IMG/VR virus record: IMGVR_UViG_3300010392_000664 | Coordinates: 1 to 64,000 of that record | Reading direction: 5' to 3' (one strand) | Length of the DNA: 64,000 nucleotides | Source of the DNA: a virus | In this document: positions 1-64,000 of the stretch, piece after piece | Numbering within the stretch: the first letter of the stretch is position 1 | Layout of the letters: the number at the start of each line of letters is the position of its first letter | Notes under the pieces: model-generated | What the model was told of the DNA's origin: nothing | Database searches by the model: none | Seen by the model: the letters and a program-made list of their open reading frames with translations, nothing else | Program-made: the position numbers and the translations under genes

Positions 1-495
1 GTCGGAATCTCTTGAAGTCTCCACAAATGTGATAGAATTCATGTCAACCCGTCCGAGCAACTCCGTCTTAGAGTCACATTGACCCTCGTAGTCAACCCAG
101 TAATCGCATGACCACGCCGTTATAATGGAAAAGCAATCCGGATCAATCACCGCCTGTCCTGGTTTGATCACCCCTGGCTTATTCTTAAATGGTTCCTCAA
201 ATAACTTAAGTACCCTTTCCCCTTCATAATCTAAAACATCATTCCACCCGATTTGTTCCACGTCACATTCAACACCAGACATCAGATCATTTCTGTTCTG
301 AAGCTCACGAATCAGTTTGCAGTTAATTGCCCAGGCATCTTTTATAAAAACACAATCTCCCTCGGATGTTCTTTCAATATCTTCAGTGACGAAATCCCAA
401 GAGTCTCCTAAAATAACGTCATACTCTTCGAAAAAACACACATCACCTTTACGATACCGCTGGACTTCTAATTCAACCAGACAATCTATTTTCAT
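1..495 (-). CDS. hypothetical protein, runs off the window edge
   Basis: ATG at 495 just downstream of the terminase stop; frame stays open to position 1 (MKIDCLVELEVQRYRKG...); absent from the ORF track. Confidence 0.7.
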   Translation of the reverse strand, partial: MKIDCLVELEVQRYRKGDVCFFEEYDVILGDSWDFVTEDIERTSEGDCVFIKDAWAINCKLIRELQNRNDLMSGVECDVEQIGWNDVLDYEGERVLKLFEEPFKNKPGVIKPGQAVIDPDCFSIITAWSCDYWVDYEGQCDSKTELLGRVDMNSITFVETSRDSD

Positions 496-507
496 GTTGT
501 TTTCCTT

Positions 508-2130
508 TTACCAAGAGTCATCTAACTTGTTTCTCGCCTGCTCAGCATCAAGCTCAAAGATCTCCCGCATCTCCAGCGGTAATTCTTCGATCTCATCCTC
601 GCTTAACGGATCTTCATTTAGATCCACTAAGTCATCTGTTGGCTGCAGTCCTTCCAGGCCATCCATCAACCGAATGCATTCCGGCAACGCGATGACCAGT
701 GCCGTTCCAACATCGGCGTGCCCGAATTCGTCCGACACTGCCTCCAGCTTGTAACCATACGGTTTCTCTACAATGTCGAACTTCCCGAAGTCTCTTCGTA
801 AAGTGCCGTCCTGGTCGTCATACGCTAAGAGTCTCCTAGATTCTACAACCTGAATCAATGATTCCGCCATCAAGGATAGGTTCTTCGGAGTAAACTGCAT
901 GGGCCGCATTGCTATTTTTGTTCGAAGTCTCTGTGCCATCAATCGAGCTTCCGTCGGATCGTAATACAATCCCGCCATCACAAAGATCTGGTTGATACGA
1001 ATGCACTCGGCTTCAACGTACTGCAGATCCACTTCACCGGTTTCGGAATTCGGTTCAAATGCTTTCCAATAAGCAGTCTTCACCATCCTTTCGATCGGAT
1101 CAACCGCCAACACGACAAGAGCACTATGGTCATGAGAAATACCGATGTCCAACCCACCGATGTACATCAATCCGGGCTTACGTTCCGACTCCGGACCCTT
1201 CATTTGGAAACACCACTCGATAGCCTCATCCGACAGGGCATCCCCCTTACCGCTTACCCACACTCCTTTCCACAAACGTAAATTTCTCGAGTGTGTGTTT
1301 CTTTTCTTGGCATCTTCCAAGAACTTTTTATCATGCCAAGGTGCCGGACTTGCTAGGATGTGAGGATACCAGTCAGGACTTGCTAGGGCGTTGTTCCGCC
1401 ACACTTCGGCCTTCGTGCCCTTGAAACCGGCATTCGTTGCGATGATGACCATTCCCTGAGCAACACCATCGGCATTGTCCATCAGGTTTTCAGCGAATTC
1501 CCACTTGGTCATGTGAGACAATTCGTTGATGATCAATAGGTCAGGAGTACCACCGTGAGCACCGGAGATGTCAGATGACAAAATCTCTACAAGTGCTAAA
1601 GGCTGCGTTCCTCCGAGTTTGGTTTTTGTGCTGCGAACCTGCCATTGCACAACTTCGACATACTTTGATAGCCAGGGATTGTAGTGAATGATGTTTTCAA
1701 TACGATCCTTAACGATCTTCGCTTGATCCCGGTCAGCAGCTCCTACCTGAATATAAAAAGGCCGTTTGACAAAGGCGACCAACCACAAGATGATCAAAGC
1801 TAAGTCGGCATCCTTCGATGCCTTTTTAGTTCGTTCAATCCAGAATCTTTTCTTTTCAGGATTTTTACCATCCCGAAGGGATCTGAGGCTATCCGCCATG
1901 TCCTCGAAGCAGGCTTTTTGAAACGGTGCCATGCACCTTTCAAAGGTAATTGGCCCCCGTTGCCCGTCGATCGTTATTCCACGAACGAAGAAAAAGAAAT
2001 TGTTTCGGGAATAATGCTCGTAAGATGCCTGAATCTCCTCTACTTTATCGAGAAGTTCCTCCTTAACCTTTTTCTCATTCTTTTTATGTATTCGATGAGG
2101 GACGTTTTCGAACTTTTTTTTAATCGTCAT
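508..2130 (-). CDS. terL: terminase large subunit
   Basis: N-terminal ATPase with deviant Walker A (ERTKKASKD), Walker B-like LLIINE and coupling motif ATN; C-terminal RNase H-like nuclease (GGLDIG..D, YYDP, HADVGTA). Confidence 0.88.
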   Translation of the reverse strand: MTIKKKFENVPHRIHKKNEKKVKEELLDKVEEIQASYEHYSRNNFFFFVRGITIDGQRGPITFERCMAPFQKACFEDMADSLRSLRDGKNPEKKRFWIERTKKASKDADLALIILWLVAFVKRPFYIQVGAADRDQAKIVKDRIENIIHYNPWLSKYVEVVQWQVRSTKTKLGGTQPLALVEILSSDISGAHGGTPDLLIINELSHMTKWEFAENLMDNADGVAQGMVIIATNAGFKGTKAEVWRNNALASPDWYPHILASPAPWHDKKFLEDAKKRNTHSRNLRLWKGVWVSGKGDALSDEAIEWCFQMKGPESERKPGLMYIGGLDIGISHDHSALVVLAVDPIERMVKTAYWKAFEPNSETGEVDLQYVEAECIRINQIFVMAGLYYDPTEARLMAQRLRTKIAMRPMQFTPKNLSLMAESLIQVVESRRLLAYDDQDGTLRRDFGKFDIVEKPYGYKLEAVSDEFGHADVGTALVIALPECIRLMDGLEGLQPTDDLVDLNEDPLSEDEIEELPLEMREIFELDAEQARNKLDDSW

Positions 2131-2704
2131 AATCTACTCCAAATTCGAATCCGCCCTGGATTGGAATATGTTGATAATGCACAAATCGACGAGTATCAGT
2201 TTTGTGAACACAGTAAGTCATTCTTACAATATTTTCAACTGACCCGTTAATGAGCTTATCGAACAAAAAACCAAGAGAGCTAAAAAGAGATAGGGCAACC
2301 CTATTAGTGTCCCGAACGTGTGTTACGATATGAGTTACGTCAGAAAACCTATCATCATAAAGAACCATTAAACGAAGGGATTCAAACATATGGGTAGCTA
2401 TATAATTTCTGCGAAATTTCTTTTTCACAGCTATTCTCAAGACAGTTAGAAGATCTCCATGATGAGATTTATAAACCGTGAGATAACCGACTAGCTCATC
2501 CATCCAATAACCGAAAAAGGTAATTGTACGCCTCATCTTTAGAGAAGAACTCAAAGTCTCCCACTTCCACGGATCCTTAAAACTGTCGTTTTCTATTTGG
2601 ATCAACTTCTTCGGGATATGGTAATGCGAAGGTTGCTCCTGAATCCCATTTGGCATTGGTCGAACTTGAATGACCGGTATCATTTCTCGTGCTTCCTTTT
2701 TCAT
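2120..2704 (-). CDS. GNAT (RimI-like) acetyltransferase
   Basis: LVGYL...RIAVKKKFRRNYIAT acetyl-CoA motif; HVRDTNRVALSLFSSLGF motif B. Confidence 0.75.
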   Translation of the reverse strand: MKKEAREMIPVIQVRPMPNGIQEQPSHYHIPKKLIQIENDSFKDPWKWETLSSSLKMRRTITFFGYWMDELVGYLTVYKSHHGDLLTVLRIAVKKKFRRNYIATHMFESLRLMVLYDDRFSDVTHIVTHVRDTNRVALSLFSSLGFLFDKLINGSVENIVRMTYCVHKTDTRRFVHYQHIPIQGGFEFGVDYDD

Positions 2705-2849
2705 CCTTAATCAAAGTGTTCACAGGTGGTTTCGGTAACACTTCACTTTCCTTCGGCTCCAATTTCGTCAACCACAAAGCTACCCCGGCCATGCCACACG
2801 CACCGACAACCAGCAATCCTATAATCACATCATTGACCTTCATGATCAC
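2577..2849 (-). CDS. small membrane-anchored hypothetical protein
   Basis: N-terminal hydrophobic helix VIIGLLVVGACGMAGVALWL; start overlaps the upstream stop; 3' end overlaps the GNAT gene. Confidence 0.5.
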   Translation of the reverse strand: MIMKVNDVIIGLLVVGACGMAGVALWLTKLEPKESEVLPKPPVNTLIKDEKGSTRNDTGHSSSTNAKWDSGATFALPYPEEVDPNRKRQF

Positions 2850-3943
2850 TCCTCCTTGGATTCAGAAACTTTTACTGCCTCGCCTTCAATCACATCAGCA
2901 TGTTCAGAAACAATGGATGCTTCTCCCTCACGCATCTTTTCTTCAATCTCATCCACTACTGCCCTTGCCCTGATTATTGTTTCCATCGGAGCATCAAGAT
3001 ACAGTCCCTCGATAGTTTTCTCGATTTGCCCACCAACTTCCTTTGATGACATAGTCAATTTTTTGACAGTAGCGTTTCTCGGATAGAGATCCGACAATCG
3101 GGCCATCTCAGCAAAACAGTCCTTCGCTACTCGCAAGAAAGCCGGATCACCGGCCTGCCCTTTGACCTTGGTAGTTTCTACCTTGATCTTGCCCTCTCCC
3201 GCACACAGGCGACATTTGGCAACCTCATGGCCAGTTCCGCCGCACTCCTCGCAGTCATCCATGATGCCCGGTCGGATTTCTTCAACACCCTCCCCATTGC
3301 ATCTTTTGCAGATTTTGGTTTTCTTATTCGTATTGTTTTTCTCATTACCGAAACCACCGTCCTGCTCGGCAGTCTTTTTTGAATGGCAGGAATGGCAAAG
3401 CGATTCCAGATTAGCCCAATCACAATTCCAATGATTGCCATCCATATGGTCAACGTCAGTCGCTTCGGTTTCTATTCCCTTTTTCAGGCAATGCTCACAA
3501 AGAGGATTGTTTTCCAATTTTGCTGGTTTGATGTAATGACGCCAAGCCGCACGGTCATACGCCTTTTTATCCCCGGCAATGGGTTCGGGCATGTTTCCTG
3601 TTCCACCACACGCCTCACAATGCTTAGCAACAATCGTAGTCTCTTCAGCCGGTCTGGTTGATTCCTCAAATTGCATCAAAGCAAGTTTAGCCACATGCCC
3701 TATTTGAGCTGTTCGTTCTGCCCGTTTATCGACGGATTCCTGGGCATCCTGTTCACGCCATTGCTTTTTGATTATGTTAATATCTTTGGCGATCGTGTTA
3801 GAGTGAACGCCAAAGATAGTAGCTAGCTCTCTTCGATTAGTCACTCCCTGCAAAAGAAGATCCTCTACCCGTTTTCGACGAGCACGCATCTCAACTTTCT
3901 TGCGGAGCTTATACGCTATTTCCCCTTCTTTCCGGCGAGGCAT
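2846..3943 (-). CDS. putative terminase small subunit with inserted DnaJ-type zinc finger and HNH endonuclease domain
   Basis: N-terminal HTH (RRELATIFGVHSNTIAKD); four CxxCxGxG repeats; HNH core CEHC...VDH...N...NLESLCHSCHSKKT; lies upstream of terL. Confidence 0.7.
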   Translation of the reverse strand: MPRRKEGEIAYKLRKKVEMRARRKRVEDLLLQGVTNRRELATIFGVHSNTIAKDINIIKKQWREQDAQESVDKRAERTAQIGHVAKLALMQFEESTRPAEETTIVAKHCEACGGTGNMPEPIAGDKKAYDRAAWRHYIKPAKLENNPLCEHCLKKGIETEATDVDHMDGNHWNCDWANLESLCHSCHSKKTAEQDGGFGNEKNNTNKKTKICKRCNGEGVEEIRPGIMDDCEECGGTGHEVAKCRLCAGEGKIKVETTKVKGQAGDPAFLRVAKDCFAEMARLSDLYPRNATVKKLTMSSKEVGGQIEKTIEGLYLDAPMETIIRARAVVDEIEEKMREGEASIVSEHADVIEGEAVKVSESKEE

Positions 3944-3954
3944 TTGTTCTGATC

Positions 3955-4371
3955 CTATGAATGACGAAGTGGTTGAAGTGGCATGAATCCTTTATCAGGA
4001 CTCCAACTAAATTCTATATTCATCCCTTCCATAGTACCACAATCAGACCACCTTGCAAATAGGATGTCTTTTTTCATTTCCTCTGCGAGCTTTTTCTCCT
4101 CGCCAACGCCATGAGAAACATCCCACCCTTCCATCATGAAAATCATCAAAGCGTCACACCGCTTGATCATTTCAGTGTCGTATCGTTTCCAGAAAAGATG
4201 ATCAGTAGGAAGATTATGCTGCTTAGCAATCACATGACAGTGAACAATAGGTGAAAAAACGACATGATTATAACGAGACATCAACATTCCCGTAATGCGA
4301 CATGCTTCATCATACCGACTTTCTTGGACTTCTGGTTGATTACTAGAATAAGGTGTCGCCAGATATATCAT
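3955..4371 (-). CDS. DUF1937 / nucleoside deoxyribosyltransferase-like protein
   Basis: MIYLATPYS, FSPIVH.H and GWDVSHGVGEE motifs. Confidence 0.75.
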   Translation of the reverse strand: MIYLATPYSSNQPEVQESRYDEACRITGMLMSRYNHVVFSPIVHCHVIAKQHNLPTDHLFWKRYDTEMIKRCDALMIFMMEGWDVSHGVGEEKKLAEEMKKDILFARWSDCGTMEGMNIEFSWSPDKGFMPLQPLRHS

Positions 4372-4681
4372 CAGATTCTTCCTTTTCTTTCCGCATTTTA
4401 TTGATTTCTTCCCAACCGATCACTCTGATTATGTCCTTCATCGGACCATTGTAATCAGAACCAAATCCCACAACCGTTCCGATGTTTTTAGAACACCTCC
4501 CACGACTGACGTAGGATGCCGGTAATTCAACAACATCCCCGATTTCCAAATCCTCTATGGAATTTCCGTAAGTATACTTTTGAAGATGATCCGTCTCTTC
4601 AACATCTTCAAAAATACCGTAGACGATCAGAGCCTTAGAAGAATCCACTTTTTTGTCTCCCCAAAATGTCAGGTAAATCAC
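4343..4681 (-). CDS. hypothetical protein
   Basis: ORF in operon context. Confidence 0.55.
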   Translation of the reverse strand: MIYLTFWGDKKVDSSKALIVYGIFEDVEETDHLQKYTYGNSIEDLEIGDVVELPASYVSRGRCSKNIGTVVGFGSDYNGPMKDIIRVIGWEEINKMRKEKEESDDISGDTLF

Positions 4682-5372
4682 TACTGGCAGTTATGGATCT
4701 ATGCAATCGATCTGCTGCCAGTTCACAATACTCTTCTTCTAATTCAATCCCGACAGCTCCGCGACGGGTCTTTTTTGCCGCCATCAAAGTAGTTCCGGAT
4801 CCCATAAACGGATCGAAAACCACTTCCCCTTCATCAGATGAAAACTCAATCAGCTTTCTCAAAAGAGGAACCGGTTTGATCGTAGGATGTACAGGATCCC
4901 GCCGAGATGACCAATCATAACGGATAATTGTTTTTGATCTTTTGCCCCGAAGCTCCCTACGCCCCTTCATGCCGTAACAAATGGCCTCCCACGCCTCGGC
5001 AAACCCAGACTTCAAATCCCCCATCGTCCCATCATTACCTTTGTCCCAGGCAATAATTTGTTTTGGTTTGCCATAAATCTTTTCGACTTCCGCCAACCGG
5101 CGAGGAGATGCGAATGCGTACCAATGCCGATCTTCTTTCAGTAAAGCCATAACCGACGGCCAGACCTCGGCAACGACAGACAAGTCCTTATCATTCGCCA
5201 CCGGCTTGGTCATCTTATGGCCCTTCTCACGATTGTTGGTAGCGTAATTGATGCCGTATGGAGGATCCGAAAGAATCAAGTCAACCGGTTCTAATTGAGG
5301 GATAACCTCACGACAATCGCCATGATATATCGTAATGTTAAATTCCTCATTGTAGTAATACGGTTCAATCAT
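4635..5372 (-). CDS. N4-C/N6-A DNA methyltransferase (beta class)
   Basis: DPPY motif IV precedes HPT.KP and DPFMGSGTT motif I. Confidence 0.92.
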   Translation of the reverse strand: MIEPYYYNEEFNITIYHGDCREVIPQLEPVDLILSDPPYGINYATNNREKGHKMTKPVANDKDLSVVAEVWPSVMALLKEDRHWYAFASPRRLAEVEKIYGKPKQIIAWDKGNDGTMGDLKSGFAEAWEAICYGMKGRRELRGKRSKTIIRYDWSSRRDPVHPTIKPVPLLRKLIEFSSDEGEVVFDPFMGSGTTLMAAKKTRRGAVGIELEEEYCELAADRLHRSITASSDLPDILGRQKSGFF

Positions 5373-5377
5373 GAAGA

Positions 5378-5716
5378 TTAGTAAATCCCACCACTGATGA
5401 CTTTTGTTCTATTGTCCACTTTCTTTTGAACTGGAAGTGCTTTATCTTTTCGCAGTTTGACAATCTTATTCCGCAGCCAAACCAAGCACATCATATCCAG
5501 ATTACCGATCACTTTCTCCGGATCAATGTTCGATTTCAGTAAAACCAAATCCGAAATCGTAATTGCATCGGCATGATCGATTCTATCTTTACACTTCCAA
5601 TACGCTTCAATGATAGCGAAGTCAGTCACACGAAGATAATTTTCCGCCCTGTACTTTTTCTGTGACTGAACCTTTTTCCACCGCTCATCGTTTGATAGTT
5701 GTTTTTCAGTTCCCAT
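5378..5716 (-). CDS. hypothetical protein
   Basis: ORF in operon context. Confidence 0.6.
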   Translation of the reverse strand: MGTEKQLSNDERWKKVQSQKKYRAENYLRVTDFAIIEAYWKCKDRIDHADAITISDLVLLKSNIDPEKVIGNLDMMCLVWLRNKIVKLRKDKALPVQKKVDNRTKVISGGIY

Positions 5717-5718
5717 TG

Positions 5719-6009
5719 TTAAACTTCATCCCCTATTTCTAAAATGCCACCATAATTCCCCTGAGAACTTTTAAATGTAGCATCATCGACAACGTCAACA
5801 GCTCCATTGTCATAATAAAATACCCAGTCACCCCGACAAACGGGAACCCATACTTCGCTTACGTCACATTTAATGACATAGCCCACCTCTTCAAAACCAA
5901 GATTGATGTGATGAATTCCAGGGGGAGTATAAGTATCAGTGAATTGAGCACATTCTCCTTCACAAACTTCTCTAAATCTCTGAATCTGGTTTTTCATTTT
6001 CTTCCTCAT
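5719..6009 (-). CDS. hypothetical protein
   Basis: ORF in operon context; GDWVFY..NG motif typical of small phage beta-barrel proteins. Confidence 0.55.
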   Translation of the reverse strand: MRKKMKNQIQRFREVCEGECAQFTDTYTPPGIHHINLGFEEVGYVIKCDVSEVWVPVCRGDWVFYYDNGAVDVVDDATFKSSQGNYGGILEIGDEV

Positions 6010-6397
6010 TTTTCTTTTCTTGATATTGAAAATGATCCCACTCCGGCCTCAAAGGAATTCCATCACCTTCGAGTAATGCCACCAACTGGCTATCCCTGCA
6101 GGATGAAAATGGAGGAGAATCAATAATCTCCGAAGCTCCACGACGGAGCCTGCGGATTTCGGAATTAGCTTGCCGGATTTCTTCTTTCATGACTTCATAA
6201 ATCCCGTGATCAATAACAACTAACGGACCAACGAGCTCTCCCGGATCCAGGTCACGACCAATCATGCCTATAAAAGAATAAGAATCGGCCCACCCCTTTT
6301 TTTCAGAAAGCCAATTCATTCCACTTAACATAGGTTCTGAAAAATGAAAATTTCGTACCCTATCACCGGATTTGTTTCTTGTCATCCAAAATTTCAT
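5972..6397 (-). CDS. hypothetical protein
   Basis: ATG at 6397 preceded by AAGGA. Confidence 0.55.
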   Translation of the reverse strand: MKFWMTRNKSGDRVRNFHFSEPMLSGMNWLSEKKGWADSYSFIGMIGRDLDPGELVGPLVVIDHGIYEVMKEEIRQANSEIRRLRRGASEIIDSPPFSSCRDSQLVALLEGDGIPLRPEWDHFQYQEKKNEEENEKPDSEI

Positions 6398-6464
6398 TTC
6401 ATTTCCTTTCAAAACCAACCGATCACCGCCCTGGTGCTTTTGAGATGGCCGAAACAATCGACAA

Positions 6465-7430
6465 TCAAATCCGACGGTGACCGGATGGTATCTTTTGTGT
6501 TTTTAAGTACCAATCCACAAATCTCTCCAAACCAGCTTCAATGGAGTAGTGTGGCAGACACTTGAGCAAACGTACCATTTCTGACAAATCAGCTTGAGTT
6601 GATTCTGGATCAATGCCAGTACTGGGCAAATAATCTATTGCTGATTGAGTGTACACTTTTCTGTGGGTTAAGATCTCAACCAATTTCTGAACAACGTAAG
6701 TGAGTGAGACACTTTTACCAGATCCAACATTAATGATTCCGCTTGTGTCAAAGGAGGGATCTGCGGTTCGCATAACAGCAGATACTACGTCATCAACATA
6801 AACAAAGTCTCTTTTATATTTCCCTTCATTATACAGTGACAGAGTTTCTCCGTTAACGAGACTTTCTGTGAATTTCCAAATGGCCATATCTGGCCTGCCC
6901 CAAGGTCCATAAACGGTGAAAAACCGAAGGCTTGTTACATTGATGTTGTACTCGTTACAAAAAACTTCTGCCATTACTTCGGCTGCTTTTTTTGCCGCCC
7001 CGTACACATTCACCGGTGTTGGGTTTTCATAATATTCAGAACACATCCCATCTCCATACACACTAGATGAAGATGCATGGATGACCTTTTTAATACCGGC
7101 ATGCCTGCACGCTTGAAGAACATTAGCAAATATCTCTATGTTGCTTTGACAGCAAAAACCTGGATCTTCCTCGGATTCTTTAACACTGCCAAGTCCAGCG
7201 AAGTGGTAAACCGCATCGAATTCCTCTTCCATGCATAAAGTGTGCAGATCACCGTAATCTAGTAGGTCAATGAGAAGTGGCTTCACTTTCAAAAATTCAC
7301 GAAGCCTTTGATAGCTAATGTTCTCAACAAAATTATTATCAATAGGGTACACATCATGCCCAGCTTCATGCATGGCATTGGTTACATGAGATCCAATAAA
7401 CCCAGCCGCACCAGTTACTAGAACTTTCAT
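6465..7430 (-). CDS. NAD-dependent nucleotide-sugar epimerase (UDP-glucuronate 4-epimerase-like extended SDR)
   Basis: VTGAAGFIG, ASSSSVYG, YGAAK, LRFFTVYGPWGRPDMA, RDFVYVDD. Confidence 0.92.
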   Translation of the reverse strand: MKVLVTGAAGFIGSHVTNAMHEAGHDVYPIDNNFVENISYQRLREFLKVKPLLIDLLDYGDLHTLCMEEEFDAVYHFAGLGSVKESEEDPGFCCQSNIEIFANVLQACRHAGIKKVIHASSSSVYGDGMCSEYYENPTPVNVYGAAKKAAEVMAEVFCNEYNINVTSLRFFTVYGPWGRPDMAIWKFTESLVNGETLSLYNEGKYKRDFVYVDDVVSAVMRTADPSFDTSGIINVGSGKSVSLTYVVQKLVEILTHRKVYTQSAIDYLPSTGIDPESTQADLSEMVRLLKCLPHYSIEAGLERFVDWYLKTQKIPSGHRRI

Positions 7431-7762
7431 TTTGTATTCCTGTACTCCCGAAATTCCCAAGGACATTTGTTCATTTTATTGAATCGCTCGGCTTGTGTTT
7501 CTGCGAAATGAATCCCTATGGGCGTTCCTGGATAATGAGCTACCCAAAGATAACGCCCCTCTGCATCAGGTTCAGACCAACGGACATGGCACATCTCACC
7601 ACTATCTTCAAGTACCATCTCCCAATGAGGATTTGATCCAGTTTTTTTAGGGGAATCTCCTGGACAATAGAATGCCCCATCTTCCCATCCTTTAGAATGC
7701 CCTGCTATCAAACCAAGAATGAAAAACAAAAGTAAAAGAAGAAACAATACTGACGCACTCAT
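7427..7762 (-). CDS. membrane-anchored hypothetical protein
   Basis: N-terminal hydrophobic helix; ATGA coupling to the epimerase gene. Confidence 0.6.
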   Translation of the reverse strand: MSASVLFLLLLLFFILGLIAGHSKGWEDGAFYCPGDSPKKTGSNPHWEMVLEDSGEMCHVRWSEPDAEGRYLWVAHYPGTPIGIHFAETQAERFNKMNKCPWEFREYRNTK

Positions 7763-7935
7763 TGTTTTAATCTTTCAATTTTCTCGATTTCTCTTTCGAC
7801 AAGACCCTTCACCCACTTAGCTATAGTGATCTTCTGCCTCGCCGCCTCCGCACGGACCTTTTTCCATACCTCAATATCTAATTGAGTGTTAATTTGTTTT
7901 CGCAGTCCTTTTCTTGATAGATGGGGCTCCGACAT
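7759..7935 (-). CDS. ribbon-helix-helix DNA-binding protein (58 aa)
   Basis: Translated by hand: MSEPHLSRKGLRKQINTQLDIEVWKKVRAEAARQKITIAKWVKGLVEREIEK...; strand-helix-helix pattern; below the ORF-track length cutoff. Confidence 0.6.
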   Translation of the reverse strand: MSEPHLSRKGLRKQINTQLDIEVWKKVRAEAARQKITIAKWVKGLVEREIEKIERLKQ

Positions 7936-7944
7936 CCTGATCCT

Positions 7945-8133
7945 TTATGTATAATACATAGAATTCAGTTCTTCCCGTAACGCTTGCAACTTAGATCGAA
8001 TCAGGAACAACCGAAATCTGAAAAACCAAGTGAAGTGATGATTTAATTTCAATGATTCCTCTTTCAGTTCGAGATTCCTGATTCTGCGAAGGAGTCTCCT
8101 GTATCGTAGATCTTCGCGTCTTTGAAAGAACAT
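7945..8133 (-). CDS. small basic hypothetical protein
   Basis: Fills the gap in the operon; GGAGG upstream. Confidence 0.45.
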   Translation of the reverse strand: MFFQRREDLRYRRLLRRIRNLELKEESLKLNHHFTWFFRFRLFLIRSKLQALREELNSMYYT

Positions 8134-8549
8134 TGCACTGCCTCCTTCTTTCGATAGTTTTTATCCGCAAGCCTTTGATATTCTGCAAAAACAAACAGAT
8201 CCTCTGCTCCATCTATTTTACTTGTATAGTATGGAATTCTTTCATCCTCTGCAATCTTTGCAGTCAATTCCGGCCACTGGGCCTTGTACTCATTGCACGA
8301 AAACTCATGACTGCTTCTGATTTGAGTAAGACATCCACACCTATTACCTGCACCACCATCATCGGTCATATACTGAAATAATGGAGATTTTGGGAAATCT
8401 TCATATGGATGGCATGACCACTCATCATTCATGACTCTACCGGTCTCTTCCCGCATTAAATGAATGCGGGCCATGATTTTAGTAATGGCATGATCATATT
8501 TGTCCAGCATCTGATTCTCCTTTAGGTTTTGTTCCGCCCTATGATACAC
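8064..8549 (-). CDS. hypothetical protein
   Basis: ORF with a CGCLTQIR motif. Confidence 0.55.
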   Translation of the reverse strand: MYHRAEQNLKENQMLDKYDHAITKIMARIHLMREETGRVMNDEWSCHPYEDFPKSPLFQYMTDDGGAGNRCGCLTQIRSSHEFSCNEYKAQWPELTAKIAEDERIPYYTSKIDGAEDLFVFAEYQRLADKNYRKKEAVQCSFKDAKIYDTGDSFAESGISN

Positions 8550-8575
8550 ATCAGGTTTTCACTTTTTCGACAAAA

Positions 8576-9145
8576 TCAGGACATTTCTATGACTTTCCCG
8601 CATCTAAGCTCATCAATATGGGTGACCATGATGAATTGCACATTCATTTCATCGGCCAGAGATTCCAACAACCCCCGCATCCTGCCCCGATACTCCTGAC
8701 TCAGGAAACGAAATGGCTCATCCATGACCAAAACCCGACGTTTCGCCGGTCGTGTCAACAACAACGACGCCAACCGCAACGCAAACGCCGCCACGTCAAC
8801 AACACCGCCCCCACACGCCGATACCGGATCAATTGCGATACCGTCCCGCACGAATCGTAACGACGCCTCAGTGCGGCCACGTTTTCTCTCAAAATCGATC
8901 TTAAACTCATACGGTTCGTCAAAAATAACAGAAAGGCATCTACTGACAATTGATGCGATTTTTTGATGGGCCAGTTGTTGAATCAAGGCTGCCGAATGCT
9001 GGAGCAATTCCTGAGCATCTTCGGCATCCGTTAAATTCACTGTAGAATCAGAAAAGGCGACTTTCTCAGCCGCCAATCTAATATCTGCTGCCCTTTTTTC
9101 AGCAAGGACTTCGTTTATTTTTTCACGTACTTCAATTAAGTTCAT
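8576..9145 (-). CDS. SbcC/Rad50-like ABC ATPase, C-terminal half
   Basis: Signature-like SACGGG, Walker B VLVMDEP, H-loop MVTH; no Walker A. Confidence 0.85.
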   Translation of the reverse strand: MNLIEVREKINEVLAEKRAADIRLAAEKVAFSDSTVNLTDAEDAQELLQHSAALIQQLAHQKIASIVSRCLSVIFDEPYEFKIDFERKRGRTEASLRFVRDGIAIDPVSACGGGVVDVAAFALRLASLLLTRPAKRRVLVMDEPFRFLSQEYRGRMRGLLESLADEMNVQFIMVTHIDELRCGKVIEMS

Positions 9146-9399
9146 TTTTCATCACCCTTAACCTTATCCATTGCATCCTGCAGTTTTACCAATTCCTTTT
9201 CATAAGTGCTTTCCAACCCGGACAACTCGTCCTTCATTTCTTGCAAAACGGATTCAGCATCTTCAACAGTCTCACAAGAGTAATCCTCTTTCAAAACACC
9301 CATGAGATGATCTAGACCGCCCCTGGCACGATCCACTTCTTCCCTCTGATGCTCAAGTTCAGATTTTAGTTTTTCGAACTTCTTTAGATCAATCGTCAT
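9142..9399 (-). CDS. coiled-coil protein, possibly part of the split SbcC
   Basis: Heptad-rich 85-aa ORF coupled to the SbcC C-half. Confidence 0.65.
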   Translation of the reverse strand: MTIDLKKFEKLKSELEHQREEVDRARGGLDHLMGVLKEDYSCETVEDAESVLQEMKDELSGLESTYEKELVKLQDAMDKVKGDEK

Positions 9400-9595
9400 C
9401 CGAAATCATTCTCCTGATTTTCTTTTGTGCCTCGGCCTCCCCAAACTTATCAATCATCTTTTTGACAGTCTCTATTGTAGGATTGTCATAAATCATGATT
9501 GACATCACTATGTCGTCATCCCACTTTTTTTGAGTGAGATAATCGGTCATCCTTTTTCGTTCACGCAATTCAGCAGGAGTAGGTGTGTAAGTCAT
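9389..9595 (-). CDS. hypothetical protein
   Basis: ORF in operon context. Confidence 0.55.
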   Translation of the reverse strand: MTYTPTPAELRERKRMTDYLTQKKWDDDIVMSIMIYDNPTIETVKKMIDKFGEAEAQKKIRRMISDDD

Positions 9596-9600
9596 TTAAG

Positions 9601-10554
9601 TCATCCATCAATGGCATGTAGCACTCGACAACGAACACCGGAACTCGTATCCCGCTTGTCCATTTCTCGTATAACAAAATCACGAAACTGCAGGGAGTCT
9701 CCTCCTAAAGATTGCAACTCTTCCAACAGATCCCTTGCGGATATGTCATCTTGTCTATTCGTTCTTTCCAAATGACGATCCACAAACTTATCGTCATCTG
9801 TAGACAATGGTATAGGTTCTATCAAGCCTGTGGAATATAAAATTCCTACTTGAGGAACATAATCAACCTCATCAATCTTCCTACGCATCAAAGTCCCGGT
9901 ATTTATTATATCAATCCCTTCAGGAAGTCTTACATGAAATCCCTTATGATTGTCACCGAAAACTGCTGCGTCATATCCGGCTATTGCACGGCGATACTTG
10001 GCCACCCGTTGTTCCTTTGGAGCATTCGGGTAACCAAACCCGTCCTTCCAAATGTATGAATGAATGACGGCAAGATGAACATCTCTTGAATCTTTTTCCG
10101 ACTTCAATGGTTTAATATCTGATCCCCAAGGAAACGGAAACAGTACTAGGCCGTTACTTTTTTCCTTGCCCTCATGCCGCACTAAAAAGTCACCCTTTTC
10201 GATTTCCTTCAAAACACCACATTGAACCAAGGTCCAATAAGCCGACCGTTCGATTTCTCCCATGTTATGATTCGGAAGATCATGCTGTCCTGGTATGGCG
10301 TACATTTCAGGCAAATTATCAACCGCGAAATTGATTAACTCCGCAGGTGAATTCCACCTGTCAAAAACATCACCAGCACAGATGATCGGTAACTTACAAT
10401 TAAACTGTTGATGTGCAATGAAACGTAATTCATCAAGAACACGCTTCATTGCTTCATACCAACTTTCCTCAGCAGTTCGTGCTACCGGACATTTGTGACT
10501 GAGATGAATGTCCGAGCACAGAACTGCTAAAGGGATTCCTTTTTGTTTTGCCAT
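9601..10554 (-). CDS. SbcD/Mre11-like metallophosphoesterase nuclease
   Basis: SDIH, AGDVFD, PGQHD, GDNH motifs. Confidence 0.9.
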   Translation of the reverse strand: MAKQKGIPLAVLCSDIHLSHKCPVARTAEESWYEAMKRVLDELRFIAHQQFNCKLPIICAGDVFDRWNSPAELINFAVDNLPEMYAIPGQHDLPNHNMGEIERSAYWTLVQCGVLKEIEKGDFLVRHEGKEKSNGLVLFPFPWGSDIKPLKSEKDSRDVHLAVIHSYIWKDGFGYPNAPKEQRVAKYRRAIAGYDAAVFGDNHKGFHVRLPEGIDIINTGTLMRRKIDEVDYVPQVGILYSTGLIEPIPLSTDDDKFVDRHLERTNRQDDISARDLLEELQSLGGDSLQFRDFVIREMDKRDTSSGVRCRVLHAIDG

Positions 10555-10564
10555 TTTATGCCGT

Positions 10565-10765
10565 TTAAATTATTTCTTCTCTTTCCAAGAACCACTTCTC
10601 GATACTCATCGGCCCACGATAGCCGTTTTTGAAATCCTCGTCATTGTCTTCAACTAAGCTCCAGGGAATCCAGTGCTCTTCTCCATCTTCAGTCATGATC
10701 TTGACAGCTTTATCCTTCTGATAAAGAATCTCGACTTCCTGAATCTCGTGATACTCCTTCGGCAT
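10565..10765 (-). CDS. small phage hypothetical protein
   Basis: KAV...WIPWS...IEKWF pattern. Confidence 0.6.
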   Translation of the reverse strand: MPKEYHEIQEVEILYQKDKAVKIMTEDGEEHWIPWSLVEDNDEDFKNGYRGPMSIEKWFLEREEII

Positions 10766-11066
10766 TTTCCCTCTCCCAATTTTCTTCGAAAAAGTAAAGT
10801 GTGCCAGATATTGGGCTACTGAATGAATGCCGAAAAACCCTGCCTACAGGAATGCCGTTACCGACGACCTCCCGTTTTTCTAACCAGATCAAACAAACGG
10901 CATTCATGATAAGTTCATCATGCCTTTGAAAATCAAGCAACCGATCTTCTGTCCACGGCTCATTGCAATACAAGTAAGCTGGGAGGCTTTTTGACAAACC
11001 TTCTCTGTTGACGAAAACGGATCTCTCTAATTTAGTCCCAGGAACAGGAATGTACGTCATGATCAC
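10710..11066 (-). CDS. hypothetical protein
   Basis: AGGTG SD; operon context. Confidence 0.55.
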   Translation of the reverse strand: MIMTYIPVPGTKLERSVFVNREGLSKSLPAYLYCNEPWTEDRLLDFQRHDELIMNAVCLIWLEKREVVGNGIPVGRVFRHSFSSPISGTLYFFEENWERENAEGVSRDSGSRDSLSEG

Positions 11067-11077
11067 CTAATTCTAAA

Positions 11078-11208
11078 TGGCGGTCCCGCAGGGGATTTGA
11101 ACCCCATATCACCCTCTGCAAGGTTTACTGCAACTGAGCTATCTTCGTATTCACCCAGTTGTGTGCATTATTGAGTCTGGGGCAGGAAGACTCGCAGCAC
11201 GCAGGACC
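11078..11208 (-). ncRNA. 131-nt tRNA-like RNA with expanded arms and encoded CCA
   Basis: 8-bp acceptor GGUCCUGC/GCGGGACC followed by G-CCA; T-arm GGGG-UUCAAAU-CCCC; three internal hairpins; exactly intergenic. Confidence 0.75.
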
Positions 11209-11216
11209 GTGTTTTG

Positions 11217-11492
11217 TTATCTCAAATAAGATCTGCCCAAGTACCGCCCTCGACGATTGAAATGATACAACGACCGTTTTCTTTTGAACGACCGACCAGC
11301 ATAACGATTCCGCCTATTGAAATGATACAACGACCGTTTCCGATTTACCGATTGCCCGATATACGAATTCCTCCTATTGAAATGACGAATCCTTCCTGAT
11401 TTTCCCCAAGCCTTATCCGGATCCCCCCAACCATCGGCATAGGATTCAGTTGCCATCAAAATGAGAATGAAAAAAATAGCAAAACCTCTCAT
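11217..11492 (-). CDS. secreted, highly basic protein with three 20-aa repeats
   Basis: GGAGGTG SD; signal peptide MRGFAIFFILILMATESYA; repeats of HFNRR.xY.G.S. Confidence 0.7.
   Translation of the reverse strand: MRGFAIFFILILMATESYADGWGDPDKAWGKSGRIRHFNRRNSYIGQSVNRKRSLYHFNRRNRYAGRSFKRKRSLYHFNRRGRYLGRSYLR
11221..11390. repeat. three 60-bp tandem coding repeats
   Basis: ATTGAAATGA recurs with a 60-bp period; conserved at the amino-acid level. Confidence 0.8.
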
Positions 11493-12646
11493 GAGTTCAC
11501 CTCCATCGGTTTTCCGCAAACCGGACATCCGTCTTTTAGATAATCAGAATACTTCCTATTCAACTCTGCAAGACGATTACTTCTGGAACCCACTAAACTG
11601 GTCCCAGATTTGATTCTGTTCAAAAGATCAATAAGTCCCTGCTTTTTTCTTTCCAAATCAGTATAGTGTGCAACCATATCAGACAGGGCTTTGATTTTTG
11701 GAAATTTTAGAGAAATTATTGAATTCAACTTAACAACTTCCGCTAAGTTGCACTCAAGATCATTTACCGATTTTTGAGTTAGTTTTATCACTCCCCCAAC
11801 AGTCAATGTAGCATTCAACGCATTAATGCAAGGTTCCCTGACTTGAATGACTTGAAATGCTTTATTTACACCATCAATAGTTTTCTGCAAAGACAGAATA
11901 CCTTTCTGCCCCTCTGCAGCCCGTGCACCGACGGTGACTACTGATTTCACAAGGCCGTGCATATAAGTATGGTACTCATGCTTTTCAGAAAACACCCGTA
12001 TGCTATTCAAATTAGAGGTGAGCTTTTCAACCTGACCTCTTTTCTGAATTATTTCAGCATTCAACTTTTCTGCTCGTTTAAGTTGAATGTCGGCATCCTC
12101 TACCCACTTAAGCTCTTTAACTTTTAGCTTGGCCTCTTTTAATCTCTCACGATTTATTTCTGATTCTTTTTTCAGATTGTTGACGGTTTTCAGTATTGAT
12201 GAAAGAGACTCATCAATGATTCCAAGATCAACAACTGAATTTAGACGACGGGATACCTCGCCCGCCGTTTCCGAAAACCAGTACACAGCATCGTGCTGAT
12301 TTTGAAAATTAATGTCATTAACATTCAGAACAGCATCAATCGTGTCAGGAACATTTGTTCCAAATGAAACGTATTTCTCAGCATCCAATTTATAGGCATT
12401 GATGGTTTTGCCCCGCCGTCTTTCAATGATAACATCATCAACAAACAGCTTGACAATCGTACCGGACGTTCCATGTCGTATGAATTCCTGCCCTTGAGGA
12501 TGATTCCTGCACACCCATCTCAAAGCCCTAATAACCGCCGACTTGCCCACATCCGACGGACCTACGATCACCGTAAGTCTGGGATCAAATTCGATCTTCA
12601 GCTTACTGTGAGCTTGAAAATTTTGAATCAGAAGTTTTTCAAACAT
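11489..12646 (-). CDS. SbcC/Rad50-like ATPase, N-terminal half ending in the zinc hook
   Basis: IQNFQAH, Walker A GPSDVGKS, Q-loop FQNQHD, long coiled coil, terminal CPVCG. Confidence 0.88.
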   Translation of the reverse strand: MFEKLLIQNFQAHSKLKIEFDPRLTVIVGPSDVGKSAVIRALRWVCRNHPQGQEFIRHGTSGTIVKLFVDDVIIERRRGKTINAYKLDAEKYVSFGTNVPDTIDAVLNVNDINFQNQHDAVYWFSETAGEVSRRLNSVVDLGIIDESLSSILKTVNNLKKESEINRERLKEAKLKVKELKWVEDADIQLKRAEKLNAEIIQKRGQVEKLTSNLNSIRVFSEKHEYHTYMHGLVKSVVTVGARAAEGQKGILSLQKTIDGVNKAFQVIQVREPCINALNATLTVGGVIKLTQKSVNDLECNLAEVVKLNSIISLKFPKIKALSDMVAHYTDLERKKQGLIDLLNRIKSGTSLVGSRSNRLAELNRKYSDYLKDGCPVCGKPMEVNS

Positions 12647-12825
12647 TATTTATCATCACCAGATTTTTGCGTTGCATACAACCTAAACCCCTGGGCTATT
12701 GCAAGAATAAAATACAGTAACAGGGTAAATAACCATAAATCATGAACGCTTTCGTTGAGTAGATTGACAGCCTTAATAATTTCATCAAATTGCTTAACTA
12801 TAATTTCAATTTGATCTTCCGTCAT
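12646..12825 (-). CDS. small membrane protein
   Basis: Single hydrophobic helix LWLFTLLLYFILAIA. Confidence 0.5.
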   Translation of the reverse strand: MTEDQIEIIVKQFDEIIKAVNLLNESVHDLWLFTLLLYFILAIAQGFRLYATQKSGDDK

Positions 12826-13289
12826 GCCATCCCCAATTCTGTTTGAACAAGATCCAACAGCCACAAAGCATCTGCGTGATTGTCATCTATAATTTCTATC
12901 CCAGGCCACTTGTTTTCCGCCGCCTGTATCATCCTGGCTTTGCTTCGTTTTCCCTTAGTGTTCTTCAAGGCATGGTTTTTTATAGATGCTGAATGGCGGG
13001 TAGTTATTTCGATCCCTTTATCCGCAGCAATTTCTTCAGTACATGAAATAAAACCGTAGGCCAGTTTAGTGGCATGACCTCCCCTATGATGTGCCTGCTC
13101 GTAAGCAATAACATCCGTGTGCGACATCTCCAAAACCCAACGAAGCCATGCCTTGTAATTCAACCAAAGCATGCCAGGAGATTCACCACGTCTCTTTTTG
13201 AAATCCTGCATACCGGATGGTCCGTCAGAATGAGCCCACCCGGTTTTCAGGGCGAGATCCAAGGCAAGGATTTCAACATTGCCACTCAT
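12822..13289 (-). CDS. RuvC-like Holliday junction resolvase
   Basis: ILALDLA..TGWA, IAYEQ, DDNHADAL catalytic pattern. Confidence 0.82.
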   Translation of the reverse strand: MSGNVEILALDLALKTGWAHSDGPSGMQDFKKRRGESPGMLWLNYKAWLRWVLEMSHTDVIAYEQAHHRGGHATKLAYGFISCTEEIAADKGIEITTRHSASIKNHALKNTKGKRSKARMIQAAENKWPGIEIIDDNHADALWLLDLVQTELGMA

Positions 13290-14155
13290 ACATCAAATCC
13301 TTGCTTAATCAATTTATCCTTTTTTGCAGCCCTCGACGAACGACGGCTTGTTCTGATTCCCAAGGCTTCATGAACTTTCCGAATTTTCTTTTCAGTTACA
13401 TCATCTTTTTTAATCGGAGGAACCCTTATCCCAGGGAATGGTAGTTCAACGATAGGCAAATTTTTATGCATCAACCCGATATTTTTTTGAATATCTTCGT
13501 ATTTCTTGCCCTTCGTCAACTCTCCAGACAGATACCTTGCCGCCGTGACCTCACCTACGCCCCGTATACCGGCCACGTCGTCCGATTTACAACCCGCCAA
13601 GGCTTTTACCGAAGGCCATTGGCACGGCTCTATACCCCAAGTCTTGCGGAATACGTCAATATTAATGCATGCCTTTGTTGTAGGATTGAAATGCATCACA
13701 TTATTGCGAATGCACTGATACATATCCTGATCTGAGGAAACAATAATCGCTGTTTTGCTTTCCGGAATACGATTAACCGCCTCCGCTATTATGTCATCTC
13801 CTTCGTACCCGGCAACTCGGAAATTATTTTTGAATCCCATTCCAGGCAAGTACTCATCCTTCAAGGAATCTACCTGATCATGCAGCAACTTAACTGCATC
13901 CAATTCTTCCGGCGACAGTTCCTTTGAATAGCGAGTCTTTTTATAGTTTGGATAAATTTCCCGGCGTAGGCTTTTCCCCCTGTCATCGAACGCCATTACA
14001 GAAAATTTGGCGTCATGGAGATTGACTAATTCAAGAATGGTGTGCAGAACACCATAGGCAACACCAGTAGGAATGCCCTGATACTCAAGCCCACCGGTGG
14101 TGTGCCACGACCGGTGGGCTAAGTAATTGACATCAAACAAAAGAATGTCAGCCAT
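13286..14155 (-). CDS. 5'-3' exonuclease (PolI N-terminal / FEN-like)
   Basis: LLFDVNYLAHR, RREIYPNYK, YEGDDII, SSDQD, GCKSDDVAGIRGVG H3TH motif; start moved to MADILL. Confidence 0.92.
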   Translation of the reverse strand: MADILLFDVNYLAHRSWHTTGGLEYQGIPTGVAYGVLHTILELVNLHDAKFSVMAFDDRGKSLRREIYPNYKKTRYSKELSPEELDAVKLLHDQVDSLKDEYLPGMGFKNNFRVAGYEGDDIIAEAVNRIPESKTAIIVSSDQDMYQCIRNNVMHFNPTTKACINIDVFRKTWGIEPCQWPSVKALAGCKSDDVAGIRGVGEVTAARYLSGELTKGKKYEDIQKNIGLMHKNLPIVELPFPGIRVPPIKKDDVTEKKIRKVHEALGIRTSRRSSRAAKKDKLIKQGFDV

Positions 14156-14330
14156 TGATGCTCTTCTCTTGTTCCATAATAGCTTGATGCACCTCTTCAC
14201 GATGCACTGGCACTTCTTTCGGTGCCTGAATACCCAACCGAACCTTATCCCCGCGAATCTCGACAATTGTAATCACGATGTTTTCATTGATGACAACACT
14301 CTCATTCCTCTTCCGTGAAAGAACTAACAT
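14148..14330 (-). CDS. csrA: carbon storage regulator CsrA/RsmA
   Basis: MLVLSRK.NES.VI...VRLGI.APKEVPVHREEV canonical sequence. Confidence 0.95.
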   Translation of the reverse strand: MLVLSRKRNESVVINENIVITIVEIRGDKVRLGIQAPKEVPVHREEVHQAIMEQEKSING

Positions 14331-14345
14331 TGAAATCGCCTCCCT

Positions 14346-15434
14346 TTAAGAATACTTTGGTTTACGAACTACCTCACATTTCTCCTCAATTTCTTTCCAG
14401 ACATCAGTAACTAATTGCACAAGATCCGGTTCTAGGTCATTGCTGTTTATGTGCTGAACAAGTTGTTCCTTTCTCCCCTTGAAATCAAAATCCTTCGCAT
14501 TGATTTGAGCACCGGGTTTCCAATACCCTTCTTCCAGTAAAAAATTGACATTTGCTTCAACATCATCAAAACCCACACTGTAATAAATAGGAACCCTTAC
14601 CAGTCGATCCCTGCCCGTTCCACGATTTTTCTTAATTCGAATCAGGACTTCTGTTCCGATTTTTCGTTTTGTTCCGCGAACAGTTCTGTCAATTTTATTG
14701 CCAACCGACATCCACATTTCGGACATGGCATAAAACGTCAATGCCTTGCCACCTGAACGTGTTTTTTTGCTCTCAAATAAACCAGCATTGATGTTATCAC
14801 GAGTCTGATTGACCACCACCATGATGCTCCCGGTATCCCGAAGCAAGGAAACTACCTGCCTCATGCCAGAGGAGTTGATCTTCGCCTTACCATCCCCATA
14901 ATCACCTTTGGCTTGTGTTCCTTTTCGGTTTGCTGTTTTCTTCTCATCAAATTTCTTGCCCTCATAATCACTGGACAGGCCATCCATACTGTCTTCAATC
15001 CAAATGCACGGATCATTACTAATCAAACGGTCATGTGCATTGAAGTAAAAGTCTTCGACAGTGTCACTATATATCGGATCTCCGTCTTCGTCGAATGCAG
15101 GTGGTTCAATTCGATCCGCCAATTTTTGACCAAAGTATTTCGCAGTATCCATCAAAACGCCACGTTCCACATCATCATAAACCAATTTATAGTCATCAAA
15201 ATGTTTATTGAGTGTGGCTTCAGCAAGGATCATTCTACTGAGGAATGACTTACCTGATGATGAATCTCCAACGAGGAAGTAGTACATCCCTTTGACAAGC
15301 CCGCCATAGGGAGTCCCGGTCAATGCTAAGTTGAGCAGTGTGATGCCAGTGCTCAGCATATCCTCTTTTTCAAAGATAGATTTCGTCACCATCTTTTTAC
15401 TTAACTCTGCTTTAATTGTGTCAATGTTTGACAT
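14346..15434 (-). CDS. RecA/UvsX-like recombinase
   Basis: STG...LN.AL.G..GG, Walker A GDSSSGKS, IEDS, NQTRD, SGGKALTFYA. Confidence 0.88.
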   Translation of the reverse strand: MSNIDTIKAELSKKMVTKSIFEKEDMLSTGITLLNLALTGTPYGGLVKGMYYFLVGDSSSGKSFLSRMILAEATLNKHFDDYKLVYDDVERGVLMDTAKYFGQKLADRIEPPAFDEDGDPIYSDTVEDFYFNAHDRLISNDPCIWIEDSMDGLSSDYEGKKFDEKKTANRKGTQAKGDYGDGKAKINSSGMRQVVSLLRDTGSIMVVVNQTRDNINAGLFESKKTRSGGKALTFYAMSEMWMSVGNKIDRTVRGTKRKIGTEVLIRIKKNRGTGRDRLVRVPIYYSVGFDDVEANVNFLLEEGYWKPGAQINAKDFDFKGRKEQLVQHINSNDLEPDLVQLVTDVWKEIEEKCEVVRKPKYS

Positions 15435-15443
15435 AAATATATA

Positions 15444-15560
15444 CCAGTGAGGCCGGTGGAAGGAAAAATCAAAAACCACCGACCCCACTGGCCCCGAAAG
15501 GCGACGAATCGGCCCGAAACAGCAGGTAACCAGCCCGCTACCGATCCATCACACAACCCG
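15444..15560 (-). promoter_or_regulatory. structured intergenic RNA with a 16-bp hairpin just upstream of the recA-like start
   Basis: Arms 15444-15459 and 15476-15491 pair with G-U wobbles on the minus strand; additional UUCG hairpin and stems upstream. Confidence 0.55.
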
Positions 15561-15564
15561 CTCA

Positions 15565-16737
15565 TTAATCCCAGTCTTCATCCCATTCATCTCCCCCACC
15601 TTCCTTGGTGTCAGAATCATCCTCATCATTTCCATCGAATGGAGGCTGGGCTTCATCATCCTGATCACCAACAACCACGACTTCGTCAGGGCCAATAGCC
15701 TTCTCGATTTCGTCATCATCAGACATCAACGTCAACGAAGTTCCATCCCCGCTGACTTTCACAACAGTCCATTCTTGTGATTTATACTTCACCCGACTGT
15801 CTTTTTCAATACCATAATCTTCGGCAACCGGTTCAGCTTTCTTTTCTTTTTTCGGTTTCGGTTTTGGCTTTGGCTTTTCTTCCAATTCCGGTTCCGTTTC
15901 AGTATCATCATCAGGTTCGTCGTCGTTTTCAGGCTCCTCCTTTTTGGCCTTTCTTCCACGACCCTTATCCGAAGATTCCCCACCACCTCTTTCATCCAAC
16001 GGAACACCAAGATAGATATTCTTCAATTCCTCGTAGGAAGTCTCGACAAGCAAATCATCAAGGCAAACGCCATGATTCACAATATCATCCGGAAGCGGAT
16101 CCCGGCGAGGAGAAAAGTCGATGGCTGAGGCAGAGAAACCATATGGTTTATTCTCCGACATAGTCAACCGAAGGATCATTCCATCTTCATCAGCAAAGTA
16201 GAACAGATCCCAGCCATCCTCCTCTTCCGACTTGTCGATCCGGTCATCCAACAACTTGCCGAATTGATGGTAACTGAAATCCCATAACTGCAAGCCGTCT
16301 GATGGGTTGTCATGATCATAGATCAAAAACAGTTGCCTTTCCTTTGGCGACAGAGCTTTGATGGTTTTCTTCAGCTCTTCCTTTTCCTGCTCAGTAGATG
16401 CTGTCGAGTTTTCAGTGATGCGGGCCAACTCTTCCTTGATGAAGTCTGGCTTACCAAATGTCTTATGGGAACAAATGTAAGTCTTTTCTTCGATTCCGAC
16501 ATTACGATAAACCCAATAGGTTCTCTCGTAATACAAATCCCCAGGATCACATTCCGGATTTCCCTTTCCGGCGACATAGGGAATGATTGAAATTCTGTTC
16601 ACATCACTGTATTTCCAGAACTTCATTCCATCAGGGATTCTGATGGATGTCGTAGAAAACCCACTCTTGTGCGTTTCTGCCCGACGGCGTGCCAGTGATC
16701 TCTTTTTCCTTCGTTCTTTTGCTTTAGCTTTGCTCAC
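15565..16737 (-). CDS. single-stranded DNA-binding protein (gp32-like) with acidic tail
   Basis: YICSHKTFGKPD, aromatic-rich core, long acidic C-terminus ending DEWDEDWD; adjacent to the recA-like gene. Confidence 0.7.
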   Translation of the reverse strand: MSKAKAKERRKKRSLARRRAETHKSGFSTTSIRIPDGMKFWKYSDVNRISIIPYVAGKGNPECDPGDLYYERTYWVYRNVGIEEKTYICSHKTFGKPDFIKEELARITENSTASTEQEKEELKKTIKALSPKERQLFLIYDHDNPSDGLQLWDFSYHQFGKLLDDRIDKSEEEDGWDLFYFADEDGMILRLTMSENKPYGFSASAIDFSPRRDPLPDDIVNHGVCLDDLLVETSYEELKNIYLGVPLDERGGGESSDKGRGRKAKKEEPENDDEPDDDTETEPELEEKPKPKPKPKKEKKAEPVAEDYGIEKDSRVKYKSQEWTVVKVSGDGTSLTLMSDDDEIEKAIGPDEVVVVGDQDDEAQPPFDGNDEDDSDTKEGGGDEWDEDWD

Positions 16738-16945
16738 TGCCGTTTTGTCCTTTCAAATTTTTAATTAATGGGTTGCCTTCAAAAACTTTATGCAACTCGT
16801 TGACGTATTCTTTTCTTGCTGAGTAGTACCCACCAAAACTGGCCCTGGTTATCTGAAATGCTCCGATAGGAATGATTATCCACAAAAACCCAACGAAAAA
16901 AAGAACATCAGCAACGGACCAATCTAAAAACACACTAGGGCTCAT
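16724..16945 (-). CDS. small membrane protein
   Basis: One hydrophobic helix. Confidence 0.5.
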   Translation of the reverse strand: MSPSVFLDWSVADVLFFVGFLWIIIPIGAFQITRASFGGYYSARKEYVNELHKVFEGNPLIKNLKGQNGSEQS

Positions 16946-17438
16946 CCTCTATCATCTCCTTTTTTTCTTTACGACGGCGTCCTCGTGACCGCACCTCCGA
17001 TCTCGACTCATCATCCATTGTTGATGGTTCATGTGGTTTTGATGTTACTTCAGAATAGTAATCCCGCACCCACAACTCGACGAGTAATGTCAAAGCACGT
17101 TTTTTATGCTCAAGAGCATTTACTGCTGCCTGATGCATTTCATACTCATAACGGGCAGCATCCCGTCGTTCTACGGCATCCTGATAATCAAGAGAAGCCA
17201 TGACAGCACTCTTGATTGTTGATTCAGTGACTTTACCTATGCCGAATTCTTCTGGACTTTGCCGGGCTAATTTCTCAACTTCAGCGTAAACCAAATCAAC
17301 ACCAGACTTTGCCTGCTGGTACTCTTTATTTGACTCTGCAGCAGCCTTTGCCCAATCGTGGAACATTGTTGCCTGATCTTCAAGTTCTTTATGAAGATTC
17401 AACGGATCAATGTCAGTTCTTAAATGAAGTTCACTCAT
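16935..17438 (-). CDS. UvsY-like helical recombination mediator (tentative)
   Basis: All-helical; IDPLNL..E..Q and TESTIKSAV pattern; next to SSB and RecA. Confidence 0.5.
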   Translation of the reverse strand: MSELHLRTDIDPLNLHKELEDQATMFHDWAKAAAESNKEYQQAKSGVDLVYAEVEKLARQSPEEFGIGKVTESTIKSAVMASLDYQDAVERRDAARYEYEMHQAAVNALEHKKRALTLLVELWVRDYYSEVTSKPHEPSTMDDESRSEVRSRGRRRKEKKEMIEDEP

Positions 17439-17489
17439 TTCCTTTTCCTTCCGATCTATTGTACACCAGCAAGTCGAAAATCTTTGTAG

Positions 17490-18422
17490 TCATTCCCCAG
17501 AAAATATATTCCAACACCGAACAGCCAATCCCGCAGATTTTGAATCATACAAATTATCACTGAATTCCTCAATGATAAGAGCTGCTCTAGCCTTCCCCTT
17601 TTTTCCAGATCCTAACAGGATCTTTCGACAATACCCCATCACAGACCACCTCACTGTTTCAACGTCATCGTCCATTTCCTGCAGAATGCCAGCTATGACA
17701 TCCCAGGTGGACTTATCCGATAAAAGTGCTCTTGCAAGATCAATGGAGTGCTTAGTTGATTCAGCAGCTTCAATAGCATCCAGTTGCCTATCGACATCAT
17801 CCATTCCGATAACGGCCTGAAGCAACACCATTGCCTTTCTGGGTGACCCTTCCGCTACAGACGCGATCTTTGCCGCCACGGTGTCGTCAACTGACCTACC
17901 CTCCTCCTCAGCTACCCCCAAAACCAAACCCGACAAATCCCGCACAGAAACCGACTTGCACTTCACTTCAGTGGATCGTGTGCGGATTGTGTTTTTAAGT
18001 TTCTCAGGGTTTGTTGTTGCCAACATAAAATAAACATGATCCGGTGGTTCTTCCAACAATTTAAGAAATGCTGACTGAGCATCACCAGTCATTGCATGGG
18101 CTTCGTCGATCAACCAAACCCTACAAGGACCGGCCATCGGTGCAGCACGAACCCTTGACTGAATGTCCCGAACCATCTCTATTCCACGATTGTTGGCTGC
18201 GTTAATCTCCACAAAGTCAAGACTGTCACATTTCAACTTACCGGCGACAATTCTTGATAGAGTTGTTTTGCCGCATCCGGACGGGCCTGTAAAAAGCAAC
18301 AGATGAGGAATACTGCCCGATTTCCCCATCGACGATAAAGTGCGGATAGCGTCTTTCTGCCCAACAACTTCCTTAAATGTCTTTGGCCTGTAACGCAAAT
18401 GTAATTCACGAACTACTGTCAT
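17490..18422 (-). CDS. clamp loader (DnaX gamma/tau-like AAA+)
   Basis: YRPKTFKEVVGQ, GPSGCGKTT, LIDEAH, FLKLLEEPP, TIRTRS. Confidence 0.92.
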   Translation of the reverse strand: MTVVRELHLRYRPKTFKEVVGQKDAIRTLSSMGKSGSIPHLLLFTGPSGCGKTTLSRIVAGKLKCDSLDFVEINAANNRGIEMVRDIQSRVRAAPMAGPCRVWLIDEAHAMTGDAQSAFLKLLEEPPDHVYFMLATTNPEKLKNTIRTRSTEVKCKSVSVRDLSGLVLGVAEEEGRSVDDTVAAKIASVAEGSPRKAMVLLQAVIGMDDVDRQLDAIEAAESTKHSIDLARALLSDKSTWDVIAGILQEMDDDVETVRWSVMGYCRKILLGSGKKGKARAALIIEEFSDNLYDSKSAGLAVRCWNIFSGE

Positions 18423-18432
18423 TTTATCTCCG

Positions 18433-19788
18433 TTATGCTGCTTGAATGTATTCTTTTTTCTCGTACCAGTTCTTTTCCGCTATTTCAAATTCAACTTCCA
18501 AAGGAACAATCACCCACGGCCAATGCTTACGAACTTCAACCGTCATGACTTCGTCACATAACTGCACAACATCTTCAATTTCATCTTTATGCACATCCAT
18601 GCAAATAGAATCATGAATTTGCCCTATGATTACAGTTTTATAACCCCGTTCCTTAAATATTCTCTCAAGCTGAATCAACGACCACAAAGTGAGATGAAAA
18701 CTTGGTCCTTGTATCGGGTAATTCATCAAATCATTTCGAGTGAAAATTCCCTGACAAACAAACCCTGTCTCCATTTCAAACCAACCACGTTTTAAGTACT
18801 GATCCCACCATACTTCTTTCTGGGTACTCCAGGTGGGAAACCGTCGATTGAACTTATCTTCAACACCTTTCATATGGTCAATAAATCCATTCAAATTACC
18901 GACGCCATGGGATTCAAGGTGCTCAAACAAGCATATCCCATCTACCGTTTTTAAATTTCCCTTCTCGATTGCATTCCAAAGTCCATTTGCACATGCCTTA
19001 TAAAACGACCCGTACAATGTTGGAAACACAAATTGATTTTTTGCCCAACCCCGCACGTCCTTTGCCACCTGATCCATCTCCAACATAAAGCAATCCATTG
19101 CCATGTCCCGATGAATATCTTTTGTAGGGTCGGAGGCATATTCCACCATGGATGGGTCTTTCCAGAAACACGCCGCCCCACGAAACTCGAGTGCCCCGTA
19201 ATCAACCTCCATTAAAACATATTCTTCCGACCGAGGTATGAATGCCTGCCGAACCATCTTTGACAATCGCTTATCTCGATTCGGAAAGTTCTGGAAATTA
19301 GGATCTGAACTTGATGACCGAAATGTAATTGCTCTGTGCAAATTGAAAAACGGATGAAGATAACCGTTGATTGTTTCCGATCGGATGCCCTTCAAAAATG
19401 TGGAAACCGTTTTTTTCAACGATTCCAGCATAGTCCATTTCTTGACAAACGGGACGTCAAGATTTTCAAATGCTTCAGCACTCGTTGATGGTAGGCCACT
19501 CTTGGTTCGTTTTGTGCATTCATGGCCCAGCACATTAAATATGATATGCCCCAATTGCTTTGTGGAACCTAAATCAGATTTACCACCGTAGACCTTCCTC
19601 CATTCCTTATACACCACATCATCCCGGATCTTGGTTTCCAAATCCGTGATTTTGTTTTCCGCCCAGGTTATCGTTCGATCAAGGTACTCTTCATCTATTC
19701 GCATACCCCGATGCTCGATGTCTATGAATGCCTGAACGCCATCCATGAGCAACTTATAAGCTGCTGGGGTTGATGGTTTACATATCAT
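18433..19788 (-). CDS. family A DNA polymerase, polymerase domain only
   Basis: RSSSSDPNFQN, motif A DYGALEFR, motif B R..AK...F...YG, NYPIQG, motif C IHDSI. Confidence 0.93.
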   Translation of the reverse strand: MICKPSTPAAYKLLMDGVQAFIDIEHRGMRIDEEYLDRTITWAENKITDLETKIRDDVVYKEWRKVYGGKSDLGSTKQLGHIIFNVLGHECTKRTKSGLPSTSAEAFENLDVPFVKKWTMLESLKKTVSTFLKGIRSETINGYLHPFFNLHRAITFRSSSSDPNFQNFPNRDKRLSKMVRQAFIPRSEEYVLMEVDYGALEFRGAACFWKDPSMVEYASDPTKDIHRDMAMDCFMLEMDQVAKDVRGWAKNQFVFPTLYGSFYKACANGLWNAIEKGNLKTVDGICLFEHLESHGVGNLNGFIDHMKGVEDKFNRRFPTWSTQKEVWWDQYLKRGWFEMETGFVCQGIFTRNDLMNYPIQGPSFHLTLWSLIQLERIFKERGYKTVIIGQIHDSICMDVHKDEIEDVVQLCDEVMTVEVRKHWPWVIVPLEVEFEIAEKNWYEKKEYIQAA

Positions 19789-20095
19789 CAGGTACTAAAA
19801 TCCTCCTCATACCATCACCTCCACAATACCGACAGCATCTCCCATTACAATCTTGGCACTTGCCTCCATCTATTGGACCATCTTCCGTTTGAATATCTTT
19901 CAAACGACCGATTCCTTCACATGTTACGCAACACTTTGTGCACTGCACCAAGTCTGCCCTTTTCCCCTCTTGGATTTCTCCTTTTCCATTACAATTAAAA
20001 CATTTAACAAGTGGAAGTATGGGCCAATCCCTTTGACCAGTATCTTCAACTTCCCCAGTTCCGCAACATACCGAGCATGTTTCTAATTTTGGCAT
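19778..20095 (-). CDS. DnaJ-type CxxCxGxG zinc-finger protein
   Basis: Multiple CxxCxGxG repeats. Confidence 0.6.
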   Translation of the reverse strand: MPKLETCSVCCGTGEVEDTGQRDWPILPLVKCFNCNGKGEIQEGKRADLVQCTKCCVTCEGIGRLKDIQTEDGPIDGGKCQDCNGRCCRYCGGDGMRRILVPDDM

Positions 20096-20417
20096 TTGAC
20101 TTATCCATTTCTGATTCCTCTCCTGTGCCATTACAACGAGGACAATAATTGTCGTAACTGTCTGGAAACCCCCATTCTTCAATGTAAATATAACCCCTTC
20201 CCAAACATACAGAACAATAGTATGGTGGACCATACTCTAATTTTTTACCATCAACAGTATATCCGTACCCATCACAATCGGTGCATATATCCATGTGCCA
20301 CCCGACGTAAGTGACTTCCCCAGTACCACCGCATGTAACGCAAAAATCCCTTTTCGGCATTGGATTAGGATTAGTTTCAGGACGAGGATTTGGAAATTCA
20401 TCCATATCATGTTTCAT
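20046..20417 (-). CDS. DnaJ-type CxxCxGxG zinc-finger protein
   Basis: Four CxxCxGxG repeats. Confidence 0.65.
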   Translation of the reverse strand: MKHDMDEFPNPRPETNPNPMPKRDFCVTCGGTGEVTYVGWHMDICTDCDGYGYTVDGKKLEYGPPYYCSVCLGRGYIYIEEWGFPDSYDNYCPRCNGTGEESEMDKSNAKIRNMLGMLRNWGS

Positions 20418-20862
20418 TACAATCCCTTTCTAAAACCTCACGTTCAGATTCCAAATCCCGATCAAGGGCATCCTCTGGTGAAAACTTACCGGGGTAGCGT
20501 GCTCTGAGCTTTGTGATGTTTACTTTCATCACATTTTCCATGTCAACCCCAAGAGCATTCAACGCCTCTGCAATATACCACAAAAGATCACCACACTCTT
20601 CCTCCAGGTTAACTGTGTCAAGATCTGCACCATAAAAAATGTGCTTCTTCAGGCCATCAAGAAATTCACCTGACTCCGTTGCCATGCCCAATCCGGCATG
20701 TAATAATCTAAGATTCCTGTTGAAACCATTGATGCCTGATTTAAAGACTTGCGAACTCACTTCACCCACATTTTCCTGGGAAGTTGCTGACGTCCGTTCC
20801 GCTAACTTTTGGTACTCGTTTGGTGTCATTTTCCTAACATTTCCTTTCTCTGTAGTTGGCAC
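20407..20862 (-). CDS. MazG-like nucleotide pyrophosphohydrolase
   Basis: YQKLAERT, GMATESGEF, EECGDLLWY, NITKLRARYP. Confidence 0.88.
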   Translation of the reverse strand: MPTTEKGNVRKMTPNEYQKLAERTSATSQENVGEVSSQVFKSGINGFNRNLRLLHAGLGMATESGEFLDGLKKHIFYGADLDTVNLEEECGDLLWYIAEALNALGVDMENVMKVNITKLRARYPGKFSPEDALDRDLESEREVLERDCNET

Positions 20863-22055
20863 AATAAGTATTCTAACAAAGCATCAAGACCACAGTACAT
20901 CAACAATTTCCGCATATCGACTTCACGAATTCTATTGAACCCATTTGCATCTGATGATTCTAAAAATGGTGAAATGTCTTTCGACCAGTTATCTTGACCA
21001 AGACGGACTAATGCTTGAAACTTGACCGATGTTATGTTACGACGACAATCAAGATGATGTGCACTTATCATGCTATCCCATTTCCAATTCCTGATCTTCA
21101 GATCAAGTATTGCCAACGTCCAGCGGGCTTCGAATTTAATATTAGCACCCAACTTCGGCAAGCTGCTACTCAGCAGCTTATAAGTTGCCGTTATTGCCGC
21201 CCCTACCCAAGGATAAGAAATCGTTTCGTCACCATTACTCACCGAGCAACATACGATTTCGGAATCAGGATGATCCGGTTTAAGTCGATTGGTTTCGTAA
21301 TCAAACGTAAACGCCTTGCCTGCTTTGAATATACCTTTCAATCTCTTCGCTGCTTGCTGAGGGTCAAGTATCACCTCAACAGATTTTCTGTAATCAGGAA
21401 CTTTGGTATAGGGTTGGGATTCACAAACTTCTACTGCTTGTTTGATATACCGATCAAACAGTAATCCCCATACCGGACCCTCGCGGTCTTTATCAACCGC
21501 AGTCAATACGTTTTCTGGGTCAAAGTTAGGGCATACCCAAGCATTATGCCTCTGAGACGGGATCCTCCATCCAACCCAACGCTTCATTTGCCCGACTTTT
21601 TCACCCCAAGACGGACCCAGCACAGATTCAACCGCCTGCTGGCCCATCGGAATTATCACAGTTGGTTTCAGATCCTTAATGACCCTATTCAAATTCGGCC
21701 TACAATAACCCACCTCTTTACCAGTCGGCACACGATCCTTCGCCTCTTGATTGGCTACAAATGACCGACAAATAATGGAATTTGTTTTCCAGCAATCATG
21801 ATACGAATCCACTCCAACATCCGACAGCGAACCAGAGATTCGCTTATGATGAGTGGAAACCATATGTTCTCCACGAACATCTTCCTCGTAGCTTGGGGAA
21901 CTTCCTACCAAAAGAATGCGTTTACCACCCTTGCCATACACTGGCATTTTTGGTGTGTCGCATGTTTTGTATAGACCACAAGCCCCGCACTTCGGAATAG
22001 AAGATTCGTAAGTAGAGGATTCGGATTTGCCTACTGAATCGAAGAAACCTGCCAT
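20826..22055 (-). CDS. family-4-UDG-like domain fused to a 3'-5' proofreading exonuclease (N-terminal part of split PolA)
   Basis: CGACGL Fe-S cysteines, TN.IICR, CRPNL; ExoI FDYET, ExoII NIKFE, ExoIII YCGLD. Confidence 0.85.
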   Translation of the reverse strand: MAGFFDSVGKSESSTYESSIPKCGACGLYKTCDTPKMPVYGKGGKRILLVGSSPSYEEDVRGEHMVSTHHKRISGSLSDVGVDSYHDCWKTNSIICRSFVANQEAKDRVPTGKEVGYCRPNLNRVIKDLKPTVIIPMGQQAVESVLGPSWGEKVGQMKRWVGWRIPSQRHNAWVCPNFDPENVLTAVDKDREGPVWGLLFDRYIKQAVEVCESQPYTKVPDYRKSVEVILDPQQAAKRLKGIFKAGKAFTFDYETNRLKPDHPDSEIVCCSVSNGDETISYPWVGAAITATYKLLSSSLPKLGANIKFEARWTLAILDLKIRNWKWDSMISAHHLDCRRNITSVKFQALVRLGQDNWSKDISPFLESSDANGFNRIREVDMRKLLMYCGLDALLEYLLCQLQRKEMLGK

Positions 22056-22057
22056 GA

Positions 22058-23065
22058 TTACTCTTCATAAACGACATCGGTGCAAACAACGTGCTTAGAC
22101 TTTTCGCCTTCTGAAAACAGCTTACCGTTTCCGATTCTACACTTGTTCCCCTTTTCCGAAATCGCAAGTAACATTTTTGGAACAATTTGAAATTGCTCAT
22201 CTGGACCTTCGTAAACCACTTTTTTCCGTTCACGATACCGACCACTCGGCCCTTTTCCGGTTATCATCATGACATTGGTTTTTAGTTGAACAGTCAAGTA
22301 ATTGACAGAATGCTCAGAACTAAAAATCTCAGCATTGGAGATAGCATCAGACAAATTACCCGGCAAAGATAACTGATTCGAACCGCTGTCCTGCAAGAAT
22401 GCATCAAGATTTTTGTAGTCATCAAGAAATCTACGAACAGCAACAACCAAGCCTGCAGGATTTTTGAAGTGCAACCAAGATCCGGTTTTGCTCATCTTAG
22501 TGAATCCGAAACCGACGATCGACTTCAAAGTAGTCGATCGGACTAGAGTTTCCTCATCGATCCCGGTCTCTAACTCGTACCGTTCAATCCGAAACCGGTC
22601 ACATGCTTCAACAAAATCTGGATGGATATGAATGCACGTCAATTCAAATTCACTCTCATCAGTCCCAGCACATAGATTAACGGACTCGACGGCATCAAAA
22701 AATTCAGGATTAACGTCATCCCAATCTTCTGGAGTATCTACTGATGAGTAAGGTAGCATGACTTCAGCTTCCATTGCGAACTCAACCTTACGCCCTCCCG
22801 CCGACACCTTCATTTGATTTTTGTCAACATCAACGTCAACCACCTCGTCATTTAACTTCCGCATCAAGTTCAACAACGGTGCCGCTTTCACAGCACCGTT
22901 GATCTTCAATGGGGAATCCCTCATGCAGCACAATTCATCATTGAATGTGATTACTTTCCCATCTTCAAATGCAAAGCAAGACGATTGCTCAAACATCTCT
23001 TTTGTTGCCAGACCCGGAGTGATGCTCTCCAAGACTTTCAACATCTCTTCCCTATTTATTTTCAT
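22058..23065 (-). CDS. DNA sliding clamp (DnaN beta-like)
   Basis: MKINREEML..L N-terminus, ACDRFRI motif, 335 aa, next to polymerase and loader. Confidence 0.78.
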   Translation of the reverse strand: MKINREEMLKVLESITPGLATKEMFEQSSCFAFEDGKVITFNDELCCMRDSPLKINGAVKAAPLLNLMRKLNDEVVDVDVDKNQMKVSAGGRKVEFAMEAEVMLPYSSVDTPEDWDDVNPEFFDAVESVNLCAGTDESEFELTCIHIHPDFVEACDRFRIERYELETGIDEETLVRSTTLKSIVGFGFTKMSKTGSWLHFKNPAGLVVAVRRFLDDYKNLDAFLQDSGSNQLSLPGNLSDAISNAEIFSSEHSVNYLTVQLKTNVMMITGKGPSGRYRERKKVVYEGPDEQFQIVPKMLLAISEKGNKCRIGNGKLFSEGEKSKHVVCTDVVYEE

Positions 23066-23104
23066 GATTCCCTTTAAAAATCAATTAGAAATGAAAAAGC
23101 AAAC

Positions 23105-23944
23105 CTAATTCTCAAGTAACCCGTTCTCGTACCCCTGAAGAATATGCCACGCATCAACCAATTTCATAGATGACTGGCGGTAATTTTTCGTGCCGAACAT
23201 CGCATCAACTTCATCAATCATTTCTTCGGTCACACCCTTTTCCAAACCATGCTTCTTGAGCACAACACCAACAACCCGTGTCCTGGTATTCGCAACGCGA
23301 ACATTCAACGGCTTCGGTTCAGGTTCAGGCTCAGGTTCAGGCTCAATTTCATCTTCCTGAACTTCTCGATGAATCACAGCAGCAGGATTTGCCGCTTTTG
23401 GTCGTTCAGACTTTTCCTCTTCCGGTTCCGGTTCAGATTCCTGCTTTTCGTCGTCAGACTCGTCGTCTGTGGCGGGTTCCGGCACCTCCTCGTCTATTTC
23501 CTCCGGTTCTTCGTCCCCGTCGTCACCGTCGCCGTCTGACGCCTCTAAATCATCACCGGAATCATCGTCTTCCCACTCATCCTCATCATCGTCTTCAGAT
23601 TCAGGTGGCTCAGGTGGTGTGTCACCTGAATAGTAATCTTCAGCCTCCTCTCCCACATCTTCTTGGGATTCCTCTTCTTCATCATCTTCCGCAACAGGTT
23701 CATCATGCACAATGAACTCAGCTTTTGACTCAACACCGGCCTGGATATCCAAAAGAACCCTGGCCACATCTTCATCTTCCGGAGGATCATCTCCTTCGAC
23801 AAGTTCAACAAGATCCTCCATTTTCGAAGCCAAACGATCGTTCGTCCAACTTGCAACCGTCTTCCATCCAGCAAACGACATAACTTTGATTACATCTTCC
23901 CGATGCAAATCAACCGTCATCACTTTTCCCATCATCATCCCCAT
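23105..23944 (-). CDS. very acidic hypothetical protein
   Basis: Long D/E/P-rich central region with EPEPEP repeats. Confidence 0.7.
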   Translation of the reverse strand: MGMMMGKVMTVDLHREDVIKVMSFAGWKTVASWTNDRLASKMEDLVELVEGDDPPEDEDVARVLLDIQAGVESKAEFIVHDEPVAEDDEEEESQEDVGEEAEDYYSGDTPPEPPESEDDDEDEWEDDDSGDDLEASDGDGDDGDEEPEEIDEEVPEPATDDESDDEKQESEPEPEEEKSERPKAANPAAVIHREVQEDEIEPEPEPEPEPKPLNVRVANTRTRVVGVVLKKHGLEKGVTEEMIDEVDAMFGTKNYRQSSMKLVDAWHILQGYENGLLEN

Positions 23945-24032
23945 AAAATGTTAAACTGAAAAACCTTCTCGGAACTAAATGATACACTAGCCCGCCACAA
24001 ATTTTCCAACGAATCCAAGATAATTCCAAAAA

Positions 24033-25397
24033 TTATCTTTGAGAAATCATAACCGGACAAGCTATGTCCATACTTCCTGCAACCTTGACATAGCTCCTCT
24101 CATTATACCTGCCCTTTCTTCTTACGATCCAATTGATTCTTGCGGCCCCCACACTTTTTTCATCATGAGAAACATTAATTCCTATCATCCCATTGACGTG
24201 AGCCAGTTTTGTTTTCCGACCGGAAAAGTTCTTTTTACTTAATAATGATTTATCATTTTTATATGCTGTTGCGTCAGATTGTGTAGCTGTTATCACGCAA
24301 CAGTCCCTAGCCTGAGAAATTCTACGCAACCCCTTCCATGTCTCATCAATCTGATCCAGCTTATCACGAACTCCTGCTGGTGGGGCAAGAATATCGGCGT
24401 AGTCGATAAATACCAAGTCAGGTGACCAACCTTCCCGTTTCCAATCAGCAAGAATAGAATCAATGTCATTCACATTGACTGTTGAATTAGGATAATGGGC
24501 AAGCCGAAACGAATCTTCAGATTTAGTGACCTTTTTAAATAACTGGAAACTTGTAATAGGATCAAGAGCATCCAGGGTCACCTCTTTGAGCTGCAGTTCA
24601 CCATTCTTATCCCATTCAAATGGGATCTTCAACTTTGAATCATAACGAGGCATTCCCGTTGCCCGCGAACCTAACCTCACAAGAATTTCGTTCTCGGTAG
24701 AGTCACCCACATCAAAAAAGGCCACCCTCCTGCGGTTACGAAGACCTCGGTATGCTAAATCTAGCATCCAGGTGGTTTTACCGATCTTGTCCGGTGCCAT
24801 GAACGAGTACAAAGTTTTGCGAGTAAATGAATCCCCAATAAATTTGCCCAGGGCACCCCTGTAACGCACCAAAGGTCTTTCACGATCTTGAGAAAAGGCA
24901 TCCATCCAAATTTCAATGCCCGAAGCCGGTTCAATATAACTCCCCGCCCCCAGATTGACCTTTGGTGTGCTGAGCAAACCTTCCCTGGCTGACGCCACAT
25001 CTCCTTTCTCAAGCAGAGCTTTAGCGGTTTCAATGCTTCGGTCAATAAGCACCTTCCCGAAGTGATCTTTGGCATTGTCAAGTAAAACATCACTGTCAAC
25101 CTCCCCCTGCTCATCCGACAACGATTGTAAGAACCGTTCCATCAGTTCGATGGTTTTATCATCAGCTACCGAAGTATCTGCCCACTTCTCAAATATCGAA
25201 ACCATTTGAGAATTCGGTGGTTGCCCATATTTACGAAAATGGGACACCACCATATTTCCGACAAGATTAGCCCACTCTGCAGAAAAAAGGCCATTGCCGG
25301 TCCATTGCGAACTGATTCTGGAACATACCTTCTGGTCAACGATCATGCCCCGCAATATGCGACGGCTCGCAGAGCCATCATATTGCCGATGCTTCAT
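24033..25397 (-). CDS. DnaB-like replicative helicase
   Basis: Walker A APDKIGKTT, FIDYADIL, TATQ. Confidence 0.88.
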   Translation of the reverse strand: MKHRQYDGSASRRILRGMIVDQKVCSRISSQWTGNGLFSAEWANLVGNMVVSHFRKYGQPPNSQMVSIFEKWADTSVADDKTIELMERFLQSLSDEQGEVDSDVLLDNAKDHFGKVLIDRSIETAKALLEKGDVASAREGLLSTPKVNLGAGSYIEPASGIEIWMDAFSQDRERPLVRYRGALGKFIGDSFTRKTLYSFMAPDKIGKTTWMLDLAYRGLRNRRRVAFFDVGDSTENEILVRLGSRATGMPRYDSKLKIPFEWDKNGELQLKEVTLDALDPITSFQLFKKVTKSEDSFRLAHYPNSTVNVNDIDSILADWKREGWSPDLVFIDYADILAPPAGVRDKLDQIDETWKGLRRISQARDCCVITATQSDATAYKNDKSLLSKKNFSGRKTKLAHVNGMIGINVSHDEKSVGAARINWIVRRKGRYNERSYVKVAGSMDIACPVMISQR

Positions 25398-25728
25398 CCT
25401 CAGCGTCCCCTTCGTCTAAGTAGGAATCCTCTTCATGGAATTGCCGAAGGAAATCTTTCTGACTTTGTTGCCCGACCACCTGAACTTCTGGTTCATCAGA
25501 ATCAAGATGCCCTCGATCAATGATGTTGTTTCTAATTTCGCCCATCGTTGGCATGAATTTATCTGTCGTAGTTTGAATAACACGATCCACTTCTTCTTCG
25601 ACAGAATCAGCAGATAAACCATTCAGTGATCTGGCAAGCATTATGAGCACGTCATCAGATAGATTTCTTCCAAACGCCTTAGCTAATTTTTTGATGACAC
25701 TTATCTTCCTGGCCAAGTCATCATTCAT
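25378..25728 (-). CDS. putative helicase loader (G39P-like)
   Basis: KFMPTMGEIR motif; lies between initiator and helicase. Confidence 0.45.
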   Translation of the reverse strand: MNDDLARKISVIKKLAKAFGRNLSDDVLIMLARSLNGLSADSVEEEVDRVIQTTTDKFMPTMGEIRNNIIDRGHLDSDEPEVQVVGQQSQKDFLRQFHEEDSYLDEGDAEDEASAI

Positions 25729-26654
25729 GCCATTGCCTTTTCTTCTGCTTCAAGTCGTTTCATAATTCGTTGAACTTGCTCGTCTTTTTCGTAATCACCC
25801 GAATTGTTTTCACCGGACGAGAATTCAGCTTGTGTTTGAATCCTAGCGAATTTATCACAGAATGCCTTCGCGGAAAACGCCTGGGGAACGTACTGCCCAC
25901 CGATGTTATCACAATACCATTGCAGCACATAATCAAATTCAGAAACCGACAAACCGGAAGATTGCAAAAACGAATCAATCTCAGCAGACCACTTTTTCAT
26001 ATCTGCTGGACGGAATATCTTCCTTTTTGCTTGCAGCCTATTATAGAGCAATTCCGCAGATACTCGGCCATGAGTTTTCTGCGGAATTTCAGAATCACCG
26101 GAAAAGAACCCCTGGGGCTTTCCGGTAATTGATTTTGATGGTTTTTTTCTGGCGGGATTGTCGCCGGGTTTTCCGGCGACATTCTTCACAGTGTTTCTTC
26201 TTCCTTGTTTCTTATTCCTTGTTTCTTCTTTGTCTGTATCTGGTGCACCCCCCTCCTGCATGGGATACAGACCTAGGTCTGTATCTCGTTCACCCCTATT
26301 ATTTTGCCCGTGCAGACCGGTCTGTATATCGTTCACCCCCAATTCCTCGGTAGATATTGGAGTCAATTGACTCAGATAAATGACACAATACAGATTCGAA
26401 ATTGATGACCCGTTTGAATTGGTTCTGCCCTCTGTTTTTATGTAACCCATTTCTTCGAGCTTGCGTAAATGGTTAATGACGGCCCGAATACTGACGCCGG
26501 TTACTTCCGATATGGTTTTGTGAGAAGGAAAGCACGTATCTTTGTTTCCGCAAAAACTTATAAGTGTGGTGTAAATACACCAACTGATCGGCCCTAATTT
26601 TTTCAAATGTTTTCTGTGGTATTCATGGGAAATTTGATAATGCGGGGATTCCAT
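25725..26654 (-). CDS. replication initiator with N-terminal winged HTH (HTH_36-like)
   Basis: IY..L..F...TCFPSHKTISEVTGVSIRAV..HLRKLEEMGYI; internal iterons; upstream of loader and helicase. Confidence 0.78.
   Translation of the reverse strand: MESPHYQISHEYHRKHLKKLGPISWCIYTTLISFCGNKDTCFPSHKTISEVTGVSIRAVINHLRKLEEMGYIKTEGRTNSNGSSISNLYCVIYLSQLTPISTEELGVNDIQTGLHGQNNRGERDTDLGLYPMQEGGAPDTDKEETRNKKQGRRNTVKNVAGKPGDNPARKKPSKSITGKPQGFFSGDSEIPQKTHGRVSAELLYNRLQAKRKIFRPADMKKWSAEIDSFLQSSGLSVSEFDYVLQWYCDNIGGQYVPQAFSAKAFCDKFARIQTQAEFSSGENNSGDYEKDEQVQRIMKRLEAEEKAMA
26194..26339. repeat. candidate replication origin: three 20-bp iterons, a 22-bp palindrome and a strand-asymmetric tract
   Basis: GTCTGTATMTSGTKCACCCC at 26232, 26277 and 26320; perfect palindrome at 26264-26285; pyrimidine tract at 26194-26231. 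Confidence 0.7.
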
Positions 26655-26681
26655 TACTTGGCCTTTGTCTGGGTCTGAAAG

Positions 26682-27002
26682 TTAAAAGTTTGATGTGACG
26701 GGATCAAGATTTCTTAAAACGTAAACGTACTCACCATTGGCAACAGATCCATCCGGTCGTTTCCAATCTCTTTTGAAAATGAGATCATTTTCAAATAATC
26801 GTTTAAGATAAGTGAAAACGGATCTTTGACTGATGCCCAATTTCCTTGCGATCATTTTCGATGGGATAAAGCAGTAACCCTCCTCACCGGAATACCGACA
26901 AAGGAGGGAGTAGATTGCTAATCCAATTGGGCCGATTCTTTCTGCATACTCATCAATCACCTTGTTTTGGACTGAGAAATTGTCATTCATGAAATCGATC
27001 AT
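26682..27002 (-). CDS. stand-alone HTH_36-like winged-helix protein, paralog of the initiator N-terminus
   Basis: IGPIGLAIYSLLCRYS...PSKMIARKLGISQRSV..YLKRL. Confidence 0.75.
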   Translation of the reverse strand: MIDFMNDNFSVQNKVIDEYAERIGPIGLAIYSLLCRYSGEEGYCFIPSKMIARKLGISQRSVFTYLKRLFENDLIFKRDWKRPDGSVANGEYVYVLRNLDPVTSNF

Positions 27003-27337
27003 TTTTGTTTTACTCTGAGAGATTCTATGATTGCTTTTGCCTGTTGTTTGTGTTCAAGCAAAACTGGCTCAGCAACGGTTCCGTCCAAATGCCGACGGAT
27101 TGCTCCCATTTTTTGAATAGCATTGAGGTACTCTATTCTCCTGGTCCAATACCGCAGGAGTTTGAAAGCAACCACATTCCTTAAACCGGGGAGATGTTTT
27201 GTAATTTCATGGCGAATGCCAATAGCGAGAGGTTTTGGATTTTCCTTGTTGAAGATATCTGGAAAATCATACTGAAGCACTTGCAGAGCAACAACACTCT
27301 GCTTCATGATTCTGCTGTGTTGTTTTAATGTCGTCAT
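26999..27337 (-). CDS. ProQ/FinO-domain RNA chaperone
   Basis: FPDIF...PKPLAIGI, YWT....YL, RRHLDG...V..EH..QA family motifs. Confidence 0.85.
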   Translation of the reverse strand: MTTLKQHSRIMKQSVVALQVLQYDFPDIFNKENPKPLAIGIRHEITKHLPGLRNVVAFKLLRYWTRRIEYLNAIQKMGAIRRHLDGTVAEPVLLEHKQQAKAIIESLRVKQK

Positions 27338-27351
27338 ATCATCCCATAAAA

Positions 27352-27387
27352 CAAAAAAACCCAGCCTCAATGAACAGGAGCTGGGTC
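27352..27387 (-). terminator. intrinsic terminator immediately upstream of the ProQ/FinO gene
   Basis: ACCCAGC...GCUGGGU stem followed by a U-run. Confidence 0.7.
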
Positions 27388-27476
27388 AAAAGTTTAATGT
27401 AAGTTGTTATGCATTTGTTCATTGATTTTTCATGCAAATGTAATTGAGACAACGGCAACTGTTGGCCCGTATCCCA

Positions 27477-27505
27477 AAACTACCAAGTTGCGTTGCATAT
27501 TGCAA
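27477..27505 (-). promoter_or_regulatory. possible sigma70-type promoter
   Basis: TTGCAA-17 bp-TAGTTT directly after a terminator. Confidence 0.4.
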
Positions 27506-27507
27506 AC

Positions 27508-27537
27508 AAAAAGGCGGGGTTTGTCTAGTTCCCCGCC
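27508..27537 (-). terminator. intrinsic terminator
   Basis: GGCGGGG/CCCCGCC stem followed by UUUUU. Confidence 0.75.
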
Positions 27538-27681
27538 CAAGTTCTTGTTTCACACAATTGATGTCACTTCATACGGGCCTCATATTGTTATGGTTGATGG
27601 TAAAAACGAATCAGAGTCACCCTTACTTTATCTCTCATTGAATCCTTATGAAGTATCACATGATGCACCTCCTTTTTATTT

Positions 27682-28017
27682 CTATTCGAGTTCAGCAAAA
27701 TTTTCTGCTGGGTCATACCACACTTCCTTTATGATATTCCCAATTCGATGTATTTTAGAATTGTCGTAATCTATTCGAACATACTTCCCTACCAAGTCTT
27801 CCCATTTTTCAACACCGACGGTTGAAAGGACGTTTTGTAAGAATTCACCACAAAAATCAAATTCATTGGGTTTATCCTCAATTTTTAACACATAACCACC
27901 AAAACCTTGGCCCCCGCCAGTATGATCAATATAAATCCAAGCGGTTAAAAACACACCTCTTTCAAAACCAAGACTTGTGCTGGAGATTCTGCCGTTTGTT
28001 ATTTCTCGTTTGATCAT
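27682..28017 (-). CDS. phage hypothetical protein
   Basis: GGGQGFGGY and GVEKWEDLVGKYVR pattern common in phage proteins. Confidence 0.7.
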   Translation of the reverse strand: MIKREITNGRISSTSLGFERGVFLTAWIYIDHTGGGQGFGGYVLKIEDKPNEFDFCGEFLQNVLSTVGVEKWEDLVGKYVRIDYDNSKIHRIGNIIKEVWYDPAENFAELE

Positions 28018-28051
28018 TTGATTTTTCCTTTTATTTAAAGTTTGGTTTTAT

Positions 28052-28135
28052 TGAACAGGCTAGGAATCGAACCTAGCGAAATTTAGTCTGCTGCGACACA
28101 GGCTGAATCCCCAAATTTCATGACCACATCTGTTC
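28052..28135 (-). ncRNA. tRNA-like RNA A (84 nt): acceptor and T-arm, no D-stem, no anticodon loop
   Basis: GAACAG/CUGUUC-A acceptor; CUAGG-UUCGAUU-CCUAG T-arm; UGUGGUCA D-loop-like linker; 9-bp central helix. Confidence 0.7.
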
Positions 28136-28141
28136 CAAAAA

Positions 28142-28252
28142 TGAACAAGCAAGGAGTCGAACCTTGCAGAACCCGGCCTTCACCATGACCCGCAACCGGC
28201 GAAGCGGTGGAGATTCGAACTCCCTGGCTAGGTTCTGTGACCGCACTTGTTC
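28142..28252 (-). ncRNA. tRNA-like RNA B (111 nt) with two T-arms
   Basis: GAACAAG/CUUGUUC-A acceptor; CAAGG-UUCGACU-CCUUG T-arm; UGCGGUCA linker; 12-bp helix enclosing a second T-arm GGAG-UUCGAAU-CUCC. Confidence 0.75.
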
Positions 28253-28258
28253 AAGGTA

Positions 28259-28441
28259 TCAAAAATCCGATTCTTCCATAATGGGAGCACGGCCAACTTG
28301 TTCGCATAAGCCGTTGACCACATCACACACTTCTTTTGCCGATAAACCGCGTTCATCAATCCCGAATACAAAATTCGACCAGTTGAATTCAGTGGCAACG
28401 TCAATCACATCAACCAGAATGCACATTTGATCTTTTGTCAT
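28259..28441 (-). CDS. hypothetical protein
   Basis: TAATG coupling to the upstream gene (MTKDQMC...). Confidence 0.5.
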   Translation of the reverse strand: MTKDQMCILVDVIDVATEFNWSNFVFGIDERGLSAKEVCDVVNGLCEQVGRAPIMEESDF

Positions 28442-28908
28442 TACACTTCGTGGGTTCCTTCGAACCCTTCCTCTTTTCTGCGAGTTGTTCTGCTTTTCAA
28501 AAATGCCAAAGCATCTCGTAAAGAAGTTATTGCATGTTGATTTTCGGAGCATTTAAATTTAGTAGTTTGGTAGTATACCAGACGATCAAGTGCAGCTTGG
28601 ATCACATCTTCAACAAATGCCCCGTTTTGAGGAATAAGTTCTTCGCCCACCCGAAGTGGGCCTCGTTGCCAACTGATAGTGAATCCGACATCTTGAGTTA
28701 CTCCACCATCAGTATTGCCGTTTTCGTCTGTGAAAAATTTAAGCATCGTCTTCCTTTTCTGCTTTCTGTAACGAGAATTGTCATTCAAAACAATTAGAGT
28801 TTTTGTAGTGCGTTTAACTGTTTTGACACAATCCGTATCAGCTCCGTAACCACGGTCAACAATCACTTTGTCATCAGATTTTAATTCCTGTAACCAAGTA
28901 TAACTCAT
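28441..28908 (-). CDS. Tad1-like anti-defence signal sponge; probable internal start at 28746
   Basis: ISWQRGP...NGAFVEDVI....DRL..YQ..KFKCSEN.HAITSL..AL..L..RT..R...GFEGT matches the Tad1 pattern. Confidence 0.8.
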   Translation of the reverse strand: MSYTWLQELKSDDKVIVDRGYGADTDCVKTVKRTTKTLIVLNDNSRYRKQKRKTMLKFFTDENGNTDGGVTQDVGFTISWQRGPLRVGEELIPQNGAFVEDVIQAALDRLVYYQTTKFKCSENQHAITSLRDALAFLKSRTTRRKEEGFEGTHEV

Positions 28909-28964
28909 TGTTTTCCTCTATTGTATTGTACACCATGTTTATACAAAAAAGACGTGCATTTTGT

Positions 28965-28995
28965 AAAAAACGGTGGGGTTTTTTCAAACCCCGCC
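28965..28995 (-). terminator. intrinsic terminator after the DUF932 gene
   Basis: GGCGGGGUUU/AAACCCCACC stem followed by G and U6. Confidence 0.7.
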
Positions 28996-29010
28996 TCCTG
29001 ATCCCGATCT

Positions 29011-30036
29011 CTACGAGGCGGTGAATGCCGACTTGTAAGCGGCCTTCAATGCCCTTTGTGTACGCTTCTCATTCAAACCGAACAGGTTACTGTACGCCCG
29101 TTTTTCAACCCGGTTCGTGTCATCTTTACCCCGCGATTTGCGATCATGCTGGATGAGTCCTGACCAAGCGTTGAAGGCATTCCAGAAACTTGTTCCGGCG
29201 ATTTCCTTTTCGTCGTCAAACCGTCGCATGAAAGAAGAGTTCGCTTCCATTGCCCGATTTTTCCGATTTTCTTCCACTTTCGTTCCGGGATTCGTTTTGA
29301 ATTCCCCGAATTCCTCAACGTACATCTCAACGAAAAACTTCTGCAGTTGCTCGTTGTTGATCTGTCGCTGAGCCATTCGGTTCATGACTCCTCGCGTAGC
29401 TTCAATCGCTTTTGAGTACTGCTTCAGCATTTTTTTCGCATCCTCAAGTCGATCCTTCACGTTAACCGTGTGCTTGAAAGTGAATGCCGAACCCAACAAC
29501 TCACCGGTGTCATCCCTTGGGATGATGGCATGCAACGTGTTACTGCATACCGCCCGTACCGTCGTCGGTGTCCCTCGAAAGGTAGAAAATCCATCATGAC
29601 CGTTACTGATGAGAGTGTACGGAAAAATCTGATCTCCGTTAGCTACGTCGAATGACTTGCCCTTGAGGAGGAACCACACCTTTTTACCTCCCTGAATGGA
29701 TCCCGCCGTTTCGACCTTTACCAATTCATCGTTAAGTTGCAGTGCCTCACAAAAATCAGCTAATTCGTAATTTTGAATCGGCACATACCGATCACTCGTG
29801 ACTCCCATAAATGTGTTCGTGTCCAATCGCCAATTTGAAAGGTGATCTGGAACCTCGATGTCGTTACCGTCCGGCCCTTTAACGATCAAAGGACGTTGCT
29901 CAATGCCCCATTCCAAACCGGCCAGGGTCAACGCCTCTCGCGGTGTAGGGGCATCCTCAACCACCATTCCCAATCCGTGCCAAGCACCTGATTTGTGAAG
30001 CACTACGTTGTCTGTGTCGGTAATTTCGTGTGCCAT
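29011..30036 (-). CDS. DUF932/DUF945 family protein
   Basis: MAHEI...AWHGLG, ETAGS..GGK.VW, NGHDG, TTVRAVCSNTL. Confidence 0.88.
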   Translation of the reverse strand: MAHEITDTDNVVLHKSGAWHGLGMVVEDAPTPREALTLAGLEWGIEQRPLIVKGPDGNDIEVPDHLSNWRLDTNTFMGVTSDRYVPIQNYELADFCEALQLNDELVKVETAGSIQGGKKVWFLLKGKSFDVANGDQIFPYTLISNGHDGFSTFRGTPTTVRAVCSNTLHAIIPRDDTGELLGSAFTFKHTVNVKDRLEDAKKMLKQYSKAIEATRGVMNRMAQRQINNEQLQKFFVEMYVEEFGEFKTNPGTKVEENRKNRAMEANSSFMRRFDDEKEIAGTSFWNAFNAWSGLIQHDRKSRGKDDTNRVEKRAYSNLFGLNEKRTQRALKAAYKSAFTAS

Positions 30037-30079
30037 GATTTCCCTTTCGAAGAGTGTGAAAAAGTTTGACTTCCGATAT

Positions 30080-30114
30080 AGACATTGTAGACTTGTCTTG
30101 TGAAATATCAACTC
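30080..30114 (-). promoter_or_regulatory. sigma70-type promoter with AGACA-N9-TGTCT dyad
   Basis: TTGATA-16 bp-TACAAT; close copy of the promoter at 35527-35562. Confidence 0.65.
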
Positions 30115-30151
30115 ACGTTTTGTAGTTTTTTGATGATTTTTTGAAAAAACC

Positions 30152-30545
30152 TCAGATAGAGGAATGTTGCTGGAGTTGGTACTCTACCCCACCATTTTTG
30201 GGAATCATGGCCATTGATCCGATGTTTTTCTTGTTTTCGTCAACAAGAATAAGTCTCAGACCTTCTTTTCCCAGATGAATGGTAATTTCCTGCATGACTA
30301 AAGGTTTACTGTTTAGATCTTTCGGATAGTACTCTCCCAAAACATCTTTCAGCATTTCTTCTTCAGTCCAATCCACATAACCTTTTTTGACCCTATTCGA
30401 TGACTGCTGTTTAGATTTGAATACAGCGGCCCAGTTTCTTGCTACTTGGTAAGAGACACCTGGATGGTACTTTTTTTTTCAGGTATTCCTGTATTCTGTG
30501 AATTTTTTGTGTGTTTTTTGTAGGCTTCTTTTTTTCTTCACTCAT
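30152..30545 (-). CDS. hypothetical protein apparently interrupted by a frameshift at an A9 run
   Basis: ATG at 30545; removing one A at 30471-30479 joins it in frame to ORF 30152-30376, giving 130 aa. Confidence 0.45.
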
Positions 30546-30571
30546 GTTGTTTTAAACCTCATCTAGAATTG

Positions 30572-30602
30572 AAAACATCCCCCTGGATTAACAGGAGGAT
30601 GT
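30572..30602 (-). terminator. intrinsic terminator
   Basis: ACAUCCUCCUG/CAGGGGGAUGU stem followed by a short U-run. Confidence 0.6.
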
Positions 30603-30640
30603 GGTAAAAAATTCAGCTTCGCTGCACACATCTTAGAGTT

Positions 30641-30988
30641 TTAGGATTTCAGGCCGAACTTACCACGATCGACCTTCTCAAACCGTGACTCGTCGCCTTT
30701 GACCTTGATCTCGCGAGCAATAGCCGCCGACAACGTAGCGTGAGGAGTTTTGCCTCCCGGTGAAGTCCAGTACCCCTTTTCAGACATCTGCTCAATCAAC
30801 TCTTTCGCATTCAAAGGATTGTCAGATTCACCGAGAACCTTTGCTGCTGCATCAAGAGCACTGGTCTTCTTTTCTTTCGGTTTACTGTCCTTCTTGGGCT
30901 TTTCATCTTTGGTTTCAGCTTTTGCGGCTTCCTTGGTTTCCGCGTCTTTGTTTTCAGCTTCCTTTGTTGCTTTGTTACCACGTGCCAT
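30641..30988 (-). CDS. HARE-HTH (HB1/ASXL/restriction endonuclease HTH) protein with K/E/A-rich N-terminus
   Basis: [10 protein letters not shown]...LNAKELI...[13 protein letters not shown]...REI..KG..SRF.K..RGKF; GGAG SD before 30988; an in-frame Cys-rich extension to 31135 is possible. Confidence 0.8.
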
Positions 30989-31133
30989 TTCGTTCTCCCA
31001 ATCTTTTGCGTCTTCTGGATCTCTCGGTCTGCCGCATCTGGAGCAGTTCCGAAATTCGTAATGATGAACCGCACCGCACGACTCATCTTCGCATACACAG
31101 CGAATTCTTTTTGTGCTTGACCGAATCATGTGC

Positions 31134-31161
31134 ATCCTATCGTGTGATGTTTACCTGTCAA
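31134..31161 (-). promoter_or_regulatory. sigma70-type promoter
   Basis: TTGACA-16 bp-TAGGAT. Confidence 0.5.
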
Positions 31162-31388
31162 GTTCTGATTACGCTATTTCTTCCAAATTTCTCATTTCGA
31201 AGAGCATGATCGACTATCATTTCAACCAAGCCCTTCAGATTCTCTCCACCACCGATTCCAATCAAAACCCGTCCGGATGCCCAATTACAAAATTCATTGT
31301 ACGTCATCTCAGTGGCATGCTTTGGTCTGTATTTTGATGATTCAACTTCGACAACTTCCCTTTCCTTTTTTCGACTTTTCCTTGGCAT
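31158..31388 (-). CDS. hypothetical protein
   Basis: AAGGA SD; operon context. Confidence 0.55.
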   Translation of the reverse strand: MPRKSRKKEREVVEVESSKYRPKHATEMTYNEFCNWASGRVLIGIGGGENLKGLVEMIVDHALRNEKFGRNSVIRT

Positions 31389-31390
31389 GT

Positions 31391-31810
31391 TTATTCCTTT
31401 AATGGATCAAATTCAGCAAAAAGTTGATGTTCAGCAGCAAATCGAATGCAAAATTCATAAAGCTGTTTTATAGCCTCTGGATACCCTTCAAAATAAACTT
31501 CTTTTCGATAAGCAATAACGACATAACGAATACATCCATTATCCCGCATGTTATCCGCCATTTCAGACATGACGTAATCTTCTTCTGATCCATAAACATG
31601 CCAATAGTGGTGGCCTTCTTCCTCATCTAATCTTTCACATTCCAGACGTGTTTCATCCAATCCTTGGACTAAAGATTCATAATTTGGAATGTACTTTTGT
31701 AGAGTTGGATTTTCCTTGACGACAGCCAAATGGTTAAAGTACCCACATTCAAAAACCTGTTTAGTAGGGGTAATCCATCCTGCCTTCACGATTTTCCCTT
31801 TCGGTAACAA
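31391..31810 (-). CDS. hypothetical protein
   Basis: GWITP...H motif; preceded by extended -10 TGGTATAAT. Confidence 0.55.
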   Translation of the reverse strand: MLPKGKIVKAGWITPTKQVFECGYFNHLAVVKENPTLQKYIPNYESLVQGLDETRLECERLDEEEGHHYWHVYGSEEDYVMSEMADNMRDNGCIRYVVIAYRKEVYFEGYPEAIKQLYEFCIRFAAEHQLFAEFDPLKE

Positions 31811-31880
31811 TTGATGTTTTCTTTCGTCGGCATCATTATACCACCAACTGCAGTAAAGTCATTGAATAAAATGACAATTT

Positions 31881-32765
31881 CTAAAAGATTTCAAGAAATT
31901 CGCTGCGAATCGACTGAATTTCTTCAGGATCTGCCGTCGCCGCATCATCCCCGGTTTCTAGTTCAACATTTATGGTGACCCCGTCAAACATCGACAATTC
32001 CTCACATAACTGTCCAGCTCGATGTTGGGCATCTTCTTCAGAATCGAAACATATTGCTCGAACCGGGTATTCCGCAATCGCCGCCAATTGCTGAGGGCTA
32101 TAACCGACGCCACACGTTGCCACACAACCGGGTCCAATAGCCCAAGCGTCAATCGGTCCCTCGACAACTACAATGGCGTGACGGGCCAAGTGTGACCCAT
32201 ACAACAAGGTCTTATGAGGAATCAATTCTTCTTCCGATTTCGCAGCCAAATATCTGAAATCAGTTTTTTCTTTTATCGACCGAGATGTCCATGATACTAC
32301 GTTACCAAGTGAATCATGGATAGGAATGAAGATCCGCCATTGTAGAGGATGGGGAGGTCCGATTCCTTTGATTTCCCATAACCGTGAGATTTCATGAGGA
32401 TCGAATCCTCTCGAACGAAGGTATTGATTATGGGCAGGAAGAAGATCATTTATCCCTATCGGGAGTTTTAATGTACCAGTGTGCTCTTTTGGACTGTAGA
32501 ACTGAAAACCTAGCCCATCACTAAGTTCTTTTGCTTCATGGTAACTGATACCACAAAGCATTGCCAACATAGTAATGCGACTTTGACGCCCACAGAACCA
32601 GCAATTTGTTCTCCCGGAGGAGATATCAAATCCAAGTCGGAATTTTCTATAGTTGGGAGAACACTTCGGGCAATCCACACCAACCCATCCAGATCTCACA
32701 TTTCTATGATCACCTTCAAGGCGGAACTCAACATTATATTGAACAAGAATATCTATTATGTTCAT
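31881..32765 (-). CDS. DNA primase (zinc finger plus TOPRIM)
   Basis: CPKC...CWFC; YLRSRG; RIFIPI; VVEGPIDA; CFDSE. Confidence 0.88.
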   Translation of the reverse strand: MNIIDILVQYNVEFRLEGDHRNVRSGWVGVDCPKCSPNYRKFRLGFDISSGRTNCWFCGRQSRITMLAMLCGISYHEAKELSDGLGFQFYSPKEHTGTLKLPIGINDLLPAHNQYLRSRGFDPHEISRLWEIKGIGPPHPLQWRIFIPIHDSLGNVVSWTSRSIKEKTDFRYLAAKSEEELIPHKTLLYGSHLARHAIVVVEGPIDAWAIGPGCVATCGVGYSPQQLAAIAEYPVRAICFDSEEDAQHRAGQLCEELSMFDGVTINVELETGDDAATADPEEIQSIRSEFLEIF

Positions 32766-33128
32766 TCAACAGCTAATCTTCTGAACTGGCACTTTGGCGT
32801 TAAGTGCTTGTTCTACCATGTTATTAGTCCCAAAGCCTCCTGGAAATGCTACAACGAGATCTGGTTTCCCGTCTTCAAGCATTTCTTTATTTCGAATTGG
32901 TCCTGCTGCTCTCCCATAACTGTCCCAATCTGCAAGATAAATTCTCACCGGCATATTACGTGAATAAGCCCACTCCCCAGCAAGGGTATCAGCTCCAGTG
33001 GCCCCACCATGAATTATCTCAACTTCTTTATGCTGCAGTAATAATTCATCAAGAGCAAGATACAGAATGCTTCGTTTTTTGAATTTCCGCCCACCGGTGA
33101 CGAGAATTGTGTAATGATCCATCAGCAT
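32766..33128 (-). CDS. DUF2493 / YspA-like SLOG family protein
   Basis: VTGGR, IHGGATGAD, YGRAAGPIRN..ML, AFPGG.GT..M. Confidence 0.88.
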   Translation of the reverse strand: MLMDHYTILVTGGRKFKKRSILYLALDELLLQHKEVEIIHGGATGADTLAGEWAYSRNMPVRIYLADWDSYGRAAGPIRNKEMLEDGKPDLVVAFPGGFGTNNMVEQALNAKVPVQKISC

Positions 33129-33131
33129 CTC

Positions 33132-33377
33132 CTATGGAACAAAACCACATACAATCAAGATAGCACCATCCCGAATTGCCTGGGTCGCTTGCTCTATTGT
33201 TACTGGGTCAATAGACAGTTCTTCTCCTTGATCATTGTATATTAAATCCTGAAGTTCATCCTCTTTTTCATCTCCAAATGAATTAAAATAAACTTCATGC
33301 AAATGGGATAAGTCACCATCAAAGATGTAAAACTTTAATTCTGCTTGACAGTCATCAAAAATCATAACTGTTTTCAT
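33132..33377 (-). CDS. hypothetical protein
   Basis: ORF in operon context. Confidence 0.6.
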   Translation of the reverse strand: MKTVMIFDDCQAELKFYIFDGDLSHLHEVYFNSFGDEKEDELQDLIYNDQGEELSIDPVTIEQATQAIRDGAILIVCGFVP

Positions 33378-33378
33378 T

Positions 33379-33594
33379 TCAGCATCTCCATCCTGCTATG
33401 TCATGATCAAGTTCAATGTTTTCTTCTATAGCTTTTTTCATCAAAGCTACCAAAGCTCCATTCATGGTGAAATCATTTTTAGCACACCACGTTCGAAATT
33501 CCGATCTGAATCTCTTAGTGACATTCCGGATTTGAACCGTTGCTGAAGTGTCACCTTCCTCAGCATACACTTTTATGCCTTCGTTTTTTTCCAT
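33379..33594 (-). CDS. ribbon-helix-helix protein
   Basis: ATVQIRNV...RSEFRTWC.....TM...LV.LM. Confidence 0.6.
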   Translation of the reverse strand: MEKNEGIKVYAEEGDTSATVQIRNVTKRFRSEFRTWCAKNDFTMNGALVALMKKAIEENIELDHDIAGWRC

Positions 33595-33596
33595 AA

Positions 33597-34967
33597 TTAA
33601 GCCGCCTTGATTAGTTCTTTTCTCAATTCTTCGAGAATGTTAAACTTCCCAACGGAATTATCACCGTCGATTGCTTCATTGATGATTTTCCTTTTTTGAT
33701 TGAGAATTCTGCACATCTTTTCTTCGATCGTGTCACCTGCAATTAGATACCAGATCCATGCAGTTTCCGTTTGACCGATTCTATGAATTCGGTCAGAGCA
33801 CTGATCCAATTCAGGTGGAGTCCAGGGCAATTCGACAAAAGCCAACGTGGAGGCCGCAGTCAACGTGATACCGACACCTGCCGCCCGTATATTGCCAATG
33901 AATACCTTTGTTGTTGGATCCTTCTGAAATTGATTTACCGCTATCTGCCGATCCTTGCTATTCACAGATCCATCCACAACAACTGACTTATGTGGAATGC
34001 GTCTTTTCAAAACTGAAATTGCTTTTTTGTGATGTGCAAAAAGAACTAATTTTTCATTCGTTTCTTCAAGAAAAGTATTAGACCAATCAACAACAGACTT
34101 CATTTTTAACCGAGATGCCATTCTCAGCAACGTACCAGTTCTGAATAACCATTCAGCATTATCGGCAGATGATATTTTATGCCCGGCATTCTTTTTGATC
34201 CACTTTATGAAATTTGAAGATGCTTCTTGATACTCCGAATAGTCACTGAGAGCACATGGATAAATGCGATGAACCTTATCCGGGAGATCTTTAAGGACGT
34301 CCTTTTTCTTTCTACGGATCATGCCGATCGTTTTCAATTGATCGTGCAACAAATTCATGTTGCGAGATTCGTTATAGGTGAACTTTCCTCTTACAGCTCT
34401 TGGTTTACAGAATACCTGAGCATAACTCCAAAATGAATTATACACTCGAGGCCACACAATATTCAAAATTGACCACATGTCTTTAGCTCTGTTGGTCAAC
34501 GGAGTACCTGTCAACGCTATCACGTGTTTACACTTTTGTGCTAACCGACGGACAGCTTTTGTTCTCTGTGACTTTGGATTTGAGCAATAGTGAGCTTCAT
34601 CTATGATTAAAGTTTTATAATCTTGTTCAATAATCCAGTCAATCCAGTATGGTAAAATTTTGTAATTGATAATGATAATCGGGGTTGAACTTTTTATGTC
34701 AAATGATCCATTGACCGGAGGTGTTGTCCCTGAGCAAACGGATGATCTTAAATTGACATGAATCAAAGCCTCATGCTGCCAATTGTATTTGACCGCTGCC
34801 GGGCAGACAACTATTGCTGGAGCCCAAGTCGGATTTCGTTTTACCGTCCACAAAGCCTGCATTGTTTTGCCAAGTCCCATTTCATCTGCTAACAATGCCC
34901 TCCCGTTAAGTTTTTCAATTAATCGAACACCTTCTTTTTGGTACTCATGTGGTTTTATTTTTTCCAT
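33597..34967 (-). CDS. SNF2-family (HARP-like) helicase
   Basis: LADEMGLGKT, IIDEAH, LTGTP, AAGVGITL, QCSDRIHRIGQ. Confidence 0.92.
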   Translation of the reverse strand: MEKIKPHEYQKEGVRLIEKLNGRALLADEMGLGKTMQALWTVKRNPTWAPAIVVCPAAVKYNWQHEALIHVNLRSSVCSGTTPPVNGSFDIKSSTPIIIINYKILPYWIDWIIEQDYKTLIIDEAHYCSNPKSQRTKAVRRLAQKCKHVIALTGTPLTNRAKDMWSILNIVWPRVYNSFWSYAQVFCKPRAVRGKFTYNESRNMNLLHDQLKTIGMIRRKKKDVLKDLPDKVHRIYPCALSDYSEYQEASSNFIKWIKKNAGHKISSADNAEWLFRTGTLLRMASRLKMKSVVDWSNTFLEETNEKLVLFAHHKKAISVLKRRIPHKSVVVDGSVNSKDRQIAVNQFQKDPTTKVFIGNIRAAGVGITLTAASTLAFVELPWTPPELDQCSDRIHRIGQTETAWIWYLIAGDTIEEKMCRILNQKRKIINEAIDGDNSVGKFNILEELRKELIKAA

Positions 34968-34974
34968 TTATCCT

Positions 34975-35490
34975 TCAACCAAAAATAGCTGATTTTGTTG
35001 CACGAAAAGCCTTAGTCACCCTGGCAACGGACCATCCAGATTCGTGCAAATATTCACGAAGGGAGGATCTCCAATTGTAAGGGCGACCACCCTTATCTGA
35101 TGCTGAAACAGTAAGTGCCACCGGTGGGTTTAAAAGCAATCGAATGACGGTTTTTGAATCTTCAGTAAACCCATCACAAAATTCATCAAAGTTGAATTCC
35201 TGTCTTTTTAGACAAGAGAGCATTTCGATTGAAATGTTAGTAAGAACACCTTCCACCAATTTGTTGTGCCCTCTAATCACATTGCTCAACTTGTTGTTGA
35301 TGCAGGTGCCAAGATAAGTGGTGAATTTGATTCCTCGATTCGGGTCATACGAACGACGGGCAGCAAGGTATGCCTCATACGCAGGAGTCAACAAATCCTC
35401 CGGTTCCCTGTAGTTGAACTTTTTGGCATTTCGATGAATCAGCATCCATACGAATTTTTCCACATCTTCATAACTTTGTTTTTCGGGCAT
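34975..35490 (-). CDS. RNA polymerase sigma factor (region 2-like)
   Basis: EDLL..AY.A...A..SYDPNRGIKFTTYL..CI.N. Confidence 0.75.
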   Translation of the reverse strand: MPEKQSYEDVEKFVWMLIHRNAKKFNYREPEDLLTPAYEAYLAARRSYDPNRGIKFTTYLGTCINNKLSNVIRGHNKLVEGVLTNISIEMLSCLKRQEFNFDEFCDGFTEDSKTVIRLLLNPPVALTVSASDKGGRPYNWRSSLREYLHESGWSVARVTKAFRATKSAIFG

Positions 35491-35526
35491 TGTGCCATCC
35501 CTGTAAAAATGGAAGTTTTGGTATGG

Positions 35527-35562
35527 AGACATTGTACACATGTCTTCAAACAATGTCAACTC
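35527..35562 (-). promoter_or_regulatory. near-consensus sigma70 promoter with AGACA-N9-TGTCT dyad
   Basis: TTGACA (35554-35559), 17 bp, TACAAT (35531-35536). Confidence 0.8.
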
Positions 35563-35624
35563 AAAAACCGGAAATAGTCCATCGAGGAGATGCCGCCACA
35601 GGAAAACGGCTGGACTATTTCCGG
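35563..35624 (-). terminator. terminator closing the late/glycosylation operon
   Basis: 14-bp perfect stem CCGGAAAUAGUCCA/UGGACUAUUUCCGG followed by UUUUU. Confidence 0.7.
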
Positions 35625-35911
35625 CTTGGGTCAACCACATTGCCATTTTCGGCAATCAGTTTAGAATCCCCCATAAAATGTTTCCAAATTTTCCAATAAT
35701 GTTCAGGATCTCGTACTTCGCTATCCCGAATGAGTCTTTGGCTTCCCCGAACATCCCAGCAATTCAAAAATACCCCACATACCGAAAATGCCTCAACCCG
35801 CACTATTTGCCCATCTTTAATCTCGGTCAACTCTAAATAAAGTGACGGAGTCTCCTCGACATCATCCTCTTTAAGCCAATCCTGAATTTTTCTTTTAATC
35901 CACTTCAGCAT
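35615..35911 (-). CDS. hypothetical protein
   Basis: ORF in operon context. Confidence 0.55.
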   Translation of the reverse strand: MLKWIKRKIQDWLKEDDVEETPSLYLELTEIKDGQIVRVEAFSVCGVFLNCWDVRGSQRLIRDSEVRDPEHYWKIWKHFMGDSKLIAENGNVVDPSRK

Positions 35912-36500
35912 TTTTCACCACAAAAATTTTCCGTTTTAATTTTTTTGTTTTTGGTGACAAAACCGCTTCTATGGCACCATGCCGTTTAAATAACTCGTCA
36001 TACTCCTCATAGGTGGCCGCATAACAATCTGCTTTATTCCACCTGCGGCCCAAACGATTGTGGTACTTATGCCACTCAACGTAAAGTCTGCCGTCTGGTT
36101 TTTTCAATTCTTTCAACCACGCCTGAACAGCAGCATCCGGATCTCTGGCATGATCCAATGAGTTAGTGTACACCAAATCAAATCGACCAACCCAACTCGA
36201 CGGCACCTCAGTAAAATCAATGCAAACTATCCTTTCTCCATCACACAGATCTTCGAAAATTTCAGTGCCTGTCCATAAAGATTCAGAAGGACTTTTACTT
36301 TCGAACAAATCTAATTCTTCTCCACGACGAACCCCATGACACAAACCGTGCATCACTGGAGAGCCATGATATTCTAAGATAGAATCTATCACAGACTCCT
36401 CAGATGAAAATGATGAATTAGGTCTTTTAACCTTTATTTGTGTAGTGTTCCTCTGAGCTTTAATATAGTCGTCGTAGGAATCAAATTTAATTTGTTTCAT
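35895..36500 (-). CDS. class I SAM methyltransferase-like protein
   Basis: LCHGVR.G.E, GTEI, FDLVYTNSLDHA..P, LKKPDG. Confidence 0.7.
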   Translation of the reverse strand: MKQIKFDSYDDYIKAQRNTTQIKVKRPNSSFSSEESVIDSILEYHGSPVMHGLCHGVRRGEELDLFESKSPSESLWTGTEIFEDLCDGERIVCIDFTEVPSSWVGRFDLVYTNSLDHARDPDAAVQAWLKELKKPDGRLYVEWHKYHNRLGRRWNKADCYAATYEEYDELFKRHGAIEAVLSPKTKKLKRKIFVVKNAEVD

Positions 36501-37252
36501 TTTGTCTTTGCTCCATGATCAACAGTCCCGCCGTCTCGTCCTGCACGAGAATGCCGAATACGGTAAACGTCGAGTATCGCTGCGGCTTTTGATGGGCCTA
36601 CTTGTTTCCTGAACGGCACATCTCCTTTGCACGACCGAAAGCCTTGCGAGGGATCAACCCCCTTTGTCCATTTGGTGCCTTTTAGGTAGCCGTTCTTTCG
36701 GCACCAATCACCTTTGACGATCTGGATGCCCCCTATTGCTCGTTTTTCTCTTCGAAGAACGAATTTTGTCAGGTCAATAGGTTTACTGGGATCATTTATA
36801 AGTTCATCCCCATACTCATGTTTTTCATGAATATTCACATATTGAGGAAACACCATGTTTTCTTCTGCTCCCAGGCATTCATAATATGCATCTTTTAATG
36901 AATCTCTGAAGAAGCAATAATCAACATCTGTGAACCATACAACATCAGCACTTGTTAAACAAGCTGCCCGATTTCTTCCTATTGCTCGCCTGAATAGAGC
37001 TTCCTTTTCAAGATGACAAGGATTAATTCTCAAGGGTCCAGAAGTAACGTCTCGATTTTCACGTGGCAAAACAAAATCTTTTAATACATCAACCGTTGCC
37101 ATGTCTTGACGATTAAAGTACACAGATAACGTGACTTCTATGCCATCTTTATGCACTTCAGCTAAACTGGCAAGTTGATGTCGAAGGAGATGATGGTAAA
37201 TCGGAACCTCATCCCCGGAATAACAATGTGTGACGATTTCTATTGTTTTCAT
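36497..37252 (-). CDS. GT-A fold glycosyltransferase
   Basis: GRNRAA, VVWFTDVD DxD motif, GGIQIV. Confidence 0.7.
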   Translation of the reverse strand: MKTIEIVTHCYSGDEVPIYHHLLRHQLASLAEVHKDGIEVTLSVYFNRQDMATVDVLKDFVLPRENRDVTSGPLRINPCHLEKEALFRRAIGRNRAACLTSADVVWFTDVDYCFFRDSLKDAYYECLGAEENMVFPQYVNIHEKHEYGDELINDPSKPIDLTKFVLRREKRAIGGIQIVKGDWCRKNGYLKGTKWTKGVDPSQGFRSCKGDVPFRKQVGPSKAAAILDVYRIRHSRAGRDGGTVDHGAKTK

Positions 37253-37812
37253 TTTACCACGTATCCCCATAACCTATTATCACGAACGTTAATATTCTCT
37301 TCACCTAAAGAAGAAACCACAGCCCTTTTCACACCTCTATAACCACCCCCGTAGTCATGGCCACACAACAAACCTCCTTGGCGAACTTTAGGCAACCATA
37401 ATTCAATATCCTTTTTAACCTCTTTGAATGTATGACATGCATCAATGAAAACGAAATCAAATGTTCCATCAAGATATCGTTTACAGACAAATTCACTTGT
37501 TTCTTTCCAAATAGCAGGAGACACTCCAGGATTAGCTGAATTAATATTTTTTATGGCAGTGTCATAAATGGAATCCCATTGTTTTTGTGACAACTTACCG
37601 GTTCTTTTCATGAAGAAATATTCATCACCTTCTTCCCATTCTCTCCAAGGGTCAACAAAAACCATTGCTATATCTGGAAATGTTGTCAGGATTTTTTTAG
37701 ATGCCAACCCCTTGAATACTCCGATCTCGGCTCCTCTATCTGGACTTGGTCCGAGAAATTCTTCGATCATAAGGACTAAGTCCTCTGACATCGGTCTATC
37801 CCACTTCACCAT
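37249..37812 (-). CDS. class I SAM O-methyltransferase (Methyltransf_24-like)
   Basis: GAEIGVFKG, VDPW, FVFIDACH, GGLLCGHDY. Confidence 0.85.
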   Translation of the reverse strand: MVKWDRPMSEDLVLMIEEFLGPSPDRGAEIGVFKGLASKKILTTFPDIAMVFVDPWREWEEGDEYFFMKRTGKLSQKQWDSIYDTAIKNINSANPGVSPAIWKETSEFVCKRYLDGTFDFVFIDACHTFKEVKKDIELWLPKVRQGGLLCGHDYGGGYRGVKRAVVSSLGEENINVRDNRLWGYVVK

Positions 37813-38548
37813 TTTCTACCATCCTTTTGAATTCATCAAAATCTTCTTGAGTGTTGATTGATAAAGGAGCTTTTTTATATGTTCTGGTTGCCCCTATTTT
37901 ATAACCATATTCAAGCCATGCTATCTGTTCCAAAGATTTAGATACTGACAGCAAAGTATGACTCAACACATTACAAAGACGCAAAAGAGCATCCTTTTGA
38001 AATATATAAACACCAATATGCTCTGAACCAGATGATTCATCACGTGAAAACCAAATGCACCTTGACTCAGGGAAACAGCCCCCATGATCGGTTAGTGTTG
38101 CTTTTACAGCATTTCTGTTATTGACTCTGCCTGTGTCAATAATTCCCACTAATGTGCTTATAACAAACTTCCTATTGTTCCTTGAATACAATAATTCAAT
38201 ATCTTTTGAATCGACAAGAGGTTCATCACATTGAAGATTTATTACATTATTAATGCTGTTAAAAAAGAACTCATCTTCAATCCTAAGAAGTTCTAAAGCT
38301 CGTGCACATCTATGTGTTCCAGTAGGAATATCCAATTCCGTTTTTATGCAATGCAATTCATTTTTTTCACAATACTCATGGATTTCTTTATCCCCACTCA
38401 CAACAAAAACTTGACGAGGTTTTGCACATCTAGCCTTATCATAAGTCCATTTCAACAAAGGACTTCCACCCACTTCTAAAAGAGGCTTACCTGGCAAACG
38501 AGATGAAGCCATGCTCGCCGGTATCATGATAATTGTGTCATTTTGCAT
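37796..38548 (-). CDS. kdsB: KdsB-like CMP-ulosonate cytidylyltransferase
   Basis: IPASMASSRLPGKPL, TGTHR, NLQCDEP, HIGVY, SLEQ..WLE.G, INTQED. Confidence 0.85.
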   Translation of the reverse strand: MQNDTIIMIPASMASSRLPGKPLLEVGGSPLLKWTYDKARCAKPRQVFVVSGDKEIHEYCEKNELHCIKTELDIPTGTHRCARALELLRIEDEFFFNSINNVINLQCDEPLVDSKDIELLYSRNNRKFVISTLVGIIDTGRVNNRNAVKATLTDHGGCFPESRCIWFSRDESSGSEHIGVYIFQKDALLRLCNVLSHTLLSVSKSLEQIAWLEYGYKIGATRTYKKAPLSINTQEDFDEFKRMVENGEVG

Positions 38549-38557
38549 GTTGTTTTC

Positions 38558-39109
38558 CTAAAAGTAATCGTAGGTTTCACAGAATTCCAATTCTGCAGAA
38601 ATGACGGCTTCTTTTTGTCGCCTATTTGTGATATGTGGAGAACCTTTTCTGGCATTCTGTGGAGTAATTTTTCGAACTTGGCCATCACATGATACACGAG
38701 AATTCCTGAATGTATCGAAGATTTCAATAGCAGATTCAGGATAATCTTCAAGTCGAATAACAGTATTTGCTTTGTACGAATCAAACATCTCAGTGACTCT
38801 ACCAGGGAACATCCTGAGATAATTGTTAATAAAAGCCTCAACCGAAGGTGACTTTCGGGCAATCCAACAAAACAGATCGACCCCTACAACGCCCACGGTG
38901 CCGCCACGGAGCGATAGGTAGTAGGAAACTAGCCAATCATACGGATGGCGGATTGTAGTCACCACGAACCCTTTGTGGCCATCAGGTGGTGGGTCATGCA
39001 AGTTCGTCTTCTTCTTATGCCCCAAACCTGCCTCGTAAGCTGCCTTGATAAACCACGTAGTTCCGGTTTTAGGGGCAGCAGCATACTGAAAATCAGTATA
39101 GGATATCAT
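38558..39109 (-). CDS. sulfotransferase
   Basis: 5'-PSB APKTGTTW; 3'-PB IRHPYDWLVSYY; IRLED. Confidence 0.78.
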   Translation of the reverse strand: MISYTDFQYAAAPKTGTTWFIKAAYEAGLGHKKKTNLHDPPPDGHKGFVVTTIRHPYDWLVSYYLSLRGGTVGVVGVDLFCWIARKSPSVEAFINNYLRMFPGRVTEMFDSYKANTVIRLEDYPESAIEIFDTFRNSRVSCDGQVRKITPQNARKGSPHITNRRQKEAVISAELEFCETYDYF

Positions 39110-39794
39110 TTCCAACTTTCTCATAACAGTCACAGAACCGATGTTGCCATTGTAACTCAACCGCCGGTTCATGTTTTTCTAAAAACATCTCCAAACCATC
39201 AACAACGTGATGTTTCTTTCTCCCTCGATTCCGGACGTCATCAAAGACCATCCATCCGCCGACTTTGAGAAGTTCAAATGACAACAGGGCATCTTCAAGC
39301 ACTGCTGTATCTTCATGATCCCCGTCAATGACAATCAGATCAATTGAATTTTTTGTGAACGGCACATCTTTTACAGCAGCACCTTTTCTGACAAGTTGAG
39401 TAAGGGTATCACTGCTATAACCCCTGACAATTTCAAGCTGATCTCTCCAAGGGGCTAAATTATGAATAGCTCGTGAATGCACTCCATCCATATGATCCTG
39501 ATCTAGTTTTCTCGTTGCCGCCCAGGGATCTACCGCAAAAACTCGACTGTCGGGATGTTCCAAGAAGTTTTGCAGGCACCAAATCAAATCCATGCCTTCA
39601 AAGACACCAATTTGGATCATCTTGATTGGTTCATCCGATGAAAACTTCTTCGGCAGGAAAGTACTCCACGTCACTTGATTTCGTTGCCGAAACCATCGTT
39701 TCGTAAATTTGAAATCGTGAACATCCATATCAATAGGAATGCTTTGTTCATCATCTCGTTTTGCGAAGGCTTGCTTTTTAGAAATTCTAGGCAT
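39093..39794 (-). CDS. class I SAM O-methyltransferase (Methyltransf_24-like)
   Basis: QIGVFEG, AVDPW, IVIDGDH, LKVGG.MVFDD. Confidence 0.85.
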   Translation of the reverse strand: MPRISKKQAFAKRDDEQSIPIDMDVHDFKFTKRWFRQRNQVTWSTFLPKKFSSDEPIKMIQIGVFEGMDLIWCLQNFLEHPDSRVFAVDPWAATRKLDQDHMDGVHSRAIHNLAPWRDQLEIVRGYSSDTLTQLVRKGAAVKDVPFTKNSIDLIVIDGDHEDTAVLEDALLSFELLKVGGWMVFDDVRNRGRKKHHVVDGLEMFLEKHEPAVELQWQHRFCDCYEKVGNDILY

Positions 39795-40746
39795 TGACTT
39801 CCTCCTGATACAAGGGGCACTTTTTGGTATGTGTAGTAATCAAACCATCACAATAAAAACACGTATCATCAGACAGATTTTTTACCCTATCCATGTACCT
39901 GTTGAGATACTTATAATCAATTTGAGGCAACCAATCATTAATTTTGCCGACGTTGTTCTCCAGCACTTCCTTAAAAATCGGCTCCCATAGCCATACACCT
40001 TTCGGTGTTTTATTCCATCGAAGATTTGAATCACCATGAAAATGCCATACTTTTACATCATCATCATTCAAATAAGGCGGTTGGAATTTTGGTGAACAAT
40101 TAAACGCCCCGCCCAAGTGCACGTGCATATCATTAGGTGAAAAAATAGATGGTAGAAGATGAAGAACAGTTTCATCCGCAATGAAAATATCCTGAACTTT
40201 ATAAGTCAAGGAAAACCATTTTTCCAACACCGGAGAGTTGGGACAAGCAGAAAAAATCCCGCCGTTAAGTGATGGGAACTTATTGGCGGGATTCAAAACC
40301 CGGCGAACATGAGACTGATCAATCCCATCTCTTCCTTCGAGGCGAGAGATTCGTTTATTGACAATTCTGCCAACAGCTACCCAGTCATTGAATTGAGTAG
40401 CAGAAAAACTAATGCCGTTGTTCAGTACATCGAATAGCTGTTCGATGTCGCCCTGCACCACGGTGTCGGCGTCCAGGTATAAAACACGATCGGCCTCAAC
40501 TTCCTGCATTAACCGAATCTTATCCATGAATTGACGATTACGCCTATTGTAATTCGGCTTTTCTCTTTCATGAGCAGTGATTCTTAATTGCCTGTGCGAA
40601 GCTATTTCCTGAACAAGAGGGTAACTTTCCGGCCACGCATAAACTTCAACAGGACCATCCCATACTTTTCTAAGGGAATGGATGCTGGCGACAAGGTAAG
40701 GGAGGTGGCCTTCACCGCTCATCAGATACACTACTTTATGATTCAT
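39787..40746 (-). CDS. GT8-like glycosyltransferase with C-terminal Cys/His motif
   Basis: VLYLDADT, NGGIF, DETVL, WHFHG; CFYC...H...C tail. Confidence 0.8.
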   Translation of the reverse strand: MNHKVVYLMSGEGHLPYLVASIHSLRKVWDGPVEVYAWPESYPLVQEIASHRQLRITAHEREKPNYNRRNRQFMDKIRLMQEVEADRVLYLDADTVVQGDIEQLFDVLNNGISFSATQFNDWVAVGRIVNKRISRLEGRDGIDQSHVRRVLNPANKFPSLNGGIFSACPNSPVLEKWFSLTYKVQDIFIADETVLHLLPSIFSPNDMHVHLGGAFNCSPKFQPPYLNDDDVKVWHFHGDSNLRWNKTPKGVWLWEPIFKEVLENNVGKINDWLPQIDYKYLNRYMDRVKNLSDDTCFYCDGLITTHTKKCPLYQEEVNA

Positions 40747-41066
40747 TACTCTCCTTCGAAATCTTTGCAGTCACCCAAAATCATTACATTGGCACCTTTT
40801 AAACCAGCATACTTGATTGCCATTCCTAAAAGCATATATTCATCATCGTCATATGCCGCAGCGAAGGCATCTTGATGCAGGGCCACAAATTTAGCTTCTC
40901 CCTCGGCTACAAGACGGACAGATTCCACAAATTCAGGGAGGTACTTATGCACTGTATCCCATAGAATTGCCTTTCTTGTATTAAATTCTTTTTTAGACAC
41001 CTTTGGTCCCGACACCCCAGGTGTCAATTTTTTAGCTTTTGAAAAATCTTGTTGTTTTTGAATCAT
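40746..41066 (-). CDS. hypothetical protein
   Basis: Translationally coupled ORF. Confidence 0.55.
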   Translation of the reverse strand: MIQKQQDFSKAKKLTPGVSGPKVSKKEFNTRKAILWDTVHKYLPEFVESVRLVAEGEAKFVALHQDAFAAAYDDDEYMLLGMAIKYAGLKGANVMILGDCKDFEGE

Positions 41067-41866
41067 TAACCGACCTTTTTATTATGAGCCCATCTTGCAT
41101 ACGAATCTGGACAAGAACAGTAACGGGGATCGAAATGATCCTCGTCTACATAAATGGCATCGAATTGACCGATAACAGAACGATGAGTATGAGTCCAAAC
41201 CTGATAAAATCCCAGTTTAACTAATTCAAGATGAACTTCATATGGTGATGCCCAACCACCCTTGTTGCGAGGTTTCCCGGTCATCTCTACATTGATGACT
41301 TTGACGTGATTCTTGATAAACTTTTTGCCACCACGAATAACCAATGCTTCACTGCCTTCACAGTCAAGCCATAAAAGACATTCCTCATTTTCAAATGACA
41401 TCATATGGTGACTAAAAAAATCATCTAAAGTCGTAGTAAGTACCGACACCGGACGAGTTTTATTTTGATCCCCGTCATTTTTCTTTTTGTAGAATGAAGA
41501 CCCATCTTTCCAACTACGGCTCACATAAAGAATCTCTGAACCAATCTGATCGGATAAAGCCTTATCAGTTAAGTAACCGGGGAACTTATCCTTAATGGAT
41601 TTACAAATCTCCGGCGAAGGTTCGAATCCGTACAACTCAAAACCTTCGAAGTTTTCTCGCATGACTTCCGTTTCATGATGCCGCATACCGACACCGCCCA
41701 TTACAATCAAATCAGGATTAAATTCAAGCAGTTTGCAGTACTCCACTACTGCGTTTCCTGATCGACGATGAACCTTACTTCGATGTGGTTTTTTAATTAA
41801 ATCCTTCAAGAGACTTCTCCACTTCCTTACGAACTGAACTTGTTGAAGAACAATGTTTCCAGCCAA
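41066..41866 (-). CDS. FkbM-family methyltransferase (start uncertain)
   Basis: GFEPS, ALSD..G, TTTLD, LWLDCEGSE..VI.G. Confidence 0.82.
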   Translation of the reverse strand: MAGNIVLQQVQFVRKWRSLLKDLIKKPHRSKVHRRSGNAVVEYCKLLEFNPDLIVMGGVGMRHHETEVMRENFEGFELYGFEPSPEICKSIKDKFPGYLTDKALSDQIGSEILYVSRSWKDGSSFYKKKNDGDQNKTRPVSVLTTTLDDFFSHHMMSFENEECLLWLDCEGSEALVIRGGKKFIKNHVKVINVEMTGKPRNKGGWASPYEVHLELVKLGFYQVWTHTHRSVIGQFDAIYVDEDHFDPRYCSCPDSYARWAHNKKVG

Positions 41867-42605
41867 GATTTTTCATGTTGGTGCAAATCACCGAATGCCC
41901 CATCCGCTTTGCCATATACCAATGATACCCATCTTGCGACCGAACCGGCAGCATTCCTTTGTCGCATGTAGCTATGGCATGAGCTGCACATACCTTAGTG
42001 AATTCAGTATTAAAAAACGCACACCATGAAATGATTCTTTTATGCCGCAACCGACTCCACCCATCCTTCGGTTTTAAATTCAAAGGAGGACTCACTTCAT
42101 CATCAAAAACGGAATGTTCTTCAGCCCATCTATCCAATTGAATCATTTGATCCGCTGGTTTAGTAAATCCCCAGGGATGTGAAATGATAGCTGGGTTACC
42201 TTCAAACCATTCCTGATCCACCCAACCCCCATCATGTCTTGTGGCTACTGTATCAAGATCTAATTTAAGCCAATATCGGGTATTCACATACCATGCTGGG
42301 ACATAAACAAAGCCCGCAAGCATTTTATACCTTTGCGGACAAGTCCACTTATTCGAAGGATCACCTGGGTACACAACACCCACTTCTGACCAAGGGACAA
42401 GTGATATTTTTGTAGTATAAAAGCTCAAATGAGAATCAAGCACATCCCAAACTTCATGATGGGTCACCTGTTCTCTGTCATAAAAAATTACAAATTTATG
42501 CTTAAAAAGATCTGGTTTATGTTTCTTCCAAGTAGGCAGAACGAGATTAAGCTGAGCTAAGTGTTTTCTGTCAACACCCAAAACCACGGTATAGTCATCA
42601 TACAT
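41793..42605 (-). CDS. GT-A fold glycosyltransferase-like protein
   Basis: YWLKLDLDT DxD motif, QDG, terminal H; cluster context. Confidence 0.6.
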   Translation of the reverse strand: MYDDYTVVLGVDRKHLAQLNLVLPTWKKHKPDLFKHKFVIFYDREQVTHHEVWDVLDSHLSFYTTKISLVPWSEVGVVYPGDPSNKWTCPQRYKMLAGFVYVPAWYVNTRYWLKLDLDTVATRHDGGWVDQEWFEGNPAIISHPWGFTKPADQMIQLDRWAEEHSVFDDEVSPPLNLKPKDGWSRLRHKRIISWCAFFNTEFTKVCAAHAIATCDKGMLPVRSQDGYHWYMAKRMGHSVICTNMKNLGWKHCSSTSSVRKEVEKSLEGFN

Positions 42606-43780
42606 TAAAAGAAACCCCCCTTTGCGGCTTGGGTTGTTTTATCAGGTCTTTTTGATCGTACCACCCCACGTTGCAGACGAGTCTTTATAATCTCGCAATA
42701 CTCTTCCTGCAATTCGACACCAACTGCCCTACGCCCAAGTAATCTAGCAGCAACCAAAGTAGTTCCAGATCCGCTAAATGGATCCAAAACAACACCATCT
42801 TTTGGGGTTACAAGTTTAATGAGATACCTCATTAATTCCAATGGCTTGACAGTAGGGTGATTGTTTGCAGCACCCTTTTCCAGGGCATCGGCTTTTGGGC
42901 AATAAAAGAACCGAGCAACCGATCCATTTGCATCCGTCGGAAAGATATCAATAACTTCATCACTTCCGTCGTGCATAAGATTCGCTGGGAATCTCCCAGG
43001 AGTCAAATCAGCAAGCACAACATCACAAGCATTAAATACTTTTTTAGATGTGCGAGGGCCGACCCATTGCTTTCTGGCGTCAGTCAACTTGTCCTGATCC
43101 TCTGCAGGAATTCTGCATTCCCGAAGATTCAACCCGCCAGTTCCATGCTTCAAAACATTTTGAGCTACGGTTCCTTCAAATGACTTGCGTGCCATTGTAA
43201 TCGGTTCCATGCAAGGTTTGATGGCAGTTCCCCAGCCATCCCATATTTTTGCCTCTTCAGTAGCGGGTGCCGATACCGGGACAAGGCCAGTTTCGGGGTC
43301 AGGTGCGTTTTCTGGCCTTGCGGTAAAACTACCTACCGTCACCCGTCCGTTCGCGTCCTTGCGACCAGCGTGCAACCCTGCCGCCTTATGGCCGATCACT
43401 TCGCGAGTAGCCCCAGCTTCAATATCAATTCTTTTGCCGATGTCGGTAGATTTCGGGAAACCTTCCCCATAAATCCATGCCAGCATGTCCCTGATCTGAA
43501 ACCCGGCATCTTCGATGTTGATGGCCATTCTGTGCTGGGTGCGAGTTCCGGCAAATGCTAATACATGGCCTCCAGGTTTCAGTACACGGAGACATTCCTC
43601 CCATACTGCTTTTACTGGAACATCGTAGTCCCATTTTTTTGCCATAAAATTGATTCCGTAAGGAGGATCTGTGACGACAGAATGGATACTGTCGTCAGGA
43701 ATCTCTTTCATCATTTCTAAGCAATCCCCATTCAAAAGGGTGATGCCAAGATTCTCATCCTCATAATACGGTTCTTTCAT
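42605..43780 (-). CDS. N4-C/N6-A DNA methyltransferase (beta class)
   Basis: TDPPY, GFPKS, GRFPAN, HPTVKP, DPFSGSGTT. Confidence 0.92.
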   Translation of the reverse strand: MKEPYYEDENLGITLLNGDCLEMMKEIPDDSIHSVVTDPPYGINFMAKKWDYDVPVKAVWEECLRVLKPGGHVLAFAGTRTQHRMAINIEDAGFQIRDMLAWIYGEGFPKSTDIGKRIDIEAGATREVIGHKAAGLHAGRKDANGRVTVGSFTARPENAPDPETGLVPVSAPATEEAKIWDGWGTAIKPCMEPITMARKSFEGTVAQNVLKHGTGGLNLRECRIPAEDQDKLTDARKQWVGPRTSKKVFNACDVVLADLTPGRFPANLMHDGSDEVIDIFPTDANGSVARFFYCPKADALEKGAANNHPTVKPLELMRYLIKLVTPKDGVVLDPFSGSGTTLVAARLLGRRAVGVELQEEYCEIIKTRLQRGVVRSKRPDKTTQAAKGGFF

Positions 43781-44847
43781 TTTTTCCTTCTTCTGTTCTT
43801 TTTCTTTTTCTCTTTGAAATACCACCCATCACAATCAAACGGCTCTTTCGGAAAGAACTGCAGGGCATCCTCAACTGCTAAATCAAATGGAGCATAATCA
43901 AATGCAGCTAAATGTGAATTCTGATTACAGTTAAATATTTCTAATCCGAACTTAGAAAATATTCCTTTTTGCTGCATTTCGCATAACCATTGATTGACGA
44001 TCTTATATTGATTATTGTTTGACCGAACTGCTCCTTCATCCCGGACTTCTCGGAAGGCATAATTGTCATGAAGATCCCGTCGTGGATCCATATACATATC
44101 CACTCCGACAAGATAAATTCTTCTTGCTCCCAGATAGTATAGTACTCTGATGGCAAGTAATAACGTACAAACCGTCTTCATTCCTCCAGTTTTTTTCACA
44201 CCGGCATCCAGGTTTCCCCAAGCAGCATGATCATCTAAGAAAAATGATTCATCAGGAATCAACCACGATCGTCTACCGAATCCCCAGACATTTGGGCAAT
44301 GGCAAGCAGACACCTTGTTTCCATTGATGAATAATTGCTGAAAACTACCATCTTCTTTTTTCCGCAGCCCACCCCTGTTCACCCGCATTTTCGGTGTAGG
44401 AACAAACTTCATAACTCTAGGATCTTGCCAAATCCCATTATGAAATTTACTGGGAGGATCCGCACAGATGAAAGCGGAAGCCCGATAATACGCCGCCATA
44501 TTATTTACGGCTAAAGAAAAGATGCCCCGTTGCTCGATTTTAGAAAGATCAAGCTGACGTGCGGAAGGACCACCTGCTACGAGAAAAGCAGTTCCATTAG
44601 CAAGCAAATTCCGCAAAGCATGAGTTTTTACTCCACACCAATCCTGAATAACAAGATCATCCTGAAATCGTTTATCAAAACATTTTGCATCTAATGTGAG
44701 TCTTTCACAACAGTCTTCGCATGAAGCATAAGGAAAATTCAATCCTGTTTTTGTGCAGACCTCATGTATAGCACATTTATAGGTTTGTCTTCCATCATCG
44801 GTTTTCTTATCGGGCAAAGCCTCTTTTAGATACACGCACTTGGGCAT
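43777..44847 (-). CDS. Maf/DUF115-like putative CMP-sugar transferase with Cys-rich N-terminus
   Basis: AFLVAGGPSA, LAVNN, CADP, LYYLGARRIYLVGVDM, IFNCN. Confidence 0.65.
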   Translation of the reverse strand: MPKCVYLKEALPDKKTDDGRQTYKCAIHEVCTKTGLNFPYASCEDCCERLTLDAKCFDKRFQDDLVIQDWCGVKTHALRNLLANGTAFLVAGGPSARQLDLSKIEQRGIFSLAVNNMAAYYRASAFICADPPSKFHNGIWQDPRVMKFVPTPKMRVNRGGLRKKEDGSFQQLFINGNKVSACHCPNVWGFGRRSWLIPDESFFLDDHAAWGNLDAGVKKTGGMKTVCTLLLAIRVLYYLGARRIYLVGVDMYMDPRRDLHDNYAFREVRDEGAVRSNNNQYKIVNQWLCEMQQKGIFSKFGLEIFNCNQNSHLAAFDYAPFDLAVEDALQFFPKEPFDCDGWYFKEKKKKNRRRKK

Positions 44848-45151
44848 TTGAACGGCTCACTGTGTTGATTTGCCATGCCCTTCCGTTTGCTATCCTGACA
44901 CCATGACCACAACTTTTACATTTTGTCCCACTTTTATGCACCAGAACTTCTAATTCTGATCCGCAATAGGGACAAGCACCATACCGAGATAAGGTGACGT
45001 AAATTGGTCCAGCAAATAGGATACAACTTGCAATCCACACCGGAGGGCAGATGAAGCCCAGGATAACAGAGAATATCCCTAATGGCCAGCCGAAAATAAA
45101 ACAAGCCATAATAAAAAGACAACCCGGTGATTTGATTTCTGCACCATTCAT
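44807..45151 (-). CDS. membrane protein with zinc ribbon
   Basis: Two hydrophobic helices, then CPYC...CKSC; GGAGG SD. Confidence 0.65.
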   Translation of the reverse strand: MNGAEIKSPGCLFIMACFIFGWPLGIFSVILGFICPPVWIASCILFAGPIYVTLSRYGACPYCGSELEVLVHKSGTKCKSCGHGVRIANGRAWQINTVSRSNAQVRVSKRGFAR

Positions 45152-45205
45152 AATTTTACCTCCAGCACAGTATACACAATCTTTCTGAGTTTTTGATGAA
45201 AATTT

Positions 45206-47335
45206 TCAAGAACTTGAAGAACTCGAGCTTTGCCCAGAACTTGAATCACTGCTGTCTTCTTCCTCACATCGACTATCAACTAACGTATGCCCCAAAAACA
45301 CAGACCCCTCTCCGTCCTCAGCTATCGCATAAGGGTTAGCTATTCCGACTTGCTTGTTTTCCCAAACTAAATCCCCATTTGAATCCAATTGCACTAAAGA
45401 TCCATACTCTGGATTTTCAGTATTTGATGTGAAATAATACCTTTCCAAATCTTCAGAAATATGAACAGCGGGATAGTTTGTGTTACCGGTGGTTCTTTCT
45501 AATAACTTATCAGGAGATTTTGCCCACACCATTTCTCCTTTTGTTATTGTCAATCTACTCACTTCATAAAGTTCATCACCTGAATATTCAAATATTCTTT
45601 TTCCCCATCTATAAAAAGATCCATTTCCTGAAAAGGTCATTGCCACCGTTGAGGCAGAACCACCTAATGGACTAACTCTAAAAATCCCAAACAAGTACTC
45701 AACGCCATCTATTTCTACAATTTCTGATCTTCCATAAGCCCAATCAATAACATTATCATTTATAACCGAAGTGCTCCCAAACAGTACTATTCCTCCACCT
45801 CCCCCATAAATGGTTCTTTGCAAATTACCATCTGTATCATAAACCACTATTGCAGGAAATTCGGAAGAATCCCGTTCAGTTGATAGCCATATATTCCCAT
45901 CATGAATAGTCATTGTTCTTCCAGATGGAACAGCTAGAGGCCAATTTCCAGCGGTCACCTCCTGCAACCCTAAAGTGAATTTCAAAATATATCTTTGTAA
46001 TGCAACCTGCCCCATAGTATAAATGAATGATCCGTCAGTAACCATACTTGTAGGACTAATGCCCATACTCCACGGACCAGCCTGAAGTGTTGGTGTAGCG
46101 GCATGATTCGTTCTGTCAACTTTGTAAAATCTAAAGGGAAATGGTGTATTAAAGGCATAGTAATAGTTTCCTATAAAAACACCTGCACCTAATCTTAAAT
46201 TGAAGTATGAAGTTAAAGAACCCCCCGAATCAAAAAACGTCATCCCAGCTCTGTTGAATAAACCACCAACAACACCATCTTCATCGCAAGCATAAGGAGC
46301 TTCTACACCAAATCCAGTTGTAGCCGAAGCATCCGTAGTCCAATCAGGCGTAGCAGAATCAGTGAAATGATTCATACCATTACTATTAGCAGCATAAAAT
46401 CCACCATTAGGATCCCCTAATCCATTCATAAATCCAAATCCACCAGATTCAACATCTCTAAAATCTTCCGAAATTGAAATTTGTCTTAATGTGATTTCAT
46501 TATCTGGTAATTGAACATTATATGGACTTGATTCAGATATTCGCTCTTCGCCAATTAAAATATAATCACCATTCACATCGTAAGATTGAGCATTTTGATT
46601 AACAAAACCTAAAATGATTCCTGTTTCTGGATCTGCTATTGCCGGTCCTAGTCCTCCAGCATTCAAAAATAAGTTATTGTCAGTATTAAATGATAGTTGA
46701 GGCTGAGCTGTGCCAACAAATGAGCGAAAGGTGCGTGACAGGTAAACTAGATTTCCATCAAAATCCAACTTTGCTATTCTAGAGTAATCTAAAGATACAT
46801 AAATGAATTGATTATCTTTATCAACAGCAAATCCTATTGTTGCCGCCCGTCCAAAAAAAGTTCCATCAGCATGCAGTATCTCAACAGGCCAATTAGCTTG
46901 AACTAATTCAATTCCATTTTTATCTAAAAGATGAATATCAGCATGCTCATCAAAAACTCCAAATGTATGAGATGAGACTGACTGAGTATTTCCAAGAGGG
47001 GCATGCTCATCATACCCGTTCACCTGATACCATTTTACATCTCCAAGCACACGACCGACCTTGATAGCCGCTCCAATAGGAGTATCAAAATCAGATGCTG
47101 ATGACGCTGATGATTCGCTATCTTCATCAGCTAATTCTCGAATTGTTGATTGAGAATAAATGAACCCGTCTATTTTCAAAGTCCGAGGAAGACCTACACG
47201 AGTTTGGCCGAAGAACTTACCATTTGCTATATTGATATTTGATAAATCAACCAAATCCTCACATGGAAATGGTTGATGAAAAAAAGCCCACGGCGGTCGG
47301 CAGCATGGGCATAATCCAGAATAAATAGATGTCAT
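45206..47335 (-). CDS. putative tail-tip / receptor-binding beta-rich protein with Ser-rich segments
   Basis: Downstream of tape measure; propeller-like repeats (D.DGNL.W/Y); C-terminal SSDSSSGQSSSSSSS. Confidence 0.6.
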   Translation of the reverse strand: MTSIYSGLCPCCRPPWAFFHQPFPCEDLVDLSNINIANGKFFGQTRVGLPRTLKIDGFIYSQSTIRELADEDSESSASSASDFDTPIGAAIKVGRVLGDVKWYQVNGYDEHAPLGNTQSVSSHTFGVFDEHADIHLLDKNGIELVQANWPVEILHADGTFFGRAATIGFAVDKDNQFIYVSLDYSRIAKLDFDGNLVYLSRTFRSFVGTAQPQLSFNTDNNLFLNAGGLGPAIADPETGIILGFVNQNAQSYDVNGDYILIGEERISESSPYNVQLPDNEITLRQISISEDFRDVESGGFGFMNGLGDPNGGFYAANSNGMNHFTDSATPDWTTDASATTGFGVEAPYACDEDGVVGGLFNRAGMTFFDSGGSLTSYFNLRLGAGVFIGNYYYAFNTPFPFRFYKVDRTNHAATPTLQAGPWSMGISPTSMVTDGSFIYTMGQVALQRYILKFTLGLQEVTAGNWPLAVPSGRTMTIHDGNIWLSTERDSSEFPAIVVYDTDGNLQRTIYGGGGGIVLFGSTSVINDNVIDWAYGRSEIVEIDGVEYLFGIFRVSPLGGSASTVAMTFSGNGSFYRWGKRIFEYSGDELYEVSRLTITKGEMVWAKSPDKLLERTTGNTNYPAVHISEDLERYYFTSNTENPEYGSLVQLDSNGDLVWENKQVGIANPYAIAEDGEGSVFLGHTLVDSRCEEEDSSDSSSGQSSSSSSS

Positions 47336-48234
47336 CCCTCTACTACTCCAAGTTGAGATAAGGCAGCAATAACACCCATTCCACTACCCCCTTCCAGATC
47401 ACTCCAATCTGCCCCAGGTATCGGTTGTGGGCGATTACCACAATCGTTTATGAATTCAACTCTGATCGTTGCATTTGGTAACGGACCCATAGTGACTTTG
47501 ATATTAGAATCATTTGACGTGCCGTCAAAAGGATTATCACTTGCTGAACTTTCAGAACTAACTTCATCGTCATCATCTACAGGATTATTAATTACTGCAA
47601 GATGGGTGAGAAGAATATTTTTGAATTCAGTAGCTGTTGCATCATATGGAAATGTCAGAGTTTGTGTGTGATCATAAAATTGAGTGTTAATTCTCCATAT
47701 TAAATCAAACTCACCATCAGTAGGTTTCCCTAACAGGGTAATATCAATGATGGCGTTTTGCGGATCACAAAGACCACCAGCTCCTGTCAGGATCGGTATG
47801 AACGCCCCACGTTGAGAATCCCAATAAGCTGTGAGTACATCACCAACTTGAAGTGTTGTGGCGTTGACTGATCCGGCGTCTAAATCATGTGGCTCAGCTT
47901 CATCATCGGTATACCATTCTCGTGCAGCATGATCATAGTACCGAAACCGACATTCGAACAACACCTCGTCATCTAAAATACTAGATTCAGACGACCGGGA
48001 TGAGCTTAGTGACTCAGAAGAATTAGATGAACTACTTTCTAATTCAGATCCTTCAGCAGTTATAACAACTACACGTTGAATATGGGGAGGAAGGGGACTG
48101 GAAGACCCATCTCGAGTGATTGCATATGGAGAACCACCTCTGCTGGCTATAGGCCGCACAACAGAATTTATGTCATTGACATGCTCATGACTTAAAAAGT
48201 CACCTGCTCTTTTATCGGGAAAGATTTCTCTCAT
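47332..48234 (-). CDS. putative tail protein with Ser-rich linker
   Basis: Position; GD.LS..HVN N-terminus; SSSSNSSESLSSSRSSESS. Confidence 0.6.
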   Translation of the reverse strand: MREIFPDKRAGDFLSHEHVNDINSVVRPIASRGGSPYAITRDGSSSPLPPHIQRVVVITAEGSELESSSSNSSESLSSSRSSESSILDDEVLFECRFRYYDHAAREWYTDDEAEPHDLDAGSVNATTLQVGDVLTAYWDSQRGAFIPILTGAGGLCDPQNAIIDITLLGKPTDGEFDLIWRINTQFYDHTQTLTFPYDATATEFKNILLTHLAVINNPVDDDDEVSSESSASDNPFDGTSNDSNIKVTMGPLPNATIRVEFINDCGNRPQPIPGADWSDLEGGSGMGVIAALSQLGVVEG

Positions 48235-48237
48235 TGT

Positions 48238-49209
48238 TTATATTCTAAACAGAACATTAAAATCTACTGTTTCATGTATTTCATTCTTCCCGTCAATTTT
48301 TACTCTAACCCACCCGGTTTTGGGATCCCAAATACTATTATGACCGTGTACCCTGCCCTTCCAAAACACCCGCTTTTCCAAAAACTTCATGTCAACAGTA
48401 ACGGGCGGTGTTTTAGTAATTCCAGCTTGCCATGTTTTCTGTTCCGAGTATGACCACCCTACAAATAAAATCGTTTCCGGACCAGCACCAAAAAGCCAAT
48501 CTAGGGGACTTCTGTTAATTTTCCCCATAGCAGCTCGCAACCGACCTATGATTTTATCGGTAAATAAATCGTAAGGTACACTTCTCCACTTCACTGACCA
48601 TTGCACCATTGGCACCATGACAACTACCGGGAGAAGGGGATCTCTTAAAGGAGAGTCATTTTCATTAGTATCATCTTTTGATTGATCTTCTACAAGATGT
48701 TCTTCTTGGGGTTCATCAGCAGGAGGAGGTGGTATTTCCTCTTCCGTTTTTACTCCATTGGGCATAGGGGCATGAAGAAAGTCACCAGTAGCGGAGGCGT
48801 TAACCTCTAAAAACGCATCGGGATCTTCATCTTCCTGGATTTCAGTGTCGTAATGAATTGTGCATTCAACGATACCAAAATAAGTGTTAGCTGGTGCTCC
48901 AGAATCAAACCCCCAAGGATCAATAGGGTAATCTGAATCTAATGATCGGAAACTTATCTTTCGTGCTCCCAAAGCCGGGAGTCCGATGAGCTGTTTCGTA
49001 GTGGGGTAAGATGTTTGCCCGAATTCAATAGGGGCAGGGAGCATAAACGATAAAAAATCAGGAAGACGATTAGCGGGAATCAACACCCTTTGAGATAGGT
49101 TTCCTCTTTCCCTTTCAAATTCACCTTCAACGCCCGCCGCTAACTTGTACGGAATGCCGTTGTCGGTCCTTAATCTCCATTGTGTGGGATCTTCCGCATT
49201 ACCAGCCAT
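48238..49209 (-). CDS. putative distal tail/hub protein
   Basis: First gene after the tape measure; beta-rich. Confidence 0.55.
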   Translation of the reverse strand: MAGNAEDPTQWRLRTDNGIPYKLAAGVEGEFERERGNLSQRVLIPANRLPDFLSFMLPAPIEFGQTSYPTTKQLIGLPALGARKISFRSLDSDYPIDPWGFDSGAPANTYFGIVECTIHYDTEIQEDEDPDAFLEVNASATGDFLHAPMPNGVKTEEEIPPPPADEPQEEHLVEDQSKDDTNENDSPLRDPLLPVVVMVPMVQWSVKWRSVPYDLFTDKIIGRLRAAMGKINRSPLDWLFGAGPETILFVGWSYSEQKTWQAGITKTPPVTVDMKFLEKRVFWKGRVHGHNSIWDPKTGWVRVKIDGKNEIHETVDFNVLFRI

Positions 49210-51314
49210 TACGTTAATCCTCCACCTTGGCGTCTTCGTTTAGTTTCTTCGAGTTGTTTGTTTTGAATATCAACCATCGTTTCCAGCAGTGAGTTGCGTT
49301 TGCCGTCTAGATCGCCGCCTGTTAAAAAGGCATCTTGGATAGCACTACCAAAATCAGGAATAGCAAACCGACCGGCGTCCAGAGTAACCCCAGGTGCCGA
49401 AGGTTTGGACCTGGGTTTTCTTCCACGAGGTTTTGGCTCATCTTCTGGTTCTCCACCAATGTCTTTTGCTTTTCTATTAAAGACATTTTTCATTCGGGCT
49501 ACTTCCATTTGCCTTTGCAGATCTATCAAGTTTTTCTTTGCAGCATCAATCGGCATGGCTAATGGGTTTTTTGGTCCTTGGAATATTTTCAGATCCGTTT
49601 TGAATTTATCAGACACTCCATCAAGAAATGAAGTGTCGAGTTTGTTCATTTCTTTTGCAAATTCTTCGACAAATGCCGTCCCCATTCCTCTTCCGTTAAA
49701 ATCTCCTTTAATGCCTTCCCACATAGCAATAAACATGGCTTTAACTGTTGTGACCACAGCATCAAAAACAGACATCAAAGCAGTTCCTAGATTTGAGAAA
49801 ACATAAATTCCAGTTGAAACCGTCGCTTTGAATAGACCAGTGATCCTATTCATTGTGGCCATGACACTATTAGCTATTTCAAGGAAAATCAGAATCACTG
49901 ACGTTTTTAAGAACTTCCATGTTAAACCCCAATCCGTTGTGAAAAGACTTATAGCATTCATAATACTATTAATCTTCTTCATAAAGAAGTTAACAAATTC
50001 ACTAACGGTGAACATAGTGACTCCAAACACCGATTTTATGATACTAGCCACAAAGTTCCAAGCGAATTTAGCTGCTGTTTTAATCACACCCCAAACATTA
50101 ACAACTACATCCAATAGATTGAAAAATATATTCTTAGCGAAGAAGAAGAACTTATCAAATTCTTTTTTGTTCCGCTCTATTACTCCTTTTATGCCATTAA
50201 CTATCCCCATCAAACCTTTCATGATGGCCCCAGAGACAGCATTGAATACACCTTTAATAGCAGCAAACGCTTTTCCAAGAAGACCAGATGATGTTTCAGC
50301 TTCTTTAAATTTAGCAATCAACCAACCGAGAGCTGCCCCAGCTAATACGAAGAAAATACCGACACCAGATCCTATCAATGCGGATCTAACGGATATGCCT
50401 AAAAGTCGAGCAGCAATCCTTGCCGCAATTAATGAACTCACAAGTCCACTCACAGCAGTAGTAGTTGTGATGATAGCCGCTGTCAATTTAGGAAATTGTT
50501 TTATGATTACTTTAATTCCATCCACAACAGTAATCAAAGCGTTCACTATCTTTGTCACCGTAGGGATGATAGCAGCACCCATTTCACGAAGAGCTTGTGT
50601 CCATGAGTCTTTAAGATTAGAAAAACGACCCATCATTGATTGGTTTTGTTTTTCCATTAAATTCTCAAACATCCCACCGGCACCGGTCATTCTGTTGAAT
50701 GCTTGTTCAACCATGTCGGCAGAAATCTCGCTTCTGGAAGTCATGTTAGCGATTTCAGATTCTGCTACTCCTAGCATATCTGCTAATTCGCTAACCATAG
50801 GAACACCCAGAATACCGAAGTCCCTTAATTCACGACCGGTCAATTTAGATGCCCGCCGAACCTGAGCCATATTCGCAATGATTCTCTCTAGACCAAATTC
50901 TCCTTTTCCAATACCAGCAGAAACATCACCGATACTTCTTAATGTAGGGATTAATTCATCAGCAGCATAACCTGCAGCAATCAATTGACGAGCATTGTTC
51001 TCAATGCCAGTTAATTCAAAAGGTGTGCGGGCAGCAAAATCAGCAAGTTCCTGAAGTTTTTCTTTAGCAAGTTCCTCACTTCCCAAGATAGTAGAAAAGG
51101 CGATATTAGTTTGTTCAAATTCACCAGCAAGGGTAGTGGCCTGTTGAATAAGTCCTGAACCGGCAGCAGCTACAGCGGATAAAATACCACCAGCAGCAAG
51201 TTCGATTCCTTGGAGAGTCTTTTGGGTTTCGCCTTTAACGGAACGAAGACCAGACCGCATGCCAGCAGCATCCAGTCGGACTCTCACAAAAACTCGTGCT
51301 AATTCATAACCCAT
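49209..51314 (-). CDS. tail tape measure protein
   Basis: EQTNIAF, FAARTPFEL, IGDVSAG, GRFSNLKD tape-measure domain; amphipathic repeats. Confidence 0.92.
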   Translation of the reverse strand: MGYELARVFVRVRLDAAGMRSGLRSVKGETQKTLQGIELAAGGILSAVAAAGSGLIQQATTLAGEFEQTNIAFSTILGSEELAKEKLQELADFAARTPFELTGIENNARQLIAAGYAADELIPTLRSIGDVSAGIGKGEFGLERIIANMAQVRRASKLTGRELRDFGILGVPMVSELADMLGVAESEIANMTSRSEISADMVEQAFNRMTGAGGMFENLMEKQNQSMMGRFSNLKDSWTQALREMGAAIIPTVTKIVNALITVVDGIKVIIKQFPKLTAAIITTTTAVSGLVSSLIAARIAARLLGISVRSALIGSGVGIFFVLAGAALGWLIAKFKEAETSSGLLGKAFAAIKGVFNAVSGAIMKGLMGIVNGIKGVIERNKKEFDKFFFFAKNIFFNLLDVVVNVWGVIKTAAKFAWNFVASIIKSVFGVTMFTVSEFVNFFMKKINSIMNAISLFTTDWGLTWKFLKTSVILIFLEIANSVMATMNRITGLFKATVSTGIYVFSNLGTALMSVFDAVVTTVKAMFIAMWEGIKGDFNGRGMGTAFVEEFAKEMNKLDTSFLDGVSDKFKTDLKIFQGPKNPLAMPIDAAKKNLIDLQRQMEVARMKNVFNRKAKDIGGEPEDEPKPRGRKPRSKPSAPGVTLDAGRFAIPDFGSAIQDAFLTGGDLDGKRNSLLETMVDIQNKQLEETKRRRQGGGLT

Positions 51315-51317
51315 TGC

Positions 51318-51725
51318 CTACTCCTTGCGTTTTCTTCGCTCCTCCCGCCGTTTACGCCGCCGTTCGCGGGCCTCTGCCCGTTGCTCGCGGCCAGTTGGTT
51401 CCTTCTGGTGTTGTTTTGCCGCCTCTGCTTCCATCAACCTACGTGCTAGGGATTTGCCGCCCACGTTGAGCTTGGCCTTTATGGGTTTGCCATACTTATC
51501 TCGGCCACGGACCATTCCATGTTTATCCGCCATTGCGAGGCCAACTTCGCTATCAACTTTTATTGATCGTTTCTTTCCAGACTTTCTGAGATTTTTAGAA
51601 TCTACCAATAACATATAAATTTGATCCAAAGTCATATGGCCTACTTTAGTAGGGCATATCCCAAGACCCCCATCCCAAGGATTATCACATAATCTTCTTA
51701 TGTGCCAAGGACCGAGCCCAGCCAT
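51318..51725 (-). CDS. tail assembly chaperone, gpT-like part reached by -1 frameshift
   Basis: HMTLDQI motif; its frame is open back to the slippery site at 51800. Confidence 0.75.
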   Translation of the reverse strand: MAGLGPWHIRRLCDNPWDGGLGICPTKVGHMTLDQIYMLLVDSKNLRKSGKKRSIKVDSEVGLAMADKHGMVRGRDKYGKPIKAKLNVGGKSLARRLMEAEAAKQHQKEPTGREQRAEARERRRKRREERRKRKE

Positions 51726-51787
51726 AAGATCATGATAAATTATCTCATCCGTTTCTTGGGCATCCCCGTCACTTCTTGCGACGGACC

Positions 51788-52441
51788 CTAAGTATTTCCC
51801 ATTTCAGGAGCACTTAGGGATTCGATCGTTCTGCTAAGCTCAATCATCAATTGAGGGTTTTTGCTGACTGCTAAAATGATGTCACTTCGCGTAACTGGAT
51901 TTCCTTCAAAGCATTTGCAGATCATTTCAAGTTGACCGGCGTGAGATCCCGTTATCCACCAACTGGAGTAACCAACTTTATGCTTTCGAGGAACGTCATC
52001 AGTTAATTTTGTGTACAATTCAACTGACAGATCTTCGCTTTCCAGGCAAGTTGCGATGATTTCCTGCTTTTGTCTTTTGACTTTCTCCTTTGATGCGTTT
52101 TTTACAGGCGTATAGTCAAATGAATCAGTAAGCCATTTACTTATCGAACCATTGATTTTGATTTTACTGACATCATAAACTTCCTTTGTCGGAAGGTCTT
52201 CTAGTGTCCAAAGAGAAACCTCATCCATCTTCTCTCGCAGCAACCGCTCACCGGCACCATCCGGCAAAAGATCAGCATTGTCAGAATAAGTGGAAAGGTA
52301 CTCTCTCTTGTACATCTTGAGACATGTTCTCTCCAATTCGGTAAGCTCAATGATTGTCAAAGGGCGAACTTTACATTCCACATCACCAATCATAAGTGTC
52401 CCGGCACTGGCACCAAGAACACGAGCTACATCTTCAGCCAT
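51788..52441 (-). CDS. tail assembly chaperone, gpG-like
   Basis: Between tail tube and tape measure; ends at G GGA AAT. Confidence 0.75.
   Translation of the reverse strand: MAEDVARVLGASAGTLMIGDVECKVRPLTIIELTELERTCLKMYKREYLSTYSDNADLLPDGAGERLLREKMDEVSLWTLEDLPTKEVYDVSKIKINGSISKWLTDSFDYTPVKNASKEKVKRQKQEIIATCLESEDLSVELYTKLTDDVPRKHKVGYSSWWITGSHAGQLEMICKCFEGNPVTRSDIILAVSKNPQLMIELSRTIESLSAPEMGNT
51794..51800 (-). other. programmed -1 ribosomal frameshift site GGGAAAT
   Basis: XXXYYYZ heptamer one codon before the stop; the -1 frame runs without stops into ORF 51318-51725. Confidence 0.82.
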
Positions 52442-52665
52442 TGTTGTTTTCCTCTGTTACTTTGACAGTTCCCTTGCGAAGGAACCAAACGGATTGATCT
52501 TGGGAATGAACCCAAGTATATACGCTGACTTAGGGGGAATTTTAATAAGACGAGATGATGAGATGAGTCTTCGTTCCAAACGGCACCCATCACAAGAACA
52601 GGACGGAAGATAATGCCGTTTGGTTTTTTCGAAGATTTCAGGAGGGTTTGTCATGATAACATGAC

Positions 52666-53091
52666 TTATAAGGATCTGGAGGGTGCTCCAGCTTGACCCG
52701 GTCGATAGAAAATGCCGTCGGCACCGAAAGAGGTAGTCCAACCGATAACCTCTTCTGTGTCAATATCAACTGAAATATTGAAATCGGTGCATAAAGCTCT
52801 TGGGAAATCCCAATAAAGCGAAACGTTATTCATCCAAAGAGTTTCAATGGCAATATCACCCGGCATGAAGGTATCGTATACCTCGGTTCCGGTATCGTAC
52901 ACGCCTTCGGCTTCGGAGGTGGCATCTCGACGACCCGCTGCCCGGTTAGTGTACCCGGCGGAGTCAGAGTCACCCCATTCGGAACTACTCGCTTGCGTAG
53001 GATTGACAGACCAGTTCTTCGTTCTGGCGACCGTAGTGGACGCCACCTGGAACTTGCCGGTCCTCCCGGTTAATGCTGTTTCACTGGTCAT
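52666..53091 (-). CDS. tail tube (major tail) protein
   Basis: 141 aa; G..G, NWSV and FGADG tube-like pattern; upstream of the chaperones. Confidence 0.7.
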   Translation of the reverse strand: MTSETALTGRTGKFQVASTTVARTKNWSVNPTQASSSEWGDSDSAGYTNRAAGRRDATSEAEGVYDTGTEVYDTFMPGDIAIETLWMNNVSLYWDFPRALCTDFNISVDIDTEEVIGWTTSFGADGIFYRPGQAGAPSRSL

Positions 53092-53121
53092 GCTGAATTC
53101 CTTATCAGATCAAATTTAAGT

Positions 53122-53847
53122 TTACGGTGAGGAGGAAGAGCTACTCGAAGCTGACGAAGTTGACGATGCCGACGAACTCGACAGACTACTACTTGATGAC
53201 GATACCGATGACACTGAGCTGCTGCTTGACGAGCTACTCGACACCGAGCTACTGGAAGAGCTGCTTGACGAACTGGAACTTGCGTCAGCATCATCTCTAC
53301 CTATCAACAACACAGTGTAGGTAACTGCTGCTGAATTTGCCGTTACCTTAACACGATGACTTGATGCGTCCGTTACTGCAAATGCTGCTTCAGCAGGCTG
53401 TGCTTTTGCTAACCACCCTTGGCCTCGTAGCCCACCTCCTAATGCCGCAGTATGGGAACCGATCGGACTCCAACCATTTGTGGCGTCAGGTTCGACTTCC
53501 AGGATACCAGCAGCATCCACCGCATTTTCATTCACAAACCCAACAAACACGATTTCTTCATTTAAGTTTGCCTGCCCATTTATATCGTTTCCAGCACCCG
53601 CCCCAGTGTCAATAGATCCCGTATCGTAGACATCAATTACCCGCGAAGATCCACTTGATAGGGTTTCTCTGAATTCCCATGCTCTGTTTGCTTCATTTGC
53701 ATTAACACCAGACGACAAAGTTAATGAAAGCACAAGCTGCTGCACACCAGACGAATTTCTGCTGGTGTTGGATGTCATTGTATTGACAACAGTAGCAGTG
53801 GCCGAAATTGATACTTTCGCTGCTGCAAGGGATCGTGTTCCCATCAC
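53122..53847 (-). CDS. putative virion protein with ~52-aa C-terminal poly-serine tail
   Basis: Beta-rich domain between tail terminator and tube; Ser tract at 53125-53280 in mixed TCN/AGY codons. Confidence 0.75.
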   Translation of the reverse strand: MMGTRSLAAAKVSISATATVVNTMTSNTSRNSSGVQQLVLSLTLSSGVNANEANRAWEFRETLSSGSSRVIDVYDTGSIDTGAGAGNDINGQANLNEEIVFVGFVNENAVDAAGILEVEPDATNGWSPIGSHTAALGGGLRGQGWLAKAQPAEAAFAVTDASSHRVKVTANSAAVTYTVLLIGRDDADASSSSSSSSSSSSVSSSSSSSSSVSSVSSSSSSLSSSSASSTSSASSSSSSSP

Positions 53848-53854
53848 TTAACCT

Positions 53855-54361
53855 TTATAATAATTTAACCGGAACGTCGAGTAAGAAGAGATAAAAGATG
53901 TCCCATCTATACTCTTTATCACCCGTTTTTATTCCAACATCATTCTGGTACTGCACATTCAAAACATTGCCATAAGTCAGTTCGATCGGCAGGGGATCCG
54001 CTTCTGGATGCCCGCCGAATTTTTGCATAACAAAACCGGCGAGGCGAGCAGCAGTCTCTTTCGCTGTTTCATTATTTGTACTGATTTCTTTTGCATGTAT
54101 TCTGAAAATCCAAGGGACTAGTCTATGCTCATGTTTTTCGTCTGCAGAATGACCAGAATCCCTTGAATCTGTATTTCCAGCTTCTTGCTCGTATACGCAA
54201 TAAGGAAATGGCTGTTTTGCCATCCCGTCTTGATCGTTTAGGGAAGTGAATTGAGTGCGTAATGACTCCTCCCAATTCTTCTTAAATTCCCATGATATTC
54301 CTGAATCTTCCCATACAGTGGCAATGGCTTTATGTAAGTCCGCTGATCCTACAAAAGTCAT
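53855..54361 (-). CDS. tail terminator / completion protein
   Basis: PFPYCVY motif; position after the gp10-like gene. Confidence 0.65.
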   Translation of the reverse strand: MTFVGSADLHKAIATVWEDSGISWEFKKNWEESLRTQFTSLNDQDGMAKQPFPYCVYEQEAGNTDSRDSGHSADEKHEHRLVPWIFRIHAKEISTNNETAKETAARLAGFVMQKFGGHPEADPLPIELTYGNVLNVQYQNDVGIKTGDKEYRWDIFYLFLLDVPVKLL

Positions 54362-54819
54362 CGTATTGGCCCTGACAATAACTTAACCAGTCGTTGTCTA
54401 TTTTCATTCAAAGTTCTACGCAAAAACGACCGATTCATCTGAAGTTCTAGGGTCACACCATAATCAACAGGTGTGCCAATCACCCCATCGTATACTCCAG
54501 GACTAGGGGAAAAGGTCGTTTGAAAAATTGACTTCATCAGGTTAGTTGTGTCTGCTTTCGGAAATTCTCCAGGTTTCGATCGGTTCGAAACCCTGACCAC
54601 TCCATTGACCAGAGATTTCGTAACCGGACGAGAGATATTTTTGACCACCTCATTTCTAACGAATTCTGAAGCTAAAGAAACTCGTTGTCTTACGGTCAAC
54701 TCTATCTTACTAGAAACTTCCTCAATGAACCACTTTGTTTCGCTTGCTCTGTCTCCAGCAGTCGCAGCCCGGCGAAACCGAGCTTTTTCAATGCGATTAA
54801 TTCCTGCTTGAGTTGCCAT
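54358..54819 (-). CDS. HK97 gp10-like tail completion protein
   Basis: SKPGEFP..DT.NL..SI, YG..LE, RSFLR.TL. Confidence 0.75.
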   Translation of the reverse strand: MATQAGINRIEKARFRRAATAGDRASETKWFIEEVSSKIELTVRQRVSLASEFVRNEVVKNISRPVTKSLVNGVVRVSNRSKPGEFPKADTTNLMKSIFQTTFSPSPGVYDGVIGTPVDYGVTLELQMNRSFLRRTLNENRQRLVKLLSGPIR

Positions 54820-55421
54820 TAACCACCTGATCGTGAAAGATTTTCAACCCATTCGTCCCATTGATCTTCATAAACGGGTTGGGTGTTACCAATTCGACTG
54901 CCAGGATTCAGCAAAAACTTACCCGGCAATTCTTCAATTTCTTCGATTGTTGGTTGCTTGCCCCGAACCAACTTGGCATCTCCTGATTCCAAGAGCCACA
55001 ACATTTCCCGGCAAAGGGTCTTCATTCGATGTGGGTCAAGTATTTCAGTTCTCGGAGGCACACCTTCGATCTTATCCCCGACCGAAAATGCACTTGTTTC
55101 CTTCATGTACCGATAAATCCGTTTGCACATCTGTTCATCATTATTCAACGGATCCTTGATCATGATCGTTCTGTTTTCCGGGTCCACGTGCAATTCCATT
55201 CCCGGAATCCTTTGCAGAGTCGCTAACCCCCGCGATCTATCAACGGGAACCATCATTTCCCCGGATTTCACATCCTTGACTGGTCGATGCCCATCAATGG
55301 CAGAACGTAATCTCAATCCGGGAACTGATTGAATCAACTGATTACCGTTATTCTGGTTATCAATCTCAATCCCGAACTTTACATAAGTTCTGCTCTCTTG
55401 CTTCTCCGCTGTTGCCGCCAT
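54819..55421 (-). CDS. hypothetical protein in the head-tail region
   Basis: ORF directly after the capsid gene. Confidence 0.65.
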   Translation of the reverse strand: MAATAEKQESRTYVKFGIEIDNQNNGNQLIQSVPGLRLRSAIDGHRPVKDVKSGEMMVPVDRSRGLATLQRIPGMELHVDPENRTIMIKDPLNNDEQMCKRIYRYMKETSAFSVGDKIEGVPPRTEILDPHRMKTLCREMLWLLESGDAKLVRGKQPTIEEIEELPGKFLLNPGSRIGNTQPVYEDQWDEWVENLSRSGG

Positions 55422-55452
55422 TAACTCTACCTTTCTTAAATGCTATAGTGAA

Positions 55453-55491
55453 CCCTGTCTGCTGGCAAAACAACAAATCCAGCAGACAGGG
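55453..55491 (-). promoter_or_regulatory. 13-bp perfect hairpin after the capsid gene (processing/stabilising site or weak terminator)
   Basis: CCCTGTCTGCTGG...CCAGCAGACAGGG with no U-tail. Confidence 0.55.
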
Positions 55492-55530
55492 ACTCAAGAT
55501 AGCAGATTCCTTCCGCTATACAAGTTCAAC

Positions 55531-57195
55531 TTACGCAGGTGCAGTAGTGGTCAAAGCCGCCGTTGCACCTCGTTCGAGCTGACCGCCATATCGTGCCATA
55601 GCAACGACAAGCATCTCGTTTCTGCGGAGGAGGGTGTCACCCTCGGTACTCGTTCGAATGGCTAGGCCACGACGACGGTACATCCGGTAACGGGCCAAGA
55701 TTGCATAGAAAATTTGGGTATTCGCCAAACTTTCGTTAATCTTGTATGGCCGTTGCATCCATTGGTAATCATCGTAATTCATACCACCGAGGCGACGGGC
55801 ATCAGAAGCTCCAACCGGGATGGCCTTTGCTCTCTGATAAGAGGTTTCCGTTCCGCAAAAGACAGCAGTCGATTTGACATTTGCCTTATGCTCAGGTTTC
55901 GCAACACCGAACCGCAAGGATTCGTAGTTACCCAGGCTAGTTGTACCGCCCCAGGCAACCGTCGTGATACCCGACTTGTTGACAACACCTTCGGGTTGGG
56001 TCGTACCGTTACCGACCGCCACAACGTCGTCCAGGTCTTCGAGAAGCCGTTCACCGTATTGTGAGGTGATGAGTCCACCGAAGTCCAGGGGTGTGTCTGA
56101 CATGAAATCCAAACCGATTCGGACAGCACCTTCCCAACGATAGATGGTAGTGTCAAATGCCGAAACATAGTTTGTGGTGTCAAACAATGAAATCGACGTG
56201 TCATCAACACCGCCCCAAGAAGCAGTGATGTTGCTGACTTCAACACCTTCAATCCGACGACCACGATCCAACGGAATTGTGTTGACAAGCGGGAACAACT
56301 CACCATAAAGCAGGGGAGTTTGAATCACCATGTCATCAAAAACAATAGGAGCAGCTTCAAGACCACCAGATGCAGCATCGTCGATAAGAGCTTTAATGCC
56401 CGTTCCGCTGCGGCCACGATAACCCTTTGAAGTCATCGATTTGTAGTCTTCCGACGAATCCCATTGTTCTTCAAGGGCAAGGTAAGTCAGCAGATTCTTT
56501 TCATGATCTGACAACATTTCCCAAGCCCGGACTGCGGTTCCCGCAATATTCGGTGCCGCTGCAGCAATCTGCAACTTAGCAAATGCACCGGCGAGTGCCT
56601 TATCCCGGTCAGAAGGACTGTACAAGGTACGCCCAAGATCGGTGACAGGCATTCCTGCCAATTGATTACGATGACCACTCTTTGTGGCTTCCGGGTACTT
56701 CAACACAGATTTCTCTGTTGAGTACCGCTCAGCCGCCGATTTCACTCGGATAGTGGAATCATCGGAATCCTTCTCAGTGGAATTTCCTGCATTTGCCATG
56801 ACAGCTTTTTCCAACTCACTCGGTTTCTTTTCTTTTTCGCCATCCGGAGTTTCCGACTTCTCGGAGGTTTCCTTGGCACTCTTTTCTTCATCACCCGCAG
56901 GTTCTTCAACGGCATGCTTTTCAACAACCGTTTCGGCGGTTTTTTGACCGTCGATGATGGTTTGTTTCAAGTCACCGACAACGGACACAAGATCCGTCAT
57001 TGCCTTGGTGAACTCATTCGGAGCTTCATCAGAAGCGTCCTTTGTGAGATCATTCAAAATATCCAAAGTAAGATCACTTTCTTCGGATACCAGGGCTTCG
57101 GCTACCGCCTTGCGGAATTCTTCGTCAGTCGAGTTTGCCTTAACTTGGCAGTTATCGACCAGCCACTTCTTCAGCTTCGCAGTCAATTTAAACAT
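55531..57195 (-). CDS. major capsid protein (HK97 fold) with long N-terminal scaffold-like region
   Basis: SGGLEAAP, GNGTTQPEGV, ARYGG; follows the protease. Confidence 0.88.
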   Translation of the reverse strand: MFKLTAKLKKWLVDNCQVKANSTDEEFRKAVAEALVSEESDLTLDILNDLTKDASDEAPNEFTKAMTDLVSVVGDLKQTIIDGQKTAETVVEKHAVEEPAGDEEKSAKETSEKSETPDGEKEKKPSELEKAVMANAGNSTEKDSDDSTIRVKSAAERYSTEKSVLKYPEATKSGHRNQLAGMPVTDLGRTLYSPSDRDKALAGAFAKLQIAAAAPNIAGTAVRAWEMLSDHEKNLLTYLALEEQWDSSEDYKSMTSKGYRGRSGTGIKALIDDAASGGLEAAPIVFDDMVIQTPLLYGELFPLVNTIPLDRGRRIEGVEVSNITASWGGVDDTSISLFDTTNYVSAFDTTIYRWEGAVRIGLDFMSDTPLDFGGLITSQYGERLLEDLDDVVAVGNGTTQPEGVVNKSGITTVAWGGTTSLGNYESLRFGVAKPEHKANVKSTAVFCGTETSYQRAKAIPVGASDARRLGGMNYDDYQWMQRPYKINESLANTQIFYAILARYRMYRRRGLAIRTSTEGDTLLRRNEMLVVAMARYGGQLERGATAALTTTAPA

Positions 57196-57273
57196 TTTTA
57201 CTCCTAATCATCTGCGACCGCATCAAATACTGCCATGCATACGAGACCGACCCGTTGCCATGACTTCGAACTA

Positions 57274-58740
57274 TCAGTTCATCAACTCTTTGAACTTTTT
57301 AGTTCGTTCAGTCCTTTCATCAATTTCTTGGAATGCCTTCAGGGAATCCAGTAATTTGCTCCGCTGCCCCCTGTCAGCATAAGCCAGAATTGTTTTCATT
57401 GCTGCTTCAACGCCATTACTTTCGGCTTGCTTGCGAGCTTCAGCAAGTTTCTTAAGATGCTGGAACAGGCTTTTATCTTCTATCTTAGTTGTCGTGGAAA
57501 CATTAACCTCAGTTGGTGTCCCGGTTAGTTTGGGACTGCCGTCTTTATACTTCCAACCAACTCGAATGAAGTTTTCTTTATAACCATCATCATATTCTTC
57601 ATACATGATGATTACGTTTTTCTGAAATGTACCAACAACATGGCAATAACAATAATCATCCATATCGATGTCATTTTCATCCAGATAACCCTTAACCTGA
57701 GAATTCAAATCATCTCGAATGGCCTCGTAACTACCATCAATTGCCGACGAATAAAAACCTTTCTCGGAAATGACCAGATCTTTTTCTTCGGTCACTTCTT
57801 GGTTTTTGGTGTCATTGATTTTGGTTTCGACCGCATTGGTTTCTTTTGGTGAGCTACCTCCGCAGGAACATCCTTTACTTCCGGTTTCAGTTTTTGATTC
57901 GGATTTTGCTTTTTCGTCATCTTTGTTTTCCTTGGCAAGCACTAAAGTTTCCGGCACGACGAAGGTCTTGTCACGACGGTCCCGGATGCCTTGGCCCACA
58001 CTTTTCATGATTCCAGATGTAAGTTTACCGCCTTCAACCAACGAAAGCAGAACCTCTTCAACCACCGCATCAGCATTCGCCGGTACGGAAACAACGGATT
58101 CCTCAATGATGGCATACTTTTTGATGTCAAATCCACCAGCCATCCCATACTCGTCTTCATCTTTTAGCTGGCTGAATTCTAAAGCACTGAATCCGTGAGA
58201 AAACCTACCCATGTCATTGTCAACCATGACGGCAGCGTCTTTTGCCACGTCATTGATATCCACAATGGCCGAGTAAAGCGACAAACTTTTAGAAGTATGG
58301 CTTGCAACCCCCAACATTTTGCCAATCGGCAAAGTATGGATATGTTGCCACAACAGCAACATTTTAGGATCAAGAACAGCACCATCTGTTCTTAGAATAT
58401 CACCATCTCGATCCTTTGTTGACGTTGTCAAAACATGTTTGATCACCATCAATGTATTTTTAGGAAGTTCAATGGAAAGACCATCTTGTGAAATGATATC
58501 CTTTCCCTTATCTTCCACAACCATTTCATCATTGCTGTAGGTCAATGTTTCCGATGCCTTTTTGAGAACATCAGAAAAACTGACATTTGATTTAGATGCA
58601 AATTTATAACATGCATCTAAACCAACGCACGACTCAACAGTCTTGACGTAACGATCTGCCGTAAGGATGCCGCGATTGAACTCAGTGTTCTTAGCACCGC
58701 GTTCTTTCAGCAACTTAAGCAGTAGCTCATTTGGATCCAT
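57274..58740 (-). CDS. prohead maturation protease (HK97 type) with C-terminal extension
   Basis: DRDGDIL, LLWQH...PIG, FSHGF, EESVVSVPAN. Confidence 0.88.
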   Translation of the reverse strand: MDPNELLLKLLKERGAKNTEFNRGILTADRYVKTVESCVGLDACYKFASKSNVSFSDVLKKASETLTYSNDEMVVEDKGKDIISQDGLSIELPKNTLMVIKHVLTTSTKDRDGDILRTDGAVLDPKMLLLWQHIHTLPIGKMLGVASHTSKSLSLYSAIVDINDVAKDAAVMVDNDMGRFSHGFSALEFSQLKDEDEYGMAGGFDIKKYAIIEESVVSVPANADAVVEEVLLSLVEGGKLTSGIMKSVGQGIRDRRDKTFVVPETLVLAKENKDDEKAKSESKTETGSKGCSCGGSSPKETNAVETKINDTKNQEVTEEKDLVISEKGFYSSAIDGSYEAIRDDLNSQVKGYLDENDIDMDDYCYCHVVGTFQKNVIIMYEEYDDGYKENFIRVGWKYKDGSPKLTGTPTEVNVSTTTKIEDKSLFQHLKKLAEARKQAESNGVEAAMKTILAYADRGQRSKLLDSLKAFQEIDERTERTKKFKELMN

Positions 58741-58741
58741 A

Positions 58742-59053
58742 TCAGATAGTCCGTCCAAAGTACTGAATATTTAGTTTAGTGTCACCGGCACTCTGACAGA
58801 ATTTAAATCCCTGCAACCATGCCCTGGTAACTTCAACATAACTACCACCAGCTTGAAGGATCATTCCACGAGAACCTCCTGGTGTCGATCCATCCAAAAC
58901 GTAGTTAATGTCACCCTCATCCTGAGCTTGGATTTGAGCAACAGTCGTTCCGTCAGGGATAGTAAGATCACTGACTGACTTCACCGCTGGGGTGTTAAGA
59001 TCAATTTGTTCATAGCCGAGGCAATTCACTATCGACTTCCTCTCGCTACACAT
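58742..59053 (-). CDS. hypothetical small beta protein, possibly virion-associated
   Basis: Head-module context; INY.LDGSTP...G..L. Confidence 0.55.
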   Translation of the reverse strand: MCSERKSIVNCLGYEQIDLNTPAVKSVSDLTIPDGTTVAQIQAQDEGDINYVLDGSTPGGSRGMILQAGGSYVEVTRAWLQGFKFCQSAGDTKLNIQYFGRTI

Positions 59054-59385
59054 GTGGCATCAATGGCAACCAGTTGGCGGATAGCTTTTCGATGACCACT
59101 TTCGATTCTTTTCATCCATGCCAAAATGGTTCCGACGGAAACTTGATCTGAGCCATCCGGCACATCAGATTGAGCTTTGTTCATGTTACGGCTAACACCT
59201 AACCGTTTCAAAGCCCGAAAGGATCCCTCTCGGATCGAACGAGCACGGTCAACTGGGCCGGTGTTGATCCATCGGATGACATTCGCAAACTTTTGCTTAT
59301 CAAGAGCAACCACCTGTTGTGCTTCTTTTTCAGTACTGGAATTATCCAGAACAGGAGTTACTTGTGGGTTTTTTCGAACTGCCAT
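59029..59385 (-). CDS. hypothetical protein
   Basis: GAGG SD; head-module context. Confidence 0.55.
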   Translation of the reverse strand: MAVRKNPQVTPVLDNSSTEKEAQQVVALDKQKFANVIRWINTGPVDRARSIREGSFRALKRLGVSRNMNKAQSDVPDGSDQVSVGTILAWMKRIESGHRKAIRQLVAIDATCVARGSR

Positions 59386-59434
59386 GTTTTCCTCATTGTT
59401 ATAAGTAATTCTAACCTGCAGTCATGCCGCTAGA

Positions 59435-59992
59435 TTACGATTGACTGCTAGAGTTACTAGATGCCGAACTGCTCGATTGACTGCTGCTCGATAACGAGGA
59501 GGATGTCGAGCTAAAGGAACTCGGTGAGCTACTCGATGGTGAGCTACTTGACGATTGAGAACTGCTCGATGTCGATTGAGAACTGCTAGAGCTTGAAGAA
59601 CTGACCGAGAAGGAACTTGTGGAGCTAACCGAACTCTGGGAACTGCTCGATTGACTACTGCTCGATTGAGAAGAGCTGGAAGAAAGATCTTCCATCGAAA
59701 GAACAGAAAGCCGATCCCCTGACGAAGGTCCAGGAAATTGCAATTCACCGGTGTGGAAATTCAAAACATCCGTAGTTGATGTTTCCCCGGAATTTAGCAC
59801 ATCAACCAATTTTGCTTGCCAGATAGTGTTACTCGGAAGAGCAACAGTGACATTTTCAACTACCCCTGCATCAGCACTATGCTGTGCTGCTGGAGCAGAA
59901 TCATCACCTGCTCGATGCATTCTTGTGATAGTCAAGGTGCGGGTAGCCAAATTGGAAGGTGCCGGTCCCAGACCAAAAGTAACATTTTTCAT
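59435..59992 (-). CDS. putative virion protein: small beta-sandwich-like domain with ~82-aa poly-serine tail
   Basis: GGAG SD; Ser tract at 59438-59683 in mixed codons. Confidence 0.75.
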   Translation of the reverse strand: MKNVTFGLGPAPSNLATRTLTITRMHRAGDDSAPAAQHSADAGVVENVTVALPSNTIWQAKLVDVLNSGETSTTDVLNFHTGELQFPGPSSGDRLSVLSMEDLSSSSSQSSSSQSSSSQSSVSSTSSFSVSSSSSSSSQSTSSSSQSSSSSPSSSSPSSFSSTSSSLSSSSQSSSSASSNSSSQS

Positions 59993-60011
59993 TTCTGACT
60001 TCTCCAAGTGA

Positions 60012-60126
60012 AAACAGCGGCAATGCCATTAGTCGTAACAAATACAACTGAAAGGCATTGCCGCTGTTTGTCTTACTTTGGCGTTGCGTTGACGCACTAT
60101 ACAAGATTAAAAAAATCAACGCAACG
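60012..60126 (-). promoter_or_regulatory. long leader hairpin and possible promoter flanked by an 11-bp inverted repeat
   Basis: 16-bp arms at 60012-60027 and 60054-60069; CGTTGCGTTGA (60082-60092) and TCAACGCAACG (60116-60126) around TTGCGT-17 bp-TATAGT. Confidence 0.55.
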
Positions 60127-60167
60127 TCTTATTTCTGGTTTTTGTATATTTTTACCAGATCTTTATT

Positions 60168-60377
60168 TTAAGAAGATCCAGGAACTTCACGCTCATCCGT
60201 AAGAACTCTGACGTGCTTTAATTCGTTAGAGTTTCCTTTAACTTCTAATCGAAGGGTGAAATCAGATCCTTTATTCATTGCTGCACAAAAGAATTCGTCA
60301 AACTCTCTCATTTTCATGATAAAAAGTTTCAGGGCAGCTTGGTCAAGAATATCTTGAAATGTTGCTTTGTTATTCAA
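60168..60377 (-). CDS. hypothetical protein
   Basis: ORF in operon context. Confidence 0.5.
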   Translation of the reverse strand: MNNKATFQDILDQAALKLFIMKMREFDEFFCAAMNKGSDFTLRLEVKGNSNELKHVRVLTDEREVPGSS

Positions 60378-60802
60378 CTGTCACCCCATTTTGCTAATAT
60401 CTCAACATCTTTGCCCGCCCACATTTTGATATAGTCCAGCGTAGATTTTTGCACGGCTAAACTAGTATTTCTGAACGACCGAATAAATAATTTGTCTCCG
60501 GGAACAAAGATGACTTTTCTCAAACTAATATTCGCAACACCACTCACAGTAGAGGGCATCTGAGCATGCTCCTTACCGCACAACAATTCTTCATCATCTA
60601 CACCAATTCTCCGCATTCGATAATCAAGACAATTTACTATCAAAATCCGAAGTTCCGCACCGGAGAACTTTTCAATGGACCGACGGATTTTAAATGCATT
60701 GCTGGGAGGCATGTCATCTACTGCACGAACTAAAACTCGATCACCAGGGTCGAACTTGACTCGTTCAGTATGGACATTTTCTATATGGGGAATTGCTGGC
60801 AT
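60374..60802 (-). CDS. hypothetical protein with an internal duplication (F.PGD..W/F.G..)
   Basis: VKFDPGDRV and VIFVPGDKL repeats. Confidence 0.6.
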   Translation of the reverse strand: MPAIPHIENVHTERVKFDPGDRVLVRAVDDMPPSNAFKIRRSIEKFSGAELRILIVNCLDYRMRRIGVDDEELLCGKEHAQMPSTVSGVANISLRKVIFVPGDKLFIRSFRNTSLAVQKSTLDYIKMWAGKDVEILAKWGDS

Positions 60803-60809
60803 TGTTCAC

Positions 60810-61118
60810 CTAAAAGATTTTTTGAATTGGTTGATTTCTCAAACTTGAGTTAATGTCAAGGGTCCATTGAGCTATCCGTTTCAACGCCTTAGCTTCATCT
60901 TCTGTATGCCGCCTGTCTCCTAGTTTATGTCTAGTAATTACAGCATTCCATAATTCGAAGTCAGCCTTGATAGTTAGTTCTGGGATCAATTGGGTTCCAT
61001 GTATTCTTTTATGCAATTGAAAAACAGACTGCAGTCTAGGATAAATTGCATTAATGAATTCCAATGTCGCTTCATCGGAATCTCGTAGAATATTAGCGTG
61101 CCTGTTGTCTTTTGTCAT
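60810..61118 (-). CDS. hypothetical protein
   Basis: ORF in operon context. Confidence 0.55.
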   Translation of the reverse strand: MTKDNRHANILRDSDEATLEFINAIYPRLQSVFQLHKRIHGTQLIPELTIKADFELWNAVITRHKLGDRRHTEDEAKALKRIAQWTLDINSSLRNQPIQKIF

Positions 61119-62218
61119 GCTTCTAATTCTTCCGTCGTTCTTAAAGAGTGTTCCTCAATTAATTGATTTGCAGTATCACTTGTCATTCCGAACATGGTCA
61201 TAACAGTGCATAAACAATTCACGCGATCTTCTGCAGGCAGGTTAACATCTGCGGGCCATCGAACCATTACTCCGTTAAGATTCCACAAACCCTCCCCATC
61301 TTCCGGCACACCATCTAAATCAGCATGAGCGTCCCTTGTAGTATCGGCCAACACCGACAACCAACCACGACGAATATTGCGTTGCTGGGCCGTATCTACG
61401 ATCACCTGATTGATTGCCCTAGTACGGGCCGCATTTAGGGCGTGTCCGCTCTCTGTGCGGGCTATCCGGCGACCTCTCCGTTTACCGTAGATTCCTTCTT
61501 CCACAAGATTCGGGACCATGTTTTTAGCCATCGTTTCGATCGACTGGCCCTTAGCTATCCCATCTCGCAAATACTGCTCAATATCACCCGTTGTAGTTTT
61601 ATTAACATCTTCCCAATACGGTTGACTGAATGTTTCAGTCAGGCGGGATTGAATTTCTTCCTGCATCCAATTGGGGTACTCGGTTGAAAGCAATATATTC
61701 ACTGTTCCTAAAACAGATGCTAAGGTAATGAGTTTGGTATCTTCATCTTCAACCTCACCCTCAGTCAATTGCTGCAGTAACAATTCAGATGCAGTTGACA
61801 ATTTCGTTCTGTCAAATCCTTTAGAGGAATCCATAGAAGTAAGCAAAGTTTGCACCCGCATGACTTCTATAGAAGTGTTGATCCAAAATGGAACAATCAA
61901 TTCCAATAATTCTTGATTCCAATCCACCGAAGTGTGTATTTGATCCGCGAGACGGGTAGCTTGGTCATCCGTAGTGAATCCCTTAGATCCCGACATTTCG
62001 CTTAATCGAATGGAGGCGGATTCAATTTGCTTATTAAAAAACGGTTCTAGTAAATTTGACAGTGAACCGAACTTTTCGATTTGATTAGTGTTGATTTCTT
62101 TATAAACAGTTTTGCGAACATCTTCCGCCTGAAATTGACTTTTTAAGTCAATGACACATTTAGCCACATTTAACATTTTTGTGGCTACTTCTATCTTGTT
62201 GTCAATATGCAGAACCAT
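61115..62218 (-). CDS. Mu gpF / SPP1 gp7-like minor head protein
   Basis: RIARTE, W....D..TRDAH..LDG, NCLC. Confidence 0.88.
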   Translation of the reverse strand: MVLHIDNKIEVATKMLNVAKCVIDLKSQFQAEDVRKTVYKEINTNQIEKFGSLSNLLEPFFNKQIESASIRLSEMSGSKGFTTDDQATRLADQIHTSVDWNQELLELIVPFWINTSIEVMRVQTLLTSMDSSKGFDRTKLSTASELLLQQLTEGEVEDEDTKLITLASVLGTVNILLSTEYPNWMQEEIQSRLTETFSQPYWEDVNKTTTGDIEQYLRDGIAKGQSIETMAKNMVPNLVEEGIYGKRRGRRIARTESGHALNAARTRAINQVIVDTAQQRNIRRGWLSVLADTTRDAHADLDGVPEDGEGLWNLNGVMVRWPADVNLPAEDRVNCLCTVMTMFGMTSDTANQLIEEHSLRTTEELEA

Positions 62219-63879
62219 TATTTAGATTCTAATAACAGGGCAGGTGGTTTTTCTTCCTGCAGCCCACCTTTTGACAAGACGGATTCTATCAAACTCTGTG
62301 GAGTTTCAATAAGAGCATCTACCGACAGCTTCAGAGCTTTGGCCGCATCATCCAATGCTTGATCTTCTGGTGAGGGTGGGTCACCCTCACTTGGCGGAAA
62401 TCCTCCTTGGTCTTGCGGAGGATCTTGTTCAATTTTGTCACCGGCGATTTGATTTGCGAGATCATCGGGCAACCCCAATCCGATTAGAATACCACGACCT
62501 TGTTCTACGGAAATCGTGCCTTCAGCCACAGCTTCAGCAGCATTCACTACTCCATGAATGTTTTGCTTTGAGATATAAGCCTCATTACCATCAACATCAG
62601 GAGGCAGGCCCATAAAAGCTCTGAATTCATTTTGTGTGATGTCACCACGATCCCTTGCTTTCTCGTACATGGTTTTTTCCATGCTGGGATCTGTTGCAAC
62701 GCACGGCTCTGACCATACCCGGTACTTTTCCTGCACTTTATTTGTTTGCGATTTATTAGCAAACCCGGTGAGGATAATCCCCAGCATGTCAAGAAAAGCA
62801 TTCACTCTTTGGCAAAAGCGATCCTGAACCACAAACGCCTGAGCATAACTACCGGCCATTTCTTCACCCAAGATAAATGGATGAACTCCAAAAGCCGACA
62901 AAATTCTGGATCGGATTGCCTTTTCTGACTTTTCCCACCCCATTTCATTCTGGGTAGCCGACAGACGTTCGATTTTGTCAATATACCCATCAATGATAGC
63001 CGGATTGCCATAATCAGCTACTCCCTTACTGACTCGGCCAATAGCTCCATGAACCTGCCTACGTTGGGCAGCAGTCAACCGAGGCCGGATACCTGCCGGG
63101 ACGTCGGGGTGAGGATTTGTTCCCATTGTGATAATGACAGACGGGAACACACCATTTTCAAAAAACACCTTTTGTGAATTTTGAATATGATCATCAATAC
63201 TGATAGCGTTGTTTTGTGAATGGGCAGGTGCCATTGCTTTAGTGACATCCGACGGATCCGGTATGTAGGCAAATCCTACCTGATCCCTACTGAATGGTTC
63301 AGCGTTATATGATTTTGAAGGGTCATTTGGATTCACAATCTTAAATTCAGAGAATGCACCTTTCTCATGAATAGGCTGTACCCAGGTAGTGGGCAACGAA
63401 AACATTTCAAACTTACCTTCACCATTCTCACCACCAAAGATGTAACTCCATCCGGTAAGATTTAAATTGGCAATGAAATTATAAACGAATTGCCATTTGC
63501 CCTGAATGGCATTCGGTTGACTTAATGCATCCAAAAAAGGATGATCAACAATAACCTCTTCCTCGTTCAAAGCTGATTTATGGGAAACCGACTTTGATGA
63601 AGTCCATTGCTTCTTATCAGTTTTTGAATTCATTTTAGACATTACAATGGACTTAGAAGCACCCTCCATTGCAATAGCATTCACTGCCGCATGCACCCAA
63701 CCCCTGAAAAGAGCATACCGTTGCCTGTTACCGGATTGGCTTTGCATACCAGCAGTTAAAGAACCGGTCCCTAGATCGAAATCAAAGGAACCGGCTTGTT
63801 TCATTCTCAAAGCCTGCTCATACGTTGATCGTGAACGGGCTTTAGACCGAGCTAAAGATTTTGTCAAAGCACTAGCCAT
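62218..63879 (-). CDS. portal protein (HK97 family)
   Basis: HPFLDAL..PN, LTGWSY, FFENG.FP, ILSAFGVHP..LG, ITQNEFR..GLPP. Confidence 0.9.
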   Translation of the reverse strand: MASALTKSLARSKARSRSTYEQALRMKQAGSFDFDLGTGSLTAGMQSQSGNRQRYALFRGWVHAAVNAIAMEGASKSIVMSKMNSKTDKKQWTSSKSVSHKSALNEEEVIVDHPFLDALSQPNAIQGKWQFVYNFIANLNLTGWSYIFGGENGEGKFEMFSLPTTWVQPIHEKGAFSEFKIVNPNDPSKSYNAEPFSRDQVGFAYIPDPSDVTKAMAPAHSQNNAISIDDHIQNSQKVFFENGVFPSVIITMGTNPHPDVPAGIRPRLTAAQRRQVHGAIGRVSKGVADYGNPAIIDGYIDKIERLSATQNEMGWEKSEKAIRSRILSAFGVHPFILGEEMAGSYAQAFVVQDRFCQRVNAFLDMLGIILTGFANKSQTNKVQEKYRVWSEPCVATDPSMEKTMYEKARDRGDITQNEFRAFMGLPPDVDGNEAYISKQNIHGVVNAAEAVAEGTISVEQGRGILIGLGLPDDLANQIAGDKIEQDPPQDQGGFPPSEGDPPSPEDQALDDAAKALKLSVDALIETPQSLIESVLSKGGLQEEKPPALLLESK

Positions 63880-64000
63880 TTAATCATTCCGGCCTAGAGT
63901 GTGATGATCCCACGGCAACTGCACGTGCTATTTCGATAGCACTTTCAGCATCAAACCTATCAAGTAAAACTTGATTAGCTGATATTAATCCGGGGATTGT

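Follow-up and report, generated by a model that had tools for sequence, protein, structure and literature searches.

The window analysed here is a 64-kb stretch of DNA, the first part of a 93,004-bp IMG/VR virus record (about 98% complete) in which the genes lie on the minus strand throughout. Identical DNA, free of variants, is present in three marine-sediment metagenome runs, and the matching runs are of DNA only. The subject of this work is an intergenic gap of 241 nt (28018–28258), 201 nt of which are taken up by two tRNA-shaped RNAs, termed RNA A and RNA B, and the spacer between them. The features of the locus are listed from upstream to downstream.

28958–28992, minus strand: overlapping terminator-like hairpin and promoter-like site, ahead of the Tad1-like gene (consensus scan only)
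28441–28908, minus strand: 155-aa Tad1-like gene, which opens the putative transcription unit
28259–28441, minus strand: 60-aa ORF between the Tad1-like gene and RNA A
28142–28252, minus strand: RNA A, 111 nt (from sequence, pair counts, constrained fold and match to covariance model R1)
28136–28141, minus strand: spacer UUUUUG, 6 nt, from the discriminator of RNA A to the first base of RNA B
28052–28135, minus strand: RNA B, 84 nt (from sequence, fold, pair counts and match to covariance model R1)
27682–28017, minus strand: 111-aa gene, predicted OB-fold-like (phrog_30930), starting 34 nt after RNA B

Gene order around the RNAs

The product of the Tad1-like gene matches Thoeris anti-defense 1 structures in the PDB (phmmer; 8kbb, E=8.6e-9; 7uav, E=2.6e-5), and PF24729 is a precomputed assignment on its relatives. 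The N-terminus is approximately 50 aa longer than in most of those relatives, which are about 106 aa in length. An initial annotation of this DNA had put the RNAs just downstream of the Tad1-like gene. The identity and upstream position of the gene hold, and the RNAs are co-oriented with it at a distance of 190 nt, but the 60-aa ORF intervenes. The ATG of this ORF overlaps the Tad1-like stop codon as TAATG, its end lies 6 nt before RNA A, and it has no family match.

On the other side of the RNAs, a Shine-Dalgarno sequence precedes the 111-aa gene. The product is one of a large phage family: tblastn confirmed 366 relatives in IMG/VR, the motifs GGSGQGFGG and VGVEKWE are conserved, and no Pfam family covers it. 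An AlphaFold2 model of the protein (pLDDT 88.9) is OB-fold-like; PrgE gave the best structural match, but with a Z of 7.8 the similarity is too moderate for a function to be assigned. Homologues of the gene had tRNA-like matches nearby at only 2 of 80 loci and the position of RNAs upstream is not conserved, showing that the gene is not generally linked to tRNA-like RNAs. In one phage (IMGVR_UViG_3300028591_000406, L196:1600-2480) a tRNA array lies directly upstream of a homologue, and in it ordinary tRNAs are mixed with at least two uncalled tRNA look-alikes (e.g. 1921-2043, 123 nt). The 111-aa gene is followed by a ProQ/FinO gene and then the replication module. This phage ProQ/FinO-domain RNA chaperone (26999-27370, minus strand; Pfam E=1.3e-16) lies about 700 nt downstream of the RNAs and heads the replication genes.

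The Tad1-like gene has two relatives in IMG/VR, one followed by a true tmRNA and the other by no RNA; the Tad1 neighbourhood of the RNAs is not conserved. The tmRNA in question (IMGVR_UViG_3300010352_002762, L003:516-846) is full-length (Rfam, 116.8 bits; tag DTEYKIAA) and starts 27 nt after the Tad1-like relative, which is 42% identical to the protein studied here. A neighbouring DUF932 gene has no relatives in IMG/VR.

The consensus scan returned no promoter match within the 241-nt gap, and the sole terminator-like match beside the RNAs (28167-28149) is composed of the T arm of RNA A and the U-rich spacer. Since the RNAs have no promoter of their own, the terminator match is a T-arm artefact and the remaining signals lie upstream of the Tad1-like gene, they are most simply regarded as parts of a polycistronic transcript. 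The overlapping hairpin and promoter-like site at 28958–28992 is a candidate start for the unit that would carry them.

Two RNAs on a common plan

RNA A and RNA B share a single layout comprising a 7-position GAACA acceptor stem, an 8-nt unpaired UGYGGUCA linker, a long helix that abuts a 5-bp T stem, a UUCGAnU T loop and a discriminator A. Their segments, all on the minus strand, are as follows.

28252–28246: RNA A, acceptor 5' strand
28245–28238: RNA A, linker UGCGGUCA
28237–28231: RNA A, long helix 5' strand
28230–28174: RNA A, interior
28173–28167: RNA A, long helix 3' strand
28166–28150: RNA A, T arm
28149–28143: RNA A, acceptor 3' strand
28142: RNA A, discriminator A
28135–28129: RNA B, acceptor 5' strand
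28128–28121: RNA B, linker UGUGGUCA
28120–28111: RNA B, long helix 5' strand
28110–28087: RNA B, interior
28086–28077: RNA B, long helix 3' strand
28076–28060: RNA B, T arm
28059–28053: RNA B, acceptor 3' strand
28052: RNA B, discriminator A

In RNA A the acceptor is GAACAAG/CUUGUUC, the long helix CAGAACC/GGUUCUG and the T arm CAAGG-UUCGACU-CCUUG, followed by A73. The corresponding elements of RNA B are an acceptor of six pairs with an A-C mismatch at pair 7 (GAACAGA/CCUGUUC), a 10-bp long helix (UGAAAUUUGG/CUAAAUUUCG) and a T arm of CUAGG-UUCGAUU-CCUAG, again followed by A73. Both linkers keep the GG dinucleotide and both T loops the UUCGAnU consensus. Neither RNA has an encoded CCA. Neither has a D stem, the stretch from acceptor to long helix consisting of the 8 unpaired nt only. 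The tandem pair reported initially, 6 nt apart and with these features, is thus present in every particular on the minus strand.

That the stems of the two paralogues differ and yet remain paired, as had also been proposed, is borne out by their alignment. For a 22-pair structure, 42 of 44 cells are paired (95.5%), while control structures in which the partners were slid by 1–3 columns gave 25–48%. Changes on both sides of a pair, all compensatory, occur at six positions (four of them in the long helix, and one each in the acceptor and the T stem). The basis for covariation here is two paralogues together with one analogue that was chosen by a pairing filter. The 5' motif GAACANNTGNGGTCA has exactly two mismatch-free occurrences in the window, and a scan of the 93-kb genome for an acceptor plus T arm yielded three matches, including A and B, against a shuffle mean of 1.4. 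A chance origin of the pattern is unlikely. The folding energy of each RNA (z = -1.8) is not significant, so that the support for a selected structure is comparative, in the form of compensatory changes, and not energetic.

Comparison with tRNA, tmRNA and other known RNAs

A canonical tRNA shares with A and B the 7-position acceptor stem and a T arm carrying the T-loop consensus. Absent from both RNAs are the D stem and a 5-bp anticodon stem with 7-nt loop, and neither is detected by ARAGORN or RF00005. The expectation that these programs would give no canonical match was confirmed: ARAGORN at default settings made zero tRNA or tmRNA calls in the window or the whole genome, and Rfam gave nothing at the gathering threshold and only chance-level matches at E<=10 over 27950-28350. 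At a relaxed ARAGORN threshold of 80%, RNA B is read as a His GUG tRNA with a weak D stem and three of five anticodon-stem pairs; relaxed calling in RNA A picks out only an internal 93-nt stretch, in a different register from the RNA as defined. We therefore rejected decoding tRNAs, given the lack of a default call and the poor quality of this best relaxed reading of RNA B.

A third tRNA-shaped RNA of approximately 131 nt lies elsewhere in the window (11078-11208, minus strand); its acceptor measures 8-9 bp, its T arm is GGGG-UUCAAAU-CCCC, and CCA is encoded. It was not called by ARAGORN, Rfam (E<=1) or model R1 (E<=10), and its 8/4 acceptor/T proportions recall 'allo-tRNA' shapes (PMC5389517).

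The layout had been likened to the tRNA-like domain of tmRNA. The topological part of this comparison stands, in that both have a three-way arrangement of an acceptor stem, an unpaired GG-containing D-loop analogue, one helix at the anticodon/D position, and a T arm, with A73 at the end. A relationship to tmRNA does not follow. Position 3:70 is A-U in both RNAs, which lack the G3-U70 alanine identity pair, and the interiors (24 nt in RNA B and 57 nt in RNA A) contain no tag reading frame. Pseudoknots and CCA, both features of tmRNA, are also missing, and the linker is 8 nt rather than the 12-14 nt or so of tmRNA. ARAGORN at a 50% threshold gave one spurious 'permuted' tmRNA call, the 'tag' of which is the Shine-Dalgarno region of the next gene. 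Together with the absence of any Rfam or ARAGORN model match and of a phage SmpB, these differences led us to reject tmRNA.

SmpB, Ro60/TROVE, a CCA-adding enzyme, RtcB and integrase were all searched for in the phage genome and none was found. A Y RNA identity was rejected (no family match at E<=10, no Ro60/TROVE gene in the phage), as was an attachment site (both acceptor strands present, two diverged copies, no integrase). The tRNA mimics of a 2026 preprint (skipping-rope and others) are represented by Rfam motifs, and these do not match A or B.

Relatives among phage tRNA look-alikes

IMG/VR, JGI metagenomes, GTDB genomes and GenBank phages yielded no close homologue of either RNA. Searches of GenBank phages by megablast and blastn returned a 28-nt T-arm match only. 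A scan for the exact signature GAACANNTGNGGTCA...GGTTCGANTCC had 0 matches in IMG/VR, six in JGI metagenomes, all due to chance (ordinary tRNAs or coding DNA), and ten in GTDB genomes, in all of which the 'acceptors' are unpaired.

When IMG/VR was scanned less strictly, with just the 3' part (the T loop and UGUUCA end, taken from A and B), 115 stretches were recovered. The acceptor is fully paired in 56 unique stretches, and 26 of these start with GAACA. These GAACA-acceptor RNAs are mostly unusual: 23 of the 26 are uncallable as tRNAs and the length of 16 exceeds 95 nt, whereas 10 of 14 RNAs with a GGACA acceptor are ordinary tRNAs. Most begin with GAACAGR-UG and continue with a D arm of the leucine type and a hypervariable middle spanning 30-180 nt; a GCAGG-UUCGAAU-CCUGC T arm, the acceptor 3' strand and A come last, with no CCA. 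The GAACAGR-UG start, A73 and the absence of CCA are common to most of the group and to A and B, but part of this resemblance is built in, because the 3' motif of A and B served to collect the group. No paper describing the GAACA-acceptor or leucine-framed RNAs was found in the literature searched.

A covariance model, R1, was built from 15 GAACA-group RNAs with A and B excluded. In the 64-kb window it matches RNA B (34 bits, E=1e-6) and RNA A (29.2 bits) from end to end, the only other match being an 11-nt T-loop fragment (E=8.2). This evidence is weaker than it looks, since the seed was itself collected with the A/B 3' motif and ordinary tRNAs score 27-46 bits with R1, the same range as A and B.

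An independent scan of IMG/VR for the leucine D arm with oversized spacing identified at least 113 oversized leucine-framed stretches. Among the matches listed, 75 of 94 unique RNAs have perfectly paired, sequence-diverse (covarying) acceptors, and A73 predominates. The leucine-framed RNAs form a large superfamily of which the GAACA group is one branch. The smallest GAACA members (L117:590-665, L093 and L090) resemble class II tRNAs in which the anticodon loop has 6 or 8 nt and includes UUAG or CUUAGU, and the origin of the group may lie in unusual tRNAs of a suppressor or quadruplet-reading type.

The marks of this class found in A and B are the paired acceptor, U8-G9, a GGUUCGAnUCC T arm, A73, the lack of CCA and a non-decoding insert at the position of the anticodon arm. 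The mark that they lack is the leucine-type D arm GCGGAAUUGGUAGACGC, and this is also absent from one further RNA, L079:8042-8140, the one true case of a D-stem-less analogue recovered by a descriptor search of 2.65 Mb. Its acceptor is GAACAGG and its linker UGAUGGA, a 7-bp helix abuts GCAGG-UUCGAAU-CCUGC, and the discriminator is A73; the RNA sits about 150 nt upstream of a D-arm-bearing group member in the same phage. GAACA-group RNAs are typically set in tRNA arrays, whereas ARAGORN found no tRNA at all in the phage of A and B. The only gene that this phage has in common with the GAACA-group loci and that lies near one of their RNAs encodes an SNF2 helicase; three weaker gene matches all fall within one locus (L058).

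Among characterised phages, the best match of R1 in T5 is RNA1, ahead of T5 tRNA-Leu. RNA1 and RNA2 of T5 (30501-30644 and 32959-33083 in AY543070) are annotated as 'tRNA-like stable RNA with unknown functions'. Like A and B, they and the leucine-framed RNAs of IMG/VR combine a 7-bp acceptor and a GGUUCGAAUCC-type T arm with U8-G9 and a middle that does not decode, position 73 is mostly A and CCA is not encoded, and the GAACA subgroup has its acceptor sequence in common with A and B as well. They differ in keeping the leucine-type D arm and in usually residing in tRNA arrays, whereas A and B have only UGYGGUCA in its place and a helix abutting the T stem, and lie in a phage without tRNA genes. 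On the basis of these comparisons, the closest relatives of A and B, overlooked by the initial annotation, would be the GAACA-acceptor, leucine-tRNA-framed phage look-alikes of the T5 RNA1 type.

The T4 rnaC (139 nt) and rnaD (119 nt) RNAs, or species 1 and 2, also form an unexplained tandem of small stable RNAs, separated by 6 nt exactly as A and B are, and rnaC resembles a tRNA in its T arm and 3' end. Unlike A and B, the T4 RNAs are found where a tRNA cluster ends, and there is no sequence similarity between the pairs; rnaC gave a weak, partial match to R1 (17.6 bits, model positions 8-103). Replacement of the anticodon arm by another RNA is the principle of the engineered tRNA scaffold, which gains stability via tRNA processing. 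The scaffold differs from A and B in being a laboratory construct with a full D arm.

A second T-arm-like module in RNA A

The interior of RNA A contains a T-arm-like hairpin, GGAG-UUCGAAU-CUCC (28209–28223, minus strand), seen in this one sequence only. When RNA A is constrained to the tRNA-like fold, its energy (-41.4 kcal/mol) is within 0.7 of the unconstrained minimum (-42.1), and the long helix is extended to about 12 positions. Upon this helix stand the GGAG-UUCGAAU-CUCC hairpin, a CCGC/GCGG hairpin and a single strand repeating GCGG(G)UCA. In this model of one sequence, the order of elements would be that of a circularly permuted tRNA top half. YrlA-class Y RNAs (PMC4201824) display the same permuted order of a T-like hairpin, a closed hairpin and a GG strand on a helix; on the other side, RNA A matches no Y RNA family at E<=10, the phage is without Ro60/TROVE, and the likeness is known from one sequence. 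Second internal T arms recur in the GAACA group (e.g. L023). Two T-arm-like hairpins per RNA, comparable with the RNA A interior, were observed in L023, L024, L020, L084, L098 and L107 from IMG/VR.

RNA A could then be pictured as a two-headed tRNA mimic, with an open tRNA top half formed by its two ends and the permuted one, its closed hairpin standing in for an acceptor, mounted on the far side of the shared ~12-bp helix; together with the single-headed RNA B it would act as a sponge or bridge for host proteins that bind the tRNA elbow or CCA end. We hold this to be distinctly unlikely. Were it true, acceptor-end defence toxins would be among the candidate targets, the operon would be a combined counter-defence unit of protein (Tad1-like) and RNA, and GAACA-type frames would be a modular RNA display system of phages.

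Weighing the alternatives

We conclude that RNA A and RNA B are probably genuine, selected, non-decoding tRNA-shaped RNA genes, and that they most likely belong to a phage 'tRNA-frame' class as its D-stem-less, stripped-down form. Members of this class would be T5 RNA1 and RNA2, the uncatalogued GAACA-acceptor group of IMG/VR and, probably, T4 rnaC. The sequence itself shows the architecture, the compensatory changes, the lack of a usable anticodon arm, the position in the operon and the resemblance to the class.

The gene order invites an anti-defence explanation, in which A and B, after CCA addition, would soak up a tRNA-attacking host defence enzyme alongside the Tad1-like sponge. The RNAs are co-oriented with the Tad1-like gene and 190 nt downstream of it, probably in one transcription unit, and the hypervariable middles of the wider class fit an arms race. 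Yet the group relatives are found in tRNA arrays and not in anti-defence islands, and the one pointer to this possible role is a neighbourhood that is not conserved. PrrC, RloC and PARIS AriB are anticodon nucleases acting on anticodon loops, so that decoys of the kind first suggested, directed at these enzymes, are unlikely because the RNAs have no anticodon loop with which to mimic the substrates; only enzymes of the acceptor end would fit. That earlier suggestion fares poorly on both counts, and an anti-defence decoy of any kind is, in our judgement, unlikely. Quite unlikely, too, is that the tRNA shapes serve solely as punctuation, cut by RNase P and RNase Z so that the anti-defence and downstream messages are uncoupled in their stability, with the excised RNAs as by-products. 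Processing of A and B by these enzymes is predicted and plausible in itself, and the RNAs do lie within an operon, where the scan assigns them neither promoter nor terminator apart from the T-arm artefact, and at the seam between the Tad1-like module and the OB-fold, ProQ and replication module. A single minimal acceptor/T-arm helix would suffice for that purpose, however, and two copies with differing, well-paired long helices, a kept GG linker and the elaborate interior of RNA A exceed what a cleavage signal needs.

The remaining explanations are much less probable. That A and B are pseudogenes, now functionless and decaying from what were once tRNA or tRNA-frame genes, would account for the missing D stem and anticodon arm, the lack of close homologues and the A-C mismatch at acceptor pair 7 of RNA B. 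We consider this very unlikely: all three helices stay paired thanks to six compensatory double changes, the T loop and GG linker are intact in each copy, A, B and the spacer occupy 201 of the 241 nt of a gap in a tightly packed genome, and the same reduced layout occurs in an independent phage (L079). It is more improbable still that they are miniature tmRNA derivatives, a tRNA-like domain relieved of its message part that binds SmpB or ribosomes. The shared three-way topology and the real tmRNA directly preceded by a Tad1-like relative elsewhere (L003:516-846, 116.8 bits) would suit this idea, but no tmRNA model matches at E<=10, the one ARAGORN call at the 50% threshold is spurious, 3:70 is A-U, there is neither a tag frame nor a phage SmpB, and it is the GAACA tRNA-frame group that the acceptor and T arm match instead. 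Least credible of all is an attachment site copied from the 3' end of a host tRNA. The usual content of attachment sites that target tRNAs is the T arm and the acceptor 3' strand, and A and B do contain these; against this, each acceptor stem is complete with its two strands, A and B have diverged from one another, the 98%-complete record has no tyrosine integrase, and no matching host tRNA emerged from the GTDB scan.

Proposed mode of action

For the favoured explanation, that of selected tRNA-frame RNAs, we infer the processing, CCA addition, stability and target of A and B as follows. The RNAs would be transcribed within an operon that runs from the Tad1-like gene through the 60-aa ORF, RNA A and RNA B to the OB-fold gene. 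Host RNase P would cut at G1 of each RNA, tRNA 3'-end enzymes would trim after A73, and the host CCA-adding enzyme would complete the 3' end. Stacking of the acceptor on the T arm, with an elbow formed between the GG of the linker and the T loop, would provide stability and make the RNAs visible to proteins that recognise tRNA shape. The helix at the anticodon position would carry the non-decoding middle, namely a short irregular hairpin in RNA B and the second T-loop module in RNA A. Rather than reading codons, the RNAs might titrate or occupy a factor that reads the tRNA top half, or present the middle on a stable frame, and the top half would be the part under selection. Pairing with the phage genome offers no lead to antisense targets there: the longest complements to the interiors are 10 and 9 nt, equal to those of shuffled controls.

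[quoted passage not shown] A73, U8 and GG are present in A and B, while an equivalent of A14 and a variable arm are not evident.

Significance

The wider class is known already from T4 and T5 but is uncatalogued and unexplained; new here are the D-stem-less form, its occurrence in a phage without tRNA genes and, possibly, a double elbow. The stable tRNA look-alikes of T4 and T5 have no assigned function in their GenBank records and no Rfam family, and IMG/VR holds well over 100 leucine-framed relatives. Since the phage of A and B has no tRNAs of its own, this pair cannot be a by-product of a tRNA array. Reduced to an acceptor, an elbow strand, one helix and a T arm, it is the most stripped-down form among the RNAs compared and may mark the minimal part that is selected. 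As a small, two-copy and sequence-diverged pair, RNA A and RNA B are a convenient start for asking which host factor engages such RNAs.

Follow-up and report, generated by a model that had tools for sequence, protein, structure and literature searches.

Why would a phage carry long runs of serine on particle-type proteins, with a set of sugar-handling enzymes encoded directly behind its tail genes? The question is raised by an uncultured marine-sediment phage with a genome of 93,004 bp, whose host is possibly among the PVC bacteria; the window analysed here is the stretch of 64,000 nucleotides formed by bases 1–64000 of that genome. An earlier note on this DNA proposed that poly-Ser virion proteins carry glycans built by the neighbouring cluster. 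Comparative evidence supports the core of that idea, that is, poly-Ser scaffolds, a Maf-type transferase and a late-operon cluster, but not its chemical detail. The best reading is that the phage encodes a system for O-glycosylating its particle proteins on poly-Ser tracts that serve as acceptor tags, a reading to which we assign a probability of roughly 0.6. The features concerned are collected in Table 1.

Table 1. Poly-Ser genes, cluster genes and operon end of the phage, with the description or basis of each assignment.
Position	Strand	Feature	Description or basis
35563..35627	-	Intrinsic terminator at the late-operon end	Hairpin (dG -33.4 kcal/mol, z -4.94) followed by UUUUU
35895..36500	-	Conserved 201-aa protein, putative divergent class I methyltransferase	Sub-threshold matches
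36497..37270	-	GT-A fold (GT2-like) glycosyltransferase, D-V-D motif	Family profile, PHROG
37249..37812	-	Class I methyltransferase (Methyltransf_24)	3.1e-15
37796..38548	-	KdsB-type (CMP-Kdo synthetase-like) cytidylyltransferase	PF02348 2e-27
38558..39172	-	Sulfotransferase-like protein	Motif level only
39093..39794	-	Class I O-methyltransferase (Methyltransf_24 / Methyltransf_3)	3.5e-17 and 7.3e-6
39787..40746	-	GT8-family glycosyltransferase, D-A-D motif	PF01501 27.8 bits vs cut-off 24.3
41066..41866	-	FkbM-family SAM methyltransferase	PF05050 2.4e-12
41793..42605	-	Conserved cluster protein, candidate glycosyltransferase	Invariant K-x-D-x-D
42605..43825	-	N6/N4 DNA methyltransferase	PF01555 9.5e-36
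43777..44847	-	Maf-like (MptE-like/DUF115 superfamily) transferase	AF2 model, structural match, motifs
44807..45151	-	Small protein, hydrophobic (membrane-type) N-terminus	Weak zinc-ribbon match, Zn_ribbon_8 E 0.0039
45206..47335	-	Last large tail-module gene, 709 aa	Two Ser tracts, a short internal one and one of ~17 aa at the C-terminus
47332..48234	-	Distal tail-region protein	Internal Ser-rich tract of ~25 aa
53122..53847	-	Jelly-roll protein	N-domain of ~187 aa and C-terminal poly-Ser tail; gene between neck and tail genes
59435..59992	-	Head-module protein	185 aa; N-domain of ~100 aa and C-terminal poly-Ser tail
67018-69612		Giant poly-Ser protein	864 aa, 65% Ser; beyond the window
70078-72246		Giant poly-Ser protein	722 aa, 41% Ser; beyond the window

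Translations confirm Ser tracts in the four window genes named by the earlier note, and the two giant proteins encoded just outside the window bring the set to six; in the genome's other ORFs, serine has a background fraction of 6.5%. The tracts use all six Ser codons in mixture, and Tandem Repeats Finder detects no DNA repeat within them except one weak 9-bp row. This coding pattern indicates, as had been proposed, that the tracts are selected at the protein level and are not products of slippage. Orthologues in 16 related IMG/VR loci all have the tail. The giant poly-Ser proteins also have terminal domains.

The head-module protein has a tail of about 85–87 residues (64 Ser among about 87), preceded by a conserved SMED(L/E)SSSS junction and kept in all 34 homologues (52–86% identity) at lengths of 17–106 aa. 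Its N-domain is Ig/FN3-like, with an Atlas model that matches FN3/Ig domains at TM 0.6–0.68 by query. In the jelly-roll protein, the tail comprises about 52–56 residues (44 Ser among about 56), and tails are found in 25 of 30 homologues. The AF2 model of this protein reaches pLDDT 83–97 over most of the domain and <50 in the tail; its jelly-roll matches, at Z about 7, include Ena pili, satellite-virus coats, the KHP40 cement protein and the HFTV1 turret. Gene position and fold would place these two proteins on the capsid and tail. The distal tail-region protein also has homologues in relatives. The short tracts of 45206–47335 compare with often longer Ser tracts in ORFs that relatives carry within 1–3 kb on the upstream side of their Maf-like gene.

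Such tracts might simply be unmodified flexible linkers or entropic bristles, a role that has been suggested for polyserine linkers in carbohydrate-active enzymes of bacteria, with the cluster doing something else, for example remodelling host surface glycans during infection. Several do lie between folded domains, namely the internal tract of 47332–48234 and those of the giant proteins with their terminal domains. In marine Gammaproteobacteria, secreted carbohydrate-active enzymes have polyserine linkers between their catalytic and binding modules, and such linkers are known without demonstrated glycans from the genomes of Saccharophagus degradans (PMC2386152) and Teredinibacter turnerae (PMC2699552). 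These linkers share long homopolymeric Ser and mixed codons with the phage tracts. In contrast, the two best conserved phage tracts are free C-terminal tails on structural-module proteins, connecting nothing and linked to a transferase gene. On this and the evidence below, we consider the linker explanation unlikely.

The transferase in question, 43777–44847, is a candidate initiating O-glycosyltransferase on its predicted structure. The AF2 model (pLDDT 93.8) bears out its description as Maf/DUF115-like: the top structural match is 5mu5 of Magnetospirillum magneticum (Z 13.2, 198 aa, 3.7 A), a member of the Maf flagellin O-glycosyltransferases (PF01973), about 3 Z units above the next fold. 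PF01973 is matched by 13 of 52 members of the Maf-like family, and the phage protein itself has no match to it in Pfam at E 0.01. Similarity extends to CstII, with Z 9.6 for the model and 6e-5 for the family profile, and in an alignment the CMP-binding region of that enzyme coincides with the GGPS and GxDF...YAF motifs. The column of the CstII catalytic His188 is not conserved and holds Val in the phage protein. The fold class also includes diphosphokinases.

This fold could alternatively point to a protein that modifies poly-Ser without transferring sugar, for example as a nucleotide-dependent phospho- or diphosphotransferase producing a phosphoserine brush, the sugar enzymes being separate. 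Matches to an MptE-type 6-hydroxymethylpterin diphosphokinase (Z 9.9) and thiamine pyrophosphokinase (Z 8.1) would be consistent with such an activity, as would the unconserved catalytic His and the many distant Maf/poly-Ser pairs with no nearby matches to the phage's other cluster proteins. Nonetheless, the lead of the Maf glycosyltransferase among structural matches and the shared CMP-sugar transferase motifs argue for sugar transfer. Within the clade the Maf-like gene always heads a glycosyltransferase block, and a KdsB-like gene lies directly upstream of it in L091 and L100, two distant loci with poly-Ser genes nearby. We judge the phosphoserine alternative quite improbable.

O-glycosylation of the tracts is further supported by gene neighbourhoods. 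In G001/G002, G003 and G004/G005 the tail genes are followed immediately by the Maf-like gene and then by the same enzyme families, and synteny of the cluster holds in every relative whose sequence extends far enough to be assessed. The earlier note had put forward co-occurrence with the cluster as a check; for the Maf-like gene, poly-Ser neighbours were counted at three levels. Of the clade loci whose sequence reaches 9 kb or more beyond the Maf-like gene on its upstream side, 28/28 have a poly-Ser gene, a count that includes one locus (L049) whose poly-Ser copy lay further upstream. A same-strand poly-Ser ORF lies within 10 kb in 17 of 39 distant IMG/VR loci (Maf-like gene at 29–39% identity, jumbo-sized contigs included), compared with 0 of 18 control loci (Fisher p 4e-4); the controls are few and in part redundant, and links between neighbouring genes in phages that are related cannot be counted as independent. 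Ten of these 17 ORFs are 0–300 nt from the Maf-like gene, and one distant poly-Ser protein (L105) has a T4 neck-protein domain. The other 22 loci have no poly-Ser gene within 10 kb, and several end right after the Maf-like gene. Cases with both genes are scattered across many deep branches of the Maf tree. Finally, in PVC bacterial genomes a Ser tract lies within 1.5 kb of a Maf-like gene in 46 of 80 loci. Linkers or bristles would leave this recurrent adjacency in distant phages and bacteria unexplained.

By sequence, the KdsB-type, GT8 and GT2-like enzymes and the methyltransferases of the cluster are typical glycan-building enzymes, and the inventory given in the earlier note stands in large part. 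Its KdsB-like cytidylyltransferase is KdsB-type by NCBIfam and PDB: the NCBIfam KdsB subfamily is matched at 1e-45, but with 155.7 bits below the cut-off of 193, PseF only at 0.056, and KdsB/KpsU entries make up all of the 13 best PDB matches, down to 1.4e-18. In G005, a relative of 86 kb, blastp (E 1e-4) found no homologue, and a Kdo-like sugar can therefore not be universal. Two of the three proposed GT-A genes hold, as GT8 and GT2-like. The GT8 family profile matches glycogenin only weakly (0.014), and the GT2-like profile matches chondroitin synthase 3 and TarP at E 3e-4 to 7e-4; the GT2-like protein also matches the PHROG ‘galactosyl transferase’ (2.9e-4) and has four paralogues in G003. 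The third, 41793–42605, has no match in Pfam, NCBIfam, PHROG or PDB sequences, and hhalign against the GT8 and GT2-like families was not significant; in relatives it usually occupies, or adjoins, the slot after the Maf-like gene. Three of the four methyltransferases are firm, the FkbM-type enzyme also exceeding the cut-off of TIGR01444 (2.4e-12), and the fourth, 35895–36500, is probably a divergent class I methyltransferase, given the weak signal of sub-threshold domain matches in 7 of 8 family members (E 0.001–0.15). The sulfotransferase-like protein has two motifs, PKTGTTW and RHPYDWLVSYY, which we take to resemble the PAPS 5'-PSB and 3'-PB motifs, but about half of the family has a degenerate form of the first, and the protein has no match in Pfam, NCBIfam or PDB.

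The cluster genes overlap and share the strand of the tail genes. The block described by the earlier note contains a DNA methylase that the note had not mentioned. That gene lies within the cluster only in this genome, a homologue occurring elsewhere in the G001 and G003 genomes, and does not belong to the glycan system. Its position could be taken to mean that the cluster hypermodifies phage DNA with sugars and that the poly-Ser proteins are unrelated; DNA-modifying phage glycosyltransferases are known (preprint 10.1101/2023.12.21.572611). The occurrence of the methylase in this one cluster argues against such a role, and family searches matched no hydroxymethylases, DNA kinases or TET-like dioxygenases among the cluster genes. 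To our knowledge, KdsB-, FkbM- and Maf-type enzymes are not DNA modifiers, and we give DNA hypermodification very little credence. The operon ends at the terminator that had been noticed at 35563, verified by folding. A consensus scan between 35563 and 45206 yields only weak terminator-like sites, and a strong promoter-like site follows the terminator at 35559–35531 (TTGACA-17-TACAAT, 11/12 matches).

Since LPS and capsule pathways typically contain KdsB-, GT8- and FkbM-type enzymes too, remodelling of the host surface deserves weighing here as well. However, family searches found no flippase, polymerase, lipid-carrier transferase or membrane glycosyltransferase among the cluster genes, and the enzymes appear soluble, with no membrane segment in the KdsB-type, GT8 or GT2-like enzymes or the methyltransferases. 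The sole membrane-like segment in the block (Kyte-Doolittle 2.27) belongs to the small protein 44807–45151.

Our literature search found no paper describing poly-Ser tails together with a glycosylation cluster in such a phage, and the proposed system combines features of several others. With Maf it would share cytoplasmic action, a presumed Ser/Thr hydroxyl target and a partner cytidylyltransferase for the CMP activation of an acidic sugar. It differs in a transferase below PF01973 detection, a late operon without flagellin, a presumed homopolymeric Ser acceptor in place of a folded flagellin surface, and a partner that is KdsB-type, not PseF/NeuA-type. In the serine-rich repeat adhesins of Gram-positive bacteria (such as PsrP, Fap1 and GspB), very long Ser-rich tracts are O-glycan scaffolds; the enzymes that glycosylate them in the cytoplasm are encoded in a cluster of their own, with GT8 and GT2 types extending the glycan. 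By contrast, family searches of the phage cluster match no GtfA/GtfB-type initiating pair or accessory Sec component, initiation would be Maf-like, and the products are phage particle proteins; in sequence, the sole link to the adhesin systems is the GT8 entry 5gvv, matched at chance level (E 0.18). Among tailed phages, the only experimentally shown case that our search found is that of mycobacteriophages Che8, Corndog and Myrna, whose own transferases glycosylate capsid and tail-tube proteins (Freeman et al. 2023, Cell Host Microbe, as summarised in PMC12363180 and PMC10568470). The phage described here would likewise modify its own particle proteins with its own transferases. It differs in its possible PVC host (actinobacterial there), in a Maf-like enzyme with a ~9 kb cluster that includes a CMP-sugar synthetase and methyltransferases, and in its dedicated poly-Ser tails, the longest of about 690 residues. 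Giant viruses such as chloroviruses and Mimivirus, the latter on its fibrils, also glycosylate particle surface structures with their own sugar-nucleotide and transferase genes (review PMC9614988); those viruses are eukaryotic and their acceptor proteins and enzymes unrelated.

From these lines of evidence we infer the enzyme–substrate relation, sugar, order of steps, virion location and biological role of the system as follows. With this late-operon system, the phage would glycosylate its own particle proteins in the host cytoplasm, the disordered poly-Ser tracts of six structural-block proteins acting as acceptor tags. The Maf-like transferase would attach the first sugar to serine hydroxyls, with a donor that is probably a CMP-activated, Kdo-like ulosonic acid supplied by the phage's KdsB-type cytidylyltransferase or by the host. 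The GT8 and GT2-like enzymes, and possibly the 41793–42605 protein, would then extend the glycan, and three or four O-methyltransferases, perhaps with the sulfotransferase-like protein, would decorate it. Head, tail and fibre proteins would in this way bear a brush of hydrophilic and probably acidic glycans. Ser runs on six particle-type proteins coincide with a conserved set of glycan enzymes behind the tail genes, and the phage therefore probably has its own particle sugar-coated by enzymes that it encodes itself.

The 93,004-bp record, whose bases 1-64000 form the window, is ∼98% complete by CheckV estimate. Three metagenome runs from marine sediment contain nearly identical DNA; no RNA holder of the stretch was listed, and megablast against the phage record collection gave no match. 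Across the whole genome, the minus strand carries 71 of the 75 ORFs longer than 150 aa, and in the 33-64 kb block all gene-sized ORFs taken as genes lie on it. This late operon runs from the portal gene to an enzyme cluster (see table), whose end the earlier note had placed at a terminator at 35563. This is borne out by a strong hairpin (dG -33.4 kcal/mol, z -4.9) with a U-run behind it. A near-consensus promoter-like site, TTGACA-17-TACAAT, lies a few bases past the hairpin, and together the two elements define a sharp transcription-unit boundary.

Features of the late operon and its surroundings, in order of transcription
Feature	Coordinates	Strand	Remark
Giant poly-Ser protein	70078-72246	(-)	Beyond the window; 722 aa; 7078-9246 in scan locus L144
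Giant poly-Ser protein	67018-69612	(-)	Beyond the window; 864 aa; 4018-6612 in L144
Portal	62218-63879	(-)	First in block read 5′ to 3′
Head-morphogenesis-type gene		(-)	After portal
Small genes, including first poly-Ser gene (head-module protein)	59435-59992	(-)	Coordinates of poly-Ser gene; Ser at 64 of 88 tract residues
Protease/scaffold fusion	57274-58758	(-)	
HK97-type capsid protein	55531-57195	(-)	PF05065 at 1.4e-10
Neck genes		(-)	After capsid gene
Second poly-Ser gene (jelly-roll protein)	53122-53847	(-)	After neck genes; Ser at 44 of 57 tract residues
141-aa gene (highly conserved), chaperones		(-)	After second poly-Ser gene
Tape-measure protein	49209-51314	(-)	After chaperones
Distal tail gene, short Ser tract	47332-48234	(-)	One of three between tape-measure gene and cluster; Ser at 15 of 25 tract residues
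Distal tail gene, short Ser tract	45206-47335	(-)	Ser at 18 of 28 tract residues
Membrane-type protein	44807-45151	(-)	114 aa
Maf-like gene	43777-44847	(-)	Head of enzyme cluster
DNA N6/N4 methylase	42605-43825	(-)	
K-x-D-x-D gene	41793-42605	(-)	
GT8 enzyme	39787-40746	(-)	
Gene with PAPS-type motifs	38558-39172	(-)	
KdsB-like gene	37796-38548	(-)	
GT2-like GT-A enzyme	36497-37270	(-)	
Gene with sub-threshold methyltransferase hits	35895-36500	(-)	
Terminator with promoter-like site	35531-35627	(-)	Terminator at 35563; block end

The four Ser tracts of the window were located as the earlier note had stated, and they stand against a background of 6.5% Ser in the genome's other ORFs. All six Ser codons are represented, and a single weak 9-bp row is the only DNA repeat that Tandem Repeats Finder detected in the long tracts. 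The tracts are thus kept at the protein level rather than produced by slippage, as had been proposed. Two giant poly-Ser proteins beyond the window are the same phenomenon, which is therefore larger than first described. One has ∼685 Ser-tract residues; the other has ∼358 behind an N-terminal domain that matched nothing in either library searched. Both genes lie upstream of the portal gene, next to a gene that resembles head-tail adaptors and one for a beta-helix protein of 768 aa (CEMIP beta-helix, 3.2e-9).

Both tailed proteins of the head and neck region combine a folded domain with a Ser tail. The Atlas model gives the ∼100-aa N-terminal domain of the head-module protein a fold similar to FN3/Ig domains (TM 0.6-0.68 by query), and in the homologues of this protein a conserved SMED(L/E)SSSS junction precedes the tail. 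A search of 5.8 billion proteins returned 34 homologues (52-86% identity); all 34, two of which appear frameshifted, carry a poly-Ser tail of 17-106 residues. Modelling gives the second protein a ∼187-aa jelly-roll, most of it at pLDDT 83-97, and a disordered tail. Its best structural matches, at Z ∼7, are endospore-appendage subunits and small plant-virus coat proteins, with the KHP40 cement protein and the HFTV1 turret at a similar score. Because Z ∼7 is a common-fold value, it is named here only as a jelly-roll protein of the structural module. A role as tail tube was considered and set aside, as the fold matches are jelly-roll, decoration and pilus proteins and include no tube protein. A second jelly-roll copy, 44% identical to the first, follows the tape-measure gene in the related contig G005 (54122-56788; 3065-5731 in L060/L061) and bears a 491-residue Ser tract.

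Among 30 homologues of the jelly-roll protein, 25 are tailed (27-118 residues) and five end without a tail (P0206, P0209, P0211, P0213 and P0214). Scans of IMG/VR and JGI metagenomes with the tail-less proteins yielded one 12.9-kb contig of this lineage (L226, the same record as L229). It has neither a Ser tail on the jelly-roll protein nor a head-module poly-Ser gene, which fits joint gain or loss of the two features; the contig stops short of the expected cluster position, so it has no bearing on the enzymes. Its jelly-roll protein has an internal SDSDSDSD loop, and a 123-aa ORF with a DSDSDYDSDSDD stretch replaces the head-module poly-Ser gene (features at 3445-3813 and 9272-9844). These acidic stretches may substitute for the Ser tails.

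The family of the gene heading the cluster is large, with 1001 representatives at E ≤1e-3. The model of the gene's product (pLDDT 93.8) best matches the Maf glycosyltransferase 5mu5 of Magnetospirillum (Z 13.2 over 198 aa, 3.7 Å). The next fold is SteA at Z 10.0, and MptE diphosphokinase, CstII and animal sialyltransferases score Z 9-10. That the Maf-like protein makes some modification other than glycosylation is considered very improbable. The window protein has no Pfam match at E 0.01; PF01973 is reached by 13 of the 52 aligned family members (best E 1.3e-6). The family profile aligns GGPS and GvDF..YaF with the CMP-binding stretches GNGPS and GIDFY156...Y162AF of CstII (E 6e-5), and in the window protein Y252 and the invariant Y263 occupy those motif columns. 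The column of CstII His188, the catalytic base of that enzyme, is not conserved in the family and holds Val in the window protein (position counted from the alignment). The protein is thus Maf-like but is not filed as GT42: the structure prediction against Maf and GT42 that the earlier note had called for recovered the Maf fold, and the profile alignment the shared CMP motifs but not the GT42 base. Unlike known Maf genes, this one sits after tail genes in a phage late operon rather than in a flagellar context, and no flagellin-like gene was seen in the structural or cluster blocks of the window. In contrast to Maf systems that use CMP-nonulosonic acid, the cytidylyltransferase beside it is of KdsB type, and transfer to Ser/Thr is putative here. 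The gene for a small protein of membrane type, which matches a zinc ribbon weakly, separates the last tail gene from the Maf-like gene and overlaps the start of the latter.

The remaining enzymes had been described as three DxD GT-A genes, a KdsB-like cytidylyltransferase, a sulfotransferase and four SAM methyltransferases, an inventory that held in part. Judged by its sequence, the cytidylyltransferase is clearly KdsB-like at superfamily level: PF02348 matches at 2e-27 and KdsB/KpsU structures make up all of the 13 best PDB matches, but it falls below curated cut-offs (155.7 versus 193 bits for the NCBIfam KdsB subfamily; 100.3 versus 155.2 for TIGR00466). Two GT-A genes are firm. The GT8 enzyme exceeds the PF01501 gathering score (27.8 versus 24.3 bits) over a short stretch only and has a DxD motif, with D92 and D94 invariant across the aligned family; the family profile of the GT2-like enzyme matches chondroitin synthase and TarP at E 3e-4. 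The third candidate has an invariant K-x-D-x-D but was set aside as a GT-A enzyme, having no Pfam, NCBIfam, PHROG or PDB-sequence match and no significant hhalign score against the GT8 and GT2-like families. Three methyltransferases are firm (two Methyltransf_24 genes and one FkbM); the fourth is a weak candidate, with sub-threshold hits in seven of eight family members. The supposed sulfotransferase carries both PAPS-type motifs (5′-PSB and 3′-PB). About half of its family has lost the first of them, and neither the protein nor the family matched Pfam, NCBIfam or PDB; the assignment is a weak one.

Directly after the Maf-like gene, in this genome only, comes a DNA N6/N4 methylase. Its presence could point to a cluster that modifies DNA, but its homologue lies far from the cluster in the relatives G001 and G003, and the gene is therefore treated as an insertion; we give DNA modification almost no credence. 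Among the cluster genes there was also no GT4 or SecA2/SecY2 match of the kind expected for serine-rich repeat glycoprotein machinery (GtfA/GtfB, accessory Sec). The phage-encoded glycosyltransferases lie in or beside the structural operon, as expected for virion glycosylation of the mycobacteriophage type.

Co-occurrence of poly-Ser structural genes with the cluster, a check named in the earlier note, holds across the clade. A capsid-protein search found 16 related IMG/VR loci (52-65% identity), all with poly-Ser tails on the orthologues of both tailed proteins. Four long relatives were examined as whole contigs (G001, G003, G004 and G005); for G002 the comparison covers the Maf-like match that it shares with G001. 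In these four the Maf-like gene lies directly behind the tail genes, followed by homologues of the K-x-D-x-D gene, FkbM, GT8, Methyltransf_24, the gene with PAPS-type motifs and the GT2-like enzyme, a set not complete in all. G001 and G003 also have the KdsB-like gene; in G005, blastp found no FkbM match and, at E 1e-4, no KdsB-like homologue. Every long relative encodes at least one giant poly-Ser protein. A Maf-like profile search added 41 clade loci, and every one of the 28 with 9 kb or more of upstream sequence has a poly-Ser gene (counting L049, whose gene lay further upstream). Being drawn from related phages, the clade counts do not represent independent events.

The same profile search reached 39 distant loci, some on contigs of 150-500 kb, whose Maf-like genes are 29-39% identical and which do not have this phage's structural genes. 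In 17 of them, a poly-Ser ORF (a run of at least 20 residues) lies within 10 kb on the Maf strand, ten with a gap of 0-300 nt. Several of the loci scored negative end right after the Maf-like gene, where close relatives have the poly-Ser gene just downstream. None of 18 control loci around DNA methylase homologues had such an ORF (Fisher p 4e-4), the control being small and partly redundant. In a quick tree of Maf-like domains, the linked loci are scattered over many deep branches. The rival reading, that the tracts are unmodified linkers, is unlikely and does not account for this recurrent pairing. One distant phage encodes a 1070-aa protein (L105, 17004-20213) with a 503-residue Ser tract and a T4 neck-protein domain (PF11649, 1e-9), which suggests a poly-Ser collar or whisker fibre.

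A scan of GTDB, with one genome per species and the narrower Maf-like alignment A7 as query, extended the pairing to prokaryotes. It returned 80 loci (L146-L225), nearly all from Planctomycetota, Verrucomicrobiota and Victivallaceae MAGs, and in 46 of the 80 a same-strand Ser tract lies no more than 1.5 kb from the Maf-like gene. None of these loci showed a capsid homologue. As the homologues of the Maf-like gene, cellular or prophage, are nearly all from PVC bacteria, they hint that such phages infect PVC hosts. The gene next to it in Phycisphaerales encodes a Ser/Gly-rich protein that contains a Hint domain, and each genome has several copies. This two-gene module recurs in L218 (8001-10054), L152 (8001-9925), L122 (10001-12315) and many Phycisphaerales loci; directly after the Maf-like gene, the partner has a short, conserved N-terminus (RYFLYIPVWA), a long Ser/Gly-rich region, the intein-like Hint domain and a second Ser/Gly-rich tail.

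Phage-encoded glycosylation of poly-Ser particle proteins is the reading we favour, at a probability of roughly 60%. It draws on the solubility of the enzymes (a membrane-type segment occurs in none of them, and only in the 114-aa protein), on family searches that matched no lipid-carrier or export gene in the cluster, on the late-operon location and on the mycobacteriophage precedent. Most economically, the Maf-like enzyme would act on the poly-Ser tracts themselves. Within the clade, this enzyme would stand at the front of a cassette whose products assemble a glycan on the tracts and decorate it in the cytoplasm, before particle release. The presence of a KdsB-type enzyme points to a Kdo-like sugar in first or terminal position, the weakest step of the reading, since that enzyme scores below threshold and was not found in every relative. 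More tentatively, the poly-Ser tract and the Maf-like transferase could form a portable ‘tag and writer’ pair, present in many unrelated tailed phages, including jumbo phages, and in genome elements of Planctomycetota and Verrucomicrobiota. Such a pair would turn any protein that bears the tag into a mucin-like glycoprotein, and the clade's cassette would coat head, tail and fibres with a glycocalyx that is acidic and methylated and contains Kdo.

Among tailed phages, particle glycosylation is not known to have been demonstrated beyond a few mycobacteriophages, where it changes antibody recognition. For Che8, Corndog and Myrna, glycosylation of capsid and tail-tube proteins by the phages' own transferases is reported by Freeman et al. 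2023, as summarised in PMC12363180. Literature searches (polyserine with phage; Maf or serine-rich with virion) returned no paper on poly-Ser tails of phage particles or their pairing with Maf-like genes. If the proposal is true, sugar-coated phage particles would be common in sediments, wastewater and other habitats. A simple acceptor tag, the poly-Ser tail, and a recognisable Maf-like enzyme would serve as a sequence signature from which glycosylated virions could be predicted in metagenomes, and would be a candidate tool for tagging proteins for O-glycosylation. Finally, control of phage adhesion, stability or host recognition by a glycan brush in particle-rich environments would become testable.
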